Shown: one piece after another, positions 1 to 64,000 of the stretch
Position numbering within the stretch: position 1 is the first letter of the stretch
How the letters are laid out: every line of letters starts with the position of its first letter
DNA from: a virus
Lineage: Duplodnaviria > Caudoviricetes
Length of the DNA stretch: 64,000 bases
IMG/VR virus record: IMGVR_UViG_3300011008_002712
Direction: 5' to 3' (one strand)
Notes under the pieces: model-generated
Databases searched by the model: none
Seen by the model: only the letters and a program-made list of their open reading frames with translations
Told to the model about the DNA's origin: nothing
Program-made: the position numbers and the translations under genes

Positions 1-581
1 GTAAAAGCATAACCTAACTGAAGTGCATCATTTTTCGTTCCAAGCATATCTGTGAATGAAAGTTCTCCAGTGAGACTGTTTGCAATAACAATTGCTACGC
101 TAACCTTTGGATCTTTAACAACTGGAGCGACTTCTGCTGCGAAAATGTGATTTGTTCCCTTAGTAACTTGCGAACCAAGATAAGCAAATGGCTTAAGATC
201 CGTTCCAACAAAACCATGAAGGACATCTGTCAGTGCCTTAGATGCTTCTTCTGGGATATCAGTAGTAACATCTACTTTAATGCCACCAAGTTCTCCACCA
301 GATTCAACAACGCGTTCAATATTTACAAGAGTAGCTTCCATATCGTTTGGCTTCTCGTTGAAAATAAGAACTACAACATTCTTAGTATCTTTTCCAGAAA
401 GAACAGTCTGTTCTGCAAGCACAGCATGGTTTATTCCATTTACAGATTGCTTTCCAAGATAAGCAATTGCCTTATATTCTACACCAATTAGCTTATCACT
501 CAAACCACTAAGAGCAGAAGCTACCTTCTGTGGATAACCACTTGTAGATACGTTTACTTCCCATGAACCAAAATTGCTCAT
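1..581 (-). CDS. Hypothetical protein, truncated by window edge (MSNFGSWEVNVSTSGYPQKVASALSGL...; internal repeat of the YLGxQxxxGxNH motif)
   Basis: Translated by hand. ATG at 581 follows a GGGAGGA RBS and the frame stays open to position 1; not in the ORF track because no stop lies in the window. Confidence 0.8.
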   Translation of the reverse strand, partial: MSNFGSWEVNVSTSGYPQKVASALSGLSDKLIGVEYKAIAYLGKQSVNGINHAVLAEQTVLSGKDTKNVVVLIFNEKPNDMEATLVNIERVVESGGELGGIKVDVTTDIPEEASKALTDVLHGFVGTDLKPFAYLGSQVTKGTNHIFAAEVAPVVKDPKVSVAIVIANSLTGELSFTDMLGTKNDALQLGYAF

Positions 582-719
582 AAAAATATATTCCTCCCTA
601 ATAAATTGACTTTAAATCTTGTTACACAATTAATTTAGAAGTTGTAACATTTGATTTATTATTATCAACTTTTATGTTTTATAAACTTTTTTATAATGAA
701 ATACTTGATTATTTAAAAA

Positions 720-807
720 TGGAGGAAGCGGAGAGATTCGAACTCTCGGTGGTGTTACCCACTCTTGTTTTCAGGACAAGTACCATAAACCACTCGGTCA
801 CGCTTCC
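720..807 (-). tRNA. tRNA-Ser(TGA), long variable arm, atypical C33
   Basis: Cloverleaf GGAAGCG...CGCTTCC-T-CCA; anticodon arm CTTGT-CCTGAAA-ACAAG; T-loop GTTCGAATC. Confidence 0.9.
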
Positions 808-899
808 ATCATATATCACCATAATAATATTTTTCCAATTGAACAGTTTGAGTACCGCTCCATTAATTTTTATTCTAGTATAAAAAATGAAAATGTAAC

Positions 900-1589
900 T
901 TAGATTATATGGAAAAAAATGAAGAAAAACAACAAAAAGATAATTAATATTTCGACAAATAAAAAAATAAGTTTTTTCCTTGCATCACTATCTTCATATT
1001 CTTTTATCTTATCATTTATAACTCTTTCTAATGGCACAGCTAATAATTTAGCATATTGGCGATTTCCATCATCTGATAAATGCATCTTGTCTTGTTTGTA
1101 AAAAGAATGATTTTTTTCATATTCAAATTTTTCGATGTCAAATGCACTAACATATTCTATGTCATTGTTTTTGCAATAATCTTTGAGCTTGTTTAAATAG
1201 ATTGAAAGAAAATGATTAAATCTAACATCTTCAAATCTCATTTTTCCATATCCACACATTAAAACATTTATACCAGATTTATTGCATTTCTTTATTATTT
1301 TTACAGCGCGTTCAAATGCTTTATTAGCACCATACTCAATGTCAATTTCCAAAAAGAAATCATTTATGCCAACACTAATAATTACTATGTCAGGATGAAA
1401 AGAAAAAACATCTTTTTCCAATTTTTCTAATACATCTATTGTACTATCTTTATTTTCACCCAGATTGCAATAAATGTGTTCTGGGAACATATTGATAAGT
1501 TGATCTAGCCAATGGTTCTCATTTTTAGTAGGAGTTATCCAAAAATCTCCAATTGTAATAATCGTAAGTGCATCTTTCAATTTTTTCAC
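900..1589 (-). CDS. SGNH/GDSL-like hydrolase with C-terminal transmembrane anchor
   Basis: IGDxxIT, GIND and DxxHLSxxG blocks; hydrophobic C-terminus; the GDS serine appears replaced (GDF). Confidence 0.75.
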   Translation of the reverse strand: MKKLKDALTIITIGDFWITPTKNENHWLDQLINMFPEHIYCNLGENKDSTIDVLEKLEKDVFSFHPDIVIISVGINDFFLEIDIEYGANKAFERAVKIIKKCNKSGINVLMCGYGKMRFEDVRFNHFLSIYLNKLKDYCKNNDIEYVSAFDIEKFEYEKNHSFYKQDKMHLSDDGNRQYAKLLAVPLERVINDKIKEYEDSDARKKLIFLFVEILIIFLLFFFIFFHII

Positions 1590-1683
1590 CTCTTATTTTA
1601 CAAAAACAAGATACAAGAAAAACGAAAAATTTATTTACAAACAAAAAAAAGATGCTTCAATAATGAAGCACCTTTTGTATCTA

Positions 1684-2928
1684 TTAAAATAGGAATTCAA
1701 TTCTTCCAAATAATGTTTTAGCATTATTTCGGTTAAGTGCACTATCATTCTTTCCCTTGAAGTACTTGATAGAAGTAATCACATTTTTGAAAGGTACATA
1801 TTTTGCGCCAACTTCAAAACCTTTTTGTCCTGCACGCATTGCGTCGAAGTGACTACCAAATACAGTATTTTCGCCAAGGTTACGATATGCAGCATATACG
1901 CCGTAAGAATTCTTACGTTCTGGATTTATTCCCTTATAATCAAGTTGTAGCTGCCATGCATTATTACGATAATCTGCAGATGTGTTCTTGGAATAAACGG
2001 CGGAAAATGCTACATTTTTATCAAATGCATATTTTGCATTTACACCCCAAACACGTGCATGATTCTTATTTGCATTCTTTGTATAAGCAAAAGATTCTAA
2101 GTTCTTGCTCTTTAATGCTTGGAATTCTGCACCGCCAACAAATTTGCCAGTATTATGTTTATATTGGATGAACTGATAATTCGCTGTATCGCCATTACCG
2201 TTGAAATATAGGTTATCGGCATATTTGCCGGAATAACGACCTGCACCTAGTTCAACACTATTTTTGCCGAGTACGCCAACTTTCACACCTGAGAATGAAT
2301 CTTCATCGTTATTAAAGATGATGGAGTTATTAACAGGCATCTTGCCGAGACTTGCATTTACCTTGCCAAAATTACCGTTTACATAAACATGCTGCAGGAT
2401 AACCTTGTTTTCATGTTCTTTATCATAATCTTCTTTCATATTGTGATAAGCATCTAAACGAACATGAGCAGTAAAATTATCATTAATTTCAATGCTTGGT
2501 TCTAAGCGAAGTAGAAGTTGGTTATCGTTCAGCTTGATTCCGTTAAAACGCTCAGAACGATATGTATAACGAACTTTACCATTCCACTTTACCATATCAG
2601 CATGTTTCTCAAGATTAGAAACGCGAACACCAAGATTATTAAGCTCTTCGCTAAATTCAGCAGAAAGCTTGTCGATGATAACTTGATGCTTAGCATCTGC
2701 GTTTGCAATAGCACGAGCAGTAGCTTGAGCCATTTCATAACGAGTCATAAGACGATCGCCGCGATATGTGCTATCCCCATAACCTTCAATAATACCGTCA
2801 TCAGCAAGCTGTTGAACCGCATCATAAGACCAATGATCTCTTGGGACATCTGAAAAAGGATTCGCAGCAGCGAAAGCCACACTTGATGTTGCAATTAACA
2901 TCATGATTGCAATTAATATTTTCTTCAT
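1684..2928 (-). CDS. SLH-domain outer-membrane porin, OmpM/Mep45-like (Negativicutes)
   Basis: Signal peptide; ANPFSDVPRDHWSYDAVQQLADDGIIEGYGD SLH domain; coiled coil LSAEFSEELNNLGVRV; beta-barrel ending in Phe (RIEFLF). Confidence 0.9.
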   Translation of the reverse strand: MKKILIAIMMLIATSSVAFAAANPFSDVPRDHWSYDAVQQLADDGIIEGYGDSTYRGDRLMTRYEMAQATARAIANADAKHQVIIDKLSAEFSEELNNLGVRVSNLEKHADMVKWNGKVRYTYRSERFNGIKLNDNQLLLRLEPSIEINDNFTAHVRLDAYHNMKEDYDKEHENKVILQHVYVNGNFGKVNASLGKMPVNNSIIFNNDEDSFSGVKVGVLGKNSVELGAGRYSGKYADNLYFNGNGDTANYQFIQYKHNTGKFVGGAEFQALKSKNLESFAYTKNANKNHARVWGVNAKYAFDKNVAFSAVYSKNTSADYRNNAWQLQLDYKGINPERKNSYGVYAAYRNLGENTVFGSHFDAMRAGQKGFEVGAKYVPFKNVITSIKYFKGKNDSALNRNNAKTLFGRIEFLF

Positions 2929-3142
2929 GAAAACGCACCTCTAAAAATTATATTTACGCGGTTTTCATCAAGAGTGTCCAGGTTTCCTCTTCAAAACCAC
3001 GCAGTTATAAAATATTGCGTGTTTATTCAAAAATAACAGTTTGCTTTAATTTATTTATCTATTTTTTTACATAAAAAAAGACCAAGAATAAATCTTGATC
3101 TTCTTGAAGGATATGATGATATTATGATTGTAAAAACCCTAT

Positions 3143-3217
3143 TGGTGATCCCTAAGAGAATCGAACTCTTACCTTCGCCGTGAAAGGGCGACGTCTTAAC
3201 CGTTTGACTAAGGGACC
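3143..3217 (-). tRNA. tRNA-Glu(TTC)
   Basis: Anticodon arm TCGCC-CTTTCAC-GGCGA; GTTCGATTC T-loop; encoded CCA. Confidence 0.95.
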
Positions 3218-3244
3218 ATATGATCAATTTGAACATACAATTTT

Positions 3245-3273
3245 ATTATAAACCATTTTTACATTTTTGTAAA
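3245..3273 (-). promoter_or_regulatory. Sigma70/SigA-like promoter TTTACA-N17-TATAAT upstream of tRNA-Glu
   Basis: Exact hexamers with a 17-nt spacer. Confidence 0.7.
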
Positions 3274-3313
3274 TAATTTTTTTAATAAAATAAAAATAAA
3301 AAAGGAGAAAATT

Positions 3314-4306
3314 ATGATAAAAGTATCAGAACTTACTCAAACACCAGATAACAAATATATTTGTCCTTATTGCCAAAAAATATATAGCAAGCATGGAATT
3401 GCTACTCATATTTGGAGAAATCATACAGAAGAAGGCAAAAATTTTAATCCTGATTCTAATAGAGGCTATAGAGATGGTACTAGAACAGTTTGGAATAAAG
3501 GATTAACGAAAGAAACTAATAAAAGCGTTGCTAAAATTGGTAAAACGCTTACAGAAAAATACGCTACTGGAGAAATTGTTAGTAATTGTCATAAACATAC
3601 AGAAGAAGCAAAAGAAAAAATTAGACAAGCAAGAAAGAAAACTCTGTCTAAAAAAGGGAAAATGCCTAATAAGAAAAAATCTTGTTATGAAAACCGTATT
3701 CTAAGATTGTTAAAAGAAAACAATATACAAGAAAATTATGTCAATAATTACAAGATTTCTTACAAAGAAGAAAAAACTAAAACATATTGGTATGACATAG
3801 CTTTTCCTGATTTATTACTAGACATAGAAACAGATGGCTGGGAACATGAAATTCAAAATCATGTTGAAAGCGATCAGTACAGAGATTATTTAAGTATCAA
3901 ATATGGATGGAATGTACTAAGACTCAAAAATAAAGAAATAAAAGACTGGAGCGACAATCAACTTTTATCAGTTATTTTAGATGAAATTGAGAAAGCAAAA
4001 GTTGACATAGAAGAACGAAAATTAAAGTATGAAAAAAATCCATATCTGCATAAGAAAAAATCTAAGACTATAGAACAAATAAAACAAGAGCGCATTAAAC
4101 TCGCTAAAGAACGTGTAGAAAAAATAAAAAAAGCTAATATTGATTTTTCTGCTTGGAAATGGCGTGCAAAAGTAGCTGAGATATTAAATATATCTCCACA
4201 AAAAGCCGCTAATTTTGTTAAAAAATGGATGCCAGAAATTTATGAAACATGCAAAAAACATTCAAAAAAAGGAACCCTAATGGGGTTCCTTGTTATTTTT
4301 TGGTAG
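3314..4306 (+). CDS. Putative homing endonuclease (C2H2 zinc finger, NUMOD3-like motif, DUF559/Vsr-like nuclease domain)
   Basis: CPYC...HIWRNH; KHTEEAKEKI; YDIAFPDLLLDIETDGWEH...DQYRD...GWNVLRL. Confidence 0.75.
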   Translation: MIKVSELTQTPDNKYICPYCQKIYSKHGIATHIWRNHTEEGKNFNPDSNRGYRDGTRTVWNKGLTKETNKSVAKIGKTLTEKYATGEIVSNCHKHTEEAKEKIRQARKKTLSKKGKMPNKKKSCYENRILRLLKENNIQENYVNNYKISYKEEKTKTYWYDIAFPDLLLDIETDGWEHEIQNHVESDQYRDYLSIKYGWNVLRLKNKEIKDWSDNQLLSVILDEIEKAKVDIEERKLKYEKNPYLHKKKSKTIEQIKQERIKLAKERVEKIKKANIDFSAWKWRAKVAEILNISPQKAANFVKKWMPEIYETCKKHSKKGTLMGFLVIFW

Positions 4307-4377
4307 GGGCGGTGGGAGTTGAACCCACGACTTCCGGCTTATAAGGCCGATACTCTGACCTGCTGAGTTACACCCCA
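4301..4377 (-). tRNA. tRNA-Ile(TAT)
   Basis: Anticodon arm TCGGC-CTTATAA-GCCGG; T-arm GTGGG-TTCAACT-CCCAC; A73 plus CCA. Confidence 0.9.
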
Positions 4378-4657
4378 ATTATATTTGTACTATTTCAATG
4401 TGTGTATATAAACAAAATAGTAAACCTAAACAAAATTATCAATGAAAATTTCTCTAAATGTTTATTTGAATCTACAAACTTTACAATTTATTATTTTATT
4501 TTCTTTTGTCTTTATAATTTTGTTTTTAAAGAAATGCTGAGTTTGTTTCTATTTTCATATAAGTTTTCCAGCAGCATTAAATCATTTTTATAAACAAAAA
4601 CACATGCTCTAAAAAATCATGCTCAGTTATTAAAATTGAAACATTACACAAAATAAA

Positions 4658-4688
4658 TCTGCATGTCAATAATTTCTTGACATGCAGA
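4658..4688 (-). terminator. Perfect 12-bp hairpin, probable intrinsic terminator
   Basis: TCTGCATGTCAA-7nt-TTGACATGCAGA followed by a T-rich tract on the minus strand. Confidence 0.6.
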
Positions 4689-4704
4689 TAAAACATTTAT
4701 GGTT

Positions 4705-4757
4705 TGTTGGCGAAGAGTAAAATTTGAAAGATGAAAAAGGAACTCTTTATGCCAACA
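4705..4757 (-). ncRNA. Repeated hairpin ncRNA, copy 1 (possibly Y-RNA-like)
   Basis: UGUUGGC-AUA-AAGAGU-(UCCUUUUU..loop)-ACUCUU-C-GCCAACA; covaries with copies 2 and 3. Confidence 0.65.
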
Positions 4758-4808
4758 TATATGTTAAATAAAATTAAAATGATTTTATAAACATTTTTTG
4801 TTAAATGC

Positions 4809-5927
4809 TTAAATTTTTGTGATAAAACAATTATCTAAATCTATAGTCAATGGAGTCTTTAATCTATTAAATTGTCTTATCTTATTTGTTAAATTATTAA
4901 TATCAAAAATACAACCCAAATATTGTTTGATGCATTTAATTTTATTGCTATTTATCAGTGATACTGTATATCCAAGCTGACGAAATGCATTTATATATTT
5001 ATCAACATATTGTTGTTCATATAATCCTTTAATTTCAAAAACATGTTTATCAATAACAAAATCACAAATATAAGTTTTCTCTTCATCAGATGCTCGTACA
5101 CTTTCATAAGAGAAATCAATATCCAGTAATTTCAAAAAACATGCAAAAATAAATTCATAAGTACTTCGTAACCAAATTTTTTCTCCATGATAAATAATAA
5201 AACATCCTCTGCCTCTTGGAGAACATATTGTTGGTACTTTTATCTTCCCGGTTTTATATCCTTGTTTTCTTGATATTGATTGTTTTTGATATTGTCTATC
5301 AAGTTCTTCTTGCGATTTATTATTATATGTACGTTTATAAGTTCTAACTCTTTTTTCTATAGATTCTTTTGTTTGAAGCGATTTCCAAGATCGTTTTGCA
5401 CTTTCATATCTTGGATCATTTTTTGTAATACCTTTTGACCATCCTTGATGTCCATCAAATGGTTTCCTTGGTTCGCGTTTTAAATGAGCTTTGCAATAAC
5501 TACAATGAGCTCCGTAACCACTTTGATTTTCAAATTTACGACCACATTCACATGTATACATTGGATTTAATGTAATATCATTATCTTTTAAAAATTTATT
5601 AACTGCATTATAATTAACATCAAAATGTTTTGATAATTCTTGTTTTGATGCTGTTGGATGTTCTTGCAAATATTGCAAAATAGAGTCTTTATCTAAAACA
5701 CCATTATAATGATGACGTTTTATTACTGGTTGAGAAGGTTTTTTTCTTTTAAAACATATCTTCCAAATTTCCGGATAACATGTTTCTAATGTTTTTTGTA
5801 ATGTTCGATAATCGCAATTTATTATTTCTAACGATTTACCTAACCAACCAAACTGCGTAAAATCGATACCAGCATCTATCAACTCTGGTATCCGATTAGA
5901 AATTTCTTCTTTTGTCAAATTAATCAC
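4809..5927 (-). CDS. Putative homing endonuclease (HTH, zinc finger, PD-(D/E)XK-like C-terminal nuclease)
   Basis: CECG...HCSYC; WLRSTYE...YESV...YICDF...FEIKG. Confidence 0.65.
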   Translation of the reverse strand: MINLTKEEISNRIPELIDAGIDFTQFGWLGKSLEIINCDYRTLQKTLETCYPEIWKICFKRKKPSQPVIKRHHYNGVLDKDSILQYLQEHPTASKQELSKHFDVNYNAVNKFLKDNDITLNPMYTCECGRKFENQSGYGAHCSYCKAHLKREPRKPFDGHQGWSKGITKNDPRYESAKRSWKSLQTKESIEKRVRTYKRTYNNKSQEELDRQYQKQSISRKQGYKTGKIKVPTICSPRGRGCFIIYHGEKIWLRSTYEFIFACFLKLLDIDFSYESVRASDEEKTYICDFVIDKHVFEIKGLYEQQYVDKYINAFRQLGYTVSLINSNKIKCIKQYLGCIFDINNLTNKIRQFNRLKTPLTIDLDNCFITKI

Positions 5928-5986
5928 CTGTATTATTTTAGGTGAAAATTTGTAATGCTAATTCGTTAAACTAAAAAATACAAAAA

Positions 5987-6073
5987 TGGTACCGGCTCCG
6001 GGACTTGAACCCGGACGGGATTTCTCCCAGGGGAGTTTAAGTCCCCTACGTCTTCCGATTCCGTCAAGCCGGC
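5987..6073 (-). tRNA. tRNA-Leu(TAA)
   Basis: Anticodon arm GGGGA-CTTAAAC-TCCCC; long variable arm; encoded CCA. Confidence 0.95.
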
Positions 6074-6079
6074 ACTTTT

Positions 6080-6143
6080 AGGCTTAGCGGAAAGTAATCA
6101 TTTATCCCAAAAAATGTAAAAAGGAACTTTCTATGCCAAACCT
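6080..6143 (-). ncRNA. Repeated hairpin ncRNA, copy 2
   Basis: AGGUUUGGC-AUA-GAAAGU-(UCCUUUUU..)-ACUUUC-C-GCUAAGCCU; begins about 10 nt after a -10 box. Confidence 0.65.
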
Positions 6144-6152
6144 TATAAATTT

Positions 6153-6181
6153 ATTATAATACATTATGAAGCAAAAGTAAA
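6153..6181 (-). promoter_or_regulatory. Promoter TTTACT-N17-TATAAT driving hairpin copy 2 and tRNA-Leu
   Basis: Hexamers with a 17-nt spacer. Confidence 0.65.
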
Positions 6182-6247
6182 CCGTTTTTTGTACATTTTC
6201 AAGTTATTTTGCAACTCAAATTTTTTAAAATAAATTTGGTGATATAG

Positions 6248-6979
6248 ATGGGAAGAAATTATTGGGAAGGTAAACATCATACAGAAGAAACAAAAGAAAA
6301 AATAAGAAGAAGTGCTTTAAAAAATAAAACAAAATTTACAAACAGATTTAAAGCGAAAAGTATTTCCAATTTAGAAAAAAGAATCATTGATTTGTTGAAC
6401 TTACATAAAATTACCGGATGGGAAAACGATTATGTAGTTTTTTACAGAGAAAATAAAAACTTTTTTAGAAGATATCTATATGACATAGCTTTTCCTGATT
6501 TGCTAATAGACATAGAGACAGATGGATGGGAACATAATCTAAAACATAGAAGAAAAACAGACGCAGTCAGAGATGAAATAAGCAAAAAATATGGATGGAT
6601 TGTATTACGCTTAAAATCAGAAGATATGAATTTATTAGAAGATGATCATCTTTTTTGTATGATACAAAAAATAATTGAAGAAGCAAAACATTCTATCGAT
6701 AAAAGAAAGCAATTATGGGATTCAAATCCTTATTTTGCTTGGAAACAAAACCAGAAAATAAGAAAAACAAAAGAAGAAAGAAAACAAGAATTTTCTCAGC
6801 TAGTGCAAACAAGGATTCAACAAATAACAGCTTCTAACATAGATTTCTCTAAATGGGGATGGAGTAAAGAAGTTTCAAAAATTATTGGAATAACACCACA
6901 AAAAAGTGCTTCTTTTATTAAAACATACATGCCAGAAGTTTATGAAACATGTAAAAAACAAACGAAAAAGGAGAGATAA
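6248..6979 (+). CDS. Putative homing endonuclease (NUMOD3-like plus DUF559/Vsr-like), paralog of 3314..4306
   Basis: GKHHTEETKEKI; YDIAFPDLLIDIETDGWEH; shared C-terminal IDFSxWxW...MPExYETCKK. Confidence 0.75.
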   Translation: MGRNYWEGKHHTEETKEKIRRSALKNKTKFTNRFKAKSISNLEKRIIDLLNLHKITGWENDYVVFYRENKNFFRRYLYDIAFPDLLIDIETDGWEHNLKHRRKTDAVRDEISKKYGWIVLRLKSEDMNLLEDDHLFCMIQKIIEEAKHSIDKRKQLWDSNPYFAWKQNQKIRKTKEERKQEFSQLVQTRIQQITASNIDFSKWGWSKEVSKIIGITPQKSASFIKTYMPEVYETCKKQTKKER

Positions 6980-7140
6980 CTACTCTCCTTTTTCTTCTTT
7001 ATTTTCTTCTCTTTGTTTTCTAATTGCTTCAACCTTGGCTTCAATTACAGGAATAGTATCGTTTTCGCTGTCGATTTTGTTATATTCTGGAATTTCGTTT
7101 TTATTTTCACTCATAATATAAACCTCTTCAATGAATTTTT

Positions 7141-7214
7141 TGGCACGCCCATTCCGATTCGAACGGAAATCAATGGTTTTGGAGACCATCACCTAGCCGC
7201 TCGGTCATGAGCTC
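7141..7214 (-). tRNA. tRNA-Trp(CCA), weak acceptor stem
   Basis: Anticodon arm ATGGT-CTCCAAA-ACCAT; G73 plus CCA; A2:G71 mismatch. Confidence 0.85.
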
Positions 7215-7219
7215 TATGT

Positions 7220-7295
7220 TGGCTCCTCGAACAGGACTCGAACCTGTGACATTCTGATTAACAGTCAGATGTTCTACCGACTGAACTATCGAGGA
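7220..7295 (-). tRNA. tRNA-Asn(GTT)
   Basis: Anticodon arm TCTGA-CTGTTAA-TCAGA; encoded CCA. Confidence 0.95.
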
Positions 7296-7301
7296 GTATG
7301 A

Positions 7302-7376
7302 ACACGGAGGCATGATTCGAACATGCGATCTTTAGCTTATTAGGGCTAATGAGATAGGCCTCTTCTCCACTCCGCG
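7302..7376 (-). tRNA. Atypical tRNA-like gene (fMet-like body, 8-nt anticodon loop, no encoded CCA)
   Basis: CGCGGAG/CTCCGTG acceptor; GAGA/TCTC D-stem; TTAGC-CCTAATAA-GCTAA; GCATG-TTCGAAT-CATGC. Confidence 0.7.
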
Positions 7377-7377
7377 T

Positions 7378-7447
7378 TAGGTTATCGGCGAAGAGTAAGT
7401 CTTCTTGAAAAATGAAAAAAAGGAACTCTTTATGCCGAAAAAATCTA
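7378..7447 (-). ncRNA. Repeated hairpin ncRNA, copy 3
   Basis: UCGGC-AUA-AAGAGU-(UCCUUUUUUU..)-ACUCUU-C-GCCGA; lies between tRNA-Gln and the atypical tRNA. Confidence 0.65.
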
Positions 7448-7468
7448 TTTTTATATAAAATTTCAAAT

Positions 7469-7545
7469 TGGCAGGCGAGACAGGATTTGAACCTGCGAAT
7501 GTCGGAGTCAAAGTCCGATGTGTTAGACCGCTTCACCACTCGCCA
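7469..7545 (-). tRNA. tRNA-Gln(TTG)
   Basis: Anticodon arm TCGGA-CTTTGAC-TCCGA; encoded CCA. Confidence 0.95.
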
Positions 7546-7548
7546 ATA

Positions 7549-7622
7549 TGGTGACTCCGCCGAGAGTTGAACTCGGATAGATTGATTAAAAGTCAACTAT
7601 GCTACCATTGCATCACGGAGTC
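7549..7622 (-). tRNA. tRNA-Lys(TTT)
   Basis: Anticodon arm GTTGA-CTTTTAA-TCAAT; encoded CCA. Confidence 0.92.
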
Positions 7623-7641
7623 TTTAATTGATTACATATAT

Positions 7642-7670
7642 ATATTACCATAAAACTTTGGTTTTGTAAA
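7642..7670 (-). promoter_or_regulatory. Promoter TTTACA-N17-TAATAT (TG-extended) at the head of the tRNA cluster
   Basis: Hexamers with a 17-nt spacer just upstream of tRNA-Lys. Confidence 0.65.
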
Positions 7671-7710
7671 CAGTTTTATTTAAAATTTCAATATTTTTTG
7701 CAATTCAAAT

Positions 7711-8049
7711 TTATAACCCATACCGCAAGATATCTCCATAGTAATAAAGATAATTGATTTTGTTTTTTATGTATCGTTTAGTTTTCTTATTTAATTCCAT
7801 AAATTGATCGACTAGATGCAATGCAAAAATAGCTAGATCATTTTCATCTGGATTCCCTTTGAATTCTCTATAATTGCATTCGTATAGATCATTCCTATTG
7901 ATACGATTTATGCATATATACATGCAAACATAATATTTGTTTTTCTTAAACTTTGAATGAATCTCAAAATCTATTAAAATCTTCGATAAATCAAATTTGT
8001 TTAGTTTAATTTCTATGTTTTTATGATAACTGCTCACATTCCGCACCAT
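7711..8049 (-). CDS. Hypothetical protein with C-terminal xG[LM] motif (DILRYGL*)
   Basis: ORF track; motif family member. Confidence 0.7.
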   Translation of the reverse strand: MVRNVSSYHKNIEIKLNKFDLSKILIDFEIHSKFKKNKYYVCMYICINRINRNDLYECNYREFKGNPDENDLAIFALHLVDQFMELNKKTKRYIKNKINYLYYYGDILRYGL

Positions 8050-8267
8050 TGAGTATAAAAATCAAGAAGTTTTTCTTTGTTTTCAAGAAACATTTTCTTT
8101 ATTTCTAAAGCTTCATTAGTTAGCAACTTGTCTTCTGGCTTTGTGTAATGATATATGTTCATATTATAATCATAAATTTCATCACCATTCATGATATAAT
8201 GATCATAAAAATTATTTCCAATTGAAATTTTGATAGCATCTTTTGTAATTCTCTGCAATTTAAGCAT
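8034..8267 (-). CDS. Hypothetical protein with C-terminal motif (FYTQWCGM*)
   Basis: ORF track; AAGGTGA RBS. Confidence 0.7.
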   Translation of the reverse strand: MLKLQRITKDAIKISIGNNFYDHYIMNGDEIYDYNMNIYHYTKPEDKLLTNEALEIKKMFLENKEKLLDFYTQWCGM

Positions 8268-8295
8268 GTCTCATCACCTTATCCTTGCATAACAT

Positions 8296-8649
8296 CTACA
8301 GATTCTTTTTATCCCATTCAAACAGATTTTTACAGACAAGTCTATTCATAATCTTTTTGCACTGCTCATACTCTTCTTTTCCACAGAAATGAGGCTGTCC
8401 AAAACACTCATCTAGAAGTTTAAAACTCTCTATTTCGAGAGTCTTTTTGTTAATTATAATAGAAAATGAAATCGGATACTGATCACTCGTGTGAAGCATC
8501 CTTATAAAGTAAAGATCTGGCTTGTAGTAATTTGTAAAACCACCTTTCCGAATCAAATTATTAGCAGTAACGCCATCTTTCAGCTTAAAATTTTGGCACA
8601 ACTTACAGAATTCTTTAGAGTGCGAGTGGTTAAGTACAAATACATCCAT
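8296..8649 (-). CDS. Hypothetical protein
   Basis: ORF in a tightly packed minus-strand run. Confidence 0.65.
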   Translation of the reverse strand: MDVFVLNHSHSKEFCKLCQNFKLKDGVTANNLIRKGGFTNYYKPDLYFIRMLHTSDQYPISFSIIINKKTLEIESFKLLDECFGQPHFCGKEEYEQCKKIMNRLVCKNLFEWDKKNL

Positions 8650-8651
8650 AA

Positions 8652-9065
8652 TCAGTCACTCAACTCTCGTTTAAAAAACCACATTTTGAGATCATCATAG
8701 TTTTTAAATTTTTTTACAATACATTTTCCATCCATGTTGTCAAGGCCTATGTATTTGTTGTTATCTTCATCATAGCAGTACATACGGAGACGTTCTGTTT
8801 GTCCTTTGTCTCTGTCCCAAAGATTCATAAAAGCATTCATTCTCACCTTGCTGACTCTTATCGTTTCCATCTTTTTGTCACAGAGAATAGAGATAGCTAC
8901 TTTTAGTGCTATCCCGTGTTTTGGTCCGAAGCAAAGATAATTACCGTCTTCGTCCTTCCAACTTTCCATATCTTTCAGCAAATCTATCGTTTCATCAATA
9001 GTCATGTTAGCACCCTCCTCAAAAATAATCATATTTAGCATATTTGTCATCTCTTTTGCTGTCAT
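8652..9065 (-). CDS. Hypothetical protein
   Basis: ORF with upstream GGAG RBS. Confidence 0.65.
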   Translation of the reverse strand: MTAKEMTNMLNMIIFEEGANMTIDETIDLLKDMESWKDEDGNYLCFGPKHGIALKVAISILCDKKMETIRVSKVRMNAFMNLWDRDKGQTERLRMYCYDEDNNKYIGLDNMDGKCIVKKFKNYDDLKMWFFKRELSD

Positions 9066-9085
9066 GATGCAAAAATCATCTCCGT

Positions 9086-9670
9086 TTATTCTTTCACATT
9101 TGACATTTCAAAAACTGATCCTAAATTTATAAAATCGGCATGTTCTTTTACATGATCCAATAACTCTCTTTGAGTTATATTGTCTTTTACTTCATACACA
9201 TATTCAATATCATCATCTGTGAATATATAAAATAAAAGTTTGCTTCTGGGAAAAGCTGATTTCCCTAAAGTTTTACCTACATCTTCTATCAAATCAATGT
9301 CATCTTCATATGGTCCTTCAATTTTACTTGAAAGATTTCCTAACCAATTAAATGCATAAATTTTGTTTGTTGATTTTTTAGTAAACATAGTAAGTAAATG
9401 ACCTGGCATTGATGAAGGCGATCTATACCACTTCATCAACACTATCCGAGGATTAGCGATTGTGTTGTCATTAGTACATATATCATGCACGATGATGCTG
9501 GCATCGACACAATTCATTTCCTTGGTTTGCACAACATCATCTAAACTTTGAACAAGATTATTATTATTGTCAACACCATCCTTCGGGATAGTATTTTTGA
9601 CTTTGTTTCGTTTACACCAGCTCATAAAATCCCATGGATTTTTATAAAAAATATTTTCTTTATTTTCCAC
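9086..9670 (-). CDS. Hypothetical protein, possible transglutaminase-like Cys-His fold
   Basis: EMNCVDAS...GHLLTMF...YAFNW spacing. Confidence 0.45.
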   Translation of the reverse strand: MENKENIFYKNPWDFMSWCKRNKVKNTIPKDGVDNNNNLVQSLDDVVQTKEMNCVDASIIVHDICTNDNTIANPRIVLMKWYRSPSSMPGHLLTMFTKKSTNKIYAFNWLGNLSSKIEGPYEDDIDLIEDVGKTLGKSAFPRSKLLFYIFTDDDIEYVYEVKDNITQRELLDHVKEHADFINLGSVFEMSNVKE

Positions 9671-9720
9671 TTCTAATAAAATTCTCCAATCTAGTTTTTT
9701 ATAACATCAGATTGTTTTTT

Positions 9721-10038
9721 CTACAATCCAAGATGAAAAACATAAAAATCAACAAGATGATCTAAATTTGATGTCATAGCAATCCTTAGTTTTTGTTTAT
9801 AATGCTGAGATGTTTGGATATAACCAGGTTTTACTATTTTTAACAAATTGTTTTTTCTAACTTTAATATTAAAAATAATTTGATTTATTTCATTGTCTAC
9901 ACGAGTTATTATTATAGAACCATTTTCGCAAAAACGAATATATTTCTTCCTTTTTTTATCCAAAAATCTTACACACATAAATCCATAATAAAAACCATCA
10001 AATATGTTTTCTGTTAAACACAAATCAACTGCTGCCAT
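9721..10038 (-). CDS. Hypothetical protein with C-terminal motif (FYVFHLGL*)
   Basis: ORF track; motif family member. Confidence 0.7.
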   Translation of the reverse strand: MAAVDLCLTENIFDGFYYGFMCVRFLDKKRKKYIRFCENGSIIITRVDNEINQIIFNIKVRKNNLLKIVKPGYIQTSQHYKQKLRIAMTSNLDHLVDFYVFHLGL

Positions 10039-10733
10039 GAGTCTTCCCTAAATAACTTGTCATTAAAATCATAGCAAATTTCGTTATCTTTCAGTATCAA
10101 ATTGTTGATTTCTGTCAACCTGCCTCCATTTACAAAATGCTCTTCAGACGTGCATATCTTTCTTGTATATACATAACATTTTGCATTTAATCTTGTCTTG
10201 GGTATCAATTGACGCAAAACTTCAGAAGTATGTTCTTCAATGATGTGAGTCATGGCAAAATTTAACCTAAACAGATCAGGATGAGAAATGTTTCCAATTT
10301 TATCTGTTGTCCGTGTGTTATAATAAATGACATTACAACAAAAATCTTTGTATTCATCTATCAACAAAGAAAAATCGTCAAGCTTGTCTGTAATAAAAGA
10401 AAGATTTCTGATGTTCCTTAATTCATCATTGGAATATACGGAAAATTTATTTTTCACATATAAAATTTTTACATTCTCTTTATTTAAGAATTTCTCAGTG
10501 TTCTTGTCTTTTTTGACTAGAGGCGTCCTTATGTATACGTCTTTATTTTTTTCTGCTAAACTTTCTAATAAATGAAGTTTAGACAACGGCTCATTGTCTA
10601 TGACTATGATCTTATTTACAAATTGTATGAATTTTTCATATTGATCAAGGAATAATTTATCATTTGAATTTGGCAAATAAACATAGCCAGTCATGTTTGT
10701 TTTTCCAAAAAAGTACATAACTATCACCCACAA
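10014..10733 (-). CDS. Hypothetical protein
   Basis: 239-aa ORF in operon. Confidence 0.65.
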   Translation of the reverse strand: MWVIVMYFFGKTNMTGYVYLPNSNDKLFLDQYEKFIQFVNKIIVIDNEPLSKLHLLESLAEKNKDVYIRTPLVKKDKNTEKFLNKENVKILYVKNKFSVYSNDELRNIRNLSFITDKLDDFSLLIDEYKDFCCNVIYYNTRTTDKIGNISHPDLFRLNFAMTHIIEEHTSEVLRQLIPKTRLNAKCYVYTRKICTSEEHFVNGGRLTEINNLILKDNEICYDFNDKLFREDSWQQLICV

Positions 10734-11086
10734 TCTAAAATTTTTTGTTTATATGACATATATACTTATTACCAAAATTTGGATCATCTTTTTTTGCACA
10801 TACATATTCATAAGTTTCTACATCATTCTTCGATGCTTCAAATTTTTCATCAAATTCTATCCTATGTCCATCTTTATCATACATAGCAAAAAGACTTAAT
10901 GTTTTTGTTTGCTTCATGATTTTTCTCCGTTTTGTTCAGATTGTTTGAGATCATCAAGATTATTTTCACTATCTTTTAAGCGTTTCAATCTTTCATCAAT
11001 CAAGAATTTATCAAAATCATTTTCTCCATTAGCCTTGACAAAACCTCTCTGTTTAAGTTTATCAACTACATCTTTGAAAAACATTC

Positions 11087-11464
11087 TTACCACCTTCTTC
11101 TGCTATGATTATAGCTTTTTATCATGTATTCGTCTATTTTATTTTCTGTCTTACAATTACTGCATACCAAATAAGTCACAGCATAATCAGCATCTCCAAT
11201 AATGTCATCGTCTCCATATCCACAATCACTTTGAATTAGAATACCTTTTCGTGTCTCTTGTTTAATTACTTTCTCAGCATTCTTTATAGGAAAATATTTT
11301 TTGCATTTTTTGCAAAGACAATATTTTTCAAGTTCTTTGTCTAAAATTTTTTCAACCGGTTCAATCCAATCATTCTTGACCTTATAAAGAAACTTGCTTC
11401 TTTTTTCTAGCGGAATCTCTTTCATTGCATTCAAAATGATTTTCACAAATTCTTTTTTTGTCAT
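11087..11464 (-). CDS. Hypothetical zinc-ribbon protein
   Basis: CKKC and CSNC pairs; AAGGA RBS. Confidence 0.65.
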   Translation of the reverse strand: MTKKEFVKIILNAMKEIPLEKRSKFLYKVKNDWIEPVEKILDKELEKYCLCKKCKKYFPIKNAEKVIKQETRKGILIQSDCGYGDDDIIGDADYAVTYLVCSNCKTENKIDEYMIKSYNHSRRRW

Positions 11465-11888
11465 AAACTTTTCCTTTCAAGCAACATATAAAGAAAGAGG
11501 AGATTCTTTCTTAGAATCCCCATGCTTCTTATTCCACCACGCAGCTTTTGACATGCCCAAAGGCATACCATGCGTCACCGGTTTATGTTTCTTGTTGTAT
11601 TTGCGATCTTGACGTTTGATTTTATTTTCAAAACTACTCATCATAAACCTCCTTATAATTATTTGTCATCTGTTTCGTTCAAATTTGCCTTTGGATTTTT
11701 GATGATAATTTTTGCTCTACCAGTTGATTCGCACTCAGCTTTAAAATTCATGAATTCTTCATCTGGCATATCTTTTAATGCCTCTATCACCTCATCAAAC
11801 ACTTCCTGAGACATCATATTGATTCCTCCATAAAAATATATTCATTTTGTTTTCTTTATCATCTACAACATCTTGTCAATGCACAGAT

Positions 11889-12878
11889 TCATGTCTGCTT
11901 TGAGTTTTCTATAGCTTCTATCTCCTGCTGCAATACTTTTATCTCAGCTGTTAAATCCATTGTGTCATTGCTTGTTATTTTATCATATTCTTTTTGATAC
12001 AGCAATGACATCTTTGACAATGTTTCTCTTATTTCTTTTAATAAAATCTTACTCTTGTTGTGGCTAGTCATATTATTCATGTCAATATATTTTTCAGTTA
12101 TATTTAACGTGTTTTCTTGATATATATTGACAAAAGTAGTACATAATCCAATTTGCTCAGGATGCTCTAACAAATATTCGTGCATTTCTTTGCTCATCTT
12201 AACAAGTTTTTTGATATTATTAGCTACACCACCATCTAACTTGTTAATCAATTTTTCTAATGCAATATTATCTTTTTTCATCTTGTCCATCAATAATTTT
12301 GAAAAATCATTCTGCTCTATTTCTATAGCTGGGTTTTTTTCTTCCAATATCTTATAATTAGACAAGAATTTATCAAATAATCTTGAATATCTGTTTATTT
12401 TGTTCGTACCTCCAAGTAATACCAAATATTTATAAAGGATTTTTGTAGATACTATGCATGGCAAGATAGTAAAAAATATCATGATAATAATAGAAACAAA
12501 TGTAATGGGAGAAAAAAATGAATATAACATCAAACATAAAAAAGGCAAAAATGTCAAAATATAGTAACAACCAAGAAATATGTTTTTCTTTTTCCTCAAT
12601 TTCAATACTTTAACACAATAGCTATTCCATTCATTAATGCAATCTATCGGATCGCTAAACCATTTTTTTTCACGCAGTATGTTATGCATCTTATCAGAAT
12701 AATTACATTGTACTCTAAAATTTTCTTTATTTGTATATACAAGGCTCAAACCTTTTCCATCTACTGGACAAACTTCACAAAATGCTACATTATTTTCTTC
12801 AGCAATTTCTTTTAAACTGTCTATGCTCATCATATGTTTTTTATCATTAATAGCAGGCATTTCATCAAACAACATCAT
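11889..12878 (-). CDS. Membrane protein with XpaC-like (5-bromo-4-chloroindolyl phosphate hydrolysis family) C-terminal domain
   Basis: Two transmembrane segments; FVNIYQENTLNITEKY...DTMDLTAEIKVL pattern. Confidence 0.6.
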   Translation of the reverse strand: MMLFDEMPAINDKKHMMSIDSLKEIAEENNVAFCEVCPVDGKGLSLVYTNKENFRVQCNYSDKMHNILREKKWFSDPIDCINEWNSYCVKVLKLRKKKNIFLGCYYILTFLPFLCLMLYSFFSPITFVSIIIMIFFTILPCIVSTKILYKYLVLLGGTNKINRYSRLFDKFLSNYKILEEKNPAIEIEQNDFSKLLMDKMKKDNIALEKLINKLDGGVANNIKKLVKMSKEMHEYLLEHPEQIGLCTTFVNIYQENTLNITEKYIDMNNMTSHNKSKILLKEIRETLSKMSLLYQKEYDKITSNDTMDLTAEIKVLQQEIEAIENSKQT

Positions 12879-13058
12879 TACATATCACCACCTTCTATTT
12901 AATTATAAATTATAATTGCAAAAATGTAAATAGTAAAAATAAATCCTTATAAATTAGATAAAATAAATTATTAATTAAGTAGCAACAAAAGTGCTACTAT
13001 TTAATTAAATTTTTATCGATCATGGCTTTCTCCATTTAATTCGCGTATAAGATTTTTC

Positions 13059-14432
13059 TTATATGCGATTTTTTTCTATTTGTATTTTTCTTTGTTTTAA
13101 TTCTTCTAGATATTCCAATGCTTCTTCTTTATTTACTTCTTCATTATAACTTTCCATATATTCTTTGTGTAAATCAATAATTGGTTGAAATAATTCATTT
13201 TCAAATTGTATTAATAACTCATCATCGAAGTTACACTTATTATAAATTTTTTCTATGTTACCAGGAATTTCATGTTCCAAAGAATATTTTTGATATTCTT
13301 TCGTCTTATTAAAAATTCCAAGATTATACTTAAAGAAAATAGAATCTTTTTCTACTCTAATTATAAAAAGAAACCTTCTATAGCTTTGATCTTTGTTTTC
13401 ATATACCTGTTTATTATCTTCATATTTAGAAATTACTAACTCATCTAAAAAATCTTTATCATTTTGCGGACCACATATAATGTTAACTTCATTGCACAAT
13501 CTCATTCTTCCATATTTTACATTTTGAGAAATATCTTTTGGGAAGATATCGAATATATTATAAATGTTTTCTATGCTTCCCAAATTATTAATTAATGTAT
13601 CACTTCTATAATCATCCCATAGTATGATTGGTTGACCATCATATGAATCAAAAGATATACCCTTAGAATTTATTACAAAGTATTTTTCTTCTTCTTTTAT
13701 AAGATCGGAATGGAAATTTCTAATTAACATCCTTGACAATGATTTGCTTATTAATCCTTTTCCAAATCCACTATTCCCATATACATAATAATTTATTCTT
13801 ACTTTCGGAAGAGGAATGTTCCTTAAAACATATTCTTGCCTCATTCTATTCAACATATTCATATCATCTGAATAGTAATGAGGATATCTTTCTATGACTT
13901 GATTGATTGACATTCCATCATAAAGTACTAATTCTCTAACGCGTCTTTTGCTAGTTTTTGTCATTCTTTTATTTTCATTAATAAAATTATACCTATCTAT
14001 TGATTCTCTAAAATTAAAATTAGATTTTACTTCTGAATCTGAATATAAACATTTCTTTTCATCATTTTCATGAAGTATGTATTTTACATTCTCAACAAAC
14101 CCATTTCTTCCTTTAATAATTTTAATAAAATTTTGCTTAACATTAAACCATCTAGATATAATACTAACTGCTAATGCTCTAGTTGTTAATTCTATTATTA
14201 CATGATAATGTTTTGGCTTTAGCGTATCTTTTTTATGTAATGGATTTTTTATTTCATCTTTTTCTGAATATGTATCTTTGTCATGCAATATATATACATA
14301 CCTTTTTATCATTTTGTGTTCTAATGCTTCTTTTATCTGTTCTTCTGAAAATAATTTTTCTTTTGTTTCTGGATGCTCAACATATTGAGCTATATGAAAC
14401 ATTTTTGCTTTCTGATCTTCGATCATATCCAT
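13059..14432 (-). CDS. Rolling-circle HUH Rep (Rep_2-like) fused to an SF3-type helicase
   Basis: LHDKD...KPKHYHVII (HUH motif 2); VKYILHEN (motif 3); Walker A GNSGFGKG; FDSYDGQPIILWDD (Walker B). Confidence 0.8.
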   Translation of the reverse strand: MDMIEDQKAKMFHIAQYVEHPETKEKLFSEEQIKEALEHKMIKRYVYILHDKDTYSEKDEIKNPLHKKDTLKPKHYHVIIELTTRALAVSIISRWFNVKQNFIKIIKGRNGFVENVKYILHENDEKKCLYSDSEVKSNFNFRESIDRYNFINENKRMTKTSKRRVRELVLYDGMSINQVIERYPHYYSDDMNMLNRMRQEYVLRNIPLPKVRINYYVYGNSGFGKGLISKSLSRMLIRNFHSDLIKEEEKYFVINSKGISFDSYDGQPIILWDDYRSDTLINNLGSIENIYNIFDIFPKDISQNVKYGRMRLCNEVNIICGPQNDKDFLDELVISKYEDNKQVYENKDQSYRRFLFIIRVEKDSIFFKYNLGIFNKTKEYQKYSLEHEIPGNIEKIYNKCNFDDELLIQFENELFQPIIDLHKEYMESYNEEVNKEEALEYLEELKQRKIQIEKNRI

Positions 14433-14452
14433 ATCACCTTTCTAAAATGTCA

Positions 14453-14840
14453 AAAGTATTAGTTTGCTGAAAAAATGTCAGTCTCTTTAAATTGTTGCGA
14501 GAGTATAGCAAGAAGAACAAAGTATTAGTAAGTATTAATTATGAAAATGATACTCACAGAACCCCAGATCACCCGCGACGCGTTAGTACGTATGGAAAAC
14601 ATGTGATAAAAAATGAAAAAGTATAAGAAGTATTAGATTTTTCACATATTTTGTTGCTTTTTTATTCTATTAATAATAGCATCAAAACATATTTAAAAAT
14701 ATCCGAAATATTAGGTTTTTTTAAAATATTAGATGTTTGTGATACAATATTAGAAATATTAGATTTTCTAGAGAAATGCAAAAAGTATTAGAATTTTTTA
14801 TAAAGTATTAGAAATATTAGATTTTCGAAAAGTATTAGAA
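14453..14840. repeat. About 12 dispersed short direct repeats AA[G/A]TATTAG upstream of rep (iteron-like)
   Basis: Copies near 14453, 14519, 14530, 14627, 14706, 14724, 14745, 14754, 14782, 14802, 14812 and 14829. Confidence 0.65.
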
Positions 14841-14880
14841 AAACAAGATACTTTTGCAATAATGATTTTTCATAAAAAAA

Positions 14881-14903
14881 ACTCCAGCTCATATGAGCTG
14901 GAG
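14881..14903 (-). terminator. Intrinsic terminator downstream of tmRNA
   Basis: CTCCAGCTC-ATAT-GAGCTGGAG plus a T-run on the minus strand. Confidence 0.75.
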
Positions 14904-14948
14904 AATTTCTCTTCACTTCCAACAAAATACAATATGATCATACTTTCT

Positions 14949-15278
14949 TGGAAGTGAGGAGAATTGAACTCCTGTCCGAAACAGTTTTAAAACAAACTTT
15001 TATCGTGATAGACTATTTATGTCAGTCAGACGAAGAAACGATTTTCTTAGCATTTGTTGTTCTAACAAAGCTTTGCTTCAAAAACTATCTACGTTTATTT
15101 AAAACTTCAGTGCTCACTCGTAGATGGTGCTTTCTGAAGAGCTGATTGATCGTCAAAGACGATCAGGCAGCAATTGCGTACTCTTCGTTCGCAGTTATTG
15201 TTTTTGTTTGTGCTTAAGCATTTCACCCATGCCACGAAATTTGTTTTTCCACTACCCCGTCGAATCCCTTACACTCCC
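14949..15278 (-). ncRNA. ssrA: tmRNA, tag peptide ANEEYAIAA* (15163-15192)
   Basis: 5' GGGAGTGTAAGGGATTCGACGGGG; 3' GGACAGGAGTTCAATTCTCCTCACTTCCA; G3:U70 pair; ATAACT-GCG resume context. Confidence 0.95.
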
Positions 15279-15279
15279 A

Positions 15280-15397
15280 TGGTGGATAGATCCCTTATCT
15301 GCGTCGTCGATGGATTTTAATCGCATTTCTATGTTCAACTAAAACAAGAGGATATCATTATTTTAGCCTCCCACATAATATGCTAGCAGAACTACCC
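15280..15397 (-). ncRNA. Unidentified ~118-nt structured RNA ending in ACCA, 1 nt upstream of tmRNA
   Basis: 5' GGGUAG pairs with 3' CUAUCC-A-CCA; inner stems UCUGC/GCAGA and CUAAAAUAA/UUGUUUUAG. Confidence 0.55.
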
Positions 15398-15425
15398 ATA
15401 AAAAACTGGAACTTAATACATTTTT

Positions 15426-15454
15426 ATTATAACACATGTCAAGCAATTTGTAAA
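15426..15454 (-). promoter_or_regulatory. Promoter TTTACA-N17-TATAAT (TG-extended) for the ncRNA-tmRNA unit
   Basis: Hexamers with a 17-nt spacer. Confidence 0.75.
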
Positions 15455-15471
15455 CAGTAAATTACAAAAAT

Positions 15472-15828
15472 TCATAGACCATAAGATAAAATTATTTTTT
15501 CTTTAAAAATTTCTAATTCATCACATAATTCTTTATAAACATCTTTTGTTATTTGTTTTTTACATCCAATCTCATTAACAAGTTTAAAAAACTCATTAGA
15601 TATATTGTGCTTACTTTTCAAGTAATTAGACGCGTAGAATAACTTAAAAAACAATCCATTCCTGTATTTGTAAAAAATACAAAATCGTTGCACTGGCAAA
15701 ATGGCATGTTTTTTATTTGTTTTTCTAATCGTCGTATTTTTATCATCTACACGTGTATAACGAAAATAAAAATTTTCGCTTCCATGATAAATTTTTTTCA
15801 ACGGAATAGGTTCTTCATACTTTCCCAT
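15472..15828 (-). CDS. Hypothetical protein with C-terminal motif (KIILSYGL*)
   Basis: ORF track; motif family member. Confidence 0.7.
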   Translation of the reverse strand: MGKYEEPIPLKKIYHGSENFYFRYTRVDDKNTTIRKTNKKHAILPVQRFCIFYKYRNGLFFKLFYASNYLKSKHNISNEFFKLVNEIGCKKQITKDVYKELCDELEIFKEKIILSYGL

Positions 15829-16366
15829 TAAATTGTACCATTCTTTCGTAATTATCTAAATGATTAATAACTTGTTTAGCATATTGTAATATATTAGGAA
15901 TTTGAGTTTGTTCTTCTTGTGTAAAATCACTTAGAACATAATCATATGGATCTTGTTTTTCTGGTCTTCCGATACCGAATTTGATCTGAGTAAATCTATT
16001 ACTAGATAACTCTTCCATAATAGATTTGATTCCGTTATGTCCACCATGTTGTTTACTTTTTTTAACACGTAATGTATTAAATGGAAGATCTAAATCGTCT
16101 CTAGCTACAAAAATATATGGTGATATGATTTTGTAATGATCTGCGATTTCTTTTACTGCTTTGCCCGAGTTATTCATAAATGTAGTTGGCTTTACTAAAA
16201 TCACTAATTCATTATTAATTAATGTTTCTTGATATAATGATTGATATCCAGTTTTCCACTCATTTTGAGCTAACGTGTCTAAAAACATCCAGCCGATATT
16301 ATGTCTGTTTTTTAAAAATTTTTCTTCTGGATTGCCAAGACCAACAATCATCCTCATTAAAATCAT
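15815..16366 (-). CDS. pth: Peptidyl-tRNA hydrolase
   Basis: IVGLGNP...RHNIGW; KPTTFMNNSG; DDLDLP; HGGHNGIKS; GIGRP. Confidence 0.95.
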   Translation of the reverse strand: MILMRMIVGLGNPEEKFLKNRHNIGWMFLDTLAQNEWKTGYQSLYQETLINNELVILVKPTTFMNNSGKAVKEIADHYKIISPYIFVARDDLDLPFNTLRVKKSKQHGGHNGIKSIMEELSSNRFTQIKFGIGRPEKQDPYDYVLSDFTQEEQTQIPNILQYAKQVINHLDNYERMVQFNGKV

Positions 16367-16407
16367 CCTTTCTTATTAATTTTAACACACCAAAACAAAA
16401 AAGTAAA

Positions 16408-16794
16408 CTACATTAATTGCTTAAATATATCATGTATGTATTTGCTATTATTTTTAATGATACGTAATACATCTTCGTAATATTTTGTTAATAGGAGTTC
16501 ACAAGATACTGCCAATAACAAACAACCAACATTTTTTTTGATTGCTTTATATGTATCAGCAGAAAATGTTCTTCTGTATATGTTTTTGTCATAAAAATCT
16601 AATGATATCGTATTAGATTGTTTATAAACATTAATTGAGAGTTTCTTATATATGACAATGGAAAACTTATTTTCATAGATATACAAACGTTGTTTCGTAT
16701 TGACAGTATATTTCATAATTAATCCCTCCTTATCTATTAGATAAATAAATAACATCATTACTGTATATAAACTTGGAGGTATATCACATGTCAA
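16408..16794 (-). CDS. Hypothetical protein (probable start MKYTVN after GGAGG)
   Basis: ORF track, RBS. Confidence 0.55.
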   Translation of the reverse strand: MTCDIPPSLYTVMMLFIYLIDKEGLIMKYTVNTKQRLYIYENKFSIVIYKKLSINVYKQSNTISLDFYDKNIYRRTFSADTYKAIKKNVGCLLLAVSCELLLTKYYEDVLRIIKNNSKYIHDIFKQLM

Positions 16795-17273
16795 TATTTA
16801 GTGATGCAAAAGCAGATCAATTTGTGTATGATGAAAATTACGACTATATTAACAACAAAGAAAAAAAGACTATTGTTGAACCAATTGTAGCATATAAAGT
16901 CCATGAAACTTTTGAAGTAGCAAGTGATAGGAATACTTATGGACCATTTAATTCTTTGGTAAACAAATTAATGGATGCTATAAAGAAACAAGTAAAGCTT
17001 GATCAGTTTGATGAAACAAAGTATAATGAAGATACATATAAGAATTTATTCGTAGATTTTCAAAATGCTGCTCTTGAAATGATCAAAGAAAAATTTGATA
17101 ATTTTGGATACGGAGAAGCTTCAAAAATTGAAGCAACAAAGGAAGATTTTATTGTCTATCACAATAATCCAAATTATAGCGGTGGTCCCATTGCTGGGAA
17201 AAATTATGATATTGTGGAAAAAGCTACTGAAGGTACTGAAGGTAGCGGAGACCCCCTCGAACCAGAAGGTTAA
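16773..17273 (+). CDS. Hypothetical acidic protein (start probably MSIFSD)
   Basis: GGAGG RBS; followed by a bidirectional terminator. Confidence 0.75.
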   Translation: MEVYHMSIFSDAKADQFVYDENYDYINNKEKKTIVEPIVAYKVHETFEVASDRNTYGPFNSLVNKLMDAIKKQVKLDQFDETKYNEDTYKNLFVDFQNAALEMIKEKFDNFGYGEASKIEATKEDFIVYHNNPNYSGGPIAGKNYDIVEKATEGTEGSGDPLEPEG

Positions 17274-17305
17274 TAAAAAGCTGCTCTTAATGAGCAGCTT
17301 TTTTA
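17274..17305. terminator. Bidirectional intrinsic terminator
   Basis: AAAAAGCTGCTC-TTAAT-GAGCAGCTTTTT between convergent genes. Confidence 0.8.
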
Positions 17306-17665
17306 TGCTGTTTCCAAAAATTTTGATCTTATATACAAAAGATTTATGTCTTTGATATCTTCGTCATTGTTTTCTCTAATACAGTAATTTGATAAAATTT
17401 CTTTAATATGCGGTGAGTAATGCTCATAGTATTTGCTTAATTCATTCATTTTGCAAAATTCAACTCCAAGCTGAACCATCACGAAATCAAATGATTTTTG
17501 TAAATCTTCTAATGTTTTGATGGGAGTAGATACTATAACATTGCATAAATGTTGTTCGTGCATAAATAAATCAAAATTCAAGAAAGTGTTGATTGAAAAT
17601 AAATCGTTATTATTTTTTGTTGAAATGATAAGGTTAAATTCATCAAAAGGTAGTTCTTGGTTCAT
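17303..17665 (-). CDS. Hypothetical protein
   Basis: ORF track. Confidence 0.6.
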   Translation of the reverse strand: MNQELPFDEFNLIISTKNNNDLFSINTFLNFDLFMHEQHLCNVIVSTPIKTLEDLQKSFDFVMVQLGVEFCKMNELSKYYEHYSPHIKEILSNYCIRENNDEDIKDINLLYIRSKFLETA

Positions 17666-17666
17666 G

Positions 17667-17957
17667 TTAAAATCCTCTTTCTACTGCATATGCATTATCA
17701 TAATCTTCAAAAGCATCTTTTAGACAGCGATATCTATGTACATTAAATGAAAAAAAATTATTTTCTGTATATAATACAGAGAAATCATATTGATTTTTCA
17801 TAATTAATATCACGGTGAGATTACAAAAACATCGTCCTGCTAATATAACGCAATCTTTAAATTTATTTTGCAATAACATAAAATCTTGCATTGTTAAGTC
17901 TTTAAGTTTCATTGTGTTCTCCTTTCTGTTTATTTTAGACAAAATATGCAAAATCAA
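17667..17957 (-). CDS. Hypothetical protein, weak C-terminal motif (AYAVERGF*)
   Basis: ORF track; probable start MKLKDL after AGGAG. Confidence 0.6.
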   Translation of the reverse strand: MILHILSKINRKENTMKLKDLTMQDFMLLQNKFKDCVILAGRCFCNLTVILIMKNQYDFSVLYTENNFFSFNVHRYRCLKDAFEDYDNAYAVERGF

Positions 17958-18007
17958 AAAGGAGAGGAATTTAATTCCTCTCCTTCAAATGTTTAGATAT
18001 GGTTGTC

Positions 18008-18859
18008 TTAGTCTTTGACTACCAGTTCCTTATTGTCAATATAAAATTCTACAGTGTGGTCATTAAAGTCAACAAACTGATCAGGGGTAATTGCTTGTTT
18101 TGCAATATTATCACGAATTGTTGGCTCTAATCGTTTTGCAAGCTCTTCTATGGTAATAACATTTTCCATATCTGAAGCGACTCGTTTACCGTCCAAGAAC
18201 AACACGCACCAATCTTCTTGACCTTGTTCATGATAAGTGTGGTCATTCAAAATTGCATACATGCGCTCCTTAGGAATATTGATGTAGCTTGCGTATGTGT
18301 TCGTATTATTAAAATACAAACTTTGATTATAGTCAATTTCGACAGGAACCACTTTGTCATTGACAATATCAAAATAATACATACGTTGATCAATCGACAC
18401 GTATTCATAATGAGTCGGAAGATCATACGTAATATCATCCTTTGTTACTGTGATACGTACATTTTGCGAATCATTATAATTCTCATCGCAAAGGTTGATT
18501 GGTTTTTCGCCAGACAATTTTTCAATTGCAAGAGCACGTTTGTTCTTTTCTTCAAAATCTTTCAATGCATCAGAATTTTTCCAATCGCTCCACTTGCAGC
18601 GAGGTTGGAAGACATAATTTTCATCAATAGAAAATACTCTTTCAGACTCTTTTGTATCTTCTACCGTAATGAACAAATCATCTCTCCCGATAATAAAGCG
18701 TTCTACGCGCTTACGACCAGGACGATCATACATACGGGAAATAACATCTTTTCTCCCAACTTCTACTTGGCTAGGTTTTACATAATCACTCCCGTTCGGT
18801 TCGAGCATAGCATACCTAGTCCAAGCCTCAATATCAAGACGTGCCAAACGATTTAACAT
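18008..18859 (-). CDS. Hypothetical protein
   Basis: 283-aa ORF with GGAGG RBS. Confidence 0.75.
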   Translation of the reverse strand: MLNRLARLDIEAWTRYAMLEPNGSDYVKPSQVEVGRKDVISRMYDRPGRKRVERFIIGRDDLFITVEDTKESERVFSIDENYVFQPRCKWSDWKNSDALKDFEEKNKRALAIEKLSGEKPINLCDENYNDSQNVRITVTKDDITYDLPTHYEYVSIDQRMYYFDIVNDKVVPVEIDYNQSLYFNNTNTYASYINIPKERMYAILNDHTYHEQGQEDWCVLFLDGKRVASDMENVITIEELAKRLEPTIRDNIAKQAITPDQFVDFNDHTVEFYIDNKELVVKD

Positions 18860-18942
18860 GTTTATATTCCTCCATTTGTTTTTTTTATTATATTACTTAG
18901 AGAATGAAATGTACACATCTCCAAGCAATAAATTTGTTATTC

Positions 18943-20226
18943 TTATAAATGTTCAATGACATGATTGACTATATTAACTGGAATGTTATAAATTTTTGCG
19001 ATAATAACCGTTGAGTTATTATTTTTGAATAACGCTATAACATTATACGGTGTCAATATTTTCCTTGCATCATGAATCTTATCGATTGTTTGTTCAATAT
19101 CATGGATTTTATCTTGGTCGATACTGATGCCATACATAGCAATCTCAAACAAAGATTTTCCAGTAACGAAAGACAAGTCGTGCAAGTGTATATTATATTT
19201 TTCGCAAAATTCGTGTGCGTTATAAGATACTTTTTCTATTGGCTGGATTTGCCGAGTATCTTCTTTTATATCTTGTTCGTTGTTTTCAATAGAAACATAA
19301 TCAGTCTCTTCTTTTGTTTCCTCGTCATCATCTCCAAAACTAACATCATCAAGGCAAATATCATTAACTTCTTCATTATTTTCTGTAGGAATGTTGTCGA
19401 TTTCTTCTTGATCTTCATAATATTTTGAGAGAGCAAAAGAAGAAAATTTAGTTTTAATATTATACTTTTTTAAATTAAGCGTAATATTTTCTTCAAATGT
19501 GTCAAACAATTCACACAATTCTTTTAAAGAATATTTTTCTGAAATTGCATCTCGAAGTTCATTTTCATTGAGCCACTTGAAAGCTTTTATGGTTCTTCCA
19601 ATCCCTCTGCGATTAAGCAGTGATGCCAAACTGGCAGACGTGACATTAAGAGAGTTTGCAAAATCTTCTACCTTAGAATAATGTTTAAACATATCAATTA
19701 ACTTTTTACGAGACATAAAAAGTAAAGTGTTTTTACTACGACCTTCTTTAATGCCATGAGACTTCAAAAATTTATAAATATTGTTTTTACTGATATTAAA
19801 ATGCTCAGCAATTTCTCTTGGCTTGATTTCTGGATTTTCAAGAACAAACCGCCTGATTTCTTCTATTTTTTCATTGCTATAGCCTTTGCGAGTTGCTTTG
19901 TTTTCTTCGGCTTTTTTCTGCAATTCTTTAATTCTTTTCCAGTCATAATCATAAACACCATCATCATGACGGAATAAAAATTCTTGCTGGTTCTTTGAAT
20001 ACCATCTTCTTACTCCGGCTTGATTTGCAATGACAATAATATTGTCAACATTGCAATTGCTTAGATCTCCATCTTTGTGAATAACTCGCTCATTGTTTTT
20101 CAAAGTGCGATTAAGAATTTGTTGTGCAACAAGACGATGTTTCATGATTTTTCCGCTTGATTCTTCACACCCAGGCAAATTATAAGGAGCATCAGCATAC
20201 TTGTTTTTTCCTGTTACTATACGCAT
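18943..20226 (-). CDS. Degenerate HNH N-terminus plus multiple HTH-like repeats; probable DNA-binding protein
   Basis: HRLVAQQILNRTL...VIHKDGDLSNCNVDNI; REIAEHFNISKNNIYKFL. Confidence 0.6.
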   Translation of the reverse strand: MRIVTGKNKYADAPYNLPGCEESSGKIMKHRLVAQQILNRTLKNNERVIHKDGDLSNCNVDNIIVIANQAGVRRWYSKNQQEFLFRHDDGVYDYDWKRIKELQKKAEENKATRKGYSNEKIEEIRRFVLENPEIKPREIAEHFNISKNNIYKFLKSHGIKEGRSKNTLLFMSRKKLIDMFKHYSKVEDFANSLNVTSASLASLLNRRGIGRTIKAFKWLNENELRDAISEKYSLKELCELFDTFEENITLNLKKYNIKTKFSSFALSKYYEDQEEIDNIPTENNEEVNDICLDDVSFGDDDEETKEETDYVSIENNEQDIKEDTRQIQPIEKVSYNAHEFCEKYNIHLHDLSFVTGKSLFEIAMYGISIDQDKIHDIEQTIDKIHDARKILTPYNVIALFKNNNSTVIIAKIYNIPVNIVNHVIEHL

Positions 20227-20347
20227 ATAGACACCCTTTCCACTCTGTCAAATTCAAACCTATAATAATTCTAATATATTTCTAATTCTTTGTAAATAGC
20301 ATTTAAAAATATTTTTTTATTCAAGAAAAAGGGTGTCTTAGACACCC

Positions 20348-21064
20348 TTATAGTAAATCCATAAAATGTTCGGCAAAAGATTTTTTAGCTTGAATCAGTC
20401 TTTCATTATATGTATCGCTTCCATCATTTTTTTGGAATTCCGTAACATATTCATTGCATAACCAAGTTATATCGCGAAGAATAGTGTCCCACTCGCCCGC
20501 TGTTATATTATTAGGTACATGAGTGGTCGTTTTCCTATATTCGTCTAATAATTTTGGAATAACTGTTTTGATTAACTCAAAATCAATTGAATATAGCTCT
20601 GAATCACAAAATCCTTGTTCTTTTCGTTTCTTTAATGATTCTATTTGTTCTTTTTTATTTGCATCTGCTTGTATTAGAACTAACAATTTATCATTACTGT
20701 CAATAACATCATATAATCCATTACAAGAAGCTACCATTCTATCTTGCAACGCTTGACCATCAATCAAAACAACCTTTTTTCCATTATTGATAAATCTTTC
20801 AAGATTAAAAAGCATTTTTTTGGTTGTTTGATCTTCTACATTATAACGAATTACTTTGTTAATGTTTTTGACTTTCGCTTCTAAATCTGGATCAAGAAAA
20901 ACTGCTTGAAACAGCCCGAATCTTCTTAGAAACTTTTGTTTTTCTTTTCTGTCTAATTTTTCAAATAGTTTATATATCAGAAAGTTGTCTCTCTTCTTCT
21001 GGTTCTGATTCATTTGATTTTGATTTTTTTGATTTTTTTGGTTTGTCTCCTGTTTCATTTCCAT
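20348..21064 (-). CDS. Hypothetical protein with Q/N/K low-complexity N-terminus
   Basis: ORF track. Confidence 0.7.
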   Translation of the reverse strand: MEMKQETNQKNQKNQNQMNQNQKKRDNFLIYKLFEKLDRKEKQKFLRRFGLFQAVFLDPDLEAKVKNINKVIRYNVEDQTTKKMLFNLERFINNGKKVVLIDGQALQDRMVASCNGLYDVIDSNDKLLVLIQADANKKEQIESLKKRKEQGFCDSELYSIDFELIKTVIPKLLDEYRKTTTHVPNNITAGEWDTILRDITWLCNEYVTEFQKNDGSDTYNERLIQAKKSFAEHFMDLL

Positions 21065-21473
21065 TTTGAAATTCCTCTCTGATTTTCATCAATATTTTGC
21101 CAAGCTTATTGTCGCCATTCCCTTGACAAATTCCCCAGATAGTATCATTAGAATTATTCTCATTGATTAATTGTTCATTTCCAGTATCTAATAATTTTTG
21201 TTTTAAAACATCATCTGAGAATTTGATTTTATTGATTTCATACATAATATCTTCTTTTATAGATTCCCAATCACTTCTAAGCAATACTTTTCTTCCTCTA
21301 CGAATTGCTTCTGAAGGAAGAAGCCTAGTGAATTTTTTTCGTAATTGTTCTGAATCTGTTTTTTGAGCTTGAAAAGCAGACTCGGCATTTTTATATATTA
21401 ATCCATTATATTCTATCTGTTTGTCAAAAAAAGTACTTAGAAAAGCATATTTATCCTGAAAATTGCTGATCAT
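20970..21473 (-). CDS. NADAR (YbiA-like) family protein
   Basis: YAFLSTF...ESAFQAQK; RSDWESIKEDIM; KF...LKQKLLDTG; DTIWG...GDNKLGKILMKIRE. Confidence 0.9.
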   Translation of the reverse strand: MISNFQDKYAFLSTFFDKQIEYNGLIYKNAESAFQAQKTDSEQLRKKFTRLLPSEAIRRGRKVLLRSDWESIKEDIMYEINKIKFSDDVLKQKLLDTGNEQLINENNSNDTIWGICQGNGDNKLGKILMKIREEFQNGNETGDKPKKSKKSKSNESEPEEERQLSDI

Positions 21474-21477
21474 TTTT

Positions 21478-22071
21478 TCACTCCCTTTTTTCTTCTAAAT
21501 AAGTAGCTGCAATATCTGACATATGCAACAACGTGACAAGCTTAAATTTTTCCATGGCATTACTAAGTGCAGTTTTTCCTTGATAATCCATACAACGTAT
21601 ATCAAATCCACCCATATGCCAATTTATGGCTAAAATTTCTTCCATAGATAATTTTATAAACTGCTGAGCAATGATAACAGACTTCTCTCCATGACCAGCT
21701 GGAAATGTATCATTTATTGTATAAACATCAACTTCTTCCCATACGCCATTGATTTTTTTGTTTCTTTTTTCTAATACATAAAAACTTGTTTTGCATATAT
21801 CATGCAACAAAGATGTTATGATAATAGAATTTGTATTTATGCTTTTTTCTAAATCATAAATATCTGCTAATTTAATTAGATTATGATATACATTCAAACT
21901 ATGAAAAAGGAGCCCATGCTTAAACGAAGAATGATATTTGCTCGAAGATGGAGCGTCAAAAAAATCATTTTTCTCTAAAAAGCTAATGAGCCCTTCTATG
22001 TTTTTTCTCTCTGTTGAAACCAACAATTCAATGTATTCTTTTTTGGCTATAAGAAATTCTTCCTGAGTCAT
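21478..22071 (-). CDS. HD-domain phosphohydrolase
   Basis: DFFDAPSSSKYH; GLLFHSLNVY; LLHDICK; GHGEKS; AINWHMG. Confidence 0.88.
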   Translation of the reverse strand: MTQEEFLIAKKEYIELLVSTERKNIEGLISFLEKNDFFDAPSSSKYHSSFKHGLLFHSLNVYHNLIKLADIYDLEKSINTNSIIITSLLHDICKTSFYVLEKRNKKINGVWEEVDVYTINDTFPAGHGEKSVIIAQQFIKLSMEEILAINWHMGGFDIRCMDYQGKTALSNAMEKFKLVTLLHMSDIAATYLEEKRE

Positions 22072-22088
22072 TTTTTAAAAATCCTTTC

Positions 22089-22367
22089 TTAAAAACTAAT
22101 TCTTATTTTATTTATTAACACATAATCATCATAAAACTCATAAATTTTTTTATTCAAATGAATTGGCCGGTGGGTACGCCTTAATTCATCTGGTAAAAAT
22201 ATAGATTTTTTGAATGGAAGTTTGATAATAATTTTATTTCTCGATGCGTCATACCAAACACATTTATCGATTTTTACTAAAGTAACGCGCGCTGGACTTT
22301 GTTTTAAATATATATACGTTATAAATACTATTGTACTTAACGCAATAATCTCTAAAATAAAAATCAC
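22089..22367 (-). CDS. Small membrane-anchored hypothetical protein
   Basis: N-terminal hydrophobic helix. Confidence 0.5.
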   Translation of the reverse strand: MIFILEIIALSTIVFITYIYLKQSPARVTLVKIDKCVWYDASRNKIIIKLPFKKSIFLPDELRRTHRPIHLNKKIYEFYDDYVLINKIRISF

Positions 22368-22429
22368 CCCTGCATTAGCATTGACTAGGAAGAAAAATAT
22401 GGAGGATAAAGTGACATCCTCCTATCTAA

Positions 22430-22828
22430 TTAATATTGTTTTATCGCTCTTATTATATCCTTAACAACAACTTCATATTCAAAGCATGACATTAGCAGTT
22501 CTTCGTTAAAAGAAACAACATTTTCTTTTAGCATTTTTATTTTGTTATACATGTCTTTATTATATTTTTCAAAAGCTTTTTTTCTTGCAATTGTTTTTCC
22601 AGTTTCTATAGAAAAATCATTAGTTTCATCTTGATTATATTTTGCTATTCCAACATATTCTTTTTTCAAAAGAAGCTTTTCTGGTGATACGATTAAAGAA
22701 TTATTTGGTATATTATTTAATTTATTGGAAAAAAGTTTTAATGCATTTTTTTCTATCTCATCTCCAGAAATAATGCACTTAATTTGTTTAGTTTCTTCAT
22801 TGATTTCATAACTAATCATAATTTTCAC
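22430..22828 (-). CDS. Hypothetical protein sharing a domain with 52659..53489
   Basis: YVGIAKYNQDETNDFSIETGKTIA. Confidence 0.7.
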   Translation of the reverse strand: MKIMISYEINEETKQIKCIISGDEIEKNALKLFSNKLNNIPNNSLIVSPEKLLLKKEYVGIAKYNQDETNDFSIETGKTIARKKAFEKYNKDMYNKIKMLKENVVSFNEELLMSCFEYEVVVKDIIRAIKQY

Positions 22829-23008
22829 CTCTATTCTATTTTTATAAAAACCAACATATATAGTAATAAAAAAAATACATAATGCAATGTGTTTTTCTAA
22901 TAAAAACTATTTACATGAACAAAAAAACAAGTTAAAATTAATCTAATTCTACAAAAAGAGAAGTTCAACCAAAATTTTTGCTACTAATAAATATAGGGAG
23001 GGAGGCAT

Positions 23009-23677
23009 TTGGACGAGTTCGAAGATCGCATAGATTATGGTATTAATTACGTAAGAAATACAATAATAGGATTATCAATGAAACACAAACCTGTTATTGT
23101 ATCTGGCATTTACGTATACGATCCAGAATTAAGTTATTCTACATTTCTTAATATCAAACCATATAAGAGAGTAGAGGGCAAGACAATAGTAACAAAAACC
23201 ATATGCAATCATATTAGTGTATGGGATGAATATGTTATTCCTTATTTTGATTTTCAACCAGATCATAATAAACATCATTTTTATTTGATATGTGAAGCAT
23301 ATACTTATCAATCAAACGGAATAACAAGAGGAGGACTAAGGCCAACAGATCAATTGAAGGTTAATCCAATTATTCCATTTTCAGAAGAATACAAACTTCA
23401 TGACATACCACAAGATAAATATATAGATTTTTTTGATTTTGCTGATGGAAAATATGCTTGGATATTTGGAGAACAATTTATAGACAAAAAATTGATCAAA
23501 AAAGAAAAAAAGCATTTAAAGAAAAAACAAAAAACAGTTGATAAACCAGAAATAACATTGAATACGTTGAGCAACGGAGTAGTTATACCAGAATATCCAT
23601 TACACGTCAATAAACATTCTACTAAATACAAAAAAGCATTCCAAACATTGAGCAGCGAATGGATTATGAATAACTAA
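23009..23677 (+). CDS. Hypothetical protein
   Basis: GGAGG RBS before TTG start; upstream TTTACA-N17-TAAAAT. Confidence 0.7.
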   Translation: MDEFEDRIDYGINYVRNTIIGLSMKHKPVIVSGIYVYDPELSYSTFLNIKPYKRVEGKTIVTKTICNHISVWDEYVIPYFDFQPDHNKHHFYLICEAYTYQSNGITRGGLRPTDQLKVNPIIPFSEEYKLHDIPQDKYIDFFDFADGKYAWIFGEQFIDKKLIKKEKKHLKKKQKTVDKPEITLNTLSNGVVIPEYPLHVNKHSTKYKKAFQTLSSEWIMNN

Positions 23678-23694
23678 AAATTTTAAATTTGCTA

Positions 23695-23723
23695 TTTACA
23701 TAAGTCATTGAATGTGTTATAAT
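23695..23723 (+). promoter_or_regulatory. Promoter TTTACA-N17-TATAAT (TG-extended) at the head of the AAA/VWA operon
   Basis: Hexamers with a 17-nt spacer. Confidence 0.75.
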
Positions 23724-23754
23724 GTAAACAGGTAGAAGAAAGGTGGTTTGCTTA

Positions 23755-24978
23755 ATGGCAAAAAAAGAAGAGAATAAGAATTATTTTTCGGTAACCCCTG
23801 GTGAAATGATCAATTTGTTTGTTGACATGTATAAAGGCGATTTTTCCAGGCAGCCTACTAAAATGCTTTGGGGCCAGCCTGGTGTTGGGAAGTCGCAAGC
23901 TGTAAGGCAATTGGCTGTTCGTCTTGAGCAGGAAACCAGAAAAAAGGTAGAAGTGCATCTCGTTTCTCTTCTCCTTATGAATCCGATTGATTTACGTGGT
24001 ATTCCTTCAAAGGCGCAAGACAAAAATGGAAACGAAGTGACTCGTTGGCTTCAGCCTGAAATTTTCCAGATGGATGACTCAAAGAATAAAATCCATATCT
24101 TGTTCTTGGATGAGATTTCCGCGGCAGTGCCAAGTGTTCAAGCAGCGGCATATCAGATTGCTCTTGACCGTCGAATTGGAGAATTTCAGCTTCCGGATAA
24201 TTGCTTTGTGATTTGTGCAGGCAATCGAGTCACAGACAAGGCAGTGGCATATACAATGCCAAAACCACTTGCAAACAGAATGACACATTTTGAAGTTGTT
24301 TCTAATATTGACGACTGGAAAGTCTGGGCCTATAAAAATGGCCTTGAGGCATTGATTATTGGTTATCTTGATTCTCAGCCGGACGATTTGAACGATTTCA
24401 ATTCTGACAATGACGATGTTGCATTCGCTACGCCGCGCAGCTGGGAAATGGTAGATGTATACTGCAAGACTGCGAATTTGATCGAATTGCTCGACGAAGT
24501 CAACAATGCTGAAAAAAATAAAGTGCATGATTCTCCTGCACATAAAAAGATGAATGCACTTTTCAAACTGATAGCTGGTTCTGTCGGAATGGGCATTGCA
24601 TTGAAATTTCGTCAGTATTTGAAAGTATATCGCTTTTTGCCCAAGTTTGATGATATTGCATCTGGCAGAATAACCGAGGTTGATAAGAGCCTGGCTGATA
24701 GGCTTGACATTCTTCACGCATTGAGTGCCATGATAGCTTCGCGTGTAACAGAATACAGTCGTGAAGGAAAAGGCACATGGGTTAGATCTGATGCGCGTAT
24801 TAAGGCAAACAAATACCTTAATAACGTCGGTAGATATATTGGTTCTTTGCCAAATACTGAATTCAAAGCTTGGGTGATGTCAGACATTTTTGCTGGTATC
24901 GATCCAGACTTTAAGCAGATTTTGGTAAAAAATGAATCGTTCATCAGCTCTTATGACGCAGTAGCACAATTCATTTAA
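23755..24978 (+). CDS. MoxR/dynein-related AAA+ ATPase
   Basis: Walker A GQPGVGKS; DLRGIP; LFLDE; AGNR; LANRMTH; ATPRSWE. Confidence 0.9.
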   Translation: MAKKEENKNYFSVTPGEMINLFVDMYKGDFSRQPTKMLWGQPGVGKSQAVRQLAVRLEQETRKKVEVHLVSLLLMNPIDLRGIPSKAQDKNGNEVTRWLQPEIFQMDDSKNKIHILFLDEISAAVPSVQAAAYQIALDRRIGEFQLPDNCFVICAGNRVTDKAVAYTMPKPLANRMTHFEVVSNIDDWKVWAYKNGLEALIIGYLDSQPDDLNDFNSDNDDVAFATPRSWEMVDVYCKTANLIELLDEVNNAEKNKVHDSPAHKKMNALFKLIAGSVGMGIALKFRQYLKVYRFLPKFDDIASGRITEVDKSLADRLDILHALSAMIASRVTEYSREGKGTWVRSDARIKANKYLNNVGRYIGSLPNTEFKAWVMSDIFAGIDPDFKQILVKNESFISSYDAVAQFI

Positions 24979-25023
24979 AATGAGGAGGGAGACTATCTCC
25001 CTCCTTTCATAGAAAGGAAGTTT

Positions 25024-26436
25024 ATGACTAAAAAAATTTCAGCTCAAGAAAAAATGTCAGCTTCTCGTACCAATATTATTCTTAACTTTGGATTTTTTTC
25101 TAGTCTTCTAATGCATCTCAATGTTCGTATGGGCAATGAAATGATGGAAGAAATTGGAATGCCAACCATGGCTACTGATGGTGAAGAAATTATTTATCAT
25201 GAAGAATTCGTAAACAAGTGTACAATATCACAAGTTAATTTTGTAATTCTTCATGAAATTCTTCATGTTGCTCTTGCTCACATGTGGCGCAGGAATAATA
25301 GAAATCCAGAATTATGGAATATGGCATGCGATTTTGTTGTAAACAACGCCTTGAATGAAGTAGTTCAAAGTTATCAGCAAAATAAAAAGAAGAATGAATT
25401 ACGCGAAAATGAACGCGTTGAAATGCCAAAAGATGTTTTGTATGATAAAGCATTTGCAGAAATGTCAGCAGAGGAAGTATATCAATACTTAGAAAAAAAT
25501 GCAAAACAAATCTCTCAACCGCAAGTGCAAATACAAACTACTAGTAGTTCTCAGCAACAATCATCTGGCGGTGGCTTTCATGCAAACGGAAAAGGAAGAA
25601 GGAAACCAGATAATAATAACAACAAAACTACTGGTAGTTCTAACAAATCCCAGAAGCCACAAGGTCCGCAAGGTCAATCTGGTGGAAAGACATACCAGAT
25701 AAATGGAAAAAATTATAAATCTCCATCAAATCATAAATTGTGGGATAAAGCAGATAAATCAGATCAATCCACAAAAAATGAAAAACAAATGGAGTGGGGC
25801 TCAAATCTCATGCAAGCTGCGGAAGATTTGAAGCGTAGAGGATTCGACCCATCATCTCTAAAGCTTCATATCAATGCTCTTATAAAGCCTCAAAAAAATT
25901 GGAAAGCTTTGCTGAGAGATTTCATTGAAGAAGAAATCAATGATTATTCTTTTGCTCCACCAGATCGTAGATATGATTTCGGCGGGATCATGTTGCCAGA
26001 TTTCAACGATAAACAAGAATCGGTAAAAGATTTGTTGTTCTTTGTAGATACTTCTGGCTCAATGTCTGCGGAAGAAATAACAATATGTTATTCCGAAATA
26101 CAAGGTGCCATAAATCAATTCAAAAAAAGATTGCATGGTATTCTTCACTTTTTTGACTTTGATGTCAAAAAGAAAACATACAATTTCGACGATGTATATG
26201 GAGACCTATCAAAGATTATCCCGGTTGGTGGCGGAGGAACAAGCTTTGAAGCTGTCTTTAAATATGTCAACGCAAATAGAAAAAAATACAATAACGTAAA
26301 GGGCATCATTATCATGACAGATGGCGAATGCCCGTATCCAAATGAAAAAATTACTAAAGGCACGCCAGTGCTTTGGATATTTACAACAAGAGGAAATGAA
26401 CCTCCATTCGGAAGGTATACTACTCTGAAACTTTAA
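25024..26436 (+). CDS. DUF2201-type metallopeptidase plus VWA domain protein
   Basis: TMATDG; HEILH (HExxH); WNMACD; MIDAS DTSGS; GGGGTSF; TDG. Confidence 0.88.
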   Translation: MTKKISAQEKMSASRTNIILNFGFFSSLLMHLNVRMGNEMMEEIGMPTMATDGEEIIYHEEFVNKCTISQVNFVILHEILHVALAHMWRRNNRNPELWNMACDFVVNNALNEVVQSYQQNKKKNELRENERVEMPKDVLYDKAFAEMSAEEVYQYLEKNAKQISQPQVQIQTTSSSQQQSSGGGFHANGKGRRKPDNNNNKTTGSSNKSQKPQGPQGQSGGKTYQINGKNYKSPSNHKLWDKADKSDQSTKNEKQMEWGSNLMQAAEDLKRRGFDPSSLKLHINALIKPQKNWKALLRDFIEEEINDYSFAPPDRRYDFGGIMLPDFNDKQESVKDLLFFVDTSGSMSAEEITICYSEIQGAINQFKKRLHGILHFFDFDVKKKTYNFDDVYGDLSKIIPVGGGGTSFEAVFKYVNANRKKYNNVKGIIIMTDGECPYPNEKITKGTPVLWIFTTRGNEPPFGRYTTLKL

Positions 26437-26459
26437 CGTGTGGAAAGCCGCTAGTAATT

Positions 26460-26870
26460 TTGCTAGCGGCTATTTATAAATTTAAAAAAAGGAGATGTAA
26501 AAAAATGAATGAAGAACTTAAAATGAAAAGAAAAGAAGAAGGCAAGCGCAGAGCTTTAGAATATCTAAAGCAATGCATCGACGCAAATGGGACATTGAAT
26601 ATAACCAATTTTAGAAATTTGCATCGCGCTGAATATGAAAAATTGGCTAGTTATTTTGGTTCTGTTGACAATGCAGTTGCAGAGGCTGGCGCTATAAAAA
26701 TTACAACGCAAAAAAATACGCCAACAGTAATGCAAAGACTTGCATATGATTATATTCGTGAGCAAATAAAAACAAAATCAATTGCAGAACTGGCAAGGAA
26801 ATACAATGTATCTAGAGCAACATTAAATCAGTTGTTTAAAAGACTACAAAATGTTATCGAAAACGAATGA
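26460..26870 (+). CDS. HTH DNA-binding protein (probable start MNEELK)
   Basis: SIAELARKYNVSRATLNQL. Confidence 0.7.
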   Translation: MLAAIYKFKKRRCKKMNEELKMKRKEEGKRRALEYLKQCIDANGTLNITNFRNLHRAEYEKLASYFGSVDNAVAEAGAIKITTQKNTPTVMQRLAYDYIREQIKTKSIAELARKYNVSRATLNQLFKRLQNVIENE

Positions 26871-26897
26871 ACTGCACTCATTGAGGAGAACGAAGTA

Positions 26898-27614
26898 ATG
26901 GCCAAGAAAATTATTTTAGGTTCAGTCAATCTAGAACATGTTAGCAGTAATTATGAATGGTACTCAATTGTAACCAATTATAATATGGAAGAGCAATATG
27001 TTGAAAATATTATGAATGCTGTATCTGGAACACAATTTGAATCTCAAATAGCCGAATATTACATTCCAATAAAATACATATTGACTAACCCAGATAAAGT
27101 TGCAACAGAAAATGCAAAGCCAAAAATCAAAAAAGAAAAAGGTTGCTATGCAAGCTATGTATTTATCAAATGTAAAATGGATGAAGGACTTTGGACTTTA
27201 TTGAGAACAACAACGGGTGCAAGTGTTATCATTACTATTGGCGGAATTCCAGTTTCAGTGTCAGACGAAGAAATCAATAATATTAAAATTAATCAAGTAC
27301 CAACATCTTTTGGGGTTGAAAAATCTGTGCAATTATTAGCACAACAATATAAGAAATTTGTTAAGATTATTCCTGGAATAAATGATGATCATCCAGAAAA
27401 TTGTCCAGAACCAGATCTGGAAAAAATAGAATATTGGTTTAAACAAGCGAGAAGAAAAACAAAGAAATTTCTTGAAAAAGAAAGAAAAAAAGAGCTTAAA
27501 AATAATGATTTAGAATTACAAACCACGAATAATGATAAAATAACAAAAGCACATTCAAATCAAATAGATACAAAACAAACATGGGAAAATGCAAAAAATA
27601 AATTCTACAAATAA
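26898..27614 (+). CDS. NusG-family N-terminal (NGN) domain protein
   Basis: WYSIVT...EEQ; YYIP; YASYVFIKCKMDEGLWTLLRTTTG; PVSVSDEEINNI. Confidence 0.75.
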   Translation: MAKKIILGSVNLEHVSSNYEWYSIVTNYNMEEQYVENIMNAVSGTQFESQIAEYYIPIKYILTNPDKVATENAKPKIKKEKGCYASYVFIKCKMDEGLWTLLRTTTGASVIITIGGIPVSVSDEEINNIKINQVPTSFGVEKSVQLLAQQYKKFVKIIPGINDDHPENCPEPDLEKIEYWFKQARRKTKKFLEKERKKELKNNDLELQTTNNDKITKAHSNQIDTKQTWENAKNKFYK

Positions 27615-27623
27615 AAGGAGGTA

Positions 27624-28925
27624 TTGAAAATGGCATCATTATACGTTGAGTCAAACGAAGAAAATTTTTCTTATGTTATCAATAAAAATCCAGCCTCTGG
27701 AATGTCAGCGAAAAGAATAAAAAAAGGATATATGTTTGGCTATTTTTCAAATGAAAATAGATATAATATAGTATTTTTCGACGGAGCAGATGAGATTAGT
27801 TTTTCTGATAGAATTAAACAAGAGTTTGAATATCTTGATTATACAAGATATAATTCTCCGTTATTTGTGTTTAGCACATTAAAAGCATTTTTTCATAGCT
27901 CTATCAATAGCCCAAATGAGTTTGATCATCCAGGGAAATATTTGCTTAAGATTACATCAATCAAAATCAAAAAATTCGCACTTTTTGAAAAATTCAAAGA
28001 ATATTTTAAAGATTCGTTCTCTATTCAAACAGAACGTATACCTCACGAACATGACAATGAAGAATATAATAAATATTATAATAATTATACATTAACACTT
28101 TCCGTTGAAAACAAAACATTTTATGAATTGATTAATTTTACATATGTTTTGTCTTTTTTCTTTATCATTATGAATCGGATTGAATTTGACATTAATTTAG
28201 ATATTATTAAAAAGGTAATTAAATCTGCTAATATTATAGAATCTCCATACTATATTAAATATCTAATCAAATTTTTCGCAATCAAAAGAACCGAAGATTT
28301 CTCTAAAGTAAAAGATGAATTGAATAAAGACAATCATCATGTTTTAAATATCAAGCCATATTCTAATTTTGACGCTAGATATGCAGATATTACAAACCAG
28401 CTAATTGGCAATAAAAATATAGTTGATGTTGGATGTGGTGAAGGCAATTATCTAAAAGTAGCAGAAAAAATTAATAATACCTATTATGCCATTGATATTG
28501 ATGAAGAAAAAAGAAATATTATCAAGAAAAAAGTTGATTGTTACAAACTTGAAAATGTTTCAATTTTAGATTCTGTTGAATCTTTTTTCAAACAAGATGC
28601 AGATGATTATATTGTTTTGATGAGCGAAGTGATAGAGCATAATGAATTAAACGATGTTACATCAATGATAAAAATGTTTTTCAATGATGAAAATTGCAAA
28701 AAAATTATCATCACAACACCCAACAAAGATTTCAATCAATTCTATCTTTTGAAAGATAATGAAACCAGATATAGTGATCATAAGTTTGAATTCACCGAAC
28801 AAGAAGCAATTTCATATTTTACTGATATAGCTAAAAACACTCCATTCAAACTAACAATCAGACATCTTGGAGATGAAGTAGATAATATTCCTACAACATT
28901 AATGATTATTTTTACTGCGGGGTGA
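27624..28925 (+). CDS. hen1: Hen1-type RNA 2'-O-methyltransferase
   Basis: SYVINKNP N-terminus; VDVGCGEG; EVIEH; TTPNKDFN; RYSDHKFEFT. Confidence 0.88.
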   Translation: MKMASLYVESNEENFSYVINKNPASGMSAKRIKKGYMFGYFSNENRYNIVFFDGADEISFSDRIKQEFEYLDYTRYNSPLFVFSTLKAFFHSSINSPNEFDHPGKYLLKITSIKIKKFALFEKFKEYFKDSFSIQTERIPHEHDNEEYNKYYNNYTLTLSVENKTFYELINFTYVLSFFFIIMNRIEFDINLDIIKKVIKSANIIESPYYIKYLIKFFAIKRTEDFSKVKDELNKDNHHVLNIKPYSNFDARYADITNQLIGNKNIVDVGCGEGNYLKVAEKINNTYYAIDIDEEKRNIIKKKVDCYKLENVSILDSVESFFKQDADDYIVLMSEVIEHNELNDVTSMIKMFFNDENCKKIIITTPNKDFNQFYLLKDNETRYSDHKFEFTEQEAISYFTDIAKNTPFKLTIRHLGDEVDNIPTTLMIIFTAG

Positions 28926-28929
28926 TACT

Positions 28930-29418
28930 TTGTTATATACGTTAGAATTATCAAACATATTGCCATATGATTTTTATTATTCTCATTCTACACAATATAG
29001 TGCAGAAGAACTTCTTATGGCTGCAATACAATCAAAACAAAATATATGTGATGAAGTTTTAGATTTTTATAATGCTAACCTACAAATTAAAATAAAAATT
29101 TCTAATGGATTACAAGATGGAATACCAGTAAATATATACGCTATTATTGATTACAAAACAAAAGACGTATGTATGGCTACATTTACAGAGCATGGGCCAT
29201 TAAATTATTGTATGTATGGCAAACAAAATGCGTCTAAATGTTCTTCAAAAAATGAAAAATTTATAAATGAAATAGAACCATCGCTTAGATACATGATGAT
29301 CATGAATTATCAAGACATTATCGAATTAAACACAAATATTTTTAGCAAGATTTGCATGACAGATTCGCAAATTCATCAGTTGATTGAAAAATTTAAAGAA
29401 GAACATAAAAAGGAGTGA
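28930..29418 (+). CDS. Hypothetical protein between hen1 and pnkp
   Basis: ORF track. Confidence 0.6.
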   Translation: MLYTLELSNILPYDFYYSHSTQYSAEELLMAAIQSKQNICDEVLDFYNANLQIKIKISNGLQDGIPVNIYAIIDYKTKDVCMATFTEHGPLNYCMYGKQNASKCSSKNEKFINEIEPSLRYMMIMNYQDIIELNTNIFSKICMTDSQIHQLIEKFKEEHKKE

Positions 29419-32000
29419 GGGTTTTGGATAAAGTAACTTATGATATTATTCCGCACACTATATTTTTGACTATTGGCCCGTCTGGATGTGGAAAAACATA
29501 TTTTTGCAAAAACATTCTAATTCCTCAATTAGAAAAACTTTCTCCTCAAGTTAATAGAAACAAAGTATCAATTAATTATGTTTCTAGCGATGATATACGT
29601 AGAAATCTTCTTGGACAACCGGATCTTGATAAGAATCATTATGGAATGCTGACTGCATCTAAACCAGCATTTGATTTGTTATATGCGCAAGTTGATGCGG
29701 CAACAACTTTTCCTGTAAATAGTGAATTTGTGATTGTAGATACAAAAGGAACAAACGAAAATTTCCGCAAGAAAATTTTTGATATTGCATATAAAAATCA
29801 TTACAGCGTTACAGTATTGATTTTTAATTATAAAAAATACGAAGATTATAAAAAGTTCTCAAGTATGAGTCGTTTTACTCAAAAAGATATTGAAAAAGTT
29901 AGAGAAATTTCCAGTTCTGGATTAAAAAGGAATAACAAAATAAGACAAGTAATCAGCATAAAAAGCATAGATTTTGAAGATTCAAAGCCAGAATTGTCAT
30001 TTTCTTTGCATGATTTTTATACGTCTTGTTTTATTGATAATTCTAAAGAAACATTAATTATAAGTGATATACATGGTTGTTATGATGAATTTGTAGAGCT
30101 CCTTGAAAAAAACGATATTAAAGTAGAAAACCATAAAATTACTCAAAATGAACATAATAAAACTATCATAATTAATGGCGATTATATTGACAAAGGGCCA
30201 AAGTCACTCGATATGATAGAATTTTGTTATCAAAACATAAACGATATTTATATAACAATTGGGAATCATGAAAATCGTTTATACAAAGAACTTACAGAAA
30301 ATCTTGAACATATATCAGAGCCATGGTTCGATACATATGATATTATAACTGATGAGTATAAACAAAAATTTATTGATGTTTTTAAGAAATCACTTCCATT
30401 CGTAATGAATGATAAATTTATAGCAACACATGCACCATGTCATTCAAAATATATTGGAAAGGTTGATGGCAAAAGCATTTCTCGTCAGAGATATTATATG
30501 AAAAAACAAGGCAGTACTTCTCTTTATGATGAATTTTCTGAAATCGGATTGTTTGATACAGATATCAGTAATATTACTTATATTTTTGGTCATGTACAAA
30601 CATCTAGCCCAGGATGTGCTATAGACAAAAGAATACTTGCTGATGGCGGATGCGTTATTGGTGGCAAATTGCTGGGAATTGAAATTTCTTACAATGGAAA
30701 GGTATTTAAAAAATATGTAGATTCTCACCAACCAAAAGATGATGAGCTTCTGTTGCTTAAGCCATATCGTTTTATTCAAGACACATCTTCTGATCTTGAT
30801 TATAATAATATGACAGAAAAAGAAAAATCTAGAATAGAATATATGGTCGAAGATAAAGTCAATTTTATATCTGGCACTATGTCACCATGTGATAAAATGA
30901 ATGACCAATTGGAAAGCATAGAATCAGCTATTGATTATTTCAAGTCTCTCAATATCAATGATGTAGTAATAGAACCCAAATATATGGGATCAAGAATGAA
31001 CATGTATTTATTTGAAAAGAATGAAGATAGCTATGCAATATCACGAAATGGATATAAAGTTGGAATCGATATTAATGTGTTGTTTGATAAAATGCGCAAT
31101 ACTTTAAAAGATTTCATTGACTGGAACAAAGTAAAACTCATCATTTTGGATGGCGAATGCATGCCATGGCATGCTATGGGAAAAGAATTGATCAGAGATT
31201 TTAGATTGGTAGATGACAATGTTAGAATTGAAAATCAATTCTTAAAAGAAAGTGGTTTCGAAGAGCAATTCAAAAAAATGCAAGAAAAAATGTGCCAAAC
31301 AGATTTTGTTGCAGAAAAAAATAATATGTCTAAAAAAGAATTGATAGAAAAATATGGGAATTACGATTATGAAAATTTTATGGCATTGTCTGAATACAAG
31401 GAATATGTTTCAGTTGAACAAAAAGATAAATTGATCGATATATATAGAGAACAATTGCATCTTTATGGAGAGCCAGGAGAACTTGACTATAAGCCATTTG
31501 CTATTTTGAAGATAGTTTATAAAGATGGTCAAGAAGAGTGCTGGTATGATTCACCTGGAGAATGGACAAACGAATCAATGTTTAATCTATTAAACAAAGA
31601 TGGATGCTATAGATTTGATTTATCTAATGAAGATGATATCAATAAATGCATCAATCAATTCAGACAATATACTTTTGTTGAAAAATACGAAGGTGTTGTT
31701 ATGAAGCCAAATTCATTAGTTGCTAGCTCTACGATACCATATATGAAAATTAGAAATCCAGAATATCTTACAATTATTTATGGGTTCGATTATAAAGAAC
31801 CTAGAAAATATGAAAAATTATACGAAAGAAAATCAATAAAAGGAAAATTAAAACTTTCTTGTAATGAATGGGCAACTGGATTGAAAATGCTTAGAATTCC
31901 ATACGATTCTATTGATAAATCAAACAACAAGATCAAACATTTGTTTGCTAATTTCATTGTAGAAGACAAGCGTTCAGAATCGTTTGATCCACGTTTGTAA
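29415..32000 (+). CDS. pnkp: Pnkp polynucleotide kinase-phosphatase-ligase
   Basis: GPSGCGKT kinase; DIHG/GDYIDKG/GNHE phosphoesterase; EPKYMGSR and EGVVMKP ligase motifs; terminal DPRL. Confidence 0.93.
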   Translation: MRVLDKVTYDIIPHTIFLTIGPSGCGKTYFCKNILIPQLEKLSPQVNRNKVSINYVSSDDIRRNLLGQPDLDKNHYGMLTASKPAFDLLYAQVDAATTFPVNSEFVIVDTKGTNENFRKKIFDIAYKNHYSVTVLIFNYKKYEDYKKFSSMSRFTQKDIEKVREISSSGLKRNNKIRQVISIKSIDFEDSKPELSFSLHDFYTSCFIDNSKETLIISDIHGCYDEFVELLEKNDIKVENHKITQNEHNKTIIINGDYIDKGPKSLDMIEFCYQNINDIYITIGNHENRLYKELTENLEHISEPWFDTYDIITDEYKQKFIDVFKKSLPFVMNDKFIATHAPCHSKYIGKVDGKSISRQRYYMKKQGSTSLYDEFSEIGLFDTDISNITYIFGHVQTSSPGCAIDKRILADGGCVIGGKLLGIEISYNGKVFKKYVDSHQPKDDELLLLKPYRFIQDTSSDLDYNNMTEKEKSRIEYMVEDKVNFISGTMSPCDKMNDQLESIESAIDYFKSLNINDVVIEPKYMGSRMNMYLFEKNEDSYAISRNGYKVGIDINVLFDKMRNTLKDFIDWNKVKLIILDGECMPWHAMGKELIRDFRLVDDNVRIENQFLKESGFEEQFKKMQEKMCQTDFVAEKNNMSKKELIEKYGNYDYENFMALSEYKEYVSVEQKDKLIDIYREQLHLYGEPGELDYKPFAILKIVYKDGQEECWYDSPGEWTNESMFNLLNKDGCYRFDLSNEDDINKCINQFRQYTFVEKYEGVVMKPNSLVASSTIPYMKIRNPEYLTIIYGFDYKEPRKYEKLYERKSIKGKLKLSCNEWATGLKMLRIPYDSIDKSNNKIKHLFANFIVEDKRSESFDPRL

Positions 32001-32088
32001 AACGCAATAGATTTTGTGAATCTCTTATATTTTCTAACATTAATTATTAAAAATGTAATAGAATAAAATAAAAGAAAGGAAATGAAAC

Positions 32089-32448
32089 ATGAACAAAGAA
32101 GAACTGAATCAAAAAATTTCAACATTAATTGAAAGTTACATTAAAGATAATACTCCAGAACCAAAGATTGTAGAAAAGCCAGTTGAAAAAGTTGTAGAAA
32201 AAGTAATCACCGTTCCAAATGATAAAATAATTTTATCTGCTGATATTTTTAGCAAGATTATCAACATTATTTCTTTTGCAGAAAATCAAAATCTCATCGA
32301 TTCTTTCTTAGAAGATATTTATGCTGACGTAAAAAAGAATAGGACGTCATTGTCTAAAGCTCAAAAAGAAAAACCAAAAAGATATGAACGTCCAAGGCAA
32401 CAATATCAAACAATATTTGATATACTGAATAATAGATATGGTGAATGA
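32089..32448 (+). CDS. Hypothetical protein
   Basis: RBS; VEK repeats. Confidence 0.7.
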   Translation: MNKEELNQKISTLIESYIKDNTPEPKIVEKPVEKVVEKVITVPNDKIILSADIFSKIINIISFAENQNLIDSFLEDIYADVKKNRTSLSKAQKEKPKRYERPRQQYQTIFDILNNRYGE

Positions 32449-32628
32449 TATTCCATACGAAAAGCAATTTGAATATCTTCTAAATAAAAGACAACTAAGA
32501 GAACTCGAAGAACAAATATTGCAATTAGATTTTACAAAAAGAAATTTGAATAAACTTAAAAAATTATTTATTAAATGGCATGTAAAAAAGGGAGTCGGTT
32601 GACTCCCTATTAATTTGAAGGTGATAAG

Positions 32629-32955
32629 ATGAAATTTACAGAGCACACTAAACTTGTTTTAGACAATACATGTACAGTGTTATGGAATCATGAGGACAAT
32701 CAAGTATCTTCTCTGCCAACAAAAATTATCAATGGAGAAACATATTACTTATTGGCAGAAAATGATTCTGTCAAGGTTCTAGAAGGAGCAAATTATAAAG
32801 ATGGGGATAAGTTGTATCTAAAAGATGGATGCAAGAATGAAATTATAAAAGAAGATTTTGATCATTGGAGAGCAATGGCTAAAACATTTGTTTTTAATGG
32901 CGAAGATAAATATATATATCAAAGAAGTAACAACTACTATGTCAGGTGTTGGTAA
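32629..32955 (+). CDS. Hypothetical protein
   Basis: AAGGTGA RBS. Confidence 0.65.
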   Translation: MKFTEHTKLVLDNTCTVLWNHEDNQVSSLPTKIINGETYYLLAENDSVKVLEGANYKDGDKLYLKDGCKNEIIKEDFDHWRAMAKTFVFNGEDKYIYQRSNNYYVRCW

Positions 32956-33392
32956 TGATAAAATTATATTTGATTGTTGTTTTAATTGGTCTTGTGTATT
33001 CTTGTATATCGATGCAATTTGGCAAAATTGATAAAAATAAAGTCGAAAGTTTAAATAACAAAATAGCATTTTTATTAAAGAAACATGATAAAAATTTAAT
33101 AACAAAATGTATAGCGCTTTGTGTTTCCATTCAGTTGCTTATCATTATTTTTAATTACATCTTATTTTCAGAAGTAATAACGTTGTCATATGTTATGATA
33201 GTTGGATGTTTGTCTATCATTTCTCATGTTTATCTTATAATTCGCTCCATTAACATTTTCAATAAATGCATAAATAGATATAAGAGACCATTTTCTGTCT
33301 TTGTAACATGTTTATACAGAAACCCATCTATAGCTTCTAACATCATTTTTGTAGATACATTTATAGTATTTTACACGTTATTGCATATATAA
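32946..33392 (+). CDS. Integral membrane protein
   Basis: About four hydrophobic segments. Confidence 0.6.
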   Translation: MLVMIKLYLIVVLIGLVYSCISMQFGKIDKNKVESLNNKIAFLLKKHDKNLITKCIALCVSIQLLIIIFNYILFSEVITLSYVMIVGCLSIISHVYLIIRSINIFNKCINRYKRPFSVFVTCLYRNPSIASNIIFVDTFIVFYTLLHI

Positions 33393-33414
33393 AAAGAGTG
33401 GCTTGTTGCCACTC

Positions 33415-34263
33415 TTATTTTTTTGATGCAGCTCTGAAATATGCAGGATCTACGCCTTCCATCTGGCACCAGACTCTAATTTGTCTTGGTTGTGGATAAC
33501 CATTATTTCTGATTCTATATAAATCTATTTGTTTACGAACTCTTTCAATTGCTTCCATTTCTGGATCGTTTTCATCTATATCTTCAGTTACTGGTTCGTG
33601 AGTAGTTTTTAATTTAACACCAGAAAATGACTTAAATTTAATATCTACAGATTCTATTGCTTCTAATCCGTTACCAGATTGTTTTTCCCATTTATAAAAA
33701 TCAGCCATACGTTTAGAAATTTGTGTGCAGCAATGATTCTTTGTTGAATTATATGCTTCATCTAAAGCTTTAGCAAGTTCTTCTGTAATAGTTCCAGTAT
33801 TAAGTTCCATCTTAAAATGAACTTTTAGTTCGTTATTATATATACTAGATTCGTCTATAGTGGAAAGAAATGCTGTAGTACGATTAAAAATGTTTTTGCT
33901 GTAGTTTTTGCCATTACGAGAAAGGCTCTTAAAAACATTATCAGCAATATTTTGTACTACTACGTTTGTTACAGTATCTGTAATTTCTTCTTGGAAAGAA
34001 GCATTATTCATATTATCGATTTGCTTTGATAAAATTTTTATCATTTTATCTGCTTGTTCTTTCAGGTTAGGATCTGAAAAATCTGCTAAACCGCCAGAAG
34101 CCAGTTTTGCATTCACATCAAATGTTACATCATATTCTATGATAGCTTCATCTTTTGTGTTTTTAAAATCATCTCCACGATATCTAAATGGCTTATAATA
34201 TGGTTGATCTCCAGCAAATTTATAACGTATTCTACGTCTAATTAAATTCATATTACATCTCAC
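33415..34263 (-). CDS. Hypothetical protein
   Basis: 282-aa ORF; converges on the hairpin AAGAGTGGC/GCCACTCTT. Confidence 0.75.
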   Translation of the reverse strand: MRCNMNLIRRRIRYKFAGDQPYYKPFRYRGDDFKNTKDEAIIEYDVTFDVNAKLASGGLADFSDPNLKEQADKMIKILSKQIDNMNNASFQEEITDTVTNVVVQNIADNVFKSLSRNGKNYSKNIFNRTTAFLSTIDESSIYNNELKVHFKMELNTGTITEELAKALDEAYNSTKNHCCTQISKRMADFYKWEKQSGNGLEAIESVDIKFKSFSGVKLKTTHEPVTEDIDENDPEMEAIERVRKQIDLYRIRNNGYPQPRQIRVWCQMEGVDPAYFRAASKK

Positions 34264-34392
34264 CTTGTTTATTTAAATTGCTATTCTAATTTTAATATAA
34301 ACAAACACTGATGTGATATAACTTAAATTGTAAACCAAATTTTATAATTTAAAAAAAAATAAAGGAAGAATTTCTTCCTTTATCTATATTGT

Positions 34393-35271
34393 TTATTTAT
34401 CTACTTCTACATGAGCATTTCCATTATGATATGTAATTTTTACTTTATGATTTTTTTGTTCTTCAAAAAGACCTTTCATATGATAAAAAAATGACATAAT
34501 ATCTTGATTAATAAAATTTCTTAATGCTTTGTCTTTAATATAAAATCTTTTCTCTGTCCTACCAGTAACATGAATACCATCTCTTGACATTTGTTTCAAC
34601 GCAATATTCCAAGCTTGTAATTGCAAAAATAAATCATTTAATACTGGCAACTTTACTTGTTCTTTTGCCCAGCAGAAGTAAATAAGTGCTATTTTCTTTA
34701 TGTTTAAATCATAACAATTTTGAAAATGATAAGCAACTTTGCCAGGAGAAACATAATAAAAATCTTCATTTGGATATAAATTTGGATTATCTTTTAATTC
34801 AATGTTATACTTTTTGCATATATTTGAAATACATTTTTCCGTATTTGTTTTATACAATTCGCCAATTGTTTCTAATCCATAATTTTCTATATCGAATAGT
34901 GTACAATCTTTATCTTCATCTGGGATTTTATCAACTAAAACAAATTGGCATATTGTACCTTGCCCACTCATACAATGAATACAAAAAATATCGTTTTTGA
35001 ATTTAATGTAAGAATAACCACCAAATTCATGACGCTTAACTTGATTCGCGTTTGAACATATTCCGTATAAATAGAAACAAAAATCCATAAATTGGGTAAG
35101 CGCCATAACAGAAGATAAGCAATCGTATTGATCTTGGTTATATCGAATTTTTTCAGAATCTATAGCATTATTGAATATTGCATTGTCTTTGATTAGTCTA
35201 ACAATTTTTTCGATATTATTAAAATAATTATCTTTTTCTTCGTTTTGTTTTTTTTCTTTCATTCGTTTCAC
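34393..35271 (-). CDS. Hypothetical protein
   Basis: ORF track. Confidence 0.7.
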   Translation of the reverse strand: MKRMKEKKQNEEKDNYFNNIEKIVRLIKDNAIFNNAIDSEKIRYNQDQYDCLSSVMALTQFMDFCFYLYGICSNANQVKRHEFGGYSYIKFKNDIFCIHCMSGQGTICQFVLVDKIPDEDKDCTLFDIENYGLETIGELYKTNTEKCISNICKKYNIELKDNPNLYPNEDFYYVSPGKVAYHFQNCYDLNIKKIALIYFCWAKEQVKLPVLNDLFLQLQAWNIALKQMSRDGIHVTGRTEKRFYIKDKALRNFINQDIMSFFYHMKGLFEEQKNHKVKITYHNGNAHVEVDK

Positions 35272-35329
35272 CTCTATTGATTTATTTTATTACAAAAATG
35301 AAGTGAAATTAATGATTAGGTAAAAAATG

Positions 35330-35848
35330 CTACAGCCCTTGTTGTTTAATAAAAAAATTACTATCTCTATCAGCAAACTTTGTAAAATAATCAAAAAATG
35401 GATTGTCTTTTTTTATAACATCAATGATTTGACATATCAAATCAATAGGAATTGAATACATAAGAACATGCATATATTGTTGCGAAGAATATTTTTCAAG
35501 TAATTTGTGTTCATATAATTTATGCACTTCATTTTTTATATCATTATTGATGACAACATCAAAGAAAGAAATAAAAGTTTTTTTAATCAAAATTTGTGCT
35601 CCTAATGAATAAAGATAAAAATTTTTATATCCTAAATTTTCTCTTTTACTTGGGCAATAGCTGATTCTAAATCTAATAAAATTATCCATTACTTTGCATA
35701 ATCTAACGCAATCAACATCATTCATATCTGGTTCATTCAATAAATTTTCATAATAAGTATCATAAGATCCATCATAATAAATAGGATATTCAAATAATTT
35801 ATCTAATTCATTTAAAATCATACTTTTTCTATCTATTTTTTTAATCAT
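35330..35848 (-). CDS. Hypothetical protein with C-terminal motif (FFIKQQGL*)
   Basis: GAGGA RBS; motif family member. Confidence 0.7.
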   Translation of the reverse strand: MIKKIDRKSMILNELDKLFEYPIYYDGSYDTYYENLLNEPDMNDVDCVRLCKVMDNFIRFRISYCPSKRENLGYKNFYLYSLGAQILIKKTFISFFDVVINNDIKNEVHKLYEHKLLEKYSSQQYMHVLMYSIPIDLICQIIDVIKKDNPFFDYFTKFADRDSNFFIKQQGL

Positions 35849-36012
35849 CTAGCGTATCCTCTAAAAAATTTTATCATTTCAATAAAGCAAATTCTTTTAT
35901 TTAATTATAACATATAACAACGTGAAAATACACAACGTATAAAAAATTCAACATAAAAGTTATTTACATCAGTGTTTTTTTTTGATAAAATTAGACATAT
36001 GAAGGGAGATAT

Positions 36013-36801
36013 GTGAACATGGAGTTTAGACAAATCAAATATTTTTATTATGTTTGTAAATACATGAATTTCACTACAGCTGCAAAAGAAATAGGGATAT
36101 CGCAACCAAATCTTACAACACAAATAAAACATCTTGAAAAAGAATTACATGTTCAGTTGTTTAATAGAACAAAACCATTGGCTTTAACAAACGGTGGAGA
36201 AATTCTGTATAAATATTCCGGTAAAATATTTGATAATGTCTTAAATATAGAACGTGAAATTAATGATTTGCTCAATCAGAAAAAATGCATTAAAATTGGA
36301 GTACCAAATTTATTGCATCCTTATTTTTGCAATTATTTTTACTCAGATAATTTTCAAGGTTTTTTCTTTGAACTATTTGAAGATAAAACTAATAATCTGA
36401 TTAAAAAATTAAATAGTGGAGAATTAGATTTTTGTATATCTCCAGCAGTTAAAAATTACAAAAAAATAAAATTAAGAAAATGTTTATTTAAAAAATATTC
36501 GAAAAGCAAATCTGTTTCAGACGATGTTTTTTCTAAAGTCGTTATTCCATGTGATACCGTATATTCATATTATATAGAAAACAGCAATTTATCTTTTATG
36601 CCAGATGTTCGTACTGACAATTTGATGAGCATAAAATATCTTTTAGATAAAAATTATGTAGCATATCTTCCGGACATGATAGATTTAGATTGTTATGTAT
36701 CTGTTCTTGATGATCATATTCCAATAGAAATAAACCTGCTTTATAAAGAAGAATACTATATGAATCATTCTATTCGAAAATTTTTAGAAAGGATAAAATA
36801 A
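36013..36801 (+). CDS. LysR-family transcriptional regulator
   Basis: NFTTAAKEIGISQPNLTTQIKHLEKELHVQLFNR. Confidence 0.9.
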   Translation: MNMEFRQIKYFYYVCKYMNFTTAAKEIGISQPNLTTQIKHLEKELHVQLFNRTKPLALTNGGEILYKYSGKIFDNVLNIEREINDLLNQKKCIKIGVPNLLHPYFCNYFYSDNFQGFFFELFEDKTNNLIKKLNSGELDFCISPAVKNYKKIKLRKCLFKKYSKSKSVSDDVFSKVVIPCDTVYSYYIENSNLSFMPDVRTDNLMSIKYLLDKNYVAYLPDMIDLDCYVSVLDDHIPIEINLLYKEEYYMNHSIRKFLERIK

Positions 36802-37439
36802 TGTTTGAAGAATATAGAAAAATAAACGAAGATGCATTAAATCAATTACTTTCTATTAATTACAGCAAACCAAATTACACATTTGATAATTTTTCTAAAA
36901 AGCAATATTTGAAATGTATTCCAGAAGATTTATTTACAGACAAGCCAATTGACGGATTTGACGATAATCATTTTAAGTTGATGAACAAACATTTTTTTGT
37001 AAAGCCATATTGGAAGTGGATTAAAAAATTATCTAAGATATTAGAAAACAAATACACTGTGGAAATTTGTGCTGGAACTGGAATGCTGACACTTGCATTA
37101 GAATCTCTTGGAATAGACATCAGAGCTGTTGACAACAATAAAAGAAAATTGCCTCAGATTACAGAAATTATTTTTGATGATGCAGAACATCATTTACAAT
37201 ATAATAAATATGACGTCATGATATGTTGTTGGCCAGAAATGGACAATAGTTTTTATAAATCGTGTAACAATTTTTTAGAAAAAAATCCAGAAGGAGAAAT
37301 TATTTATTGCGGCGAATGGGAAGGTGGATGCACAGCGAATGATAATTTTTTTGAAAATTATAATTTAATGGATTTAGACATTGGATATACTAGTTGTTTT
37401 GGATTACATGACAATTTTTTTCTTGCATATAAGAAATAA
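36801..37439 (+). CDS. SAM-dependent methyltransferase-like protein
   Basis: VEICAGTGML; AVD; CWP; YCGEWEGGCTA. Confidence 0.7.
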   Translation: MFEEYRKINEDALNQLLSINYSKPNYTFDNFSKKQYLKCIPEDLFTDKPIDGFDDNHFKLMNKHFFVKPYWKWIKKLSKILENKYTVEICAGTGMLTLALESLGIDIRAVDNNKRKLPQITEIIFDDAEHHLQYNKYDVMICCWPEMDNSFYKSCNNFLEKNPEGEIIYCGEWEGGCTANDNFFENYNLMDLDIGYTSCFGLHDNFFLAYKK

Positions 37440-37468
37440 AAAATGCTCACTAAATAAGGTGAGCACTT

Positions 37469-38104
37469 TTAACATAAGTTTCTATCTAACTCATTTTGCA
37501 TTTGCATATCTAATCCACATTTTAGCTCTGTCACGGCAATTTTATATTCGTTGTTAAAATTGTCGCATAATATGCCATTTTCAATCATATCTTTTATAAA
37601 TTGATCAATTGTTAGATTATTTTTTGTAAATGTCCAATAAATTGGATTTAGATATGTAATTAATGTTTTTTCATCGATGTGATCCATATTGTTGATTCTA
37701 TTATTTATTCTATTTCTGTGTTTATTAAACATAAAGTATATAAAATAATCTGAATCAGCAAGCATGATGTTTAGTATTTGTTTCTCAAAACTCTTAAAAA
37801 TAAAACCAAAACGATTCATTACATATTGCCTATATGCTTTCGATTCATTACTATATTCAATGAATAATATTTCTGGAGAAGCCATATTTTTTAAACGCTC
37901 GTATAAATTTGCATATATAAAATGTGTATGTGTATAAAACGAATTATCAATGTGCGTGAAATGCTTTAGAAAACAGTAATGGATATGTTTCTTTATTTCT
38001 AATTTGAAATTTAATAGGAAACAAACAAAGCGAATTTCTTCTTTATCAGTAATTAGATATGATTCGTTAAACATAGATGACATCCTTTTTTTACATTTCT
38101 TCAA
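37469..38104 (-). CDS. Hypothetical protein
   Basis: ORF track. Confidence 0.55.
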   Translation of the reverse strand: MKKCKKRMSSMFNESYLITDKEEIRFVCFLLNFKLEIKKHIHYCFLKHFTHIDNSFYTHTHFIYANLYERLKNMASPEILFIEYSNESKAYRQYVMNRFGFIFKSFEKQILNIMLADSDYFIYFMFNKHRNRINNRINNMDHIDEKTLITYLNPIYWTFTKNNLTIDQFIKDMIENGILCDNFNNEYKIAVTELKCGLDMQMQNELDRNLC

Positions 38105-39134
38105 AATCTAATGCAACATTAAGTTTTGTTAGTTCTGTGGAATGTTCATTCATTTCTATCTTCATTTTTATAAACATGTCTCTTGCATTTTGAAGTTCAC
38201 CATTATCAATGTATTCATTAAATTTCTTTATTTGATTTTTAATTCTATCTGGAAATTCTTGTGAGCCTAAAATTTGCACAATAATGTCATCTATACTCAA
38301 TCCATAACAATCACAATAATGACCATTCATTCCAATGCAATTAGCATGCGTTGATGATAAAATGATTGGAGAATGTGTGGTTACTATGAATTGCACATTT
38401 GGAAAATATTTGGATAAAACATCTAAAAGTTTTAATTACCATCTAGCGTGAACAAAAGTTTCAATATTGTCAATTAAAACAATCCCCGGAACTTCATTGA
38501 ATTTTTGATTATAGAAATTAGCAATTTGCATTTGAGTAGCTATAGCAACAAATAAATTCATTAATTTGCGTCTTCCAGCATTTAAATACCTAGCGCCACA
38601 AATATCATCGTTATTTATATAAACGACTTCCAATTGATAATCATCACATACGATTTTGCAATTTTCAAATTCATTCATAAATTTTGTCAACAAATTCAAA
38701 ACCTTCCTATATTCGCATAGATCTCTATTCTCTATATGAGAATAAAAATAATTGAATATAGGATTTATGCCACCAAAATCAGGATTCGGTTTGTTGTCTA
38801 TCATTGTAGATGCTGTATGATTAAATTTGAACATCGTCCACTCATATTCTTTATCAAGAAATGCATTGCAAGTAATTTCTGGCCAAAAAATATCTTTGAC
38901 GTATGTTTCTTTTTCTTTTCTATATTGAAAATGAGCGTCTGTTGGAGCAAAACGAATATGAGGCATGTCTGGGATAGAAATGTTGCTCCCATTCATAGCA
39001 ATAATAATAGAATGCAATAAATTGCTTTTACCTGATCCAGAATCTCCATAAATTATGTTTATACCTTGTTCAAACTTATAACTTTTTTCCTTGAAATTTC
39101 TAAAATTATTAAGTTTAATTTCCTTGATATACAT
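38091..39134 (-). pseudogene. PtuA-like ABC/AAA ATPase interrupted by one in-frame TAA (38436-38438)
   Basis: NFRNF; GDSGSGKS; LIDNIETFVHARW*LKLLDVLSKYFPNVQFIVTTHSP is continuous in one frame. Confidence 0.75.
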
Positions 39135-39222
39135 AACATTCTCCTTATTTGCGAAATTTCAACATATCTGTTATATTAATTATAAAACAAATTGTTTGCT
39201 ATTTACATAAAAATTTGTTATT

Positions 39223-39783
39223 CTAATTCCACAAATCGAAAAAATATCTTTCTAGCAGTCTCCATGCTTTCCTAATTTTTAATTCATCGTTGTTGTTTTG
39301 ATTTTTCATTATTTCAAAGCCAGTAATAATATCATCTAAAATGTATTCGTCTGGTATATATCCTCCATTCCCGTCTGGCCATCCTCCAGATGTGTTTTTT
39401 AATTTTTTGAATCGTGGAATTAGAAAATCCAGAATCTTGCTTTCGAGATTCCATATTTCACTATTATCAAATCCATCTTCACGTCTTTGCTTTATAAAAT
39501 AGGTTTGCCTGTCTACATCATTTTGACATATAATGAGATATGTTTTTTCTGTCAATTTATGCTCATCATTTTCTATTTTATTCCATGCTTCTAATATATG
39601 AAAATCATTTTCTTTGATATCGTCTTGAATTATTTTTTTGATTTTATTCAAATCTAAATATTCATTGCAGCTTGCTTCCCAAGACATGTCATAACTAAAA
39701 GATTGAGTTACAATGAAATTTTTATTAAAAAGAATTAACTTATCTCCAATCTTCATTTGTAATAATCTCCTTATCATAAACAA
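39223..39783 (-). CDS. Hypothetical phage protein
   Basis: GFDNSEIWNL...YFFDLWN. Confidence 0.7.
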   Translation of the reverse strand: MFMIRRLLQMKIGDKLILFNKNFIVTQSFSYDMSWEASCNEYLDLNKIKKIIQDDIKENDFHILEAWNKIENDEHKLTEKTYLIICQNDVDRQTYFIKQRREDGFDNSEIWNLESKILDFLIPRFKKLKNTSGGWPDGNGGYIPDEYILDDIITGFEIMKNQNNNDELKIRKAWRLLERYFFDLWN

Positions 39784-39817
39784 ATCAACTAAAATTAATC
39801 TAGTATAAAACTATAAA

Positions 39818-40111
39818 ATGTGTACATGCAAATTTAAAAATTCTAACGAATTATATCGTGATGGTGTTGTTATGAATAATTACGATGTTTTACTAGGGCA
39901 AATTTGGAATACTGGAGAAAAAATTATTACTATAAAAGGCGATGATGTAGAAGTAAGATATTTTGTTCAACAAGATTTTGTAAAAGGACATATAAAATCT
40001 CATAAAATTAGTTGTCAATATATTCCAGCTTTAATTTATATAAAAAATCAAGACATATTAGATGTCTTTACGCTAATCAAACATTTTGCAGTACTATATG
40101 GAGGGCTATAA
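39818..40111 (+). CDS. Hypothetical protein with C-terminal motif (FAVLYGGL*)
   Basis: ORF track; motif family member. Confidence 0.65.
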   Translation: MCTCKFKNSNELYRDGVVMNNYDVLLGQIWNTGEKIITIKGDDVEVRYFVQQDFVKGHIKSHKISCQYIPALIYIKNQDILDVFTLIKHFAVLYGGL

Positions 40112-40329
40112 TCATGATTTCATATGATAATTCTTACATGGTATGTGATGGATGTGGGAAAACATTCACCTTGTTTAACAATGATTTAGTTATAACATAC
40201 AGAAATGGAGAACCTTTACACTTATGCAAAGATTGTATTACAAATAATGATAACGCAATGTGGACAACTAACACAAAAAAGTTTACAAATACAAATATGT
40301 GTGATAAAATTTAATAAGGATATAGAAAA

Positions 40330-40788
40330 ATGAAAAGATTAATAAAAAAATCGCAATCTCAAACAACTGGTACTGTTGTTGTGTGGGAAGAAATAGAAGA
40401 CTTTATTTCAAACAGTAAGTATAAGGATTTATTAGATACAACCAAATATAAAAGAAATTTTAATGGTAAAAATGCAACAATAGGTGTTTTTGGCATTGTA
40501 AAAAATTCAAATCCATTGCAATTAGTAGTTGTAGATATATATGAATTTGTTAATATTCAAACTAATGAATATATTTGCGCTATAGAAGTAGGAGAAATTA
40601 AAATCAAAGACATAGACAAAAAAAATTTTGACATTATCATGGTTGATGATGGAATTTTTGGTCTTTATATTGAAGAAAAATCAATGGCTGAAATTATTAA
40701 TGACGGGAATTTTCATGAAATTATATTGTCATTTGAAGATAAAAATTTATTTAAAGACAAAGTATACGTTGATTATTTTGGATTATAG
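40330..40788 (+). CDS. Hypothetical protein with C-terminal motif (VYVDYFGL*)
   Basis: AAGGA RBS; motif family member. Confidence 0.7.
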   Translation: MKRLIKKSQSQTTGTVVVWEEIEDFISNSKYKDLLDTTKYKRNFNGKNATIGVFGIVKNSNPLQLVVVDIYEFVNIQTNEYICAIEVGEIKIKDIDKKNFDIIMVDDGIFGLYIEEKSMAEIINDGNFHEIILSFEDKNLFKDKVYVDYFGL

Positions 40789-40797
40789 GAGAAAATT

Positions 40798-41376
40798 ATG
40801 ACACCTCAGGAGACAAAAAAATCAATTGATGAAAAGTACAAAATGTATAACGAACTTTATCATGAATTCATTCCATTTTTAAGAGACAATGTGTATTCAT
40901 TGATTAAAGATGATCAATGGCTTGTTCTTTTTTCTCCACAAAAAAGAGTAAAAAATGATAATTTGGAAGAAATAAGAAGAGGCGGAATGAATTTCATAGC
41001 TAATAACAGACGCAAAGGCAATCAATTTCCTGTTCGCATTTCATGTGAAGCTTGGAAATACGAAGATGAAAATTACATAAAGAAAAACGATGAAGTAGTA
41101 GTAGAATGTAGAATCAATTTTACAGACAACAAAACATATTGGGATTTATCAACAAATAGCAAATATGATTATTTGTGGAATTTTTATCTAGAAGAAAAAA
41201 GATACTTTGAAATAAAGCAGCTTTTGCAGGATATGCTATTGTTGTTTTCAATCGATCCAGAAGAACAACAATACTACCCGAGGGCATTTAATCGCCATTT
41301 CAATAGACCAATTTGGGAAATTACATTGGAAGAATTAAGACAAGCAAATCACAACAAAACGATAGTATTAAAATAG
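40798..41376 (+). CDS. Hypothetical protein, tandem paralog A
   Basis: Shares WLxxxxPQK and FNRPIWEITLEELRQA with the next gene. Confidence 0.75.
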   Translation: MTPQETKKSIDEKYKMYNELYHEFIPFLRDNVYSLIKDDQWLVLFSPQKRVKNDNLEEIRRGGMNFIANNRRKGNQFPVRISCEAWKYEDENYIKKNDEVVVECRINFTDNKTYWDLSTNSKYDYLWNFYLEEKRYFEIKQLLQDMLLLFSIDPEEQQYYPRAFNRHFNRPIWEITLEELRQANHNKTIVLK

Positions 41377-41397
41377 GAAAATCAAAAAGGAGAAAAA

Positions 41398-41985
41398 ATG
41401 GTTTACAATCGTGCTTTTTATCTCAAAAAAGAAGATGACATAATTTATAAAAAGAAGAATGAATTTTATCACGAAATAATGCAATTACTAAGTCAGTTAT
41501 ACAACAATCTTAATGAACATGAATGGTTAATATTTGTTGCTCCTCAAAAAACTTCCATAAATTTTAATTCAACTGAAGAACAACGAAAAAGAGGATTAAA
41601 TATTCCTATGAACATTAAACATTCAAAATATTTGAATAGAAGAATTGATGGCATTATGCTGTTAGATAGTGAAACGTATAAAAAGAAAAATAATGAAATC
41701 ACTATAAAATGTATTATGGAATTGACAGATTTGAAGAAGAATTATTTTTTACTAAATGATGATGTATATTACGATCAATGTTTGACTCTTTTTTTTGACA
41801 AACGATATTATTTCGGAATGACGTTGTTGTTTTCTAGCATTTTGATGTGCTTTGCTTTTGGAGAAAATGAACAAAAATATTGTGCCGAATGTTTTGAGCC
41901 ATATTTCAATAGACCAATTTGGGAAATTACATTGGAAGAGCTAAGACAAGCTATTCATGATAAAAAAACCATAACATTTAAGTAA
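41398..41985 (+). CDS. Hypothetical protein, tandem paralog B
   Basis: Shares WLxxxxPQK and FNRPIWEITLEELRQA with the previous gene. Confidence 0.75.
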   Translation: MVYNRAFYLKKEDDIIYKKKNEFYHEIMQLLSQLYNNLNEHEWLIFVAPQKTSINFNSTEEQRKRGLNIPMNIKHSKYLNRRIDGIMLLDSETYKKKNNEITIKCIMELTDLKKNYFLLNDDVYYDQCLTLFFDKRYYFGMTLLFSSILMCFAFGENEQKYCAECFEPYFNRPIWEITLEELRQAIHDKKTITFK

Positions 41986-41996
41986 GGAGATAAAAA

Positions 41997-42824
41997 ATGA
42001 AACAAGATCTAATTCGAGTATTTGAAGATACTAAAAGATATTGTGCGGAAAATGAGTTTCTTCGAGAAGCCATTAAAAAATCTATAGCAAATACTCGTTT
42101 TTATGCAGAAAATGATTATCCTTCTTTTGAAAAGAAAGCTGTTTCTCCTAATGTCACAGTCACCAAATTCAAGACAATTGATTCTGCTAGTTATTTTAAA
42201 AGAAAATATCCAAACAAAAATATTTGCATACTTAATTTTGCTTCTGCAACAAATCCAGGTGGTGGCGTTGAAGTTGGTTCAACAGCTCAAGAAGAAGCAA
42301 TTTGTAGAACTACAACATTATATCCAGTTCTTAATACAGAAACAAACATGAAAAATTTTTACAATATGCATCGAGCAAGAAAAAATGCAATATACACAGA
42401 CTCAATTTTATATACACCTGGTATATGCATTATTAAAAGCGATACCGATATGCCATCTAGATTAAAACCAGATAAATTTCAACAGATTAATGTTATTACA
42501 TGCGCAGCTCCAAATCTTAGGATTCATCCGAATAACAAATTCAATCCTGGGAATGATAAAGTTGCGCATCTTTCTGATGCAGAAATATATAATTTGCATA
42601 TAAAACGCGCTAATCATATATTAGCAGTAGCAGCTGCCAACAATAATGACATTATCATACTTGGAGCATTTGGATGTGGTGCTTTTCAAAATCCTCCAGA
42701 CGTTGTAGCAAAAGCTTATCATAATGTTATTATGAATTTCCCTTTTGAAGAAATCAATTTTGCTGTATACTGTTCGCCACACGATAAACGTAATTTTGAA
42801 ATTTTTAAGAAGGAATTTTCGTAA
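41997..42824 (+). CDS. TIGR02452/DUF2263 bacterial-type PARG macrodomain
   Basis: LNFASATNPGGG...AQEEAICR; ITCAAPN; ILGAFGCGAFQNPP. Confidence 0.9.
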   Translation: MKQDLIRVFEDTKRYCAENEFLREAIKKSIANTRFYAENDYPSFEKKAVSPNVTVTKFKTIDSASYFKRKYPNKNICILNFASATNPGGGVEVGSTAQEEAICRTTTLYPVLNTETNMKNFYNMHRARKNAIYTDSILYTPGICIIKSDTDMPSRLKPDKFQQINVITCAAPNLRIHPNNKFNPGNDKVAHLSDAEIYNLHIKRANHILAVAAANNNDIIILGAFGCGAFQNPPDVVAKAYHNVIMNFPFEEINFAVYCSPHDKRNFEIFKKEFS

Positions 42825-43003
42825 TGGACATTTTATCTTTTACAGTAGTAAATGTAAATAATGAAATTTGCAAAATAAATATGTTTTTAGGAATAATCAA
42901 TGCTGTCATTAAAACTCCAACTGAATGCAATGAAGCCATTATTTTTCATAAAGACATCATTGGTGAATATAAAGAAAAAATGATAATTACTTACGGTATG
43001 TAA
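42824..43003 (+). CDS. 59-aa protein (below track cutoff) with C-terminal motif (KMIITYGM*)
   Basis: Hand translation MDILSFTVV...YKEKMIITYGM; TAATG overlap with the PARG stop. Confidence 0.65.
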   Translation: MDILSFTVVNVNNEICKINMFLGIINAVIKTPTECNEAIIFHKDIIGEYKEKMIITYGM

Positions 43004-43020
43004 AATAGGGAGTTTCTAAT

Positions 43021-43326
43021 ATGAACAAAAAAATTCTTGATAACATGTATATGCACGAATATGTAAATTTTATTTTGCAATTTGTTTGCAAAAACAAAAT
43101 CAAAAACTACATCTATAAACGTTTAGATTCTAGTTGTCTTATCCCTAGAGTCTTAAGCAATAATTATACCATTAAAATCATACCAATACCAGCAGATAAA
43201 AATAAAGTCAATGCGCTAGTTCATTTCCCTGTTTACACAAGCGTTTTTAAATTAGATATCATTAATGATGTTGATACTGCTAAAAAAGACTTTATTACAG
43301 ATGTCGTAAAAGAAGAGGGATTATGA
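43021..43326 (+). CDS. Hypothetical protein with C-terminal motif (DVVKEEGL*)
   Basis: GGGAG RBS. Confidence 0.7.
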   Translation: MNKKILDNMYMHEYVNFILQFVCKNKIKNYIYKRLDSSCLIPRVLSNNYTIKIIPIPADKNKVNALVHFPVYTSVFKLDIINDVDTAKKDFITDVVKEEGL

Positions 43327-43835
43327 GTACTTATAACATTGCCTTTACTGGACATCGTCCTAATAAGTTATTTGGATATGATTTAAAACGAATTGAATAT
43401 CAAATTTTATTTGAACGCATTAAAACAACAACGGAAAATGAAATAAAAAAACATTCAGATTATGACGATTTTTTATTAATTCAAGGCATGGCTCAAGGCG
43501 TAGATCAAATGGCTGCTGTTGTTGGATTACAACTCAAAAAATTATATCCAATTAAATTAGAAGCTGCTATTCCATTTAAAGAACATTCGTTGAATTGGCC
43601 TATCCAAGCTCAAAATCTCTATAACAAAATCAAGTCACGCTGTGACTATGTCAATTTCATATCTGAAGAATACAATAATTTTTGTCTTCAAAAACGTAAT
43701 ATTTACATGGTTGATAAATGTAATTTATTGATTGCTGTTTATGATGGGACTCCCGGCGGAACAAGAAATTGCATTAATTACGCAAAATCAAAAAATAAAG
43801 CAATTATTTACATTGACTTGCTAAAAGGAAAATAA
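43323..43835 (+). CDS. SLOG-family (YspA/DUF1273-like) protein
   Basis: IAFTGHRP; GMAQGVDQMAA; LQKRNIYMVD; YDGTPGGTRNC. Confidence 0.88.
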   Translation: MSTYNIAFTGHRPNKLFGYDLKRIEYQILFERIKTTTENEIKKHSDYDDFLLIQGMAQGVDQMAAVVGLQLKKLYPIKLEAAIPFKEHSLNWPIQAQNLYNKIKSRCDYVNFISEEYNNFCLQKRNIYMVDKCNLLIAVYDGTPGGTRNCINYAKSKNKAIIYIDLLKGK

Positions 43836-43837
43836 AC

Positions 43838-44047
43838 ATGGACGAAATAGAACAAATTATTGACAAAGTAAATACATTTTACAATTTTCAAACTAAACGT
43901 CCGCAACTCATTGGCAATTTTGTTTATATAGAATTGTTAAATTATATAAACGATTATCATTTTCGAATTACATCAATTGTTATGTTATCAACAGAAATTA
44001 AAAATGGAGAGTATGCAAACGAAATGATTAAGGTGTATGGGCTATGA
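43838..44047 (+). CDS. Hypothetical protein with C-terminal motif (EMIKVYGL*)
   Basis: ORF track; motif family member. Confidence 0.7.
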   Translation: MDEIEQIIDKVNTFYNFQTKRPQLIGNFVYIELLNYINDYHFRITSIVMLSTEIKNGEYANEMIKVYGL

Positions 44048-44382
44048 AAAATAAAATTTTCTTTACAAAACGCGAAAGATCATTAATAAAAAAATGCTTC
44101 ATTCATGATTTCGATTATATGCATTATTTCCTCAATGTCTATATATATGACAGAAAACGTTTTACTGCAGAACGCGACCATATGTTATTTTATCCTGGCG
44201 CCATTTCTTATTTAGAAAAAAAATTAACTCTCAATAACAATTTTGTGGAAATTTGCATAGGAATAGATTTTACAACTGATCCATATAGTGATGAAAAAAG
44301 CACATTAAAATTTCATCATGTCTTATATAAAGATGGATCATTTGAACCAAATGATGAACTTATTAGAATAATTGGATTATAA
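44044..44382 (+). CDS. Hypothetical protein with C-terminal motif (ELIRIIGL*)
   Basis: ORF track; motif family member. Confidence 0.7.
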   Translation: MKNKIFFTKRERSLIKKCFIHDFDYMHYFLNVYIYDRKRFTAERDHMLFYPGAISYLEKKLTLNNNFVEICIGIDFTTDPYSDEKSTLKFHHVLYKDGSFEPNDELIRIIGL

Positions 44383-44399
44383 AGAAACATCTAAGGAGG

Positions 44400-44783
44400 A
44401 TGAAAATGAATACCATTGATGAAATCAAATATACGTTTAATGTGGATGAGTTTTTTGTAAATGTATTTTTTCATTGCAGCAGGCACGAAGAGTATTCATT
44501 TGTAGATTCTTTTGATTATAAAAACAACAACGGATATATCGATGAGAAATTAAAAAAATACAGAGAAAGATTTAAAAAATTGTATACAAATTGTTTTTAC
44601 AAAGATTGCATCGTATATACCGTTAACTGGTTATTCAATGACAAAATTTTTTCAACCATATTCTATGTAGACCAGGTATATATGAGTCCAGGCAAAGGAA
44701 TGCTATTTGAAGCTGGTGATACCAAGAGAAAAGATATCATTCGCCCTTTTAGCAACAATAAAAATTCATTTTTAATTGTCTAG
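44400..44783 (+). CDS. Hypothetical protein
   Basis: AGGAGG RBS. Confidence 0.65.
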   Translation: MKMNTIDEIKYTFNVDEFFVNVFFHCSRHEEYSFVDSFDYKNNNGYIDEKLKKYRERFKKLYTNCFYKDCIVYTVNWLFNDKIFSTIFYVDQVYMSPGKGMLFEAGDTKRKDIIRPFSNNKNSFLIV

Positions 44784-44804
44784 AAAGGAGATGAATAAAT
44801 TATT

Positions 44805-45707
44805 ATGACAAAAGAAGAACTTTCTACTCTATATCAAAACTTGCAAAAAGAACAAAAAGAAAAATATCCTCGTTATTTACATATTATGCAAGAATATTTT
44901 CCAGATCTTCTTCTAGAACCATTTGAGAGATTTAAAAAACAATTTTTGTCTCAAAGAAATCTAAAAGAATTAACAGAAGAAGAAAAGGAAGATTTGGATT
45001 TTGCTTTTAGTATAAAAAAAGACTGTTTTGCAAATTCTTCACTTTTTTCTGATTACAAAAATTTAACAGGAGAAGTTGATTTTAGTTTTATATCTAGACT
45101 TAAATTTTTTAATGATGAAAAAAAAGAAACACAAGAATTAGCAAAAAAAATTGGAAAAGAAAATATTAATTTTCTCTATGATTTCAAAAAATTATTTTAT
45201 TTTTTAGAGTCTCTTCACCCAATTTTTAATAAAAATTACGTAAGAGAATACAGAATAAATGAAGATTATTATTTGGACTCAAAAGTCCTTGAATTTAATA
45301 ATGAAGATGTTTTAATTACAGATCCATGCTACATTACTAAAGGTAATAATTGGGAAAAATCAAATTATGGAGAAAATTTTGAAGTTTTCGGAATGTCAAA
45401 ATATGCAACGAAATCAACTCTTTATGGAGACTGGAGTTGTACTGTATTTGACAAAGACTCTAAAAAACCGATTGGAGAATTCTGTGCTGATGCAGGTATG
45501 GTATCTATATTTTCTCTTGACGAAGTAAAAAAATTTTTAAATCCAGAAATTGAAGAATGGGCAAAAGAACATACATGGCGCGCTACCATCTTAAAAAATT
45601 ATACAGGAAAAATTCAAATAAAAACAGACTGCAATGACTACGAATTTTTTAGATATGTTGAAGGAACTGGCTCTATCAATTTTGTTGGAAAACAAACCGG
45701 ACTCTAA
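44805..45707 (+). CDS. Hypothetical protein (ITDPCY...YGDWSC...FCADAG); C-terminal half paralogous to 50203..50640
   Basis: ORF track; shared sequence blocks. Confidence 0.75.
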   Translation: MTKEELSTLYQNLQKEQKEKYPRYLHIMQEYFPDLLLEPFERFKKQFLSQRNLKELTEEEKEDLDFAFSIKKDCFANSSLFSDYKNLTGEVDFSFISRLKFFNDEKKETQELAKKIGKENINFLYDFKKLFYFLESLHPIFNKNYVREYRINEDYYLDSKVLEFNNEDVLITDPCYITKGNNWEKSNYGENFEVFGMSKYATKSTLYGDWSCTVFDKDSKKPIGEFCADAGMVSIFSLDEVKKFLNPEIEEWAKEHTWRATILKNYTGKIQIKTDCNDYEFFRYVEGTGSINFVGKQTGL

Positions 45708-45949
45708 CTATCAAAAGAAGGCATAAAAATGGAAGTAGAACCAATTCAAATCAGAATCAAAAAACCAGAAAATTGTAGTGAATGTCCAATGTGTCATCCA
45801 AAAGGAAAAAACGATCCATGGAATTATTGTTGTTTTGCGACAATGCAAGACATTGATATAAATAAATGGAATACAAAACGACATCAAGATTGTCCCATTT
45901 TATAACAAATTGTGTTTATATAGCATATGTTTTTAACGTATTCCGCAAA

Positions 45950-45988
45950 AAGTCTCCCACTTCAGCGAAGCAAGTGGGGGAGGTTCAC
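45950..45988 (+). mobile_element. Orphan IS200/IS605-type right end (subterminal hairpin plus GGTTCAC)
   Basis: TCTCCCACTT-CAGCGAAGC-AAGTGGGGGA-GGTTCAC resembles tnpB-element right ends; no tnpA or tnpB nearby. Confidence 0.55.
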
Positions 45989-46007
45989 AGAAAGGAGATT
46001 TACTGAA

Positions 46008-46499
46008 ATGCCACAGCGCGAAAGTGATTATCAGCACGACGAGCTCTGGAAGGATAAGAAAGGCCGTGAGATTACAATAGAACGTCTAAGCAAAGATTGG
46101 GCAACTGGCAAATATACCGTGCAATTTTGGCATGAACAAAAAGCATATACTATGGACATGGAGGAGTTCGAGAAGGAATTCACCCATGTCGAAGAGTCGC
46201 GCGACTATATCATAAAGTATGCTATTAGCGGCAAGAAAGAAGAATTCGACACGCCTCAGGAAGCCGCAAAATTCCTGTTGAAATATTGCGACACAGGAGA
46301 CGTTGCGATAGAAGAATGCATATACGCAGGTGAAAAAAACTACCGCATAGGTTCTATGTATTCATTATACTTCTGGAATCCTTGGGAACATGGAGAGGAT
46401 GTGCTCGATGAAATCGCGACCGGCAAAATACCTAAAGAATGTGCCACCTCATATACGAAATACAGCAAAGCAATTATGGAGGGAACAAAATTTGGCTAA
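46008..46499 (+). CDS. Hypothetical protein (start MPQRESDY), higher-GC segment
   Basis: AAAGGAG RBS; the track ORF 45927..46499 extends upstream through the hairpin. Confidence 0.7.
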   Translation: MPQRESDYQHDELWKDKKGREITIERLSKDWATGKYTVQFWHEQKAYTMDMEEFEKEFTHVEESRDYIIKYAISGKKEEFDTPQEAAKFLLKYCDTGDVAIEECIYAGEKNYRIGSMYSLYFWNPWEHGEDVLDEIATGKIPKECATSYTKYSKAIMEGTKFG

Positions 46500-46974
46500 G
46501 AAATATGTCGTAGTAGAAGCAGGTTGGGATATTAAAGCAGACCCATTTGTCTGGGTTGATGGCCCGTTTAATAACTATGAAGATGCTAAAAATGATTTTG
46601 ATGCCAAGCTGATGATGCAATTGGGAATGGACCCAAACGATGATGAATACATTAAGGAATACCAACACAGCAAATGTAGTAAAGTTGATAAGTACGATGA
46701 TTATGATGAACGTTATCTGTTGTCAATACAAGTGTTGGAGAATGAATAATGATAGAGAACAGGCGATGCAACGACTGATGTACATATCTTTGCGTCAAAG
46801 AAATGCCTGCACATGTAACGAAACAGAGCCGAGAGAGGTGTTGCTAGGTGTTCTCAATATCGATAGAATATAAAACGACATCAAGATTATCATATTTTGT
46901 AAAAACAGCAAATTATGTTTATATGCAATAAAAACGTGCTATAATATTATAGATTTTAAGGAAGGGAGATTCTA

Positions 46975-47355
46975 ATGAACAAAGACCAAAAACTTAGAGA
47001 CTCTATTGTCGAACCATATTTTACTTCCAAAGCATATTTTGGTGGGTGTAGATCATATCGTTATCTTCCAGTAGAAATAATGGAAAAACTCATATCTTTG
47101 GATTTTGTCAATCTTGATGAACGTTTTAATGATTCTCCAAAAATAAAAGTATTTGTAGAATTTGCTAAAAAATATAATGCTACTTTTCATGGTTATACTG
47201 TATCTGCTGAACGCAAAGATTATAGATTTTCAGTAGAAGGTATAGAGCATAATGCCTCTCTATCTAAAGAAGAACTAATTGATTTTATTAATATGTTCAA
47301 AAAAGCAAATACGATCAAAGTCAAAGATGATTATCTATACTGCTGGTTTGATTGA
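46975..47355 (+). CDS. Hypothetical phage protein
   Basis: FNDSP...FHGY...R.S.EGI...YCWFD. Confidence 0.75.
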   Translation: MNKDQKLRDSIVEPYFTSKAYFGGCRSYRYLPVEIMEKLISLDFVNLDERFNDSPKIKVFVEFAKKYNATFHGYTVSAERKDYRFSVEGIEHNASLSKEELIDFINMFKKANTIKVKDDYLYCWFD

Positions 47356-47824
47356 AAGGAGGAATCTATTTATGAATAAATTTTTTACAACAATAGAAGA
47401 ACTAAACGTAAATGACATTATTGGCACGGATGCCGGACCAAAAAAGATTTTATCTATCACAAAGTCTTCAAATAATGATTTTACAATCATTTGCGAAGAT
47501 AATGTGATCATAGAACGAACTCATGATCAAGGTAATTGTATAACAAAATTTTTACCCGATGTAGTTCCATCTGTTTCTTCTGTACAAGAACTTCAATCTT
47601 TTATAGACAAAAAACGATTGATAGTAGAAGAAATTGATTCTGGATCTCTTGATATTGGAGATATCATAATCCTTGATGATAATTCACTAGTAACGGTTTT
47701 AGATGTCGTGCAGCCACGTTGTCCAGACACTCATGCAAAAATAGTAGTAGGAATTAATAAACAACCAAATAATGTTTTTTCTACATTTAGAGATACTCCA
47801 ATTAAGGTGGTTAGAATTCAATGA
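47279..47824 (+). CDS. Hypothetical protein (probable start MNKFF)
   Basis: AGGAGG RBS before MNKFF. Confidence 0.65.
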   Translation: MILLICSKKQIRSKSKMIIYTAGLIERRNLFMNKFFTTIEELNVNDIIGTDAGPKKILSITKSSNNDFTIICEDNVIIERTHDQGNCITKFLPDVVPSVSSVQELQSFIDKKRLIVEEIDSGSLDIGDIIILDDNSLVTVLDVVQPRCPDTHAKIVVGINKQPNNVFSTFRDTPIKVVRIQ

Positions 47825-48577
47825 GAGTAAATGCTCGTCAGATTATTCCAGTAAAAATAGACATGTCAGAACAAGAAGCTATTATTGCTATATTAAAAAA
47901 CCGTGGCTGGTATGATGAAGATATTTCTGTACAAAATAATATGTTGATTCTTTCTAGGGAAGGGCATGACGATAAAATCATATCAGAAGACCCGAACGAT
48001 GTTAAAATTTTTTTACATTTAACAACAATATTGGACTTGGTGGAAGAATGAAAACACAAACTCATTTTATAGCAAAAAATATAAAAACAAATAGATTAGT
48101 ACGAGTTGCAAGATACTGCAGTAAAGGCGCTATACCGGTTTGGTGCGATCAGTATCTTTGCGAAGATGGAAAAAATTTATATTTCATGGAAAATCCAAAA
48201 AGTGAAAAACTTGTAAGAGTATATAAAAATGATTTTTTTATAAATGACAAAGATAAAATCTATTTTGTACCAAAAAATGACTTTGAAAAAAATTACATTA
48301 TTTGCAGTAAACGTTCAACTAAATAGCTATAGGAGAATAAAATGTTCGAATTAATCATATCATTTACATTTATTTTTGCAGCTACTATTACTGTGTGCAT
48401 CTTATCATTTTTGTGTTCCAGATATACAACTTCTATACTAAAAAAACACAATGTATCAGAAAATGATATCATTAAAAACGCATTTAAATGAAAAAATATG
48501 TAATTATTCTTTTTATTTTGGAAACGATTATCGCGTTATTAGATTCATTTAATAAATTCAAATAGGAGGTTATTTAC

Positions 48578-49123
48578 ATGAAAAACATTTTAATCGTAAT
48601 AGCTCTTTTTATAGCAGCTTTTTCTATTTTCAATTACAACAGCATTCAATCTTCAAGAGTCAATGTAGATACTGCATGGGCACAAACAGAAAATCAAATG
48701 CAGCGCCGAGCAGATTTGATTCCTAATCTTGTCAATACAACAAAAGGCTATGCAACTCACGAAAAATCATTATTTACAGAATTAGCTGCTGCTCGTTCAA
48801 AAGTTAATAATGCATCTACTCCTATAGAAAAAGATCAAGCTAATGCTGAGCTTTCTTCTGTCTTATCAAGATTATTAATGGTAGTAGAAAATTATCCAAC
48901 ATTAAAAGCTGATGCTCATTTCAAACAATTAATGGATGAATTAGCTGGCAGCGAAAATCGCATTGCTGTTGCTCGTAGAGATTATGTACAAGCTGTACAA
49001 CAATATAACATAAAAATAACTACATTCCCAGGTGTATTATTTGCTAATATGCTAGGCTACAATACAATGGAGCAATTTAAAGCAGATGAATCGGCAAAAG
49101 TTGTTCCTAAAGTAGAATTTTAA
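48578..49123 (+). CDS. lemA: LemA-family protein
   Basis: AWAQTENQMQRRADLIPNLV; ENYPTLKAD; ENRIAVARRDY; FP. Confidence 0.93.
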   Translation: MKNILIVIALFIAAFSIFNYNSIQSSRVNVDTAWAQTENQMQRRADLIPNLVNTTKGYATHEKSLFTELAAARSKVNNASTPIEKDQANAELSSVLSRLLMVVENYPTLKADAHFKQLMDELAGSENRIAVARRDYVQAVQQYNIKITTFPGVLFANMLGYNTMEQFKADESAKVVPKVEF

Positions 49124-49135
49124 GGACTTGAATAT

Positions 49136-49885
49136 ATGAAAAAACTAAATATCATTTGTATTACATTACTAATTTGTACATTATTTATCGGTTGTGCAAA
49201 TGAAAAAACGAATGCCCAAAAACCAACTAATGACATTTATGTTGTTGATAATGCAAATCTAATTAGCGAATCAATAGAACAAAATCTATTATCTATTGGA
49301 AAAGATTTAGATAATAAATATGGTGCACAACTGATCGTATTGACTATCAATTCTTTAAACGGTGAAGATATAGAAACATTCTCTAATCGTACATTTAGAG
49401 AATGGGGAATCGGAAACAAAGAAAAAAATAATGGTGTATTGATTGTAGTATCTAAAAACGATCATAAAGATAGAATAGAAGTTGGCTATGGTCTAGAAGG
49501 AACTATCACAGACGGAAAAGCTGGTTCTATTTTATCGTCTATGAATCGTGAATTTAAAAATGACAATTTTAATTCTGGAATTGAAAACGCATATCTAGAA
49601 TTATCAAAATTAATATACCAAGAATATGGTGATTCACTAGCAGATGAAATATCTAAACAACAAGAAGAAAAAGATAAACAGAAGGCGATAGTCACAATTG
49701 TAGTCATTGTATTTGCTGCTGTCATGTTTATAATTCTTATGGACGGGAACATAGGAGGACGTTCTGGTGGCTGCGGCGGCGGGGGATTCTATTCTAGCGG
49801 CTCGTCTAGTTCATCTAGTTCTTCTGGAAGTAGTTCATTCGGTGGTGGCTCCTCCGGTGGAGGTGGAGCTTCTGGTTCATGGTAA
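49136..49885 (+). CDS. TPM-domain (YgcG-like) membrane protein with Gly/Ser-rich tail
   Basis: VVDNANLI; WGIG...NNGVL; RIEVGYGLEG; FGGGSSGGGGASGSW. Confidence 0.92.
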   Translation: MKKLNIICITLLICTLFIGCANEKTNAQKPTNDIYVVDNANLISESIEQNLLSIGKDLDNKYGAQLIVLTINSLNGEDIETFSNRTFREWGIGNKEKNNGVLIVVSKNDHKDRIEVGYGLEGTITDGKAGSILSSMNREFKNDNFNSGIENAYLELSKLIYQEYGDSLADEISKQQEEKDKQKAIVTIVVIVFAAVMFIILMDGNIGGRSGGCGGGGFYSSGSSSSSSSSGSSSFGGGSSGGGGASGSW

Positions 49886-50100
49886 CAAAGGAGAAAAATA
49901 TGCTAAAAAGACAAGACCAAAAATCAAACAAAACTAAATCTATCAAAAAAAATAGCAAAATAAAAAAACAACAAAATAGTCGTTCAGACGATTATGATGA
50001 TTATTTAGATAATTACACATCACCTTCATATATAGATTATTCAAGTAGTGACTTTGGTGGCGGAGATTCTGGCGGTGGAGGTTGTTCTTCTGATTGGTAA
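49879..50100 (+). CDS. Short protein with a TPM-like Gly-rich tail (DFGGGDSGGGGCSSDW)
   Basis: Duplicated tail motif; followed by a terminator at 50102-50129. Confidence 0.6.
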   Translation: MVTKEKNMLKRQDQKSNKTKSIKKNSKIKKQQNSRSDDYDDYLDNYTSPSYIDYSSSDFGGGDSGGGGCSSDW

Positions 50101-50137
50101 CAAAAAAGCAGCAAATTGCTGCTTTTTTTATAAACTA

Positions 50138-50166
50138 TTTACATATATGAAAACATATGTTATAAT
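50138..50166 (+). promoter_or_regulatory. Promoter TTTACA-N17-TATAAT
   Basis: Hexamers with a 17-nt spacer. Confidence 0.7.
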
Positions 50167-50202
50167 CTATTCAGAGAGAAAAATCAAGGGAGATGAATAA
50201 AT

Positions 50203-50640
50203 ATGACAAAAGAAGATCATGAAGATTCAAAGATTCTTGAATTCCAGAACGAAGATGTTTTGATCATAGATCTATGTTATGTAATCAATGATGATCCAAC
50301 AAATCTCGATTCTTCCGGCATGACAAAATATATAACAAAATCTAATTTTTACGGAGATCTATGCTATGAAATATTTGACAAAGATTCTAAAAAACTTATA
50401 GACAAATTTTATACTAATATAGGAATGATTTTTGTATCTTCTCTTGATGAAGTAAAGAAATTTTTGAATCAAGAAATTGAGGATTGGATTGAAGAATATC
50501 CATGCCGCGCTACAATTTTAAGAAATTATACTGGGAAAATCCAAATCAAAACTGGATACGACAAGAAAAATCATAAGTTTTACAGATACATAGAAGGAGA
50601 AGGTTCAATCAACTTTATTGGAAAACAAATAAAATTTTGA
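50203..50640 (+). CDS. Truncated paralog of 44805..45707
   Basis: EDVLI; SLDEVKKFLN; RATILxNYTGKIQIKT shared. Confidence 0.75.
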   Translation: MTKEDHEDSKILEFQNEDVLIIDLCYVINDDPTNLDSSGMTKYITKSNFYGDLCYEIFDKDSKKLIDKFYTNIGMIFVSSLDEVKKFLNQEIEDWIEEYPCRATILRNYTGKIQIKTGYDKKNHKFYRYIEGEGSINFIGKQIKF

Positions 50641-50669
50641 AAATAATAACTACAAAAACATAATATTAT

Positions 50670-51194
50670 TTAATCACATTTAATGTTTTTATATTCGTTG
50701 CTATTGCGAACTTCTTTTTGTTTTATTTTTAATTCTATAGAAGCTTTTTCCAATTTGACATTCAATTCGTTTAATCTTTTTTCAAAACTTTCATCTTTTT
50801 TTATTCTTTGCTCATATCCGAACAGCTGATTGGTAGCGTTGACAGTATAAGTATACACATCAATCCTATCCAACAAACACTGCAAAGATTTGATTTGTTT
50901 CTTTAGCGATGCAACAATTAATAATTCGTTGCGGCAAGCTCGCTTCATAAACAAACGGCGATTTTTTGCAAGACTGGCTTTGCGTTTCTTTTCCATTTCA
51001 ATTTCATATATGCGTTTGCGATATTCTTCTTCTGCAGCTTTTTGAATAACATATGTTTCATATTTCTCTTCTATCGTCTCATCTTCTTCCAATTCGCTGC
51101 ATGGCGGATAGATTAGATTATTGCCAACGCATGTTATGCCATTACATCCTTCTTTTTTGAATGGACAAACTTCGCAATCAATTTCGTCGGTCAT
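50670..51194 (-). CDS. Cys-rich N-terminus plus coiled-coil hypothetical protein
   Basis: CEVCPF...C...C...PPC. Confidence 0.7.
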   Translation of the reverse strand: MTDEIDCEVCPFKKEGCNGITCVGNNLIYPPCSELEEDETIEEKYETYVIQKAAEEEYRKRIYEIEMEKKRKASLAKNRRLFMKRACRNELLIVASLKKQIKSLQCLLDRIDVYTYTVNATNQLFGYEQRIKKDESFEKRLNELNVKLEKASIELKIKQKEVRNSNEYKNIKCD

Positions 51195-51326
51195 GTAAAA
51201 TCACCCTTTCGCTAATTTCTAATTTTATTATACCATAAAATTGAAATTTTGTACAAACTTATTTACAAATTATTGAAAATATGATATAATCTAAATAGAT
51301 GGAGCAATATTTGATGCATTAAACGA

Positions 51327-51764
51327 TTGGTGACAATGATGTTTAAAAAAATTTACAACATGAAAGAAATACAAAAAGAAAAAGGACTATATTATCCTTA
51401 TGTTATGCAACTCTTGGGAGCACCTGTCATAAAAGGACGCCTGCTTTGCCAAACTAATATTGCATATCTTTATAACAACCAAATTGAACATATATTCAAT
51501 ACACTTATTGGAATTTATATTCCTAACGAAAATGATAAACATGATTATTCTAATAAGCTGTTCAAAAAAATTTCCATTAGTGAATTCAAGGATTCTGTGA
51601 TTTGGGCAATAGCAGATTTATTTTACGGAGGATGCGATCCAGAAGATTTTAATGAAGAAGAAGCATTCGGATTTTTTAACAAGGAAATAAAAATACTAAC
51701 AAATAATACGTATCCTTATGAATATGCTACTAAAAAGAAATATGAAGATATTTTGATTGCATAG
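51327..51764 (+). CDS. Hypothetical protein
   Basis: Downstream of promoter TTTACA-N17-TATAAT (51262-51290). Confidence 0.65.
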   Translation: MVTMMFKKIYNMKEIQKEKGLYYPYVMQLLGAPVIKGRLLCQTNIAYLYNNQIEHIFNTLIGIYIPNENDKHDYSNKLFKKISISEFKDSVIWAIADLFYGGCDPEDFNEEEAFGFFNKEIKILTNNTYPYEYATKKKYEDILIA

Positions 51765-51775
51765 AGGAGAAACAT

Positions 51776-52456
51776 ATGAAAATTGTTGTAAATAACAAAA
51801 TCTTTCAGGCAAATATCATCGAAAACGAAAAGACAGTAGAAATTACATCACCTAATGGATATTCTACAAAGTGCGCAATCCACAAAGACGGTGAAAATAA
51901 TGAATTTTTCTATCTTCCCGATCTGAATCTTTTAGACAGTATGCCACATGATCTGGATATAGAATTTTTCGGTAGACCAGCTGATGCTATTAATGCTATT
52001 TTTGATGGCTGGGCTGATGCATGTTTCAGCGCCCCGAATCTATTTGTAGGCATATTTTCTTCTAACCGCAATTTATATCCAATTTATTTTCTTGATAGAA
52101 ACATTGGCAATTTGATGCGTTGCAAAAGCATAGAAGGATGGAAAAAACGTCCTGACTATAAGTGGGTCATTGTACGTTCTAATAATTCTCTCTGCCCAAA
52201 CGAGCACTACCTTCGCAGCGACTGGGATAAACTCCCTCTTGATGACAAAATAAAAACAAATTTCATGTTTGAAATTTTTTACAATGTTAGCCCTAACGGC
52301 GATATCAAAAGCTATAAAATAAACGATATTGTCATACCAGCTTCTAAAATCATGATGTTTGATACAAAAGAAGAAGCTTTGGAATTCATCCCTAAAGTGT
52401 CTATGATTGATAATCTTTTGTACGATCCCCGACAGTTCATTATCATAAATACATAA
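51776..52456 (+). CDS. Hypothetical protein
   Basis: GAGGAG RBS. Confidence 0.7.
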   Translation: MKIVVNNKIFQANIIENEKTVEITSPNGYSTKCAIHKDGENNEFFYLPDLNLLDSMPHDLDIEFFGRPADAINAIFDGWADACFSAPNLFVGIFSSNRNLYPIYFLDRNIGNLMRCKSIEGWKKRPDYKWVIVRSNNSLCPNEHYLRSDWDKLPLDDKIKTNFMFEIFYNVSPNGDIKSYKINDIVIPASKIMMFDTKEEALEFIPKVSMIDNLLYDPRQFIIINT

Positions 52457-52658
52457 AGGAGAAATTGATATGGATATTGATGTTACTAAAGTAGAAGAAG
52501 TTGTTTGTACTGACGGCTATGTTTATAACTATGATGATTGGACAGAAATGCCAATCTATAAAGTTATCCAGCTCCCTAACGGCAAACTGAGAGTAATTCT
52601 TGCTATTATTTAATAAAAAAGTGTTTTTTAATAAAAAAACTAAAAGAGGTGTTTTATT

Positions 52659-53489
52659 ATGCATTTTATTACTAGTGAATCGGTATTTAACTGCAAAAAT
52701 GATAAAAGGGAAATTGATATGGCTTTTCCCAAATTTGGAATTTGGGAAAAAGAAAATGCAATTTCAATGATCTTAAATGATGTCTGTGAGTATCTTTTTC
52801 AAGGAACTTATATTCGCGCTAAAAACGATCCATTGATCATGAATCGTATCTTCTCTGCTTATCCAAAAAACTACAAAGACATTATAGGAACAGCTTATTA
52901 TGGAGAAGAAGGATATAATGACAAACTTGCTCGTATTCGTTTATATAGAAAAGTACGTAAAATGATCCGCTTCTTTGTCAGTGAATTAAAAGCATACTTC
53001 ATTGAAAAGAAAAAAGGAGTAGACACGGCATATTTAAAAAATGTTAATTCTTTCACTGCTTCAAAAAAGACGCGTAATTGCCGTAAATATTTCTTTAATC
53101 ATATCAATTACGAAGTAGATGAAGAAAATAAAATGGTAAGAGCTTATTTTGGTGAAGATATGCGCAGGTCTCGCTGTAGATTTATAAAAATGGCAAAAGA
53201 AGTTTCCACTATTGGCGTTTTTGGCTCTGTCTATACATTCTATTATGCAGATGTATTCATTCGCGACGAACTTCTTTCTCGTACTTATATTGGCATAGCA
53301 AAATATAATAAAGAAGAAGAGACAGAACCTTTTTCTATTAAAAAAGGAAAAGAAATTGCTAAAGCAGATCTAATCAAACGTTATATGACTTTTGAAACAA
53401 AAGTAGCAAAAGATAATTACAATGCTTTTTGTAAAGAAATTGATACTGTCTTAAAAAGAATAGACAAAATTCTTACAGAAGCAAAATAA
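52659..53489 (+). CDS. Hypothetical protein sharing its C-terminal domain with 22430..22828
   Basis: YIGIAKYNKEEETEPFSIKKGKEIA. Confidence 0.75.
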   Translation: MHFITSESVFNCKNDKREIDMAFPKFGIWEKENAISMILNDVCEYLFQGTYIRAKNDPLIMNRIFSAYPKNYKDIIGTAYYGEEGYNDKLARIRLYRKVRKMIRFFVSELKAYFIEKKKGVDTAYLKNVNSFTASKKTRNCRKYFFNHINYEVDEENKMVRAYFGEDMRRSRCRFIKMAKEVSTIGVFGSVYTFYYADVFIRDELLSRTYIGIAKYNKEEETEPFSIKKGKEIAKADLIKRYMTFETKVAKDNYNAFCKEIDTVLKRIDKILTEAK

Positions 53490-53522
53490 AATTAGTCTAT
53501 ATATAGGGAGTTTTTATAAAAC

Positions 53523-53717
53523 ATGGAAAAGAAATTGGTTGATATAATACTAGACAACAAAATGGCACTTTCAAAAGCAGAAGCAAAAAGATTAATCTTA
53601 AGCAATGCAGTAAAAGTAGACAAAGTTATCTGCAACAATTTAGACACAACGCTAGATATAAACAAACATTTTGAAATATCAATTGGAAAAACAAAAAAGT
53701 ATTCGTCCATAATATAA
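53523..53717 (+). CDS. Stand-alone S4 RNA-binding domain (TyrRS C-terminal-like)
   Basis: LVDIIL...SKAEAKRLILSNAVKVD...IGKTK. Confidence 0.75.
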   Translation: MEKKLVDIILDNKMALSKAEAKRLILSNAVKVDKVICNNLDTTLDINKHFEISIGKTKKYSSII

Positions 53718-53773
53718 TCAAGTTGGTTTTTTAATCAACTTGATTATATGCTAAAATACTACTGGAGAATAAT

Positions 53774-54082
53774 ATGAGCGATATCAAGAAAAAGTATCTA
53801 ATATATTTGAAGAGCCAAAAAGATCATGAACACGACTCTGACAATGTTTATGGATTTTACTTGGGAAAAACTTACCAAAAAGATTATCAAATATTTCCAG
53901 TATCTAGCATGAATGAAGATACTGTCATAACAGAAGGGAAATTCTATAAAACTAAAAATGCCGCTATACATGCAGCAAAAAGATTATTATTTAAATGTGC
54001 TTATGTTCATTCTTATGAGATTATAGAATTTCCTAGCGATAATTTTTCAGAATATGTTCGTAATGTCTACACGAATAATTAA
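53774..54082 (+). CDS. Hypothetical protein
   Basis: GGAG RBS. Confidence 0.65.
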   Translation: MSDIKKKYLIYLKSQKDHEHDSDNVYGFYLGKTYQKDYQIFPVSSMNEDTVITEGKFYKTKNAAIHAAKRLLFKCAYVHSYEIIEFPSDNFSEYVRNVYTNN

Positions 54083-54279
54083 ATCTTACATATATAACAA
54101 AAATGTTGTATATGAAAAACGTATTTGAGGTCAAAAATTTTAACCTCATATCAATGAACAACAAATACTATAGCATGAATTACAAAAATATCATTGTATA
54201 AGTATTACGCGAGAGCAGCGAGCATGAAGTGCAGATGAGGCGCGAGGACTAATCAAAGCGCTTCTATTTTTTTATTTAT

Positions 54280-54980
54280 TTTATTTTTGTTCTATATATA
54301 AAGAAAGATTTTTGTTTTTAATATAAAAAAATCTATAGTGTCTTTAGTACTTGTTCTTATTTCTATTCTATTTTTTTATTTATTCTGCTTCTGCGCTCAT
54401 TTTTATTTTTCAAACATTCTATATATATAGAGAATTTTTTCTTTTAATATAAAAAATCTATAGCGTCTTCAGGTTCTTTATTCTATATATCTATATTTTT
54501 TTATTTTTATTTTTTCCAAACATTAAATTCTTCTATATATAGAGAGAATTTTTTAACATAAAATATGTTATAGTGCTTCAGTTTTTGTTTTTGTTCTATA
54601 TAAAAAATTTTACTTTTGTTCTTGATTTTGTTTTTCTATATAGAGAGAATTTTTGCTCTTACTTGTTTTTTCTCTTATCCGTTCTTAATTCTTTCTATAT
54701 ATAGAAATTTTTGTTTCTAACATAAAAGTTTATCTATTGATGTTCTTGTATTAAATTTCTTTCTATACAAAAAATTTTTATCTATATATCTAGATTTCTT
54801 TTAGTGCAGAATTTTTATTTATTATTTCTTCTATAAAGAAACTTTTTATTCTTCTAATAAAAGAAAAGTTTTATAGATTCTTTTTATATATCTAGAGAGC
54901 TTTTTATTTTTGTATGTTTTATTCTCTATATATTTAGATTTTCTTTATATATAGAGAATTTTTTCTTCTATATAGTTTTG
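54280..54980. repeat. Degenerate repeats of TTCTATATATAGAGAATTTTT in a 1.1-kb noncoding region; candidate replication origin
   Basis: More than 10 near-palindromic TCTATATA(T)AGA cores; longer units about 115-127 bp apart at 54290, 54417 and 54531. Confidence 0.65.
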
Positions 54981-55347
54981 CTGGTTTTTTTGTAAAAGAA
55001 AGTTAAAACAATTGCAGAGAATATTAATATCTAATGATTTTTATAGAAAATGGTTATAAAAAATATAAAAAACGCAAATATTTTTCTAAGAATATTTGCG
55101 CTAATTTTTTGATAAGGGAATTTTTTTGCTTATTTCATTTAAATGACACTAATTTTATTTTACATTTTATCGTTCTTTGAATTTATTACGGGATAATAAT
55201 TATTTTTAATTTATTACTGTATACTTGGTGGAAACAAATGAATTATTGTGTATGTTTTTATAAATAATTTCATCATTGAGACGTAATGTTTTATGTAACA
55301 CAATTCTGAAATCATAATAACTATAATCAGAAATGTATGGTTTGATG

Positions 55348-55644
55348 TTACAGCCCATTATATTTAATATAGTATGTTTCTGTGAGATACATAATAAAAT
55401 CATGAATAATTACTTCCAGCTGCATTTGCAAAAAGATTTTATCGTGAGCAGGAATGATAATATTATATTTTTTTTCTAGATTCAAGATGATGCGTTCTGA
55501 TGAATATGGAAATTCAATAAAAGAAAGAGTTGGGACGTATACGGTTGGGATGAATGTGATTTTATATACAAATGGCTTGTAGTTTTCATAGAAAAACAAT
55601 TTGAGTGAAAGAGTATGATTTATGAATTGTGACGTAAAATGCAA
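55348..55644 (-). CDS. Hypothetical protein with C-terminal motif (YYIKYNGL*)
   Basis: ORF track; motif family member. Confidence 0.65.
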   Translation of the reverse strand: MHFTSQFINHTLSLKLFFYENYKPFVYKITFIPTVYVPTLSFIEFPYSSERIILNLEKKYNIIIPAHDKIFLQMQLEVIIHDFIMYLTETYYIKYNGL

Positions 55645-55647
55645 TGT

Positions 55648-55977
55648 TTATATGCCTTCTTTCTTGATATAATCATTAAATATTTTTTGAGCTATGATGA
55701 TTAAATCTTTTTCTATATAATTTGTATTTTTAATAGATGGGTGTCTGATTGTGTTGACTGCGCGCTGGATAATAAATTTGTAGTTCAAAGTATTGATTGG
55801 GATGATAGATGAAATAGTATGTAGTGTAAAATTGTGTGCACCGTTATATTGGATAGTAATGTCCATGTAGTCTTGTTCTGGTGAAGGAATAGTAAAATAG
55901 ATTCCTCCAGATAGGTTGTCGTGCTCATAGTATGCTACATAACTCATGTTTTTATATGTTTTAGTATTGATTAACAT
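55648..55977 (-). CDS. Hypothetical protein with C-terminal motif (DYIKKEGI*)
   Basis: Start MLINTK after GAGG; the track ORF extends to 56058. Confidence 0.7.
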   Translation of the reverse strand: MLINTKTYKNMSYVAYYEHDNLSGGIYFTIPSPEQDYMDITIQYNGAHNFTLHTISSIIPINTLNYKFIIQRAVNTIRHPSIKNTNYIEKDLIIIAQKIFNDYIKKEGI

Positions 55978-55984
55978 AATAGCC

Positions 55985-56278
55985 TCACAATCCAAAAAAT
56001 AAAATAAAACACTCTTTATGCGACAGGAAGAAATCATTGAATTTGTAAAAATGTTCATTTTTTGCTTCTAAGAACACGGCTATACTGTCTAAGTATCTAT
56101 GTATTGTCTTTGTTTGTTTTGATTTGATGTGTATGATATAGTCTATGTCGTAATACCTTGATGATACTTCTAGGTATACATCTTGAAATAAAATTGTGAT
56201 GTTATTGTTTTTGTATGGTATAATGATTCTCATGTAGTCTGAATCTGGACTGTCATAAAACCCTTTGAATACACTCAT
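55985..56278 (-). CDS. Hypothetical protein with C-terminal motif (CFILFFGL*)
   Basis: ORF track; motif family member. Confidence 0.7.
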   Translation of the reverse strand: MSVFKGFYDSPDSDYMRIIIPYKNNNITILFQDVYLEVSSRYYDIDYIIHIKSKQTKTIHRYLDSIAVFLEAKNEHFYKFNDFFLSHKECFILFFGL

Positions 56279-56610
56279 AATCCGTACCTCAGTATAAAAG
56301 ATGGAATATATTTCAATGAGTCTTGTTCTGTAAGAAAATTATGCTGGGTGACATAGCATTCATCTTTGATATGAAAAACTACTTCAAAAACTTTTTCTTT
56401 CCATTTTTTTGTTATTGATATGATTGCAGTGACAGTATAAGTGATGATGACAGCCACATCTGTAACGACAACAGTTTTGACGTATTTATTCGGGTTTTCA
56501 ATGCACATGAACAAAGTGCGGTGAGAAGACATGATTGAATCAAGATTAACATAGAAACATTCATTCACGGTGTTATCATAAAATTTTTTGTACTTTTTTA
56601 GTATTTTCAT
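56275..56610 (-). CDS. Hypothetical protein with C-terminal motif (SFILRYGL*)
   Basis: AGGAGG RBS; motif family member. Confidence 0.7.
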   Translation of the reverse strand: MKILKKYKKFYDNTVNECFYVNLDSIMSSHRTLFMCIENPNKYVKTVVVTDVAVIITYTVTAIISITKKWKEKVFEVVFHIKDECYVTQHNFLTEQDSLKYIPSFILRYGL

Positions 56611-56751
56611 AGCCCGCCTCCTGATTCTATTCTACTATAAATAACATTGAAAGTACATAATGAAAAACAAAAATGTTTGTACTTTCAATAGAAAATGTGA
56701 TAGAATAATAAAGAAATATATAAAAAGTGGCGAGGTATGAAAGGATATTAG

Positions 56752-57072
56752 ATGAAAGAAAGAAGATTGGAGTACAAAGACGTGGATGTAGAAAAAAGTG
56801 TTTCAAAAAGTTATACAAGGCACTGGAAAGAATACGAGTTTGCGTTCAACAGCAGGTACATAGATGACATTGGTGTATTCTCAGTGAACGTATTCAGGAT
56901 GAACGACAAAGAATGGATAGACGGCTCATCTTGGAGCTATGATTTAAAAGGGCCGAAAAAGTTTCCAATTCTTAATAACATATCAGATGAATATCATGCA
57001 ATAGTTGAAAGAGCGGCTAAGAGGTTTGCATTGGCATCTGAGAAAGGATATGTCTTGCATGAAGGATTATAA
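56752..57072 (+). CDS. Hypothetical protein with C-terminal motif (GYVLHEGL*)
   Basis: AAAGGA RBS; motif family member. Confidence 0.7.
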   Translation: MKERRLEYKDVDVEKSVSKSYTRHWKEYEFAFNSRYIDDIGVFSVNVFRMNDKEWIDGSSWSYDLKGPKKFPILNNISDEYHAIVERAAKRFALASEKGYVLHEGL

Positions 57073-58063
57073 AGATGTACTGAAAAAACAAGAATATCAG
57101 TTTTTGAAAGAAATAAATTCGTGCTATCTTGTCATGGCTGGCAGCATTGCTTATGGCACCAACAATGAAAATTCCGATGTAGACATAAGAGGATGCTATC
57201 TTGACAATCCCTGCGAATCATTTCATATGGAAAAAGCAAAGAAAGAAGAAATTGAGGACAGCAATACTGACACGGTAGTATATGCATTGAGAAAATATGC
57301 TAGGCTGCTGTGCCAGTGCAATCCTAATACAATAGAAAGTTTGGGAGTCAAAGATGAGCATGTTTTATATATCAATGACATAGGCAAGATGCTGAGAAGT
57401 AATAGAAAGATGTTTCTCAGCAAGAAAGCATATATCACATTTGCTCAGTATGCTAACGCACAGCTGAGGAGGCTAGAGAATGCATTAGCTAGAGACACTT
57501 ATGAGCAGAATGAAAAAGAAAAGCATATCATGAAGAGCATAGAAGCTCAGATGATGAATGCTAAAAATGAATACAAAAATTATGACAAGGTAAAGAAATT
57601 AAATTTTGAAATAAAAAGCAGCGACAAAAAAGAATATGACAGCGAGATATATCTTGATATAAATGTAGAAAGCATGCCGCTGAGAGACTTTTTGAGGATA
57701 AATTCTGACATGTCCAACATGATCAGGAATTATGGAAAATTGAATAAACGTAACCACAAAAAAGACTTCAATCATCTTTGCAAGCATGCGATGCATTTGA
57801 TCAGGCTGTACTATATGGGAATAGACATCATCAAGAATCATGAAATAATAACATATAGAGAAAATGAGCATGATTTCTTGATGGCCGTGAGGAACGGGCT
57901 AGTATCGTTTGATGAAGTATTCGCAAAGCAGAGAGAATTGGAAAAGATAATGAATGACGAGTACGAAAAGACGACGCTTCCTGATGAACCCATGTATGAT
58001 AAAATAAATGCTATGTTAGAAGATATATATATGTCTGTCATAAGAGGTGAGATGAAGGCGTGA
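57005..58063 (+). CDS. Pol-beta-superfamily nucleotidyltransferase (YcgL/PF10127-like; probable start 57059)
   Basis: GSIAYGTNNENSDVDIRG; CNPNTIE; KHAMHLIRL. Confidence 0.85.
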   Translation: MKERLRGLHWHLRKDMSCMKDYKDVLKKQEYQFLKEINSCYLVMAGSIAYGTNNENSDVDIRGCYLDNPCESFHMEKAKKEEIEDSNTDTVVYALRKYARLLCQCNPNTIESLGVKDEHVLYINDIGKMLRSNRKMFLSKKAYITFAQYANAQLRRLENALARDTYEQNEKEKHIMKSIEAQMMNAKNEYKNYDKVKKLNFEIKSSDKKEYDSEIYLDINVESMPLRDFLRINSDMSNMIRNYGKLNKRNHKKDFNHLCKHAMHLIRLYYMGIDIIKNHEIITYRENEHDFLMAVRNGLVSFDEVFAKQRELEKIMNDEYEKTTLPDEPMYDKINAMLEDIYMSVIRGEMKA

Positions 58064-58093
58064 GAGCGCGCAGCAATATGTTCATACTGCATC

Positions 58094-58447
58094 TTGAAAG
58101 GAGCAAAAATTATGGAATCAAATTCCGATATTCTTGCTAAGAAAGACAGAGAAATTTTGGAGCTCAATGTCCTTGTATTTGGATATCATCAATTACTTGT
58201 TGGATTAATCAAAGATTTTGTCAATAATGAACTTGACGAAGAATTTTGCGACTGTTGTTATGGAGGTCCTTTGTGCGATCACATAAATGATCCAAGCAGC
58301 AGGTGCGTTTACTTAAAACTTCAAAATATTGGAGAACATTGGAATACTTACGAAATAGAGAAAATTATAAAACAAGTAAAACGTAGCAAGTCTGAGCTCT
58401 TCAAGATGTATGGGAATGAGATTATCAGAGAACTTGAAGAAGATTAA
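58094..58447 (+). CDS. Hypothetical Cys-containing protein
   Basis: ORF track. Confidence 0.6.
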   Translation: MKGAKIMESNSDILAKKDREILELNVLVFGYHQLLVGLIKDFVNNELDEEFCDCCYGGPLCDHINDPSSRCVYLKLQNIGEHWNTYEIEKIIKQVKRSKSELFKMYGNEIIRELEED

Positions 58448-58450
58448 AAT

Positions 58451-58993
58451 ATGAGGAGAATACAAATGACAAAACAAGAAAGAATGTACTGTGATTATAT
58501 TGAAAATCACGTAAATAACGTTTATAGGGCGTATCAATTGATTGGAGACATTTTGCATGAAGACTTAGATTTTGACGATCTTAGTTTAGTGAAAAGAGTT
58601 AACACTCATGACACTTCAAAATGGAGTGAAGATGAATTTGAAGCATACAGGCAAAATTTTTATCCATCAGAGCGTGAAAGAACAGACGAAGACATGTTTG
58701 AAAAGGCTTGGCAGCATCATTACAAAAACAACGATCATCATCCAGAACATTACGTATTTAATTACGCATTTTTAAACGGAGAAATCAAGCAGCTTGCGAA
58801 AGAAATGCCAGATGAAGCTATAGCAGAAATGTTTTGTGATTGGACTGCTATGTCATTGAATTTCAAGACATCTTTGAAAAAATGGTATGACAGAGCGATG
58901 AAAGACGGAAAATTTGTTTTCAATGAAAAAACACTTGAAAAAGTAGATCGTATTATGTCAAAAGAGTGGGTAAAAGATATTCATCTTAAGTGA
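58451..58993 (+). CDS. HD-like (DUF5662-type) protein
   Basis: H...HDTSKW; AWQHHYKNNDHHPEH; EMFCDW. Confidence 0.8.
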   Translation: MRRIQMTKQERMYCDYIENHVNNVYRAYQLIGDILHEDLDFDDLSLVKRVNTHDTSKWSEDEFEAYRQNFYPSERERTDEDMFEKAWQHHYKNNDHHPEHYVFNYAFLNGEIKQLAKEMPDEAIAEMFCDWTAMSLNFKTSLKKWYDRAMKDGKFVFNEKTLEKVDRIMSKEWVKDIHLK

Positions 58994-59000
58994 ATGGAGT

Positions 59001-59939
59001 GTGGTATCATTGACAATGATTAGTGATGCAATGGTTCATAGATTTTTGAAAGATTTTTCGATTTCTCTTCCAGTAGAAAGAAAAGAATTTTTAGATTATT
59101 ATCTTGAAACATTTGATTCATACTTTGATATGAAGAATAAATTTGACATTTTTATGAAATGTAGAAGCTATTTTGCTAATGACGAACATTTCTATACTTA
59201 TCGTAATCGTGTAGTAGAACAAATTCTTTCTTATATTGAAAGCCATAAAAAATATATTGAATTCAATAACTGCAATTGCAAGTTTGATGAAGGATTATTG
59301 ACTACCAAGCTTCACAATAGAGACATTTTCAATCTAGAAAACGTTGGTAAGACATTTCTGAGCATTGACTTAGTAAGCGGCAATTTTACTGCAATGAAGC
59401 ATTTTGATAAAGATTTAGTCAAACATGCTGAAACATGGAAAGAATTCATGCATATCTTTTCAGAATTTGATTATTTTGCAGAAGCTAAGCATTTTCGTCA
59501 GGTTCTTTTAGGAAAATTGAATCCCAAAAGAATCATGAGATATGAGAGACTTTTGTTAGAGAGAGATATATTGAAATTTATCATTGACGATGATAAAAAT
59601 AATTTGAAGTTAGAACATATTGTCAGTCATAATTATGATGAAATCATTTTTGAGGTAGACAAAGATTTCGATGAATGTTCAGTAAATGTGCCAGAATCAT
59701 ACAAAAATGATGTACACATTGAAAAGTTTGTTTTAGAAAACATCACTCCGTATAAAATGTTTATAAAGCGTAATGGAACAAAAATGAAATTCAAATGCGT
59801 TAATTCTAAATTATTTCCGCAAGTATACAAGCATGTTATGGGATTGCCATTGCATGAAAAAGATATGTATTTCATTTCAGATACTGGACATTTATCTAAG
59901 TATATTGAAAAATTGAAATTTGAGGAGGAAGAGAGTTGA
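59001..59939 (+). CDS. Hypothetical protein with polymerase-palm-like motifs
   Basis: FLSIDLVSGNF and VSHNYDEIIFEV resemble family A polymerase motifs A and C. Confidence 0.5.
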   Translation: MVSLTMISDAMVHRFLKDFSISLPVERKEFLDYYLETFDSYFDMKNKFDIFMKCRSYFANDEHFYTYRNRVVEQILSYIESHKKYIEFNNCNCKFDEGLLTTKLHNRDIFNLENVGKTFLSIDLVSGNFTAMKHFDKDLVKHAETWKEFMHIFSEFDYFAEAKHFRQVLLGKLNPKRIMRYERLLLERDILKFIIDDDKNNLKLEHIVSHNYDEIIFEVDKDFDECSVNVPESYKNDVHIEKFVLENITPYKMFIKRNGTKMKFKCVNSKLFPQVYKHVMGLPLHEKDMYFISDTGHLSKYIEKLKFEEEES

Positions 59940-60250
59940 AATGCTCTCATGGTAACGCTTGTAATTCTTTGCAGTATAAGAAAAATGATTACATTGTAGA
60001 TTTAAAATTTTTGATAAAAAATAGAATTGCTGTTACATTTACTATTAGGTGTAATAGCAATTCTTTTGAATTACACGATACTGCAAGAATAAAACTCAAG
60101 GAAGATGTTCTAACAGAAATAAAAAGAAGTTTGTCTCACAAACACAATGAAAAAGTAAGAGAATTGATATATGATTTGTTGCTGAATGATAAATTAAGAA
60201 AATTCATTTTATCTTCTCTTGATGAATATGTCAAACATGATGGTATGTAA
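59936..60250 (+). CDS. Hypothetical protein with C-terminal motif (EYVKHDGM*)
   Basis: GAGGAGG RBS; motif family member. Confidence 0.7.
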   Translation: MKCSHGNACNSLQYKKNDYIVDLKFLIKNRIAVTFTIRCNSNSFELHDTARIKLKEDVLTEIKRSLSHKHNEKVRELIYDLLLNDKLRKFILSSLDEYVKHDGM

Positions 60251-60359
60251 ATTATTTCTTTCAAATTTATATTAATTGTGAATAATTGTCTTCAAACAAA
60301 AAACGTATATCTCTTTTGCATATAATATATTCATCAAATGAAAGGAGATAAATTGCAAC

Positions 60360-60605
60360 ATGGAAGTAAAACTAACTATTGACGATGTAAGTAAGACTAT
60401 CCCTATGGAAGAAGCTTCTAAACTTCTAAACGATCTTCTTGAAGAAAGAAAATTAAACACGTTCCTTGATGTGATGCTATCTATTCATGAGTTTCAAGAG
60501 GATTTGGACGATGACGATTTTTGGGACATAATAGAAGATTGTGAATTAGAATTTATGTCAATTATCATTAGAGAAAGTTACATAGTATCAGCTCCATGCG
60601 AATAA
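60360..60605 (+). CDS. Acidic hypothetical protein
   Basis: AAGGAG RBS. Confidence 0.65.
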   Translation: MEVKLTIDDVSKTIPMEEASKLLNDLLEERKLNTFLDVMLSIHEFQEDLDDDDFWDIIEDCELEFMSIIIRESYIVSAPCE

Positions 60606-60619
60606 TTTTAGGAGAGAAA

Positions 60620-62629
60620 TTAATTTCTCTCCTTTTTGTCTTTTCTAATCAAAAGCAAATTATGATCAAATCTATTTGTTTTTGATGGGAATATGTTTGC
60701 TTCTTCATCAGTAAAAACCCAGTGCAAATGCAAATGATTTTCTTTTAATGTAAAAGCATAATCTTTTAAATTGTATAAATGTAATCCTATATGAAAAGTC
60801 TTGCATTTCATATAAAAAGCAGCTTTTTTAAGATTTTCAAAAACAAGATCTAACTCAATGCATTTTACATGTCTATTTTTCTTAATGTCAAGTTTTAATT
60901 GCTTTCTTACTTCTAAAAGAATATCTTGATTAATGTTTTTGTTATAGATGGGATTTAATTTTTCAATTGCTTCTTTTTTATTTACATAATCAACAATTTC
61001 ATAAATAAAATCATCTTTATTTAATTTCAGCAAACTTAAATTAGTATGAAAATGCTTAATTATATTGCTTTTGCAAGAAAACACATAAACGTTTTCATGA
61101 GTTATTTTGTTTTTAATCAAAATTATCTTTTCTTCTAAAGAATCCTTTAGAAGATGATTCAAATAAATTCTTCCATGTTTAGTGTTAAAAGAATTATTAT
61201 GATTTTTTATGTCTTCAATTTGTGCTTTTATTGCTTCTTGCTTAGATGTAAAATATTGAATTGCTTTAAAAGAACAACCAAAATTTTCAACAAACTTATT
61301 GACACTTGAGTTTATGTTTAGGTGATCTAATTTTTTGTTGCTAATCCCAACATAAATGACTTGATTCTGATACACAATGTGATATAAAAAATAGTTCGTG
61401 TTAATATTTTTAGTTTTTCTTATGCAATCGACGTTTACGGTAACGTTCTTTTTAGTAAATTCCCAATTCATACATTCATTATTAGATGTAATTCCACAGT
61501 AAAGTGTTCTATTAAAGCAATTTAATAAAATATTATTTTCGCGTAAATGATAATGTTTAGAAGCTTGTTTAGCATTAGCAAATACTTCGCCTGTAGTTGT
61601 ATTTAAGATATGTTTTGGATTGAATGAAATTTTTTCTTTATAAACTAATTTTTTAATTTTTTCATCAATTGGAAGTTTTGACATTAAATCGAATTTCTTA
61701 GAATAAATTTTGATAAAATAATTAACGTAATCTTTTGCTAATGAATAATCATAATATACTTTTAGAAGCTTTACGGAATAACAATCATCTTTCAGTTTAT
61801 AAAAATTTTTTATTTTAGTCAAAATAGATGATTTATTAAAACTCCATCTTGTCATTGATACAATCAATGGCTTATTATTTTTTGTAATAAGAAAAATCTT
61901 GAACATTTCTATCATTAAAGAAAATCTGTCTGCTTTTTTAAAAACAATTGGAACGTTTTCAATGAATTTACACGGTCTATTTTTTTGAATTGATTCACGA
62001 ATGTTATCACAATCTATTTTCGTTATTTTGCTCGCTTCATTTATGTCATAAAAAATTCTTTTATTTGTTAAACAAATAATTGCATTTTCGTTGAGTCTTG
62101 AATGACTCGCCATAATTTTTTCATGTATTTCTTTTTCTGATAGTTTTTCATATTCTTCTTTGAAACACCAGATCCTGCCATGATCATTTTTTCTTTTTCC
62201 AAAACATACATCTATAATAGACTGTTCACTGACATTAAAACATTTTGCTGCATCTTCTAAAAAATAATGTGTTTCATTATTTAATAAAACAACATTTATT
62301 TTATCTCTGTTTGTTTTGATTTGTTTATTTTCTTTAAATTTATAACTATTTCCCAAGACCTTGTTTTGTAATTGATAAAATTGTGAGTAGTGTTGCGTCC
62401 AATAAATTTCTCTTCTAAATCCAAGTTCTTTGTCATTTTTAACTGTTTCTAATAATTTTATGTCGAAATTGTCTATTCCATAAAAATGCATATAAGCGTA
62501 TGCAGCAGATTTTTTAGATTTTTTATGATTTGCCAATCTGTATTTTAATTTATTTTTTGTTATGCCAACGTAACAAATGTCATTAGTTTTTTTGTTAAAA
62601 ATGGCATAAATTTTGTAGTATGTATTCAT
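60620..62629 (-). CDS. Multi-domain GIY-YIG homing endonuclease-like protein with NUMOD1-like repeats
   Basis: YKIYAI...CYVGIT...RLANH...E; second LYHI...IYVGIS; TTTGEVFANAKQAS. Confidence 0.75.
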   Translation of the reverse strand: MNTYYKIYAIFNKKTNDICYVGITKNKLKYRLANHKKSKKSAAYAYMHFYGIDNFDIKLLETVKNDKELGFRREIYWTQHYSQFYQLQNKVLGNSYKFKENKQIKTNRDKINVVLLNNETHYFLEDAAKCFNVSEQSIIDVCFGKRKNDHGRIWCFKEEYEKLSEKEIHEKIMASHSRLNENAIICLTNKRIFYDINEASKITKIDCDNIRESIQKNRPCKFIENVPIVFKKADRFSLMIEMFKIFLITKNNKPLIVSMTRWSFNKSSILTKIKNFYKLKDDCYSVKLLKVYYDYSLAKDYVNYFIKIYSKKFDLMSKLPIDEKIKKLVYKEKISFNPKHILNTTTGEVFANAKQASKHYHLRENNILLNCFNRTLYCGITSNNECMNWEFTKKNVTVNVDCIRKTKNINTNYFLYHIVYQNQVIYVGISNKKLDHLNINSSVNKFVENFGCSFKAIQYFTSKQEAIKAQIEDIKNHNNSFNTKHGRIYLNHLLKDSLEEKIILIKNKITHENVYVFSCKSNIIKHFHTNLSLLKLNKDDFIYEIVDYVNKKEAIEKLNPIYNKNINQDILLEVRKQLKLDIKKNRHVKCIELDLVFENLKKAAFYMKCKTFHIGLHLYNLKDYAFTLKENHLHLHWVFTDEEANIFPSKTNRFDHNLLLIRKDKKERN

Positions 62630-62657
62630 TTGAAAATTATCCTTTAAAAAGAGAGGA

Positions 62658-63920
62658 TTATGTCAGGTTTGTTATTAAATGATAAATGTCTTCATTTTTA
62701 GCAATACTAAGACTAATTTGTTCATAATCAATACCACAAAAGTGGCTTAGATCAGTAATGCTATTAAAAATTTCGTTTTTATATCTTATTTTGCGTTTAT
62801 CAATTCTTTTGTGAGGTTTTATGATATACTGTTCGTATAACTCGAAGTTGCTTTTATTCAATTTATGTTTGGCTTCATTGTAATCAAGATGTTCTGCTAA
62901 GATATATCCATCATTTTGAGTATAAGGAATGTTTTGTTTTAGTTTTTCATCGATTTTATAATGAAATTTTTCTTGTTTGATAAAATCGCCATAAATAAAA
63001 ATTTTGTCTTGTATTAAATTTATGATCATAACACTTGTATATCTATCAAATCCAATGTTTTTGCCTTTGTTTGCTTGAGAAATTTTTTGTTTGTGGCTTT
63101 CTGTATGAGGTACGCCAAGCTTTTTTTCTTGTGCTGCTTTTGTTCCAGCGAGAATACATTCTCTCGATGGGTGATTTCCTGTTTGTATGTTTTGCAGATC
63201 ATAGTGTTTGCTGTATTGAGTGATAAACTTCTCTTTTTCATAATTTAATTCTTTTTTTGATTGGCAAATTTTAAGTATCTTAAAATTAACATTATTTAAA
63301 TCTAAATTGAATTTGGATTTAATACGTTTTAATGATACATACATATCGTTCCCATGGCCAATATATATCGGTTGATCATTTTGCAATATCAAATAAATGT
63401 AAAATTTGTCGTTAAGTTTATCTAACGATTTTGCTTTTAGTTCTACAGCACAAAATTTTTTATATTTTCGATTGCTTGTTTCTTCTCCAATTTGTAATTT
63501 TCTTTCTTCACTCAATTTAGAACCTATGCATTCATTAAGAAGTGGAGCATTTTTCTTCATATATTCCAATGTCCAATTATACTCTTTTTCAAATGCTTTT
63601 TCTTTTCCTATAACATATTCTAAAACTTCTATAGATAAATCATGTCTAGTGTAATTATTCTTTAATAGAAATTTTCCTATTTTGTTATTTTTTTGAACGT
63701 GACAATGTAGACGGTCTTTTAATGACATTGAAGTCATGCCGATGTATATTATTTGGTTTGTTGGTATGAGAACGATTTTATAGATTGAATATAGTTTGTC
63801 GTTATCGATCATAAAAATCTCCTTTATTAAAAGGAGGAGAAAAATTCTCCTCCTTAATTTTTTATAAATGTTTGACTCTGTCTCTCTCTTCACATTGCTT
63901 TGCGTAATTCCATCTATCAA
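62658..63920 (-). CDS. Tandem GIY-YIG endonuclease with NUMOD3 motif (probable start MIDNDK)
   Basis: YSIYKI...IYIGMT...RLHCH; FYIYLI...IYIGHG; GVPHTESHKQKIS. Confidence 0.75.
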   Translation of the reverse strand: MIDGITQSNVKRETESNIYKKLRRRIFLLLLIKEIFMIDNDKLYSIYKIVLIPTNQIIYIGMTSMSLKDRLHCHVQKNNKIGKFLLKNNYTRHDLSIEVLEYVIGKEKAFEKEYNWTLEYMKKNAPLLNECIGSKLSEERKLQIGEETSNRKYKKFCAVELKAKSLDKLNDKFYIYLILQNDQPIYIGHGNDMYVSLKRIKSKFNLDLNNVNFKILKICQSKKELNYEKEKFITQYSKHYDLQNIQTGNHPSRECILAGTKAAQEKKLGVPHTESHKQKISQANKGKNIGFDRYTSVMIINLIQDKIFIYGDFIKQEKFHYKIDEKLKQNIPYTQNDGYILAEHLDYNEAKHKLNKSNFELYEQYIIKPHKRIDKRKIRYKNEIFNSITDLSHFCGIDYEQISLSIAKNEDIYHLITNLT

Positions 63921-64000
63921 GACTAGTTGTCAAATATCCAGTTATCCTTCTCAACCTCTCAATTTTGTTTGGTTGGATATAACTTACTTCAAGATCTAAT

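What the first reader, a model, noticed from the sequence alone, without database searches (positions are those of the whole stretch)
7711..60250. About 19 dissimilar phage proteins share a C-terminal motif, Phi-[IV]-x-x-x-G-[LMIF]-COOH: candidate undescribed protein tagging/docking/targeting system
Seen in sequence, last 7 residues before the stop: 7711 DILRYGL, 8034 YTQWCGM, 9721 YVFHLGL, 15472 IILSYGL, 17667 YAVERGF, 35330 FIKQQGL, 39818 AVLYGGL, 40330 YVDYFGL, 42824 MIITYGM, 43021 VVKEEGL, 43838 MIKVYGL, 44044 LIRIIGL, 44805 VGKQTGL (weak), 55348 YIKYNGL, 55648 YIKKEGI, 55985 FILFFGL, 56275 FILRYGL, 56752 YVLHEGL, 59936 YVKHDGM. Selecting only on G(-2) and a hydrophobic (-1) residue, position -6 is I or V in 16 of 19, and -7 is hydrophobic (often Y/F) in nearly all. 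That is roughly one gene in five or six here. The proteins are mostly 60-170 aa, lie on both strands and show no other similarity by eye. None of the recognisable enzymes carries the motif. All four Gly codons, several Leu codons plus ATG/ATA/TTT, and all three stop codons are used, so conservation is at the peptide level. Inference: the free C-terminal tail is recognised by a common partner. Options are a capsid-loading or ejection signal for host-takeover effectors, a docking peptide for a hub protein (conceptually like the C-terminal clamp-binding tails of T4 gp43/gp55/gp33), a degron or adaptor tag, or a pro-tail whose trimming exposes a C-terminal Gly for conjugation. The reader protein is not identified.
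Basis: partly seen in the sequence, partly recalled or inferred. Interest (0 to 1): 0.92.

Follow-up and report, generated by a model that had tools for sequence, protein, structure and literature searches.

The report
Phage small-protein family ending Gly-Leu
About one gene in six in this window (one in twelve of the whole 416-kb uncultured phage) encodes a small, very fast-evolving protein that stops exactly at hydrophobic-x-x-hydrophobic-Gly-Leu. The pattern is real and specific to this phage clade.

Summary
All 19 C-termini are as listed. Genome-wide, 44 of 535 predicted proteins end in G-[LMIFV] (about 7 expected), and 33 also have I/V/L at -6 (1.7 expected). The signal sits only at the exact C-terminus. 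A 504-kb sister phage has 106 of 700 such genes. Bacillus phage G, an AT-rich jumbo control, has 4 of 585. The signal does not come from ribosome-binding sites or gene overlaps.

The carriers are about 100-aa ORFans in same-strand arrays, and they are the fastest-turning-over gene class. They are probably not unrelated:
- With the last 30 residues removed, and each protein's own family excluded, their nearest neighbours are still other carriers.
- AlphaFold models of two sequence-unrelated subfamilies share 17 of their top 50 structural neighbours.
- Positions -6, -3, -2 and -1, preceded by helical periodicity, match a Schellman helix cap with its hydrophobic triangle.

My best reading is a clade-specific expanded family whose conserved end is its own helix cap. 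A docking role is not excluded, because the chain always ends right after the cap and the tail is more conserved than the body. No reader protein was found.

The scan had already noted this motif on the sister phage (e1-5468358, e1-5468264).

The parts
7711..8049 (-). 112-aa ORFan ending DILRYGL
   Evidence: in gene set; no Pfam family
8034..8267 (-). 77-aa ORFan ending YTQWCGM; overlaps the next gene by 16 nt
9721..10038 (-). 105-aa ORFan ending YVFHLGL
   Evidence: only itself found among 5.8 billion proteins
15472..15828 (-). 118-aa ORFan ending IILSYGL
17667..17957 (-). 96-aa protein ending AVERGF; weak case
   Evidence: sister-phage ortholog ends EQNF
35330..35848 (-). 172-aa protein ending FIKQQGL
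39818..40111 (+). 97-aa protein ending AVLYGGL
40330..40788 (+). 152-aa protein ending YVDYFGL; its first ~85 aa are shared with paralogs that lack the tail
   Evidence: only near-identical copies in the big database
42824..43003 (+). 59-aa protein ending MIITYGM
43021..43326 (+). 101-aa protein ending VVKEEGL; stop overlaps the next start (ATGA)
43838..44047 (+). 69-aa protein ending MIKVYGL; ATGA overlap with the next carrier
44044..44382 (+). 112-aa protein ending LIRIIGL
44805..45707 (+). 300-aa protein ending VGKQTGL; probably a chance match, not a family member
   Evidence: paralog at 50203-50640 (57% identical) ends KQIKF
55348..55644 (-). 98-aa ORF ending YIKYNGL; last of a four-gene same-strand array; coding status uncertain
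   Evidence: codon score -2.1
55648..56058 (-). 136-aa protein ending YIKKEGI
55985..56278 (-). 97-aa ORF ending FILFFGL; coding status uncertain
   Evidence: codon score -0.1
56275..56610 (-). 111-aa protein ending FILRYGL
   Evidence: ESM Atlas holds it, but the model is poor and there is no named neighbour
56752..57072 (+). 106-aa protein ending YVLHEGL
   Evidence: codon score 19.1, dropped from my gene set only by the overlap rule
59936..60250 (+). 104-aa protein ending YVKHDGM

Best explanation
The carriers are members of one very large, clade-specific and extremely fast-evolving set of small alpha+beta proteins. They have a four-stranded sheet followed by helices, are about 100 aa long, and sometimes carry an added N-terminal domain such as a zinc ribbon. 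The set grew by tandem duplication in this lineage of huge AT-rich gut phages. It makes up 8% of genes here and 15% in the 504-kb sister phage.

The shared end is the C-cap of their last amphipathic helix, a Schellman loop with its hydrophobic triangle. Position -6 is C3, -3 is Ccap, Gly -2 is C' (left-handed conformation) and Leu -1 is C''. The gene stops right after the cap. The cap survives because it is the element least replaceable for folding, while the surfaces diversify, presumably in an arms race with the host.

Shown here: the enrichment, its terminal position, clade specificity, peptide-level conservation, helical periodicity, subfamily conservation, body similarity and a shared fold class.

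Inferred: common descent of all subfamilies, and that the cap is conserved for structure alone. I put about 0.55 on that. I put about 0.8 on the weaker claim that this is one expanded family (or a few) rather than a tag on unrelated proteins.
For: - Size class and location: 24% (this phage) and 35% (sister phage) of 100-130-aa proteins carry the end, against 1.4% and 2.4% of proteins of 260 aa or more. Carriers are concentrated at 195-315 kb. The sister phage shows tandem arrays with recognisable subfamilies.
- Body similarity with the last 30 residues removed: a carrier's nearest neighbour is another carrier 59% of the time, against 17% for non-carriers (base rate 25.5%; shuffled control 33% and 32%). 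From this phage to the sister phage the figures are 53% against 13%, with 0 of 2000 permutations as extreme. With each protein's own jackhmmer/BLAST family excluded, it is 48% against 24%, with 0 of 1000 permutations.
- AlphaFold models: family A (pLDDT 80) has four strands then three helices. The g388 family (pLDDT 88) has a zinc ribbon, then four strands and helices, with the last helix at 163-187 followed by Y-G-I. Their top-50 lists from an all-PDB structural search share 17 entries, matching residues 1-98 of one model and 55-190 of the other.
- Hydrophobic peaks at -3, -6/-7, -10/-11, -14/-15, -18 and -22 indicate a helix.
- The pattern X-x-x-X-G-X matches the Schellman hydrophobic triangle, where Leu prevails and most triangles are buried (PMC9951308).
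- The terminal Gly is one of only two or three invariant columns in each subfamily.
- No PDZ, S41, ClpP or clamp gene was found. ClpX is also present in the motif-free control phage.
Against: - Profile-profile comparison finds no homology between the four subfamilies (probability under 1%). A single HMM does not separate carriers from other proteins (AUC 0.50-0.65). Common descent therefore rests on statistics and on a weak (Z below 8) shared fold class.
- A helix cap normally tolerates a continuing chain. Here there is no excess of G-hydrophobic at offsets 1-11 from the end among about 150 carrier genes, which suggests selection on the free end itself.
- In three of four subfamilies the last 8 residues are 48-54% identical, against 18-26% for the body. 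A 60%-identical homolog has an identical 13-residue tail.
- Leu is 7.5-fold enriched after the Gly, while Ile (0.2x) and Val (0.5x) are depleted. Asn does not substitute for Gly.
- In the family A model the last 7 residues are coil with pLDDT 66.
- One window protein (40330-40788) shares its N-terminal domain with paralogs that lack the tail.
Confidence: 0.55

Rival explanations
1. Docking handle. The carriers are the same expanded family, but the Gly-Leu-capped terminal helix is conserved because one shared partner, from the phage or the host, binds it. The variable bodies would then act as adaptors, effectors or inhibitors aimed at many targets. The principle would resemble poxvirus ankyrin/PRANC proteins or the C-terminal tail of SspB that binds ClpX.
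For: - Strict termination one residue after the Gly, with no extended variants.
- The tail is more conserved than the body.
- Leu is specifically preferred over Ile and Val.
- The motif is clade-specific and absent from Bacillus phage G.
- Carriers are the least conserved gene class between the two phages. Only 9% and 1% have a BLAST hit in the other phage, against 41% and 30% of same-size non-carriers. That fits an arms-race family with one fixed interface.
- The family A model predicts the tail with low confidence.
Against: - No partner was identified. The phage has no PDZ, S41 or ClpP gene, and no clamp C-terminal domain was detected.
- Every conserved position is explained by an intramolecular Schellman cap.
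- No carrier belongs to a known unrelated family beyond the number expected by chance.
Confidence: 0.28
2. Clp-linked reading (a special case of docking). The [FYI]-G-L-COOH end is either a degron or adaptor tail read by the phage's own ClpX, or a mimic of the [LIV]-G-[FL] loops by which Clp ATPases dock on host ClpP.
For: - Both phages encode a full ClpX. It scores 450 bits on the NCBIfam equivalog model against a cut-off of 359, and keeps the zinc-binding domain, GYVG and IGF.
- No phage ClpP was found.
- The tripeptide resembles the ClpP-docking loops (my own knowledge of ClpX IGF and ClpA IGL loops).
Against: - Bacillus phage G also encodes ClpX (637 bits) but has no such ends: 4 of 585 genes, and 0 of 181 in the 70-130-aa class. 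ClpX presence therefore does not track the motif.
- The end does not resemble the known ClpX C-terminal degrons (LAA-COOH, RRKKAI-COOH; my own knowledge).
- Nothing was tested for binding.
Confidence: 0.07
3. Nucleotide-level or translational cause. The GGN-YTN-stop sequence serves the downstream gene as an RBS or coupling signal, or tunes termination, and the peptide is a by-product.
For: - Many carriers are followed at once by the next start codon, either as an ATGA overlap or 4-9 nt away.
- GGG and CTA codons are over-used at -2 and -1.
Against: - The rate is still about five times chance for genes followed by a convergent gene or a spacer longer than 40 nt.
- All four Gly codons and five Leu codons are used.
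- Correlated hydrophobic positions at -3, -6, -7 and beyond have no nucleotide rationale.
- Large genes in the same genome lack the motif.
- Phage G, with the same GC content, lacks it.
Confidence: 0.03

Closest known systems
Schellman loop (glycine helix C-cap) with hydrophobic triangle (Aurora, Srinivasan and Rose 1994; Aurora and Rose 1998, both as cited in PMC9951308)
   Same: The pattern is hydrophobic C3, hydrophobic Ccap, Gly at C' and hydrophobic (mostly Leu) C'', which is X-x-x-X-G-X. It is preceded by helical periodicity. The g388 model ends its helix three residues before the stop.
   Different: In known proteins the loop is usually internal and the chain continues. Here the chain always stops at C''. 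This happens in about 8-15% of a phage's genes. Leu is preferred over Ile and Val far more strongly than I would expect from a generic cap.
Lineage-specific expansions of small or adaptor proteins in large viruses (jumbo-phage paralog families; poxvirus ankyrin-repeat proteins with a C-terminal PRANC/F-box-like domain). From my own knowledge and earlier scan notes.
   Same: Tens to about a hundred tandem paralogs per genome, hypervariable bodies, one constant C-terminal element, and accessory genome regions.
   Different: The constant element is only about 7-13 residues long and has no known partner. The family has no Pfam or PHROG model and no PDB or BFVD structural relative.
C-terminal docking peptides on hubs: T4 gp45-binding tails, E. 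coli Pol IV QLVLGL-COOH on the beta clamp, SspB tail on the ClpX N-domain, HbYX/GQYL tails on proteasome rings (my own knowledge)
   Same: A short hydrophobic C-terminal peptide that needs a free end. Pol IV even ends in L-G-L.
   Different: Those tails sit on a handful of functionally linked proteins, follow flexible linkers, and their partner is known. Here there are 40-100 ORFans, the tail continues a helix, there is no Gln of the clamp motif, and no clamp C-terminal domain or other reader was found.

Membership tests
Schellman helix C-cap | Gly (left-handed conformation) at C', directly after the helix | tested here: met
   G at -2 is 10-15-fold enriched when -1 is hydrophobic. It is invariant in all four subfamily alignments. 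The g388 model has helix 163-187 followed by Y188-G189-I190.
Schellman helix C-cap | Hydrophobic C3 and C'' (plus Ccap) forming a patch or triangle | tested here: met
   Selecting only on -2 and -1, position -6 is I/V/L in 33 of 44 carriers. Over both phages, -6 is 67% hydrophobic and -3 is 63% hydrophobic. The pattern X-x-x-X-G-X is as in PMC9951308.
Schellman helix C-cap | An alpha-helix immediately upstream | tested here: inconclusive
   Hydrophobic periodicity of 3.5-4 residues reaches back to -22, and the g388 model has the helix. The family A model shows only one helical turn and then coil, at pLDDT 66.
Schellman helix C-cap | 6-to-1 and 5-to-2 backbone hydrogen bonds | not testable with these tools
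Bacterial beta-clamp-binding motif (QL[SD]LF / QLxLxL) | Conserved Gln followed by Leu, plus a clamp to bind | tested here: not met
   Q is not among the common residues at -5 to -7. No DNA_pol3_beta_3 match was found in the phage; the host clamp was not examined.
ClpX C-terminal degron (ssrA-like LAA-COOH) | Terminal Ala-Ala or a similar small nonpolar pair | tested here: not met
   The ends are G-L, G-F or G-M.
ClpP-docking [LIV]-G-[FL] tripeptide | Tripeptide on a surface loop of a Clp ATPase that inserts into a ClpP pocket | tested here: inconclusive
   The sequence resemblance is only partial: -3 is F, Y or I, followed by G-L. The carriers are not ATPases and the peptide is terminal. There is no phage ClpP, and binding was not tested.
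Ubiquitin-like or ThiS-type modifier | C-terminal Gly-Gly (exposed or after trimming) and a beta-grasp fold | tested here: not met
   Only 1 of the 19 window proteins has GG before the last residue. The models are four-stranded meander plus helices, with no ubiquitin-like hit.
Any Pfam-A or PHROG family | Profile match shared by the carriers | tested here: not met
   147 carriers from both phages were scanned. No family matched more than one member, and the hits are the large proteins expected by chance.

The most novel reading that the evidence does not exclude
The Gly-Leu-capped C-terminal helix is an address or docking handle that needs a free carboxyl end and is read by one still unknown hub of the phage or its host. 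On this reading, the 40-100 hypervariable small proteins per genome are a phage-encoded repertoire of adaptors, inhibitors or timed-turnover substrates that all plug into the same machine.
Probability: 0.28. Interest if true: 0.8.

Novelty: new member of a known kind. Interest (0 to 1): 0.5.

Why it matters
One gene in twelve here, and one in seven in the sister phage, belongs to an undescribed protein set with no Pfam, PHROG, PDB or BFVD relative. That makes it one of the largest gene-family expansions I know of in a phage, and the fastest-changing part of these genomes. It probably marks the front line of host takeover or counter-defence in gut megaphages.

If the end is only a helix cap, the practical gains are a simple way to annotate a large block of phage dark matter and a natural example of how little sequence a fold needs to keep. 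If the free Gly-Leu end is read by a partner, it would define a new many-to-one targeting system in phages. That question is directly testable with a 7-13-residue peptide.

Tried and rejected
- RBS or overlap artefact: rejected.
- Gene-caller artefact or a general property of AT-rich jumbo phages: rejected by the Bacillus phage G control, run with the same caller (4 of 585).
- BLAST and jackhmmer link only small subfamilies; 103-108 carriers stay singletons.
- One global HMM does not discriminate carriers.
- hhalign between subfamilies finds nothing.
- Pfam and PHROGs find nothing shared.
- Window proteins 9721-10038 and 40330-40788 have no homologs beyond near-identical copies in 5.8 billion proteins.
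- Megablast and tblastn against GenBank phages find no close relative.
- A neighbouring 275-aa gene gave no related loci.
- Foldseek against the PDB and BFVD gave no match at E of 0.001 or better. VIA-align best Z scores were 5.9 and 6.7, below the noise mark. ESM Atlas fold search gave only weak rows, such as DUF4160 at TM 0.56. The Atlas feature search on window protein 56275-56610 was uninformative.
- Homodimer prediction for family A gave no verdict (score 0.02). I do not use it as evidence either way.
- Searches of the phage for PDZ_2, ClpP, Peptidase_S41 and the beta-clamp C-terminal domain were all empty.
- Phage ClpX as a dedicated reader is weakened, because the motif-free phage G also has ClpX.
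- Asn as an alternative C' residue is not enriched.
- Literature searches found no description of such an end in phages.

Full report
**What the window is.** The window is bases 191998-255997 (minus strand) of a single 416,024-bp virus record with 29.7% GC. It carries nine tRNA genes and a tmRNA gene. It also has phage-type ATPase, HNH endonuclease, phosphoesterase and nucleotidyltransferase genes. GenBank phages hold no near relative.

**Checking the observation.** All 19 listed ORFs end as stated. No gene finder was installed, so I built a crude one from codon-usage log-odds with greedy non-overlap. It gave 535 genes at 89% coverage. Only stop positions matter for this question.
- Genome-wide, 44 proteins end in G-[LMIFV], where the internal dipeptide rate predicts 7.0 (P 1e-21).
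- 33 also have I/V/L at -6, against 1.7 expected (P 5e-31).
- Sliding the pattern 1-24 residues inward gives 1-9 and 0-3 hits, so the feature is strictly terminal.
- In the window, 17 of 96 called genes have it.
- A few listed cases are weak. 44805-45707 has a paralog ending KQIKF. 17667-17957 has an ortholog ending EQNF. Two ORFs have near-zero coding scores.

**Not a nucleotide-level effect.** Many carriers are followed at once by the next start codon. However, the rate is still 6.8% for genes followed by a convergent gene or by more than 40 nt of spacer, against 9.6-10.7% for overlapping or closely spaced genes and 1.3% by chance. All four Gly codons and five Leu codons are used; only GGG and CTA are mildly over-represented.

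**Not general.**
- Proteins of 260 aa or more show the chance rate (1.4%), while 100-130-aa proteins show 24%.
- Bacillus phage G is a jumbo phage with 30% GC and many small ORFans. Its first 450 kb, run through the same caller, gave 4 of 585 genes with the end, 0 with the full motif, and 0 of 181 in the 70-130-aa class.
- The one relative I could find is IMGVR_UViG_3300028886_000026, 504,279 bp, with an ATPase 76% identical. It has 106 of 700 such genes (P 2e-75). They are mostly 85-120 aa and lie in long same-strand arrays.
- A third, more distant contig (ENA, 118.7 kb) has 8 of 33 genes with the end. This includes an array ending [YF]-G-[L/M/A/Q].

**Are the carriers unrelated?** By ordinary sequence searches, mostly yes.
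- BLAST and jackhmmer leave 103-108 of about 145 carriers as singletons.
- No Pfam or PHROG family is shared.
- Window protein 9721-10038 has no homolog in 5.8 billion proteins.
- Only 9% (this phage) and 1% (sister phage) of 70-140-aa carriers have a BLAST hit in the other phage, against 41% and 30% of same-size non-carriers.

Subfamilies do exist, and they keep the end: 10 of 11, 8 of 8, 6 of 6 and 5 of 5 members.
- The zinc-ribbon subfamily includes genome gene 313863-314435 (called g388 in this report). It has 15 clusters in a 1.84-billion-protein library. Fourteen end in G-[L/I/M] and one in G-Y. The terminal Gly is one of three invariant columns.
- A 60%-identical homolog of a family A member has an identical 13-residue tail.
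- The last eight residues are 48-54% identical, against 18-26% for the body, in three of the four subfamilies.

**Hidden relatedness.** I removed the last 30 residues and ran all-against-all Smith-Waterman on the 458 proteins of 70-140 aa from both phages.
- A carrier's best neighbour is another carrier 59% of the time, against 17% for non-carriers. The base rate is 25.5%, and the residue-shuffled control gives 33% and 32%.
- From this phage into the sister phage the figures are 53% against 13%, with 0 of 2000 label permutations as extreme.
- With each protein's own jackhmmer/BLAST family excluded, it is 48% against 24%, with 0 of 1000 permutations.
- Against this, hhalign between four subfamily profiles finds nothing, and a single HMM does not discriminate carriers.

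**Structure.**
- AlphaFold2 on family A (11 sequences, pLDDT 80) gives four antiparallel strands, three helices, and a tail that is mostly coil at pLDDT 66.
- The g388 family (17 sequences, pLDDT 88) gives a zinc ribbon, then four strands and helices. The final helix spans 163-187 and is followed by Y-G-I.
- Neither model has a significant PDB or BFVD match.
- In an exhaustive structural search, the two top-50 lists share 17 entries. These align to residues 1-98 of one model and 55-190 of the other. All Z scores are below 8. This shows a common beta4-plus-helices arrangement, not proven homology.

**What the motif is.**
- Hydrophobic frequency peaks at -3, -6/-7, -10/-11, -14/-15, -18 and -22, which is helical spacing.
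- Hydrophobic -6, hydrophobic -3, Gly -2 and Leu -1 correspond exactly to C3, Ccap, C' and C'' of a Schellman loop with its hydrophobic triangle. Published model peptides use X-A-A-X-G-X, Leu is the prevailing residue, and 87% of triangles are buried (PMC9951308).
- An ordinary helix cap therefore accounts for every conserved position.

**What it does not explain.**
- Helix caps normally tolerate a continuing chain, yet there is no excess of the motif at offsets 1-11 from the end in either phage.
- After the Gly, Leu is enriched 7.5-fold, while Ile (0.2x) and Val (0.5x) are depleted. Asn, the usual alternative at C', is not enriched at -2.
- These points, together with a tail more conserved than the body, keep a role for the free end alive.

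**Search for a reader.**
- The phage has no PDZ_2, Peptidase_S41, ClpP or beta-clamp C-terminal domain match.
It has the zinc-binding domain, GYVG and IGF motifs.
- Phage G also has ClpX and lacks the motif, so the co-occurrence is not informative.
- A homodimer prediction for family A gave no verdict.

**Verdict.**
- The reading "dissimilar proteins with a portable tag" is weakened.
- The best reading is one expanded, hypervariable small-protein family (or a few) whose constant end is its own Gly-Leu helix cap. I give this 0.55 for a structural cause alone, and about 0.8 for "family, not tag".
- A docking function of the free end remains a live rival at about 0.28, with Clp-linked variants at about 0.07.
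- The same phenomenon was noted earlier in this scan: in the neighbouring window of this genome (e1-5641611), in a second reading of this same stretch (e1-5641645), and on the 504-kb sister phage (e1-5468358, e1-5468264).

Noticed in passing
window 720-7622 and 14949-15278 (all minus strand): Nine tRNA genes (Ser, Glu, Ile x2, Leu, Trp, Asn, Gln, Lys) and a phage-encoded tmRNA with the tag peptide ANEEYAIAA.
   Followed up: no
G000:C1:114987-116192 (L076:1183-2388, +): A full-length phage ClpX: NCBIfam equivalog score 450 bits, with the zinc-binding domain, GYVG pore loop and IGF loop retained. No ClpP gene was found in the phage. The sister phage and Bacillus phage G also encode ClpX.
   Followed up: partly
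G000:C1:313863-314435 (L013:17964-18533, +) and relatives: An undescribed 160-230-aa zinc-ribbon protein family (CxxC...CxxC, then the conserved motif Y-x-Y-[ED]-C). It has 15 clusters in a 1.84-billion-protein library, and all end in G followed by one hydrophobic or aromatic residue. The AlphaFold model has pLDDT 88 and no PDB match.
   Followed up: partly
L069:2666-5841 (ENA ERZ27256887 k141_1828822, 118.7-kb contig): A third, more distant phage has a tandem array of ~90-aa paralogs ending [YF]-G-[L/M/A/Q]. There the penultimate Gly is more constant than the last residue.
   Followed up: partly
window 55348-55644 (-) and 55454-55582 (+): Two ORFs on opposite strands over the same DNA both end in N-G-L. 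My caller preferred the 42-aa plus-strand ORF (score 7.7) over the 98-aa minus-strand ORF (score -2.1). Which one is real is unclear.
   Followed up: no
G000:C1:285256-286818 (L012:9360-10919, -): A 520-aa protein ends in K-I-G-L, and its 521-aa sister-phage ortholog ends in G-L-G-L. One carrier in the Pfam scan matched DUF3440 (E 7.5e-31) and one in the PHROG scan matched a PAPS-reductase family; I think this protein is that carrier but did not confirm it. It would be the only carrier with an enzyme-like match that keeps the end in its ortholog, which may be chance.
   Followed up: no
window 29415-32000 (+): An 861-aa protein combines an ATPase-like N-terminal region with a NinI-like metallophosphoesterase. 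Its C-terminal half is 26-32% identical to proteins of jumbo phages XacN1, RYC and CM1.
   Followed up: no

Follow-up and report, generated by a model that had tools for sequence, protein, structure and literature searches.

An uncatalogued family of CCA-ended RNAs of about 110 nt, apparently kept among the tRNA genes of Bacillota phages

Sequence comparison points to a family of RNAs of about 110 nt, uncatalogued and absent from Rfam 15, whose genes apparently sit among the tRNA genes of Bacillota phages. Very probably one of its members is a predicted 118-nt RNA encoded on the minus strand at 15280..15397 of the 64,000-nt stretch of phage DNA analyzed here (the window). In total, 20 loci representing 16 distinct sequences of 108 to 118 nt were found in two distant groups of carriers, namely jumbo phages resembling phage G and phages whose terminase is nearest to those of Enterococcus and Geobacillus phages. 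The paired ends covary between copies, all copies terminate in an encoded CCA, and the RNA is independent of the tmRNA gene that it adjoins in the window.

Genomic setting and anatomy of the 118-nt RNA

The window belongs to a single virus record of 416,024 bases (29.7% G+C), a jumbo phage whose tail sheath is 41% identical to its counterpart in Bacillus phage G and whose close relatives are present in sheep and goat gut sequencing runs. On the minus strand at 1687-2928, the phage encodes an S-layer-homology domain fused to a porin. This protein presumably resembles OmpM, the major outer membrane protein of Negativicutes, and suggests a host within that class. The gene for the 118-nt RNA opens the tRNA region, downstream of genes encoding a peptidyl-tRNA hydrolase (Pth) and a 118-aa ORF that adjoins the RNA gene and has a single close homologue. 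A sigma-70-type promoter with an extended -10 TG is predicted at 15426..15454 on the same minus strand, matching at 11 of 12 positions as the original prediction had placed it and leaving a predicted leader of about 22 nt; its hexamers are identical in a relative, with three substitutions in the spacer. Downstream, with only one base (15279) between the CCA of the RNA and G1 of the tmRNA (15278), lies a one-piece tmRNA (14949..15278, minus strand; tag ANEEYAIAA). It would share the predicted transcript with the 118-nt RNA, not as an obligate partner, and an intrinsic terminator predicted at 14882..14903 (minus strand) would end that transcript. The tmRNA lacks an encoded CCA, which is no puzzle, since the phage G tmRNA lacks it likewise and the 416-kb genome encodes a PF01743 nucleotidyltransferase (CCA-adding/poly(A) polymerase family). 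No genes for SmpB, Ro60, or AlaRS were found in the 416-kb genome.

Other features of this region were also recorded. Directly 3' of the tmRNA (14948-14905, minus strand), 16 nt repeat its T-stem and acceptor 3' strand in inverted orientation. This copy, kept in the relative L004, could sequester the tmRNA 3' end in the precursor and also resembles a decayed second tmRNA 5' end. A gene encoding a rolling-circle Rep origin-binding domain fused to a helicase domain (13059-14432, minus strand) is inserted between the tmRNA and the next conserved gene and is absent there in the related contig L104. Unusual isoleucine tRNAs are encoded at 7300-7377 and 4301-4377, with anticodon AAU and no encoded CCA, and with anticodon UAU. 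A hairpin repeat of 50 to 60 nt, which starts with GGCAUA, continues with a pyrimidine run, has a variable loop, and ends in CGCC or CGCU, occurs four times in the 416-kb genome, twice just upstream of tRNA genes; minus-strand copies lie at 7436-7385, 6137-6080, and 4753-4705 of the window, with another at G000 C1:320699. This repeat also occurs in two related phages (L103 12344-12470 and L104 about 19010-19075), gave no Rfam match to an E value of 1, and could be a processing or regulatory RNA.

All of the features described in the original prediction were confirmed. The 5' strand of a terminal acceptor-like stem, P1 (15392..15397), pairs with its 3' strand, which is followed by a purine discriminator and the encoded CCA (15280..15289); from 15397-15392 with 15289-15284 the pairs are G-C, G-C, G-U, U-A, A-U, and G-C, and A-CCA follows at 15283-15280, all on the minus strand. 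P1 thus has 6 bp, compared to 7 bp in a tRNA acceptor, and is the sole GGG...UCC-ACCA terminal stem of 6 bp or more in the 416-kb genome when both strands were searched for spans of 60 to 200 nt. A conserved 5' motif (15384..15392, minus strand) comprises G6, an unpaired U7, the 5' strand of an inner helix, P2, and U13-A14. The conserved 3' motif (15295..15308, minus strand) comprises a junction GAC, the P2 3' strand, and a UAA that opens a one-sided loop of 7 to 9 nt. The 5-bp UCUGC/GCAGA helix is present, as is the 9-bp stem, which belongs to a 13-bp hairpin in the variable middle (15337..15368, minus strand; pair probabilities 0.77 to 1.0). A second small hairpin in the variable middle (15305..15325, minus strand) appears lineage-specific and has weak support: a single contig of run X2 replaces one G-C pair by A-U and one U-G pair by C-G. 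Neither a T loop nor a cloverleaf is present, and both ARAGORN and the Rfam tRNA models were silent.

The G+C content of the RNA (39%) equals that of the tmRNA, the flanks having 20 to 24%, and its folding energy does not stand out from that of shuffled sequences (z = -1.04; 26 of 200 shuffles folded at least as well). Rfam 15 returned nothing above curated thresholds for the 118-nt RNA. The sole subthreshold overlap, with the permuted tmRNA RF04321 (32.6 bits against a cut-off of 47), was due to the 5' half of the tmRNA, and a permuted two-piece tmRNA was rejected as the tmRNA here is whole, in one piece with its own T arm. The 6S-like identity that had been offered as an alternative was also discarded: 6S RNA is a rod of about 160 to 200 nt with a central bubble between two long helices, whereas the present RNAs span 108 to 118 nt, their helices are too short (closing helices of 6 and 5 bp, hairpin of 13 bp), and no 6S match was obtained in Rfam to an E value of 10.

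Homologues in distant phages and covariation

A close homologue (L004/L005) is 93% identical to the 118-nt RNA. None of its eight substitutions falls in the terminal stem or the inner helix, and two turn G-U pairs of the 13-bp hairpin into Watson-Crick pairs, a divergence insufficient by itself to prove selection. A model built from these two copies gave its best, weak match (E = 0.71) in G001, a phage genome of 504 kb whose sheath is 85% identical and whose region upstream of the tmRNA is different. The matching sequence, intergenic and 109 nt long, closes with a terminal stem of 7 bp followed by G-CCA and has a terminator of its own; it lies 5 kb from the tmRNA on the opposite strand, between protein genes and with no adjoining tRNA.

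The 20 fixed positions common to the 118-nt RNA and the G001 copy were then used as a search pattern over IMG/VR, the pattern demanding the CCA itself but no pairing. It returned 32 viral matches: the G001 seed, 15 with a perfect 6-bp terminal stem in register, and 16 without, the chance of a 6/6 terminal stem being about 0.4% per pattern match. A second, differently relaxed pattern added two further loci. Altogether, 17 loci, each with a perfect 6-bp terminal stem and RCCA, belong to a distant group of human-gut phages (carrier contigs of 65 to 201 kb). All 17 lie within tRNA clusters and start 0 nt after a CCA end. ARAGORN called the upstream neighbor a tRNA-Pro in three cases; in the rest, the neighbor is a gene with a canonical T arm and CCA that ARAGORN did not call. 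This uncalled gene (L213 about 7560-7701, L212 8269-8410, L229 about 1285-1424) looks like an enlarged, non-cloverleaf tRNA-like gene. The homologue in L209 likewise drew no tRNA call from ARAGORN or Rfam. G032, the single gut carrier analyzed in full, uses genetic code 15 (coding fraction 0.90 versus 0.47), and its terminase shares about 52% identity with Enterococcus phage terminases and 48% with that of Geobacillus virus E3, affinities that point to a different phage group with Bacillota hosts.

Across 14 aligned sequences, pairing in the terminal stem reaches 100%, and five of its six pairs show compensatory changes; P2 is 98.6% paired. Overall pairing is 99.3% with compensatory change in 6 of 11 pairs, compared to 31 to 60% pairing in slid-partner controls. 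Because the gut group shows covariation on its own, the signal does not arise from the alignment of distant seeds. Invariant or almost invariant are the G6-C pair, the unpaired U7, inner-helix pairs 8 to 11, U13-A14, the GAC just 5' of the P2 3' strand, the UAA just after that strand, and the CCA; the invariance of these core letters is partly built in, because most were demanded by the pattern. Six positions that the first pattern left free also agree between L004 and L213. Elsewhere the sequences diverge: the middle is a variable hairpin region, P2 pair 12 is seen as C-G, U-A, and A-U, pair 3 of the terminal stem is G-U in 2, G-C in 8, and A-U in 10 of the 20 loci, and pairs 1, 2, 4, and 5 also vary. 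The terminal stem has 6 bp in the family, 7 in some members, and is followed in 20/20 loci by a purine discriminator (A in 17, G in 3) and CCA, as in a tRNA acceptor end.

These comparisons bear on the claims made from the window alone. The original prediction had held that the region would be only a tmRNA leader if relatives lacked a conserved terminal stem or CCA; they were searched for both, and both are kept, making it a distinct conserved RNA gene and not a disposable leader. The claim of a tRNA-like RNA gene therefore stands as far as its tRNA-like ends and their conservation are concerned, and falls as to alanine specificity and companionship with tmRNA. The alanine set of G3:U70 and A73 is present in the 118-nt RNA (G1-C, G2-C, G3-U, and discriminator A), and alanylation of this copy may occur but looks lineage-specific. 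As the point of the RNA, alanine identity and tmRNA partnership both fail because neither G3:U70 nor tmRNA adjacency is conserved; two complete carrier genomes encode neither tmRNA nor Pth.

How firmly the 118-nt RNA belongs with the gut-phage copies was assessed with a covariance model built from the latter alone. When 84 kb was searched, the G001 copy ranked first (23.6 bits, E = 0.016) and the 118-nt RNA ranked sixth (14.9 bits, E = 1.1), both with exact boundaries, and a sequence-only HMM recovered neither. Sequence identity between the groups is 51 to 62%, and about three independent lineages are represented, because the 17 gut loci form one related group. Membership of the 118-nt RNA is thus supported less firmly than is the gut-phage family itself. 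We nevertheless consider a common origin very likely, because a motif taken from the 118-nt RNA predicted covarying, CCA-ended RNAs elsewhere and because the free positions match (L004/L213), as do length and placement in a tRNA cluster. A set of 10,006 viral candidate RNAs (PMC10690425) may already include the gut-phage version without annotation.

Other searches delimited the distribution of the family. Exact-sequence scans for the element or the tmRNA 5' end returned nothing in viral or metagenome contigs, and the only blastn matches to isolated phages were short ones, due to chance or to T arms. A metagenome scan based on Pth was dominated by distant matches (34 to 45% identity), and the phage relatives reached via Pth held no copy near that gene. 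No match was obtained in phage G, six terminase-related isolates, one uncultured 485-kb phage, T4, or T5, and no cultured carrier of the family was found. Six GTDB matches to one strict pattern all lacked the stem and were dismissed as chance, and a pattern of CCA followed by tmRNA matched only permuted tmRNAs. Permuted tmRNA genes with an intervening segment of only 4 to 5 nt were seen in two viral contigs (L001 3117-3427 and L003 9411-9727). In the related jumbo phage L104, a tRNA-Gly sits before the tmRNA in the place of the RNA. Its tRNA cluster contains G+C-rich non-coding stretches at 12265-12500 and 12930-13100, likely further unannotated RNAs, for which no Rfam match was found to an E value of 1, and a tRNA-Met-like gene at 12600-12666 that has lost its T arm and kept its acceptor stem and ACCA. 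In L056 (G001), a promoter-like site followed by two long hairpins, unrelated to the 118-nt RNA, lies about 60 to 270 nt upstream of the tmRNA.

Proposed role and rival explanations

From its position, the RNA would be transcribed like a tRNA cassette and cut at +1 by host RNase P, a cut that in the gut phages would also release the upstream CCA; in the window, a cut at tmRNA G1 followed by trimming of one base would free the CCA end of the 118-nt RNA. Bases 1 to 12 would pair as stems of 6 and 5 bp on either side of one unpaired U, together matching the acceptor and T stems of a tRNA in length. This is the distance that RNase P and CCA enzymes measure, and the RNA probably displays the upper half of a tRNA-like shape with no anticodon. 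The break in the helix would lie on the 3' strand, a mirror of the tRNA arrangement. The acceptor letters vary freely, which argues against selection for one synthetase, and the fixed letters of the core argue for a protein-binding surface or a tertiary fold. Hence, we tentatively favor, as a reading that may well be right while falling short of probable, a mostly uncharged mimic of the acceptor arm that would serve as ligand or decoy for a protein gripping the core near the CCA end, probably a host factor. One candidate target, by analogy, is the set of phage-defence enzymes directed against the CCA ends of tRNAs, among them toxic small alarmone synthetases (PMC11559606) and MenT-type nucleotidyltransferases (PMC10435456). 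Were the RNA indeed a decoy for such tRNA-end-attacking enzymes, it would constitute RNA-based counter-defence. A bolder form is quite unlikely, namely a tRNA top-half mimic of new topology, in which a 12-step helix broken on its 3' strand and a fixed junction replacing the elbow would be common to unrelated Bacillota phages and would act there, uncharged, as decoy for a defence or stress sensor of the host that acts on tRNA CCA ends. The evidence fits alike a decoy and an RNA whose tRNA-like ends serve merely for maturation.

In the latter case, the ends would be a handle for maturation or stability, and the core might sit in a ribonucleoprotein with a phage protein such as the DUF2828/vWA protein, in the manner of Y RNA and Ro60. 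Conservation that resides in the core and not in the acceptor end accords with such a particle. Likewise, the 416-kb genome and each of the 17 gut carriers have a DUF2828 gene, 14 control cellular genomes have none, and the encoded protein has a vWA-type C-terminal domain; Ro60 also has a vWA-type domain. We still regard this explanation as somewhat unlikely. The complete G001 genome has the RNA and no DUF2828 or TROVE match, G005 (possibly a partial genome) has DUF2828 and no RNA match, the two genes lie tens of kb apart, and the 17 co-occurrences represent one lineage. A single-sequence structure model of the DUF2828 protein reached a pLDDT of only 37. An aminoacylated carrier or synthetase decoy, alanine-specific in the lineage of the 118-nt RNA, is improbable. 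Minihelices carrying the G1-C, G2-C, G3-U, and A set are alanylated by bacterial AlaRS, and this set is shared by the 118-nt RNA and its close relative; however, their 93% identity means that the agreement says little, G3-U occurs in only two of the 20 loci, pairs 1 to 5 and the discriminator vary, and the stem has 6 bp. Neither AlaRS nor Ro60 was found in the carriers tested.

That the RNA merely aids processing, as an RNase P substrate that releases or protects the end of a neighboring tRNA or tmRNA and has no later function, would fit its position directly next to a CCA end in 17 loci and to the tmRNA 5' end in the lineage of the 118-nt RNA. Yet the G001 copy has its own terminator, and its neighbors are protein genes, not tRNA genes; moreover, an invariant inner core would be needless, making this very improbable. 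We also doubt that the 118-nt RNA is unrelated to the gut-phage RNAs, its motif being convergent or due to chance and the gene itself a tRNA gene in decay or the structured leader of a tmRNA. Its weak score when left out of the model and a folding z-score of -1.0 accord with this view, and the decayed tRNA gene of L104 (12600-12666) keeps stem and CCA. Against it, a motif from the 118-nt RNA led to covarying CCA-ended RNAs in distant phages, and neither Rfam nor ARAGORN detected a remnant of a D, anticodon, or T arm.

Comparison with known RNAs

The tRNA-like domain of tmRNA and tRNA-Ala have the same G1-C, G2-C, G3-U, and A set with CCA as the 118-nt RNA. Unlike them, the 118-nt RNA has no T arm, D-loop analogue, or tag frame, and the identity set is not family-wide. 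YrlA Y RNAs, which are bound by Ro60, are likewise about 110 nt long, with paired ends, a variable middle, and conserved bases near the terminal stem, but the 118-nt RNA has no Rfam match and lacks T and D loops. To our knowledge, YrlA has no free CCA acceptor end. No Ro60 (TROVE) gene was found in G000, G001, G032, or G033. Theta ribozymes, minimal HDV-like ribozymes of often recoded gut phages, start directly at tRNA 3' ends (10.1101/2023.06.13.544163). HDV-like ribozymes fold as a nested double pseudoknot. In theta ribozymes, G1, the first base, marks the site of cleavage, and the first helix is closed internally, whereas base 1 of the present family is G, A, C, or U and, by inspection, its first strand pairs with the 3' end before the CCA.

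The nearest known RNA in anatomy is RNAI of phage T5 (rnaI, 107 nt, AY543070), annotated as a 'stable RNA with unknown functions'. It resembles the 118-nt RNA in length and in its place in a phage tRNA cluster; its ends likewise pair into a terminal stem, here followed by GCCA, and it too has no T arm beside the stem. It differs in lacking both conserved motifs, in giving no match to models R2 and R3, and in its host, E. coli. The species 2 and species 1 RNAs of T4 (rnaD and rnaC) are stable RNAs of 119 to 139 nt from the tRNA cluster and of unknown function (PMC9697503, PMC12685909). rnaD adjoins tRNA-Arg and its gene ends in ACCA. They have no motif in common with the family and no model match, and rnaC has a canonical T arm, the 118-nt RNA none. 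No literature treating T5 RNAI or the T4 species RNAs together with RNase P was found.

Like these RNAs, members of the family are encoded in phage tRNA regions, have paired ends and a CCA, and form no cloverleaf; the family is placed like the stable RNAs of the T4 and T5 tRNA clusters and, as far as the sequences allow, is likened to them in working, as a separate sequence family. T4 and T5 have long been known for tRNA-sized stable RNAs from their tRNA clusters, and the same kind now appears in Bacillota phages, spread between very distant phage groups and with a small invariant core set apart from a freely varying acceptor stem. This core, together with the natural variants, gives the exact bases to mutate, so that the function of such RNAs becomes testable.
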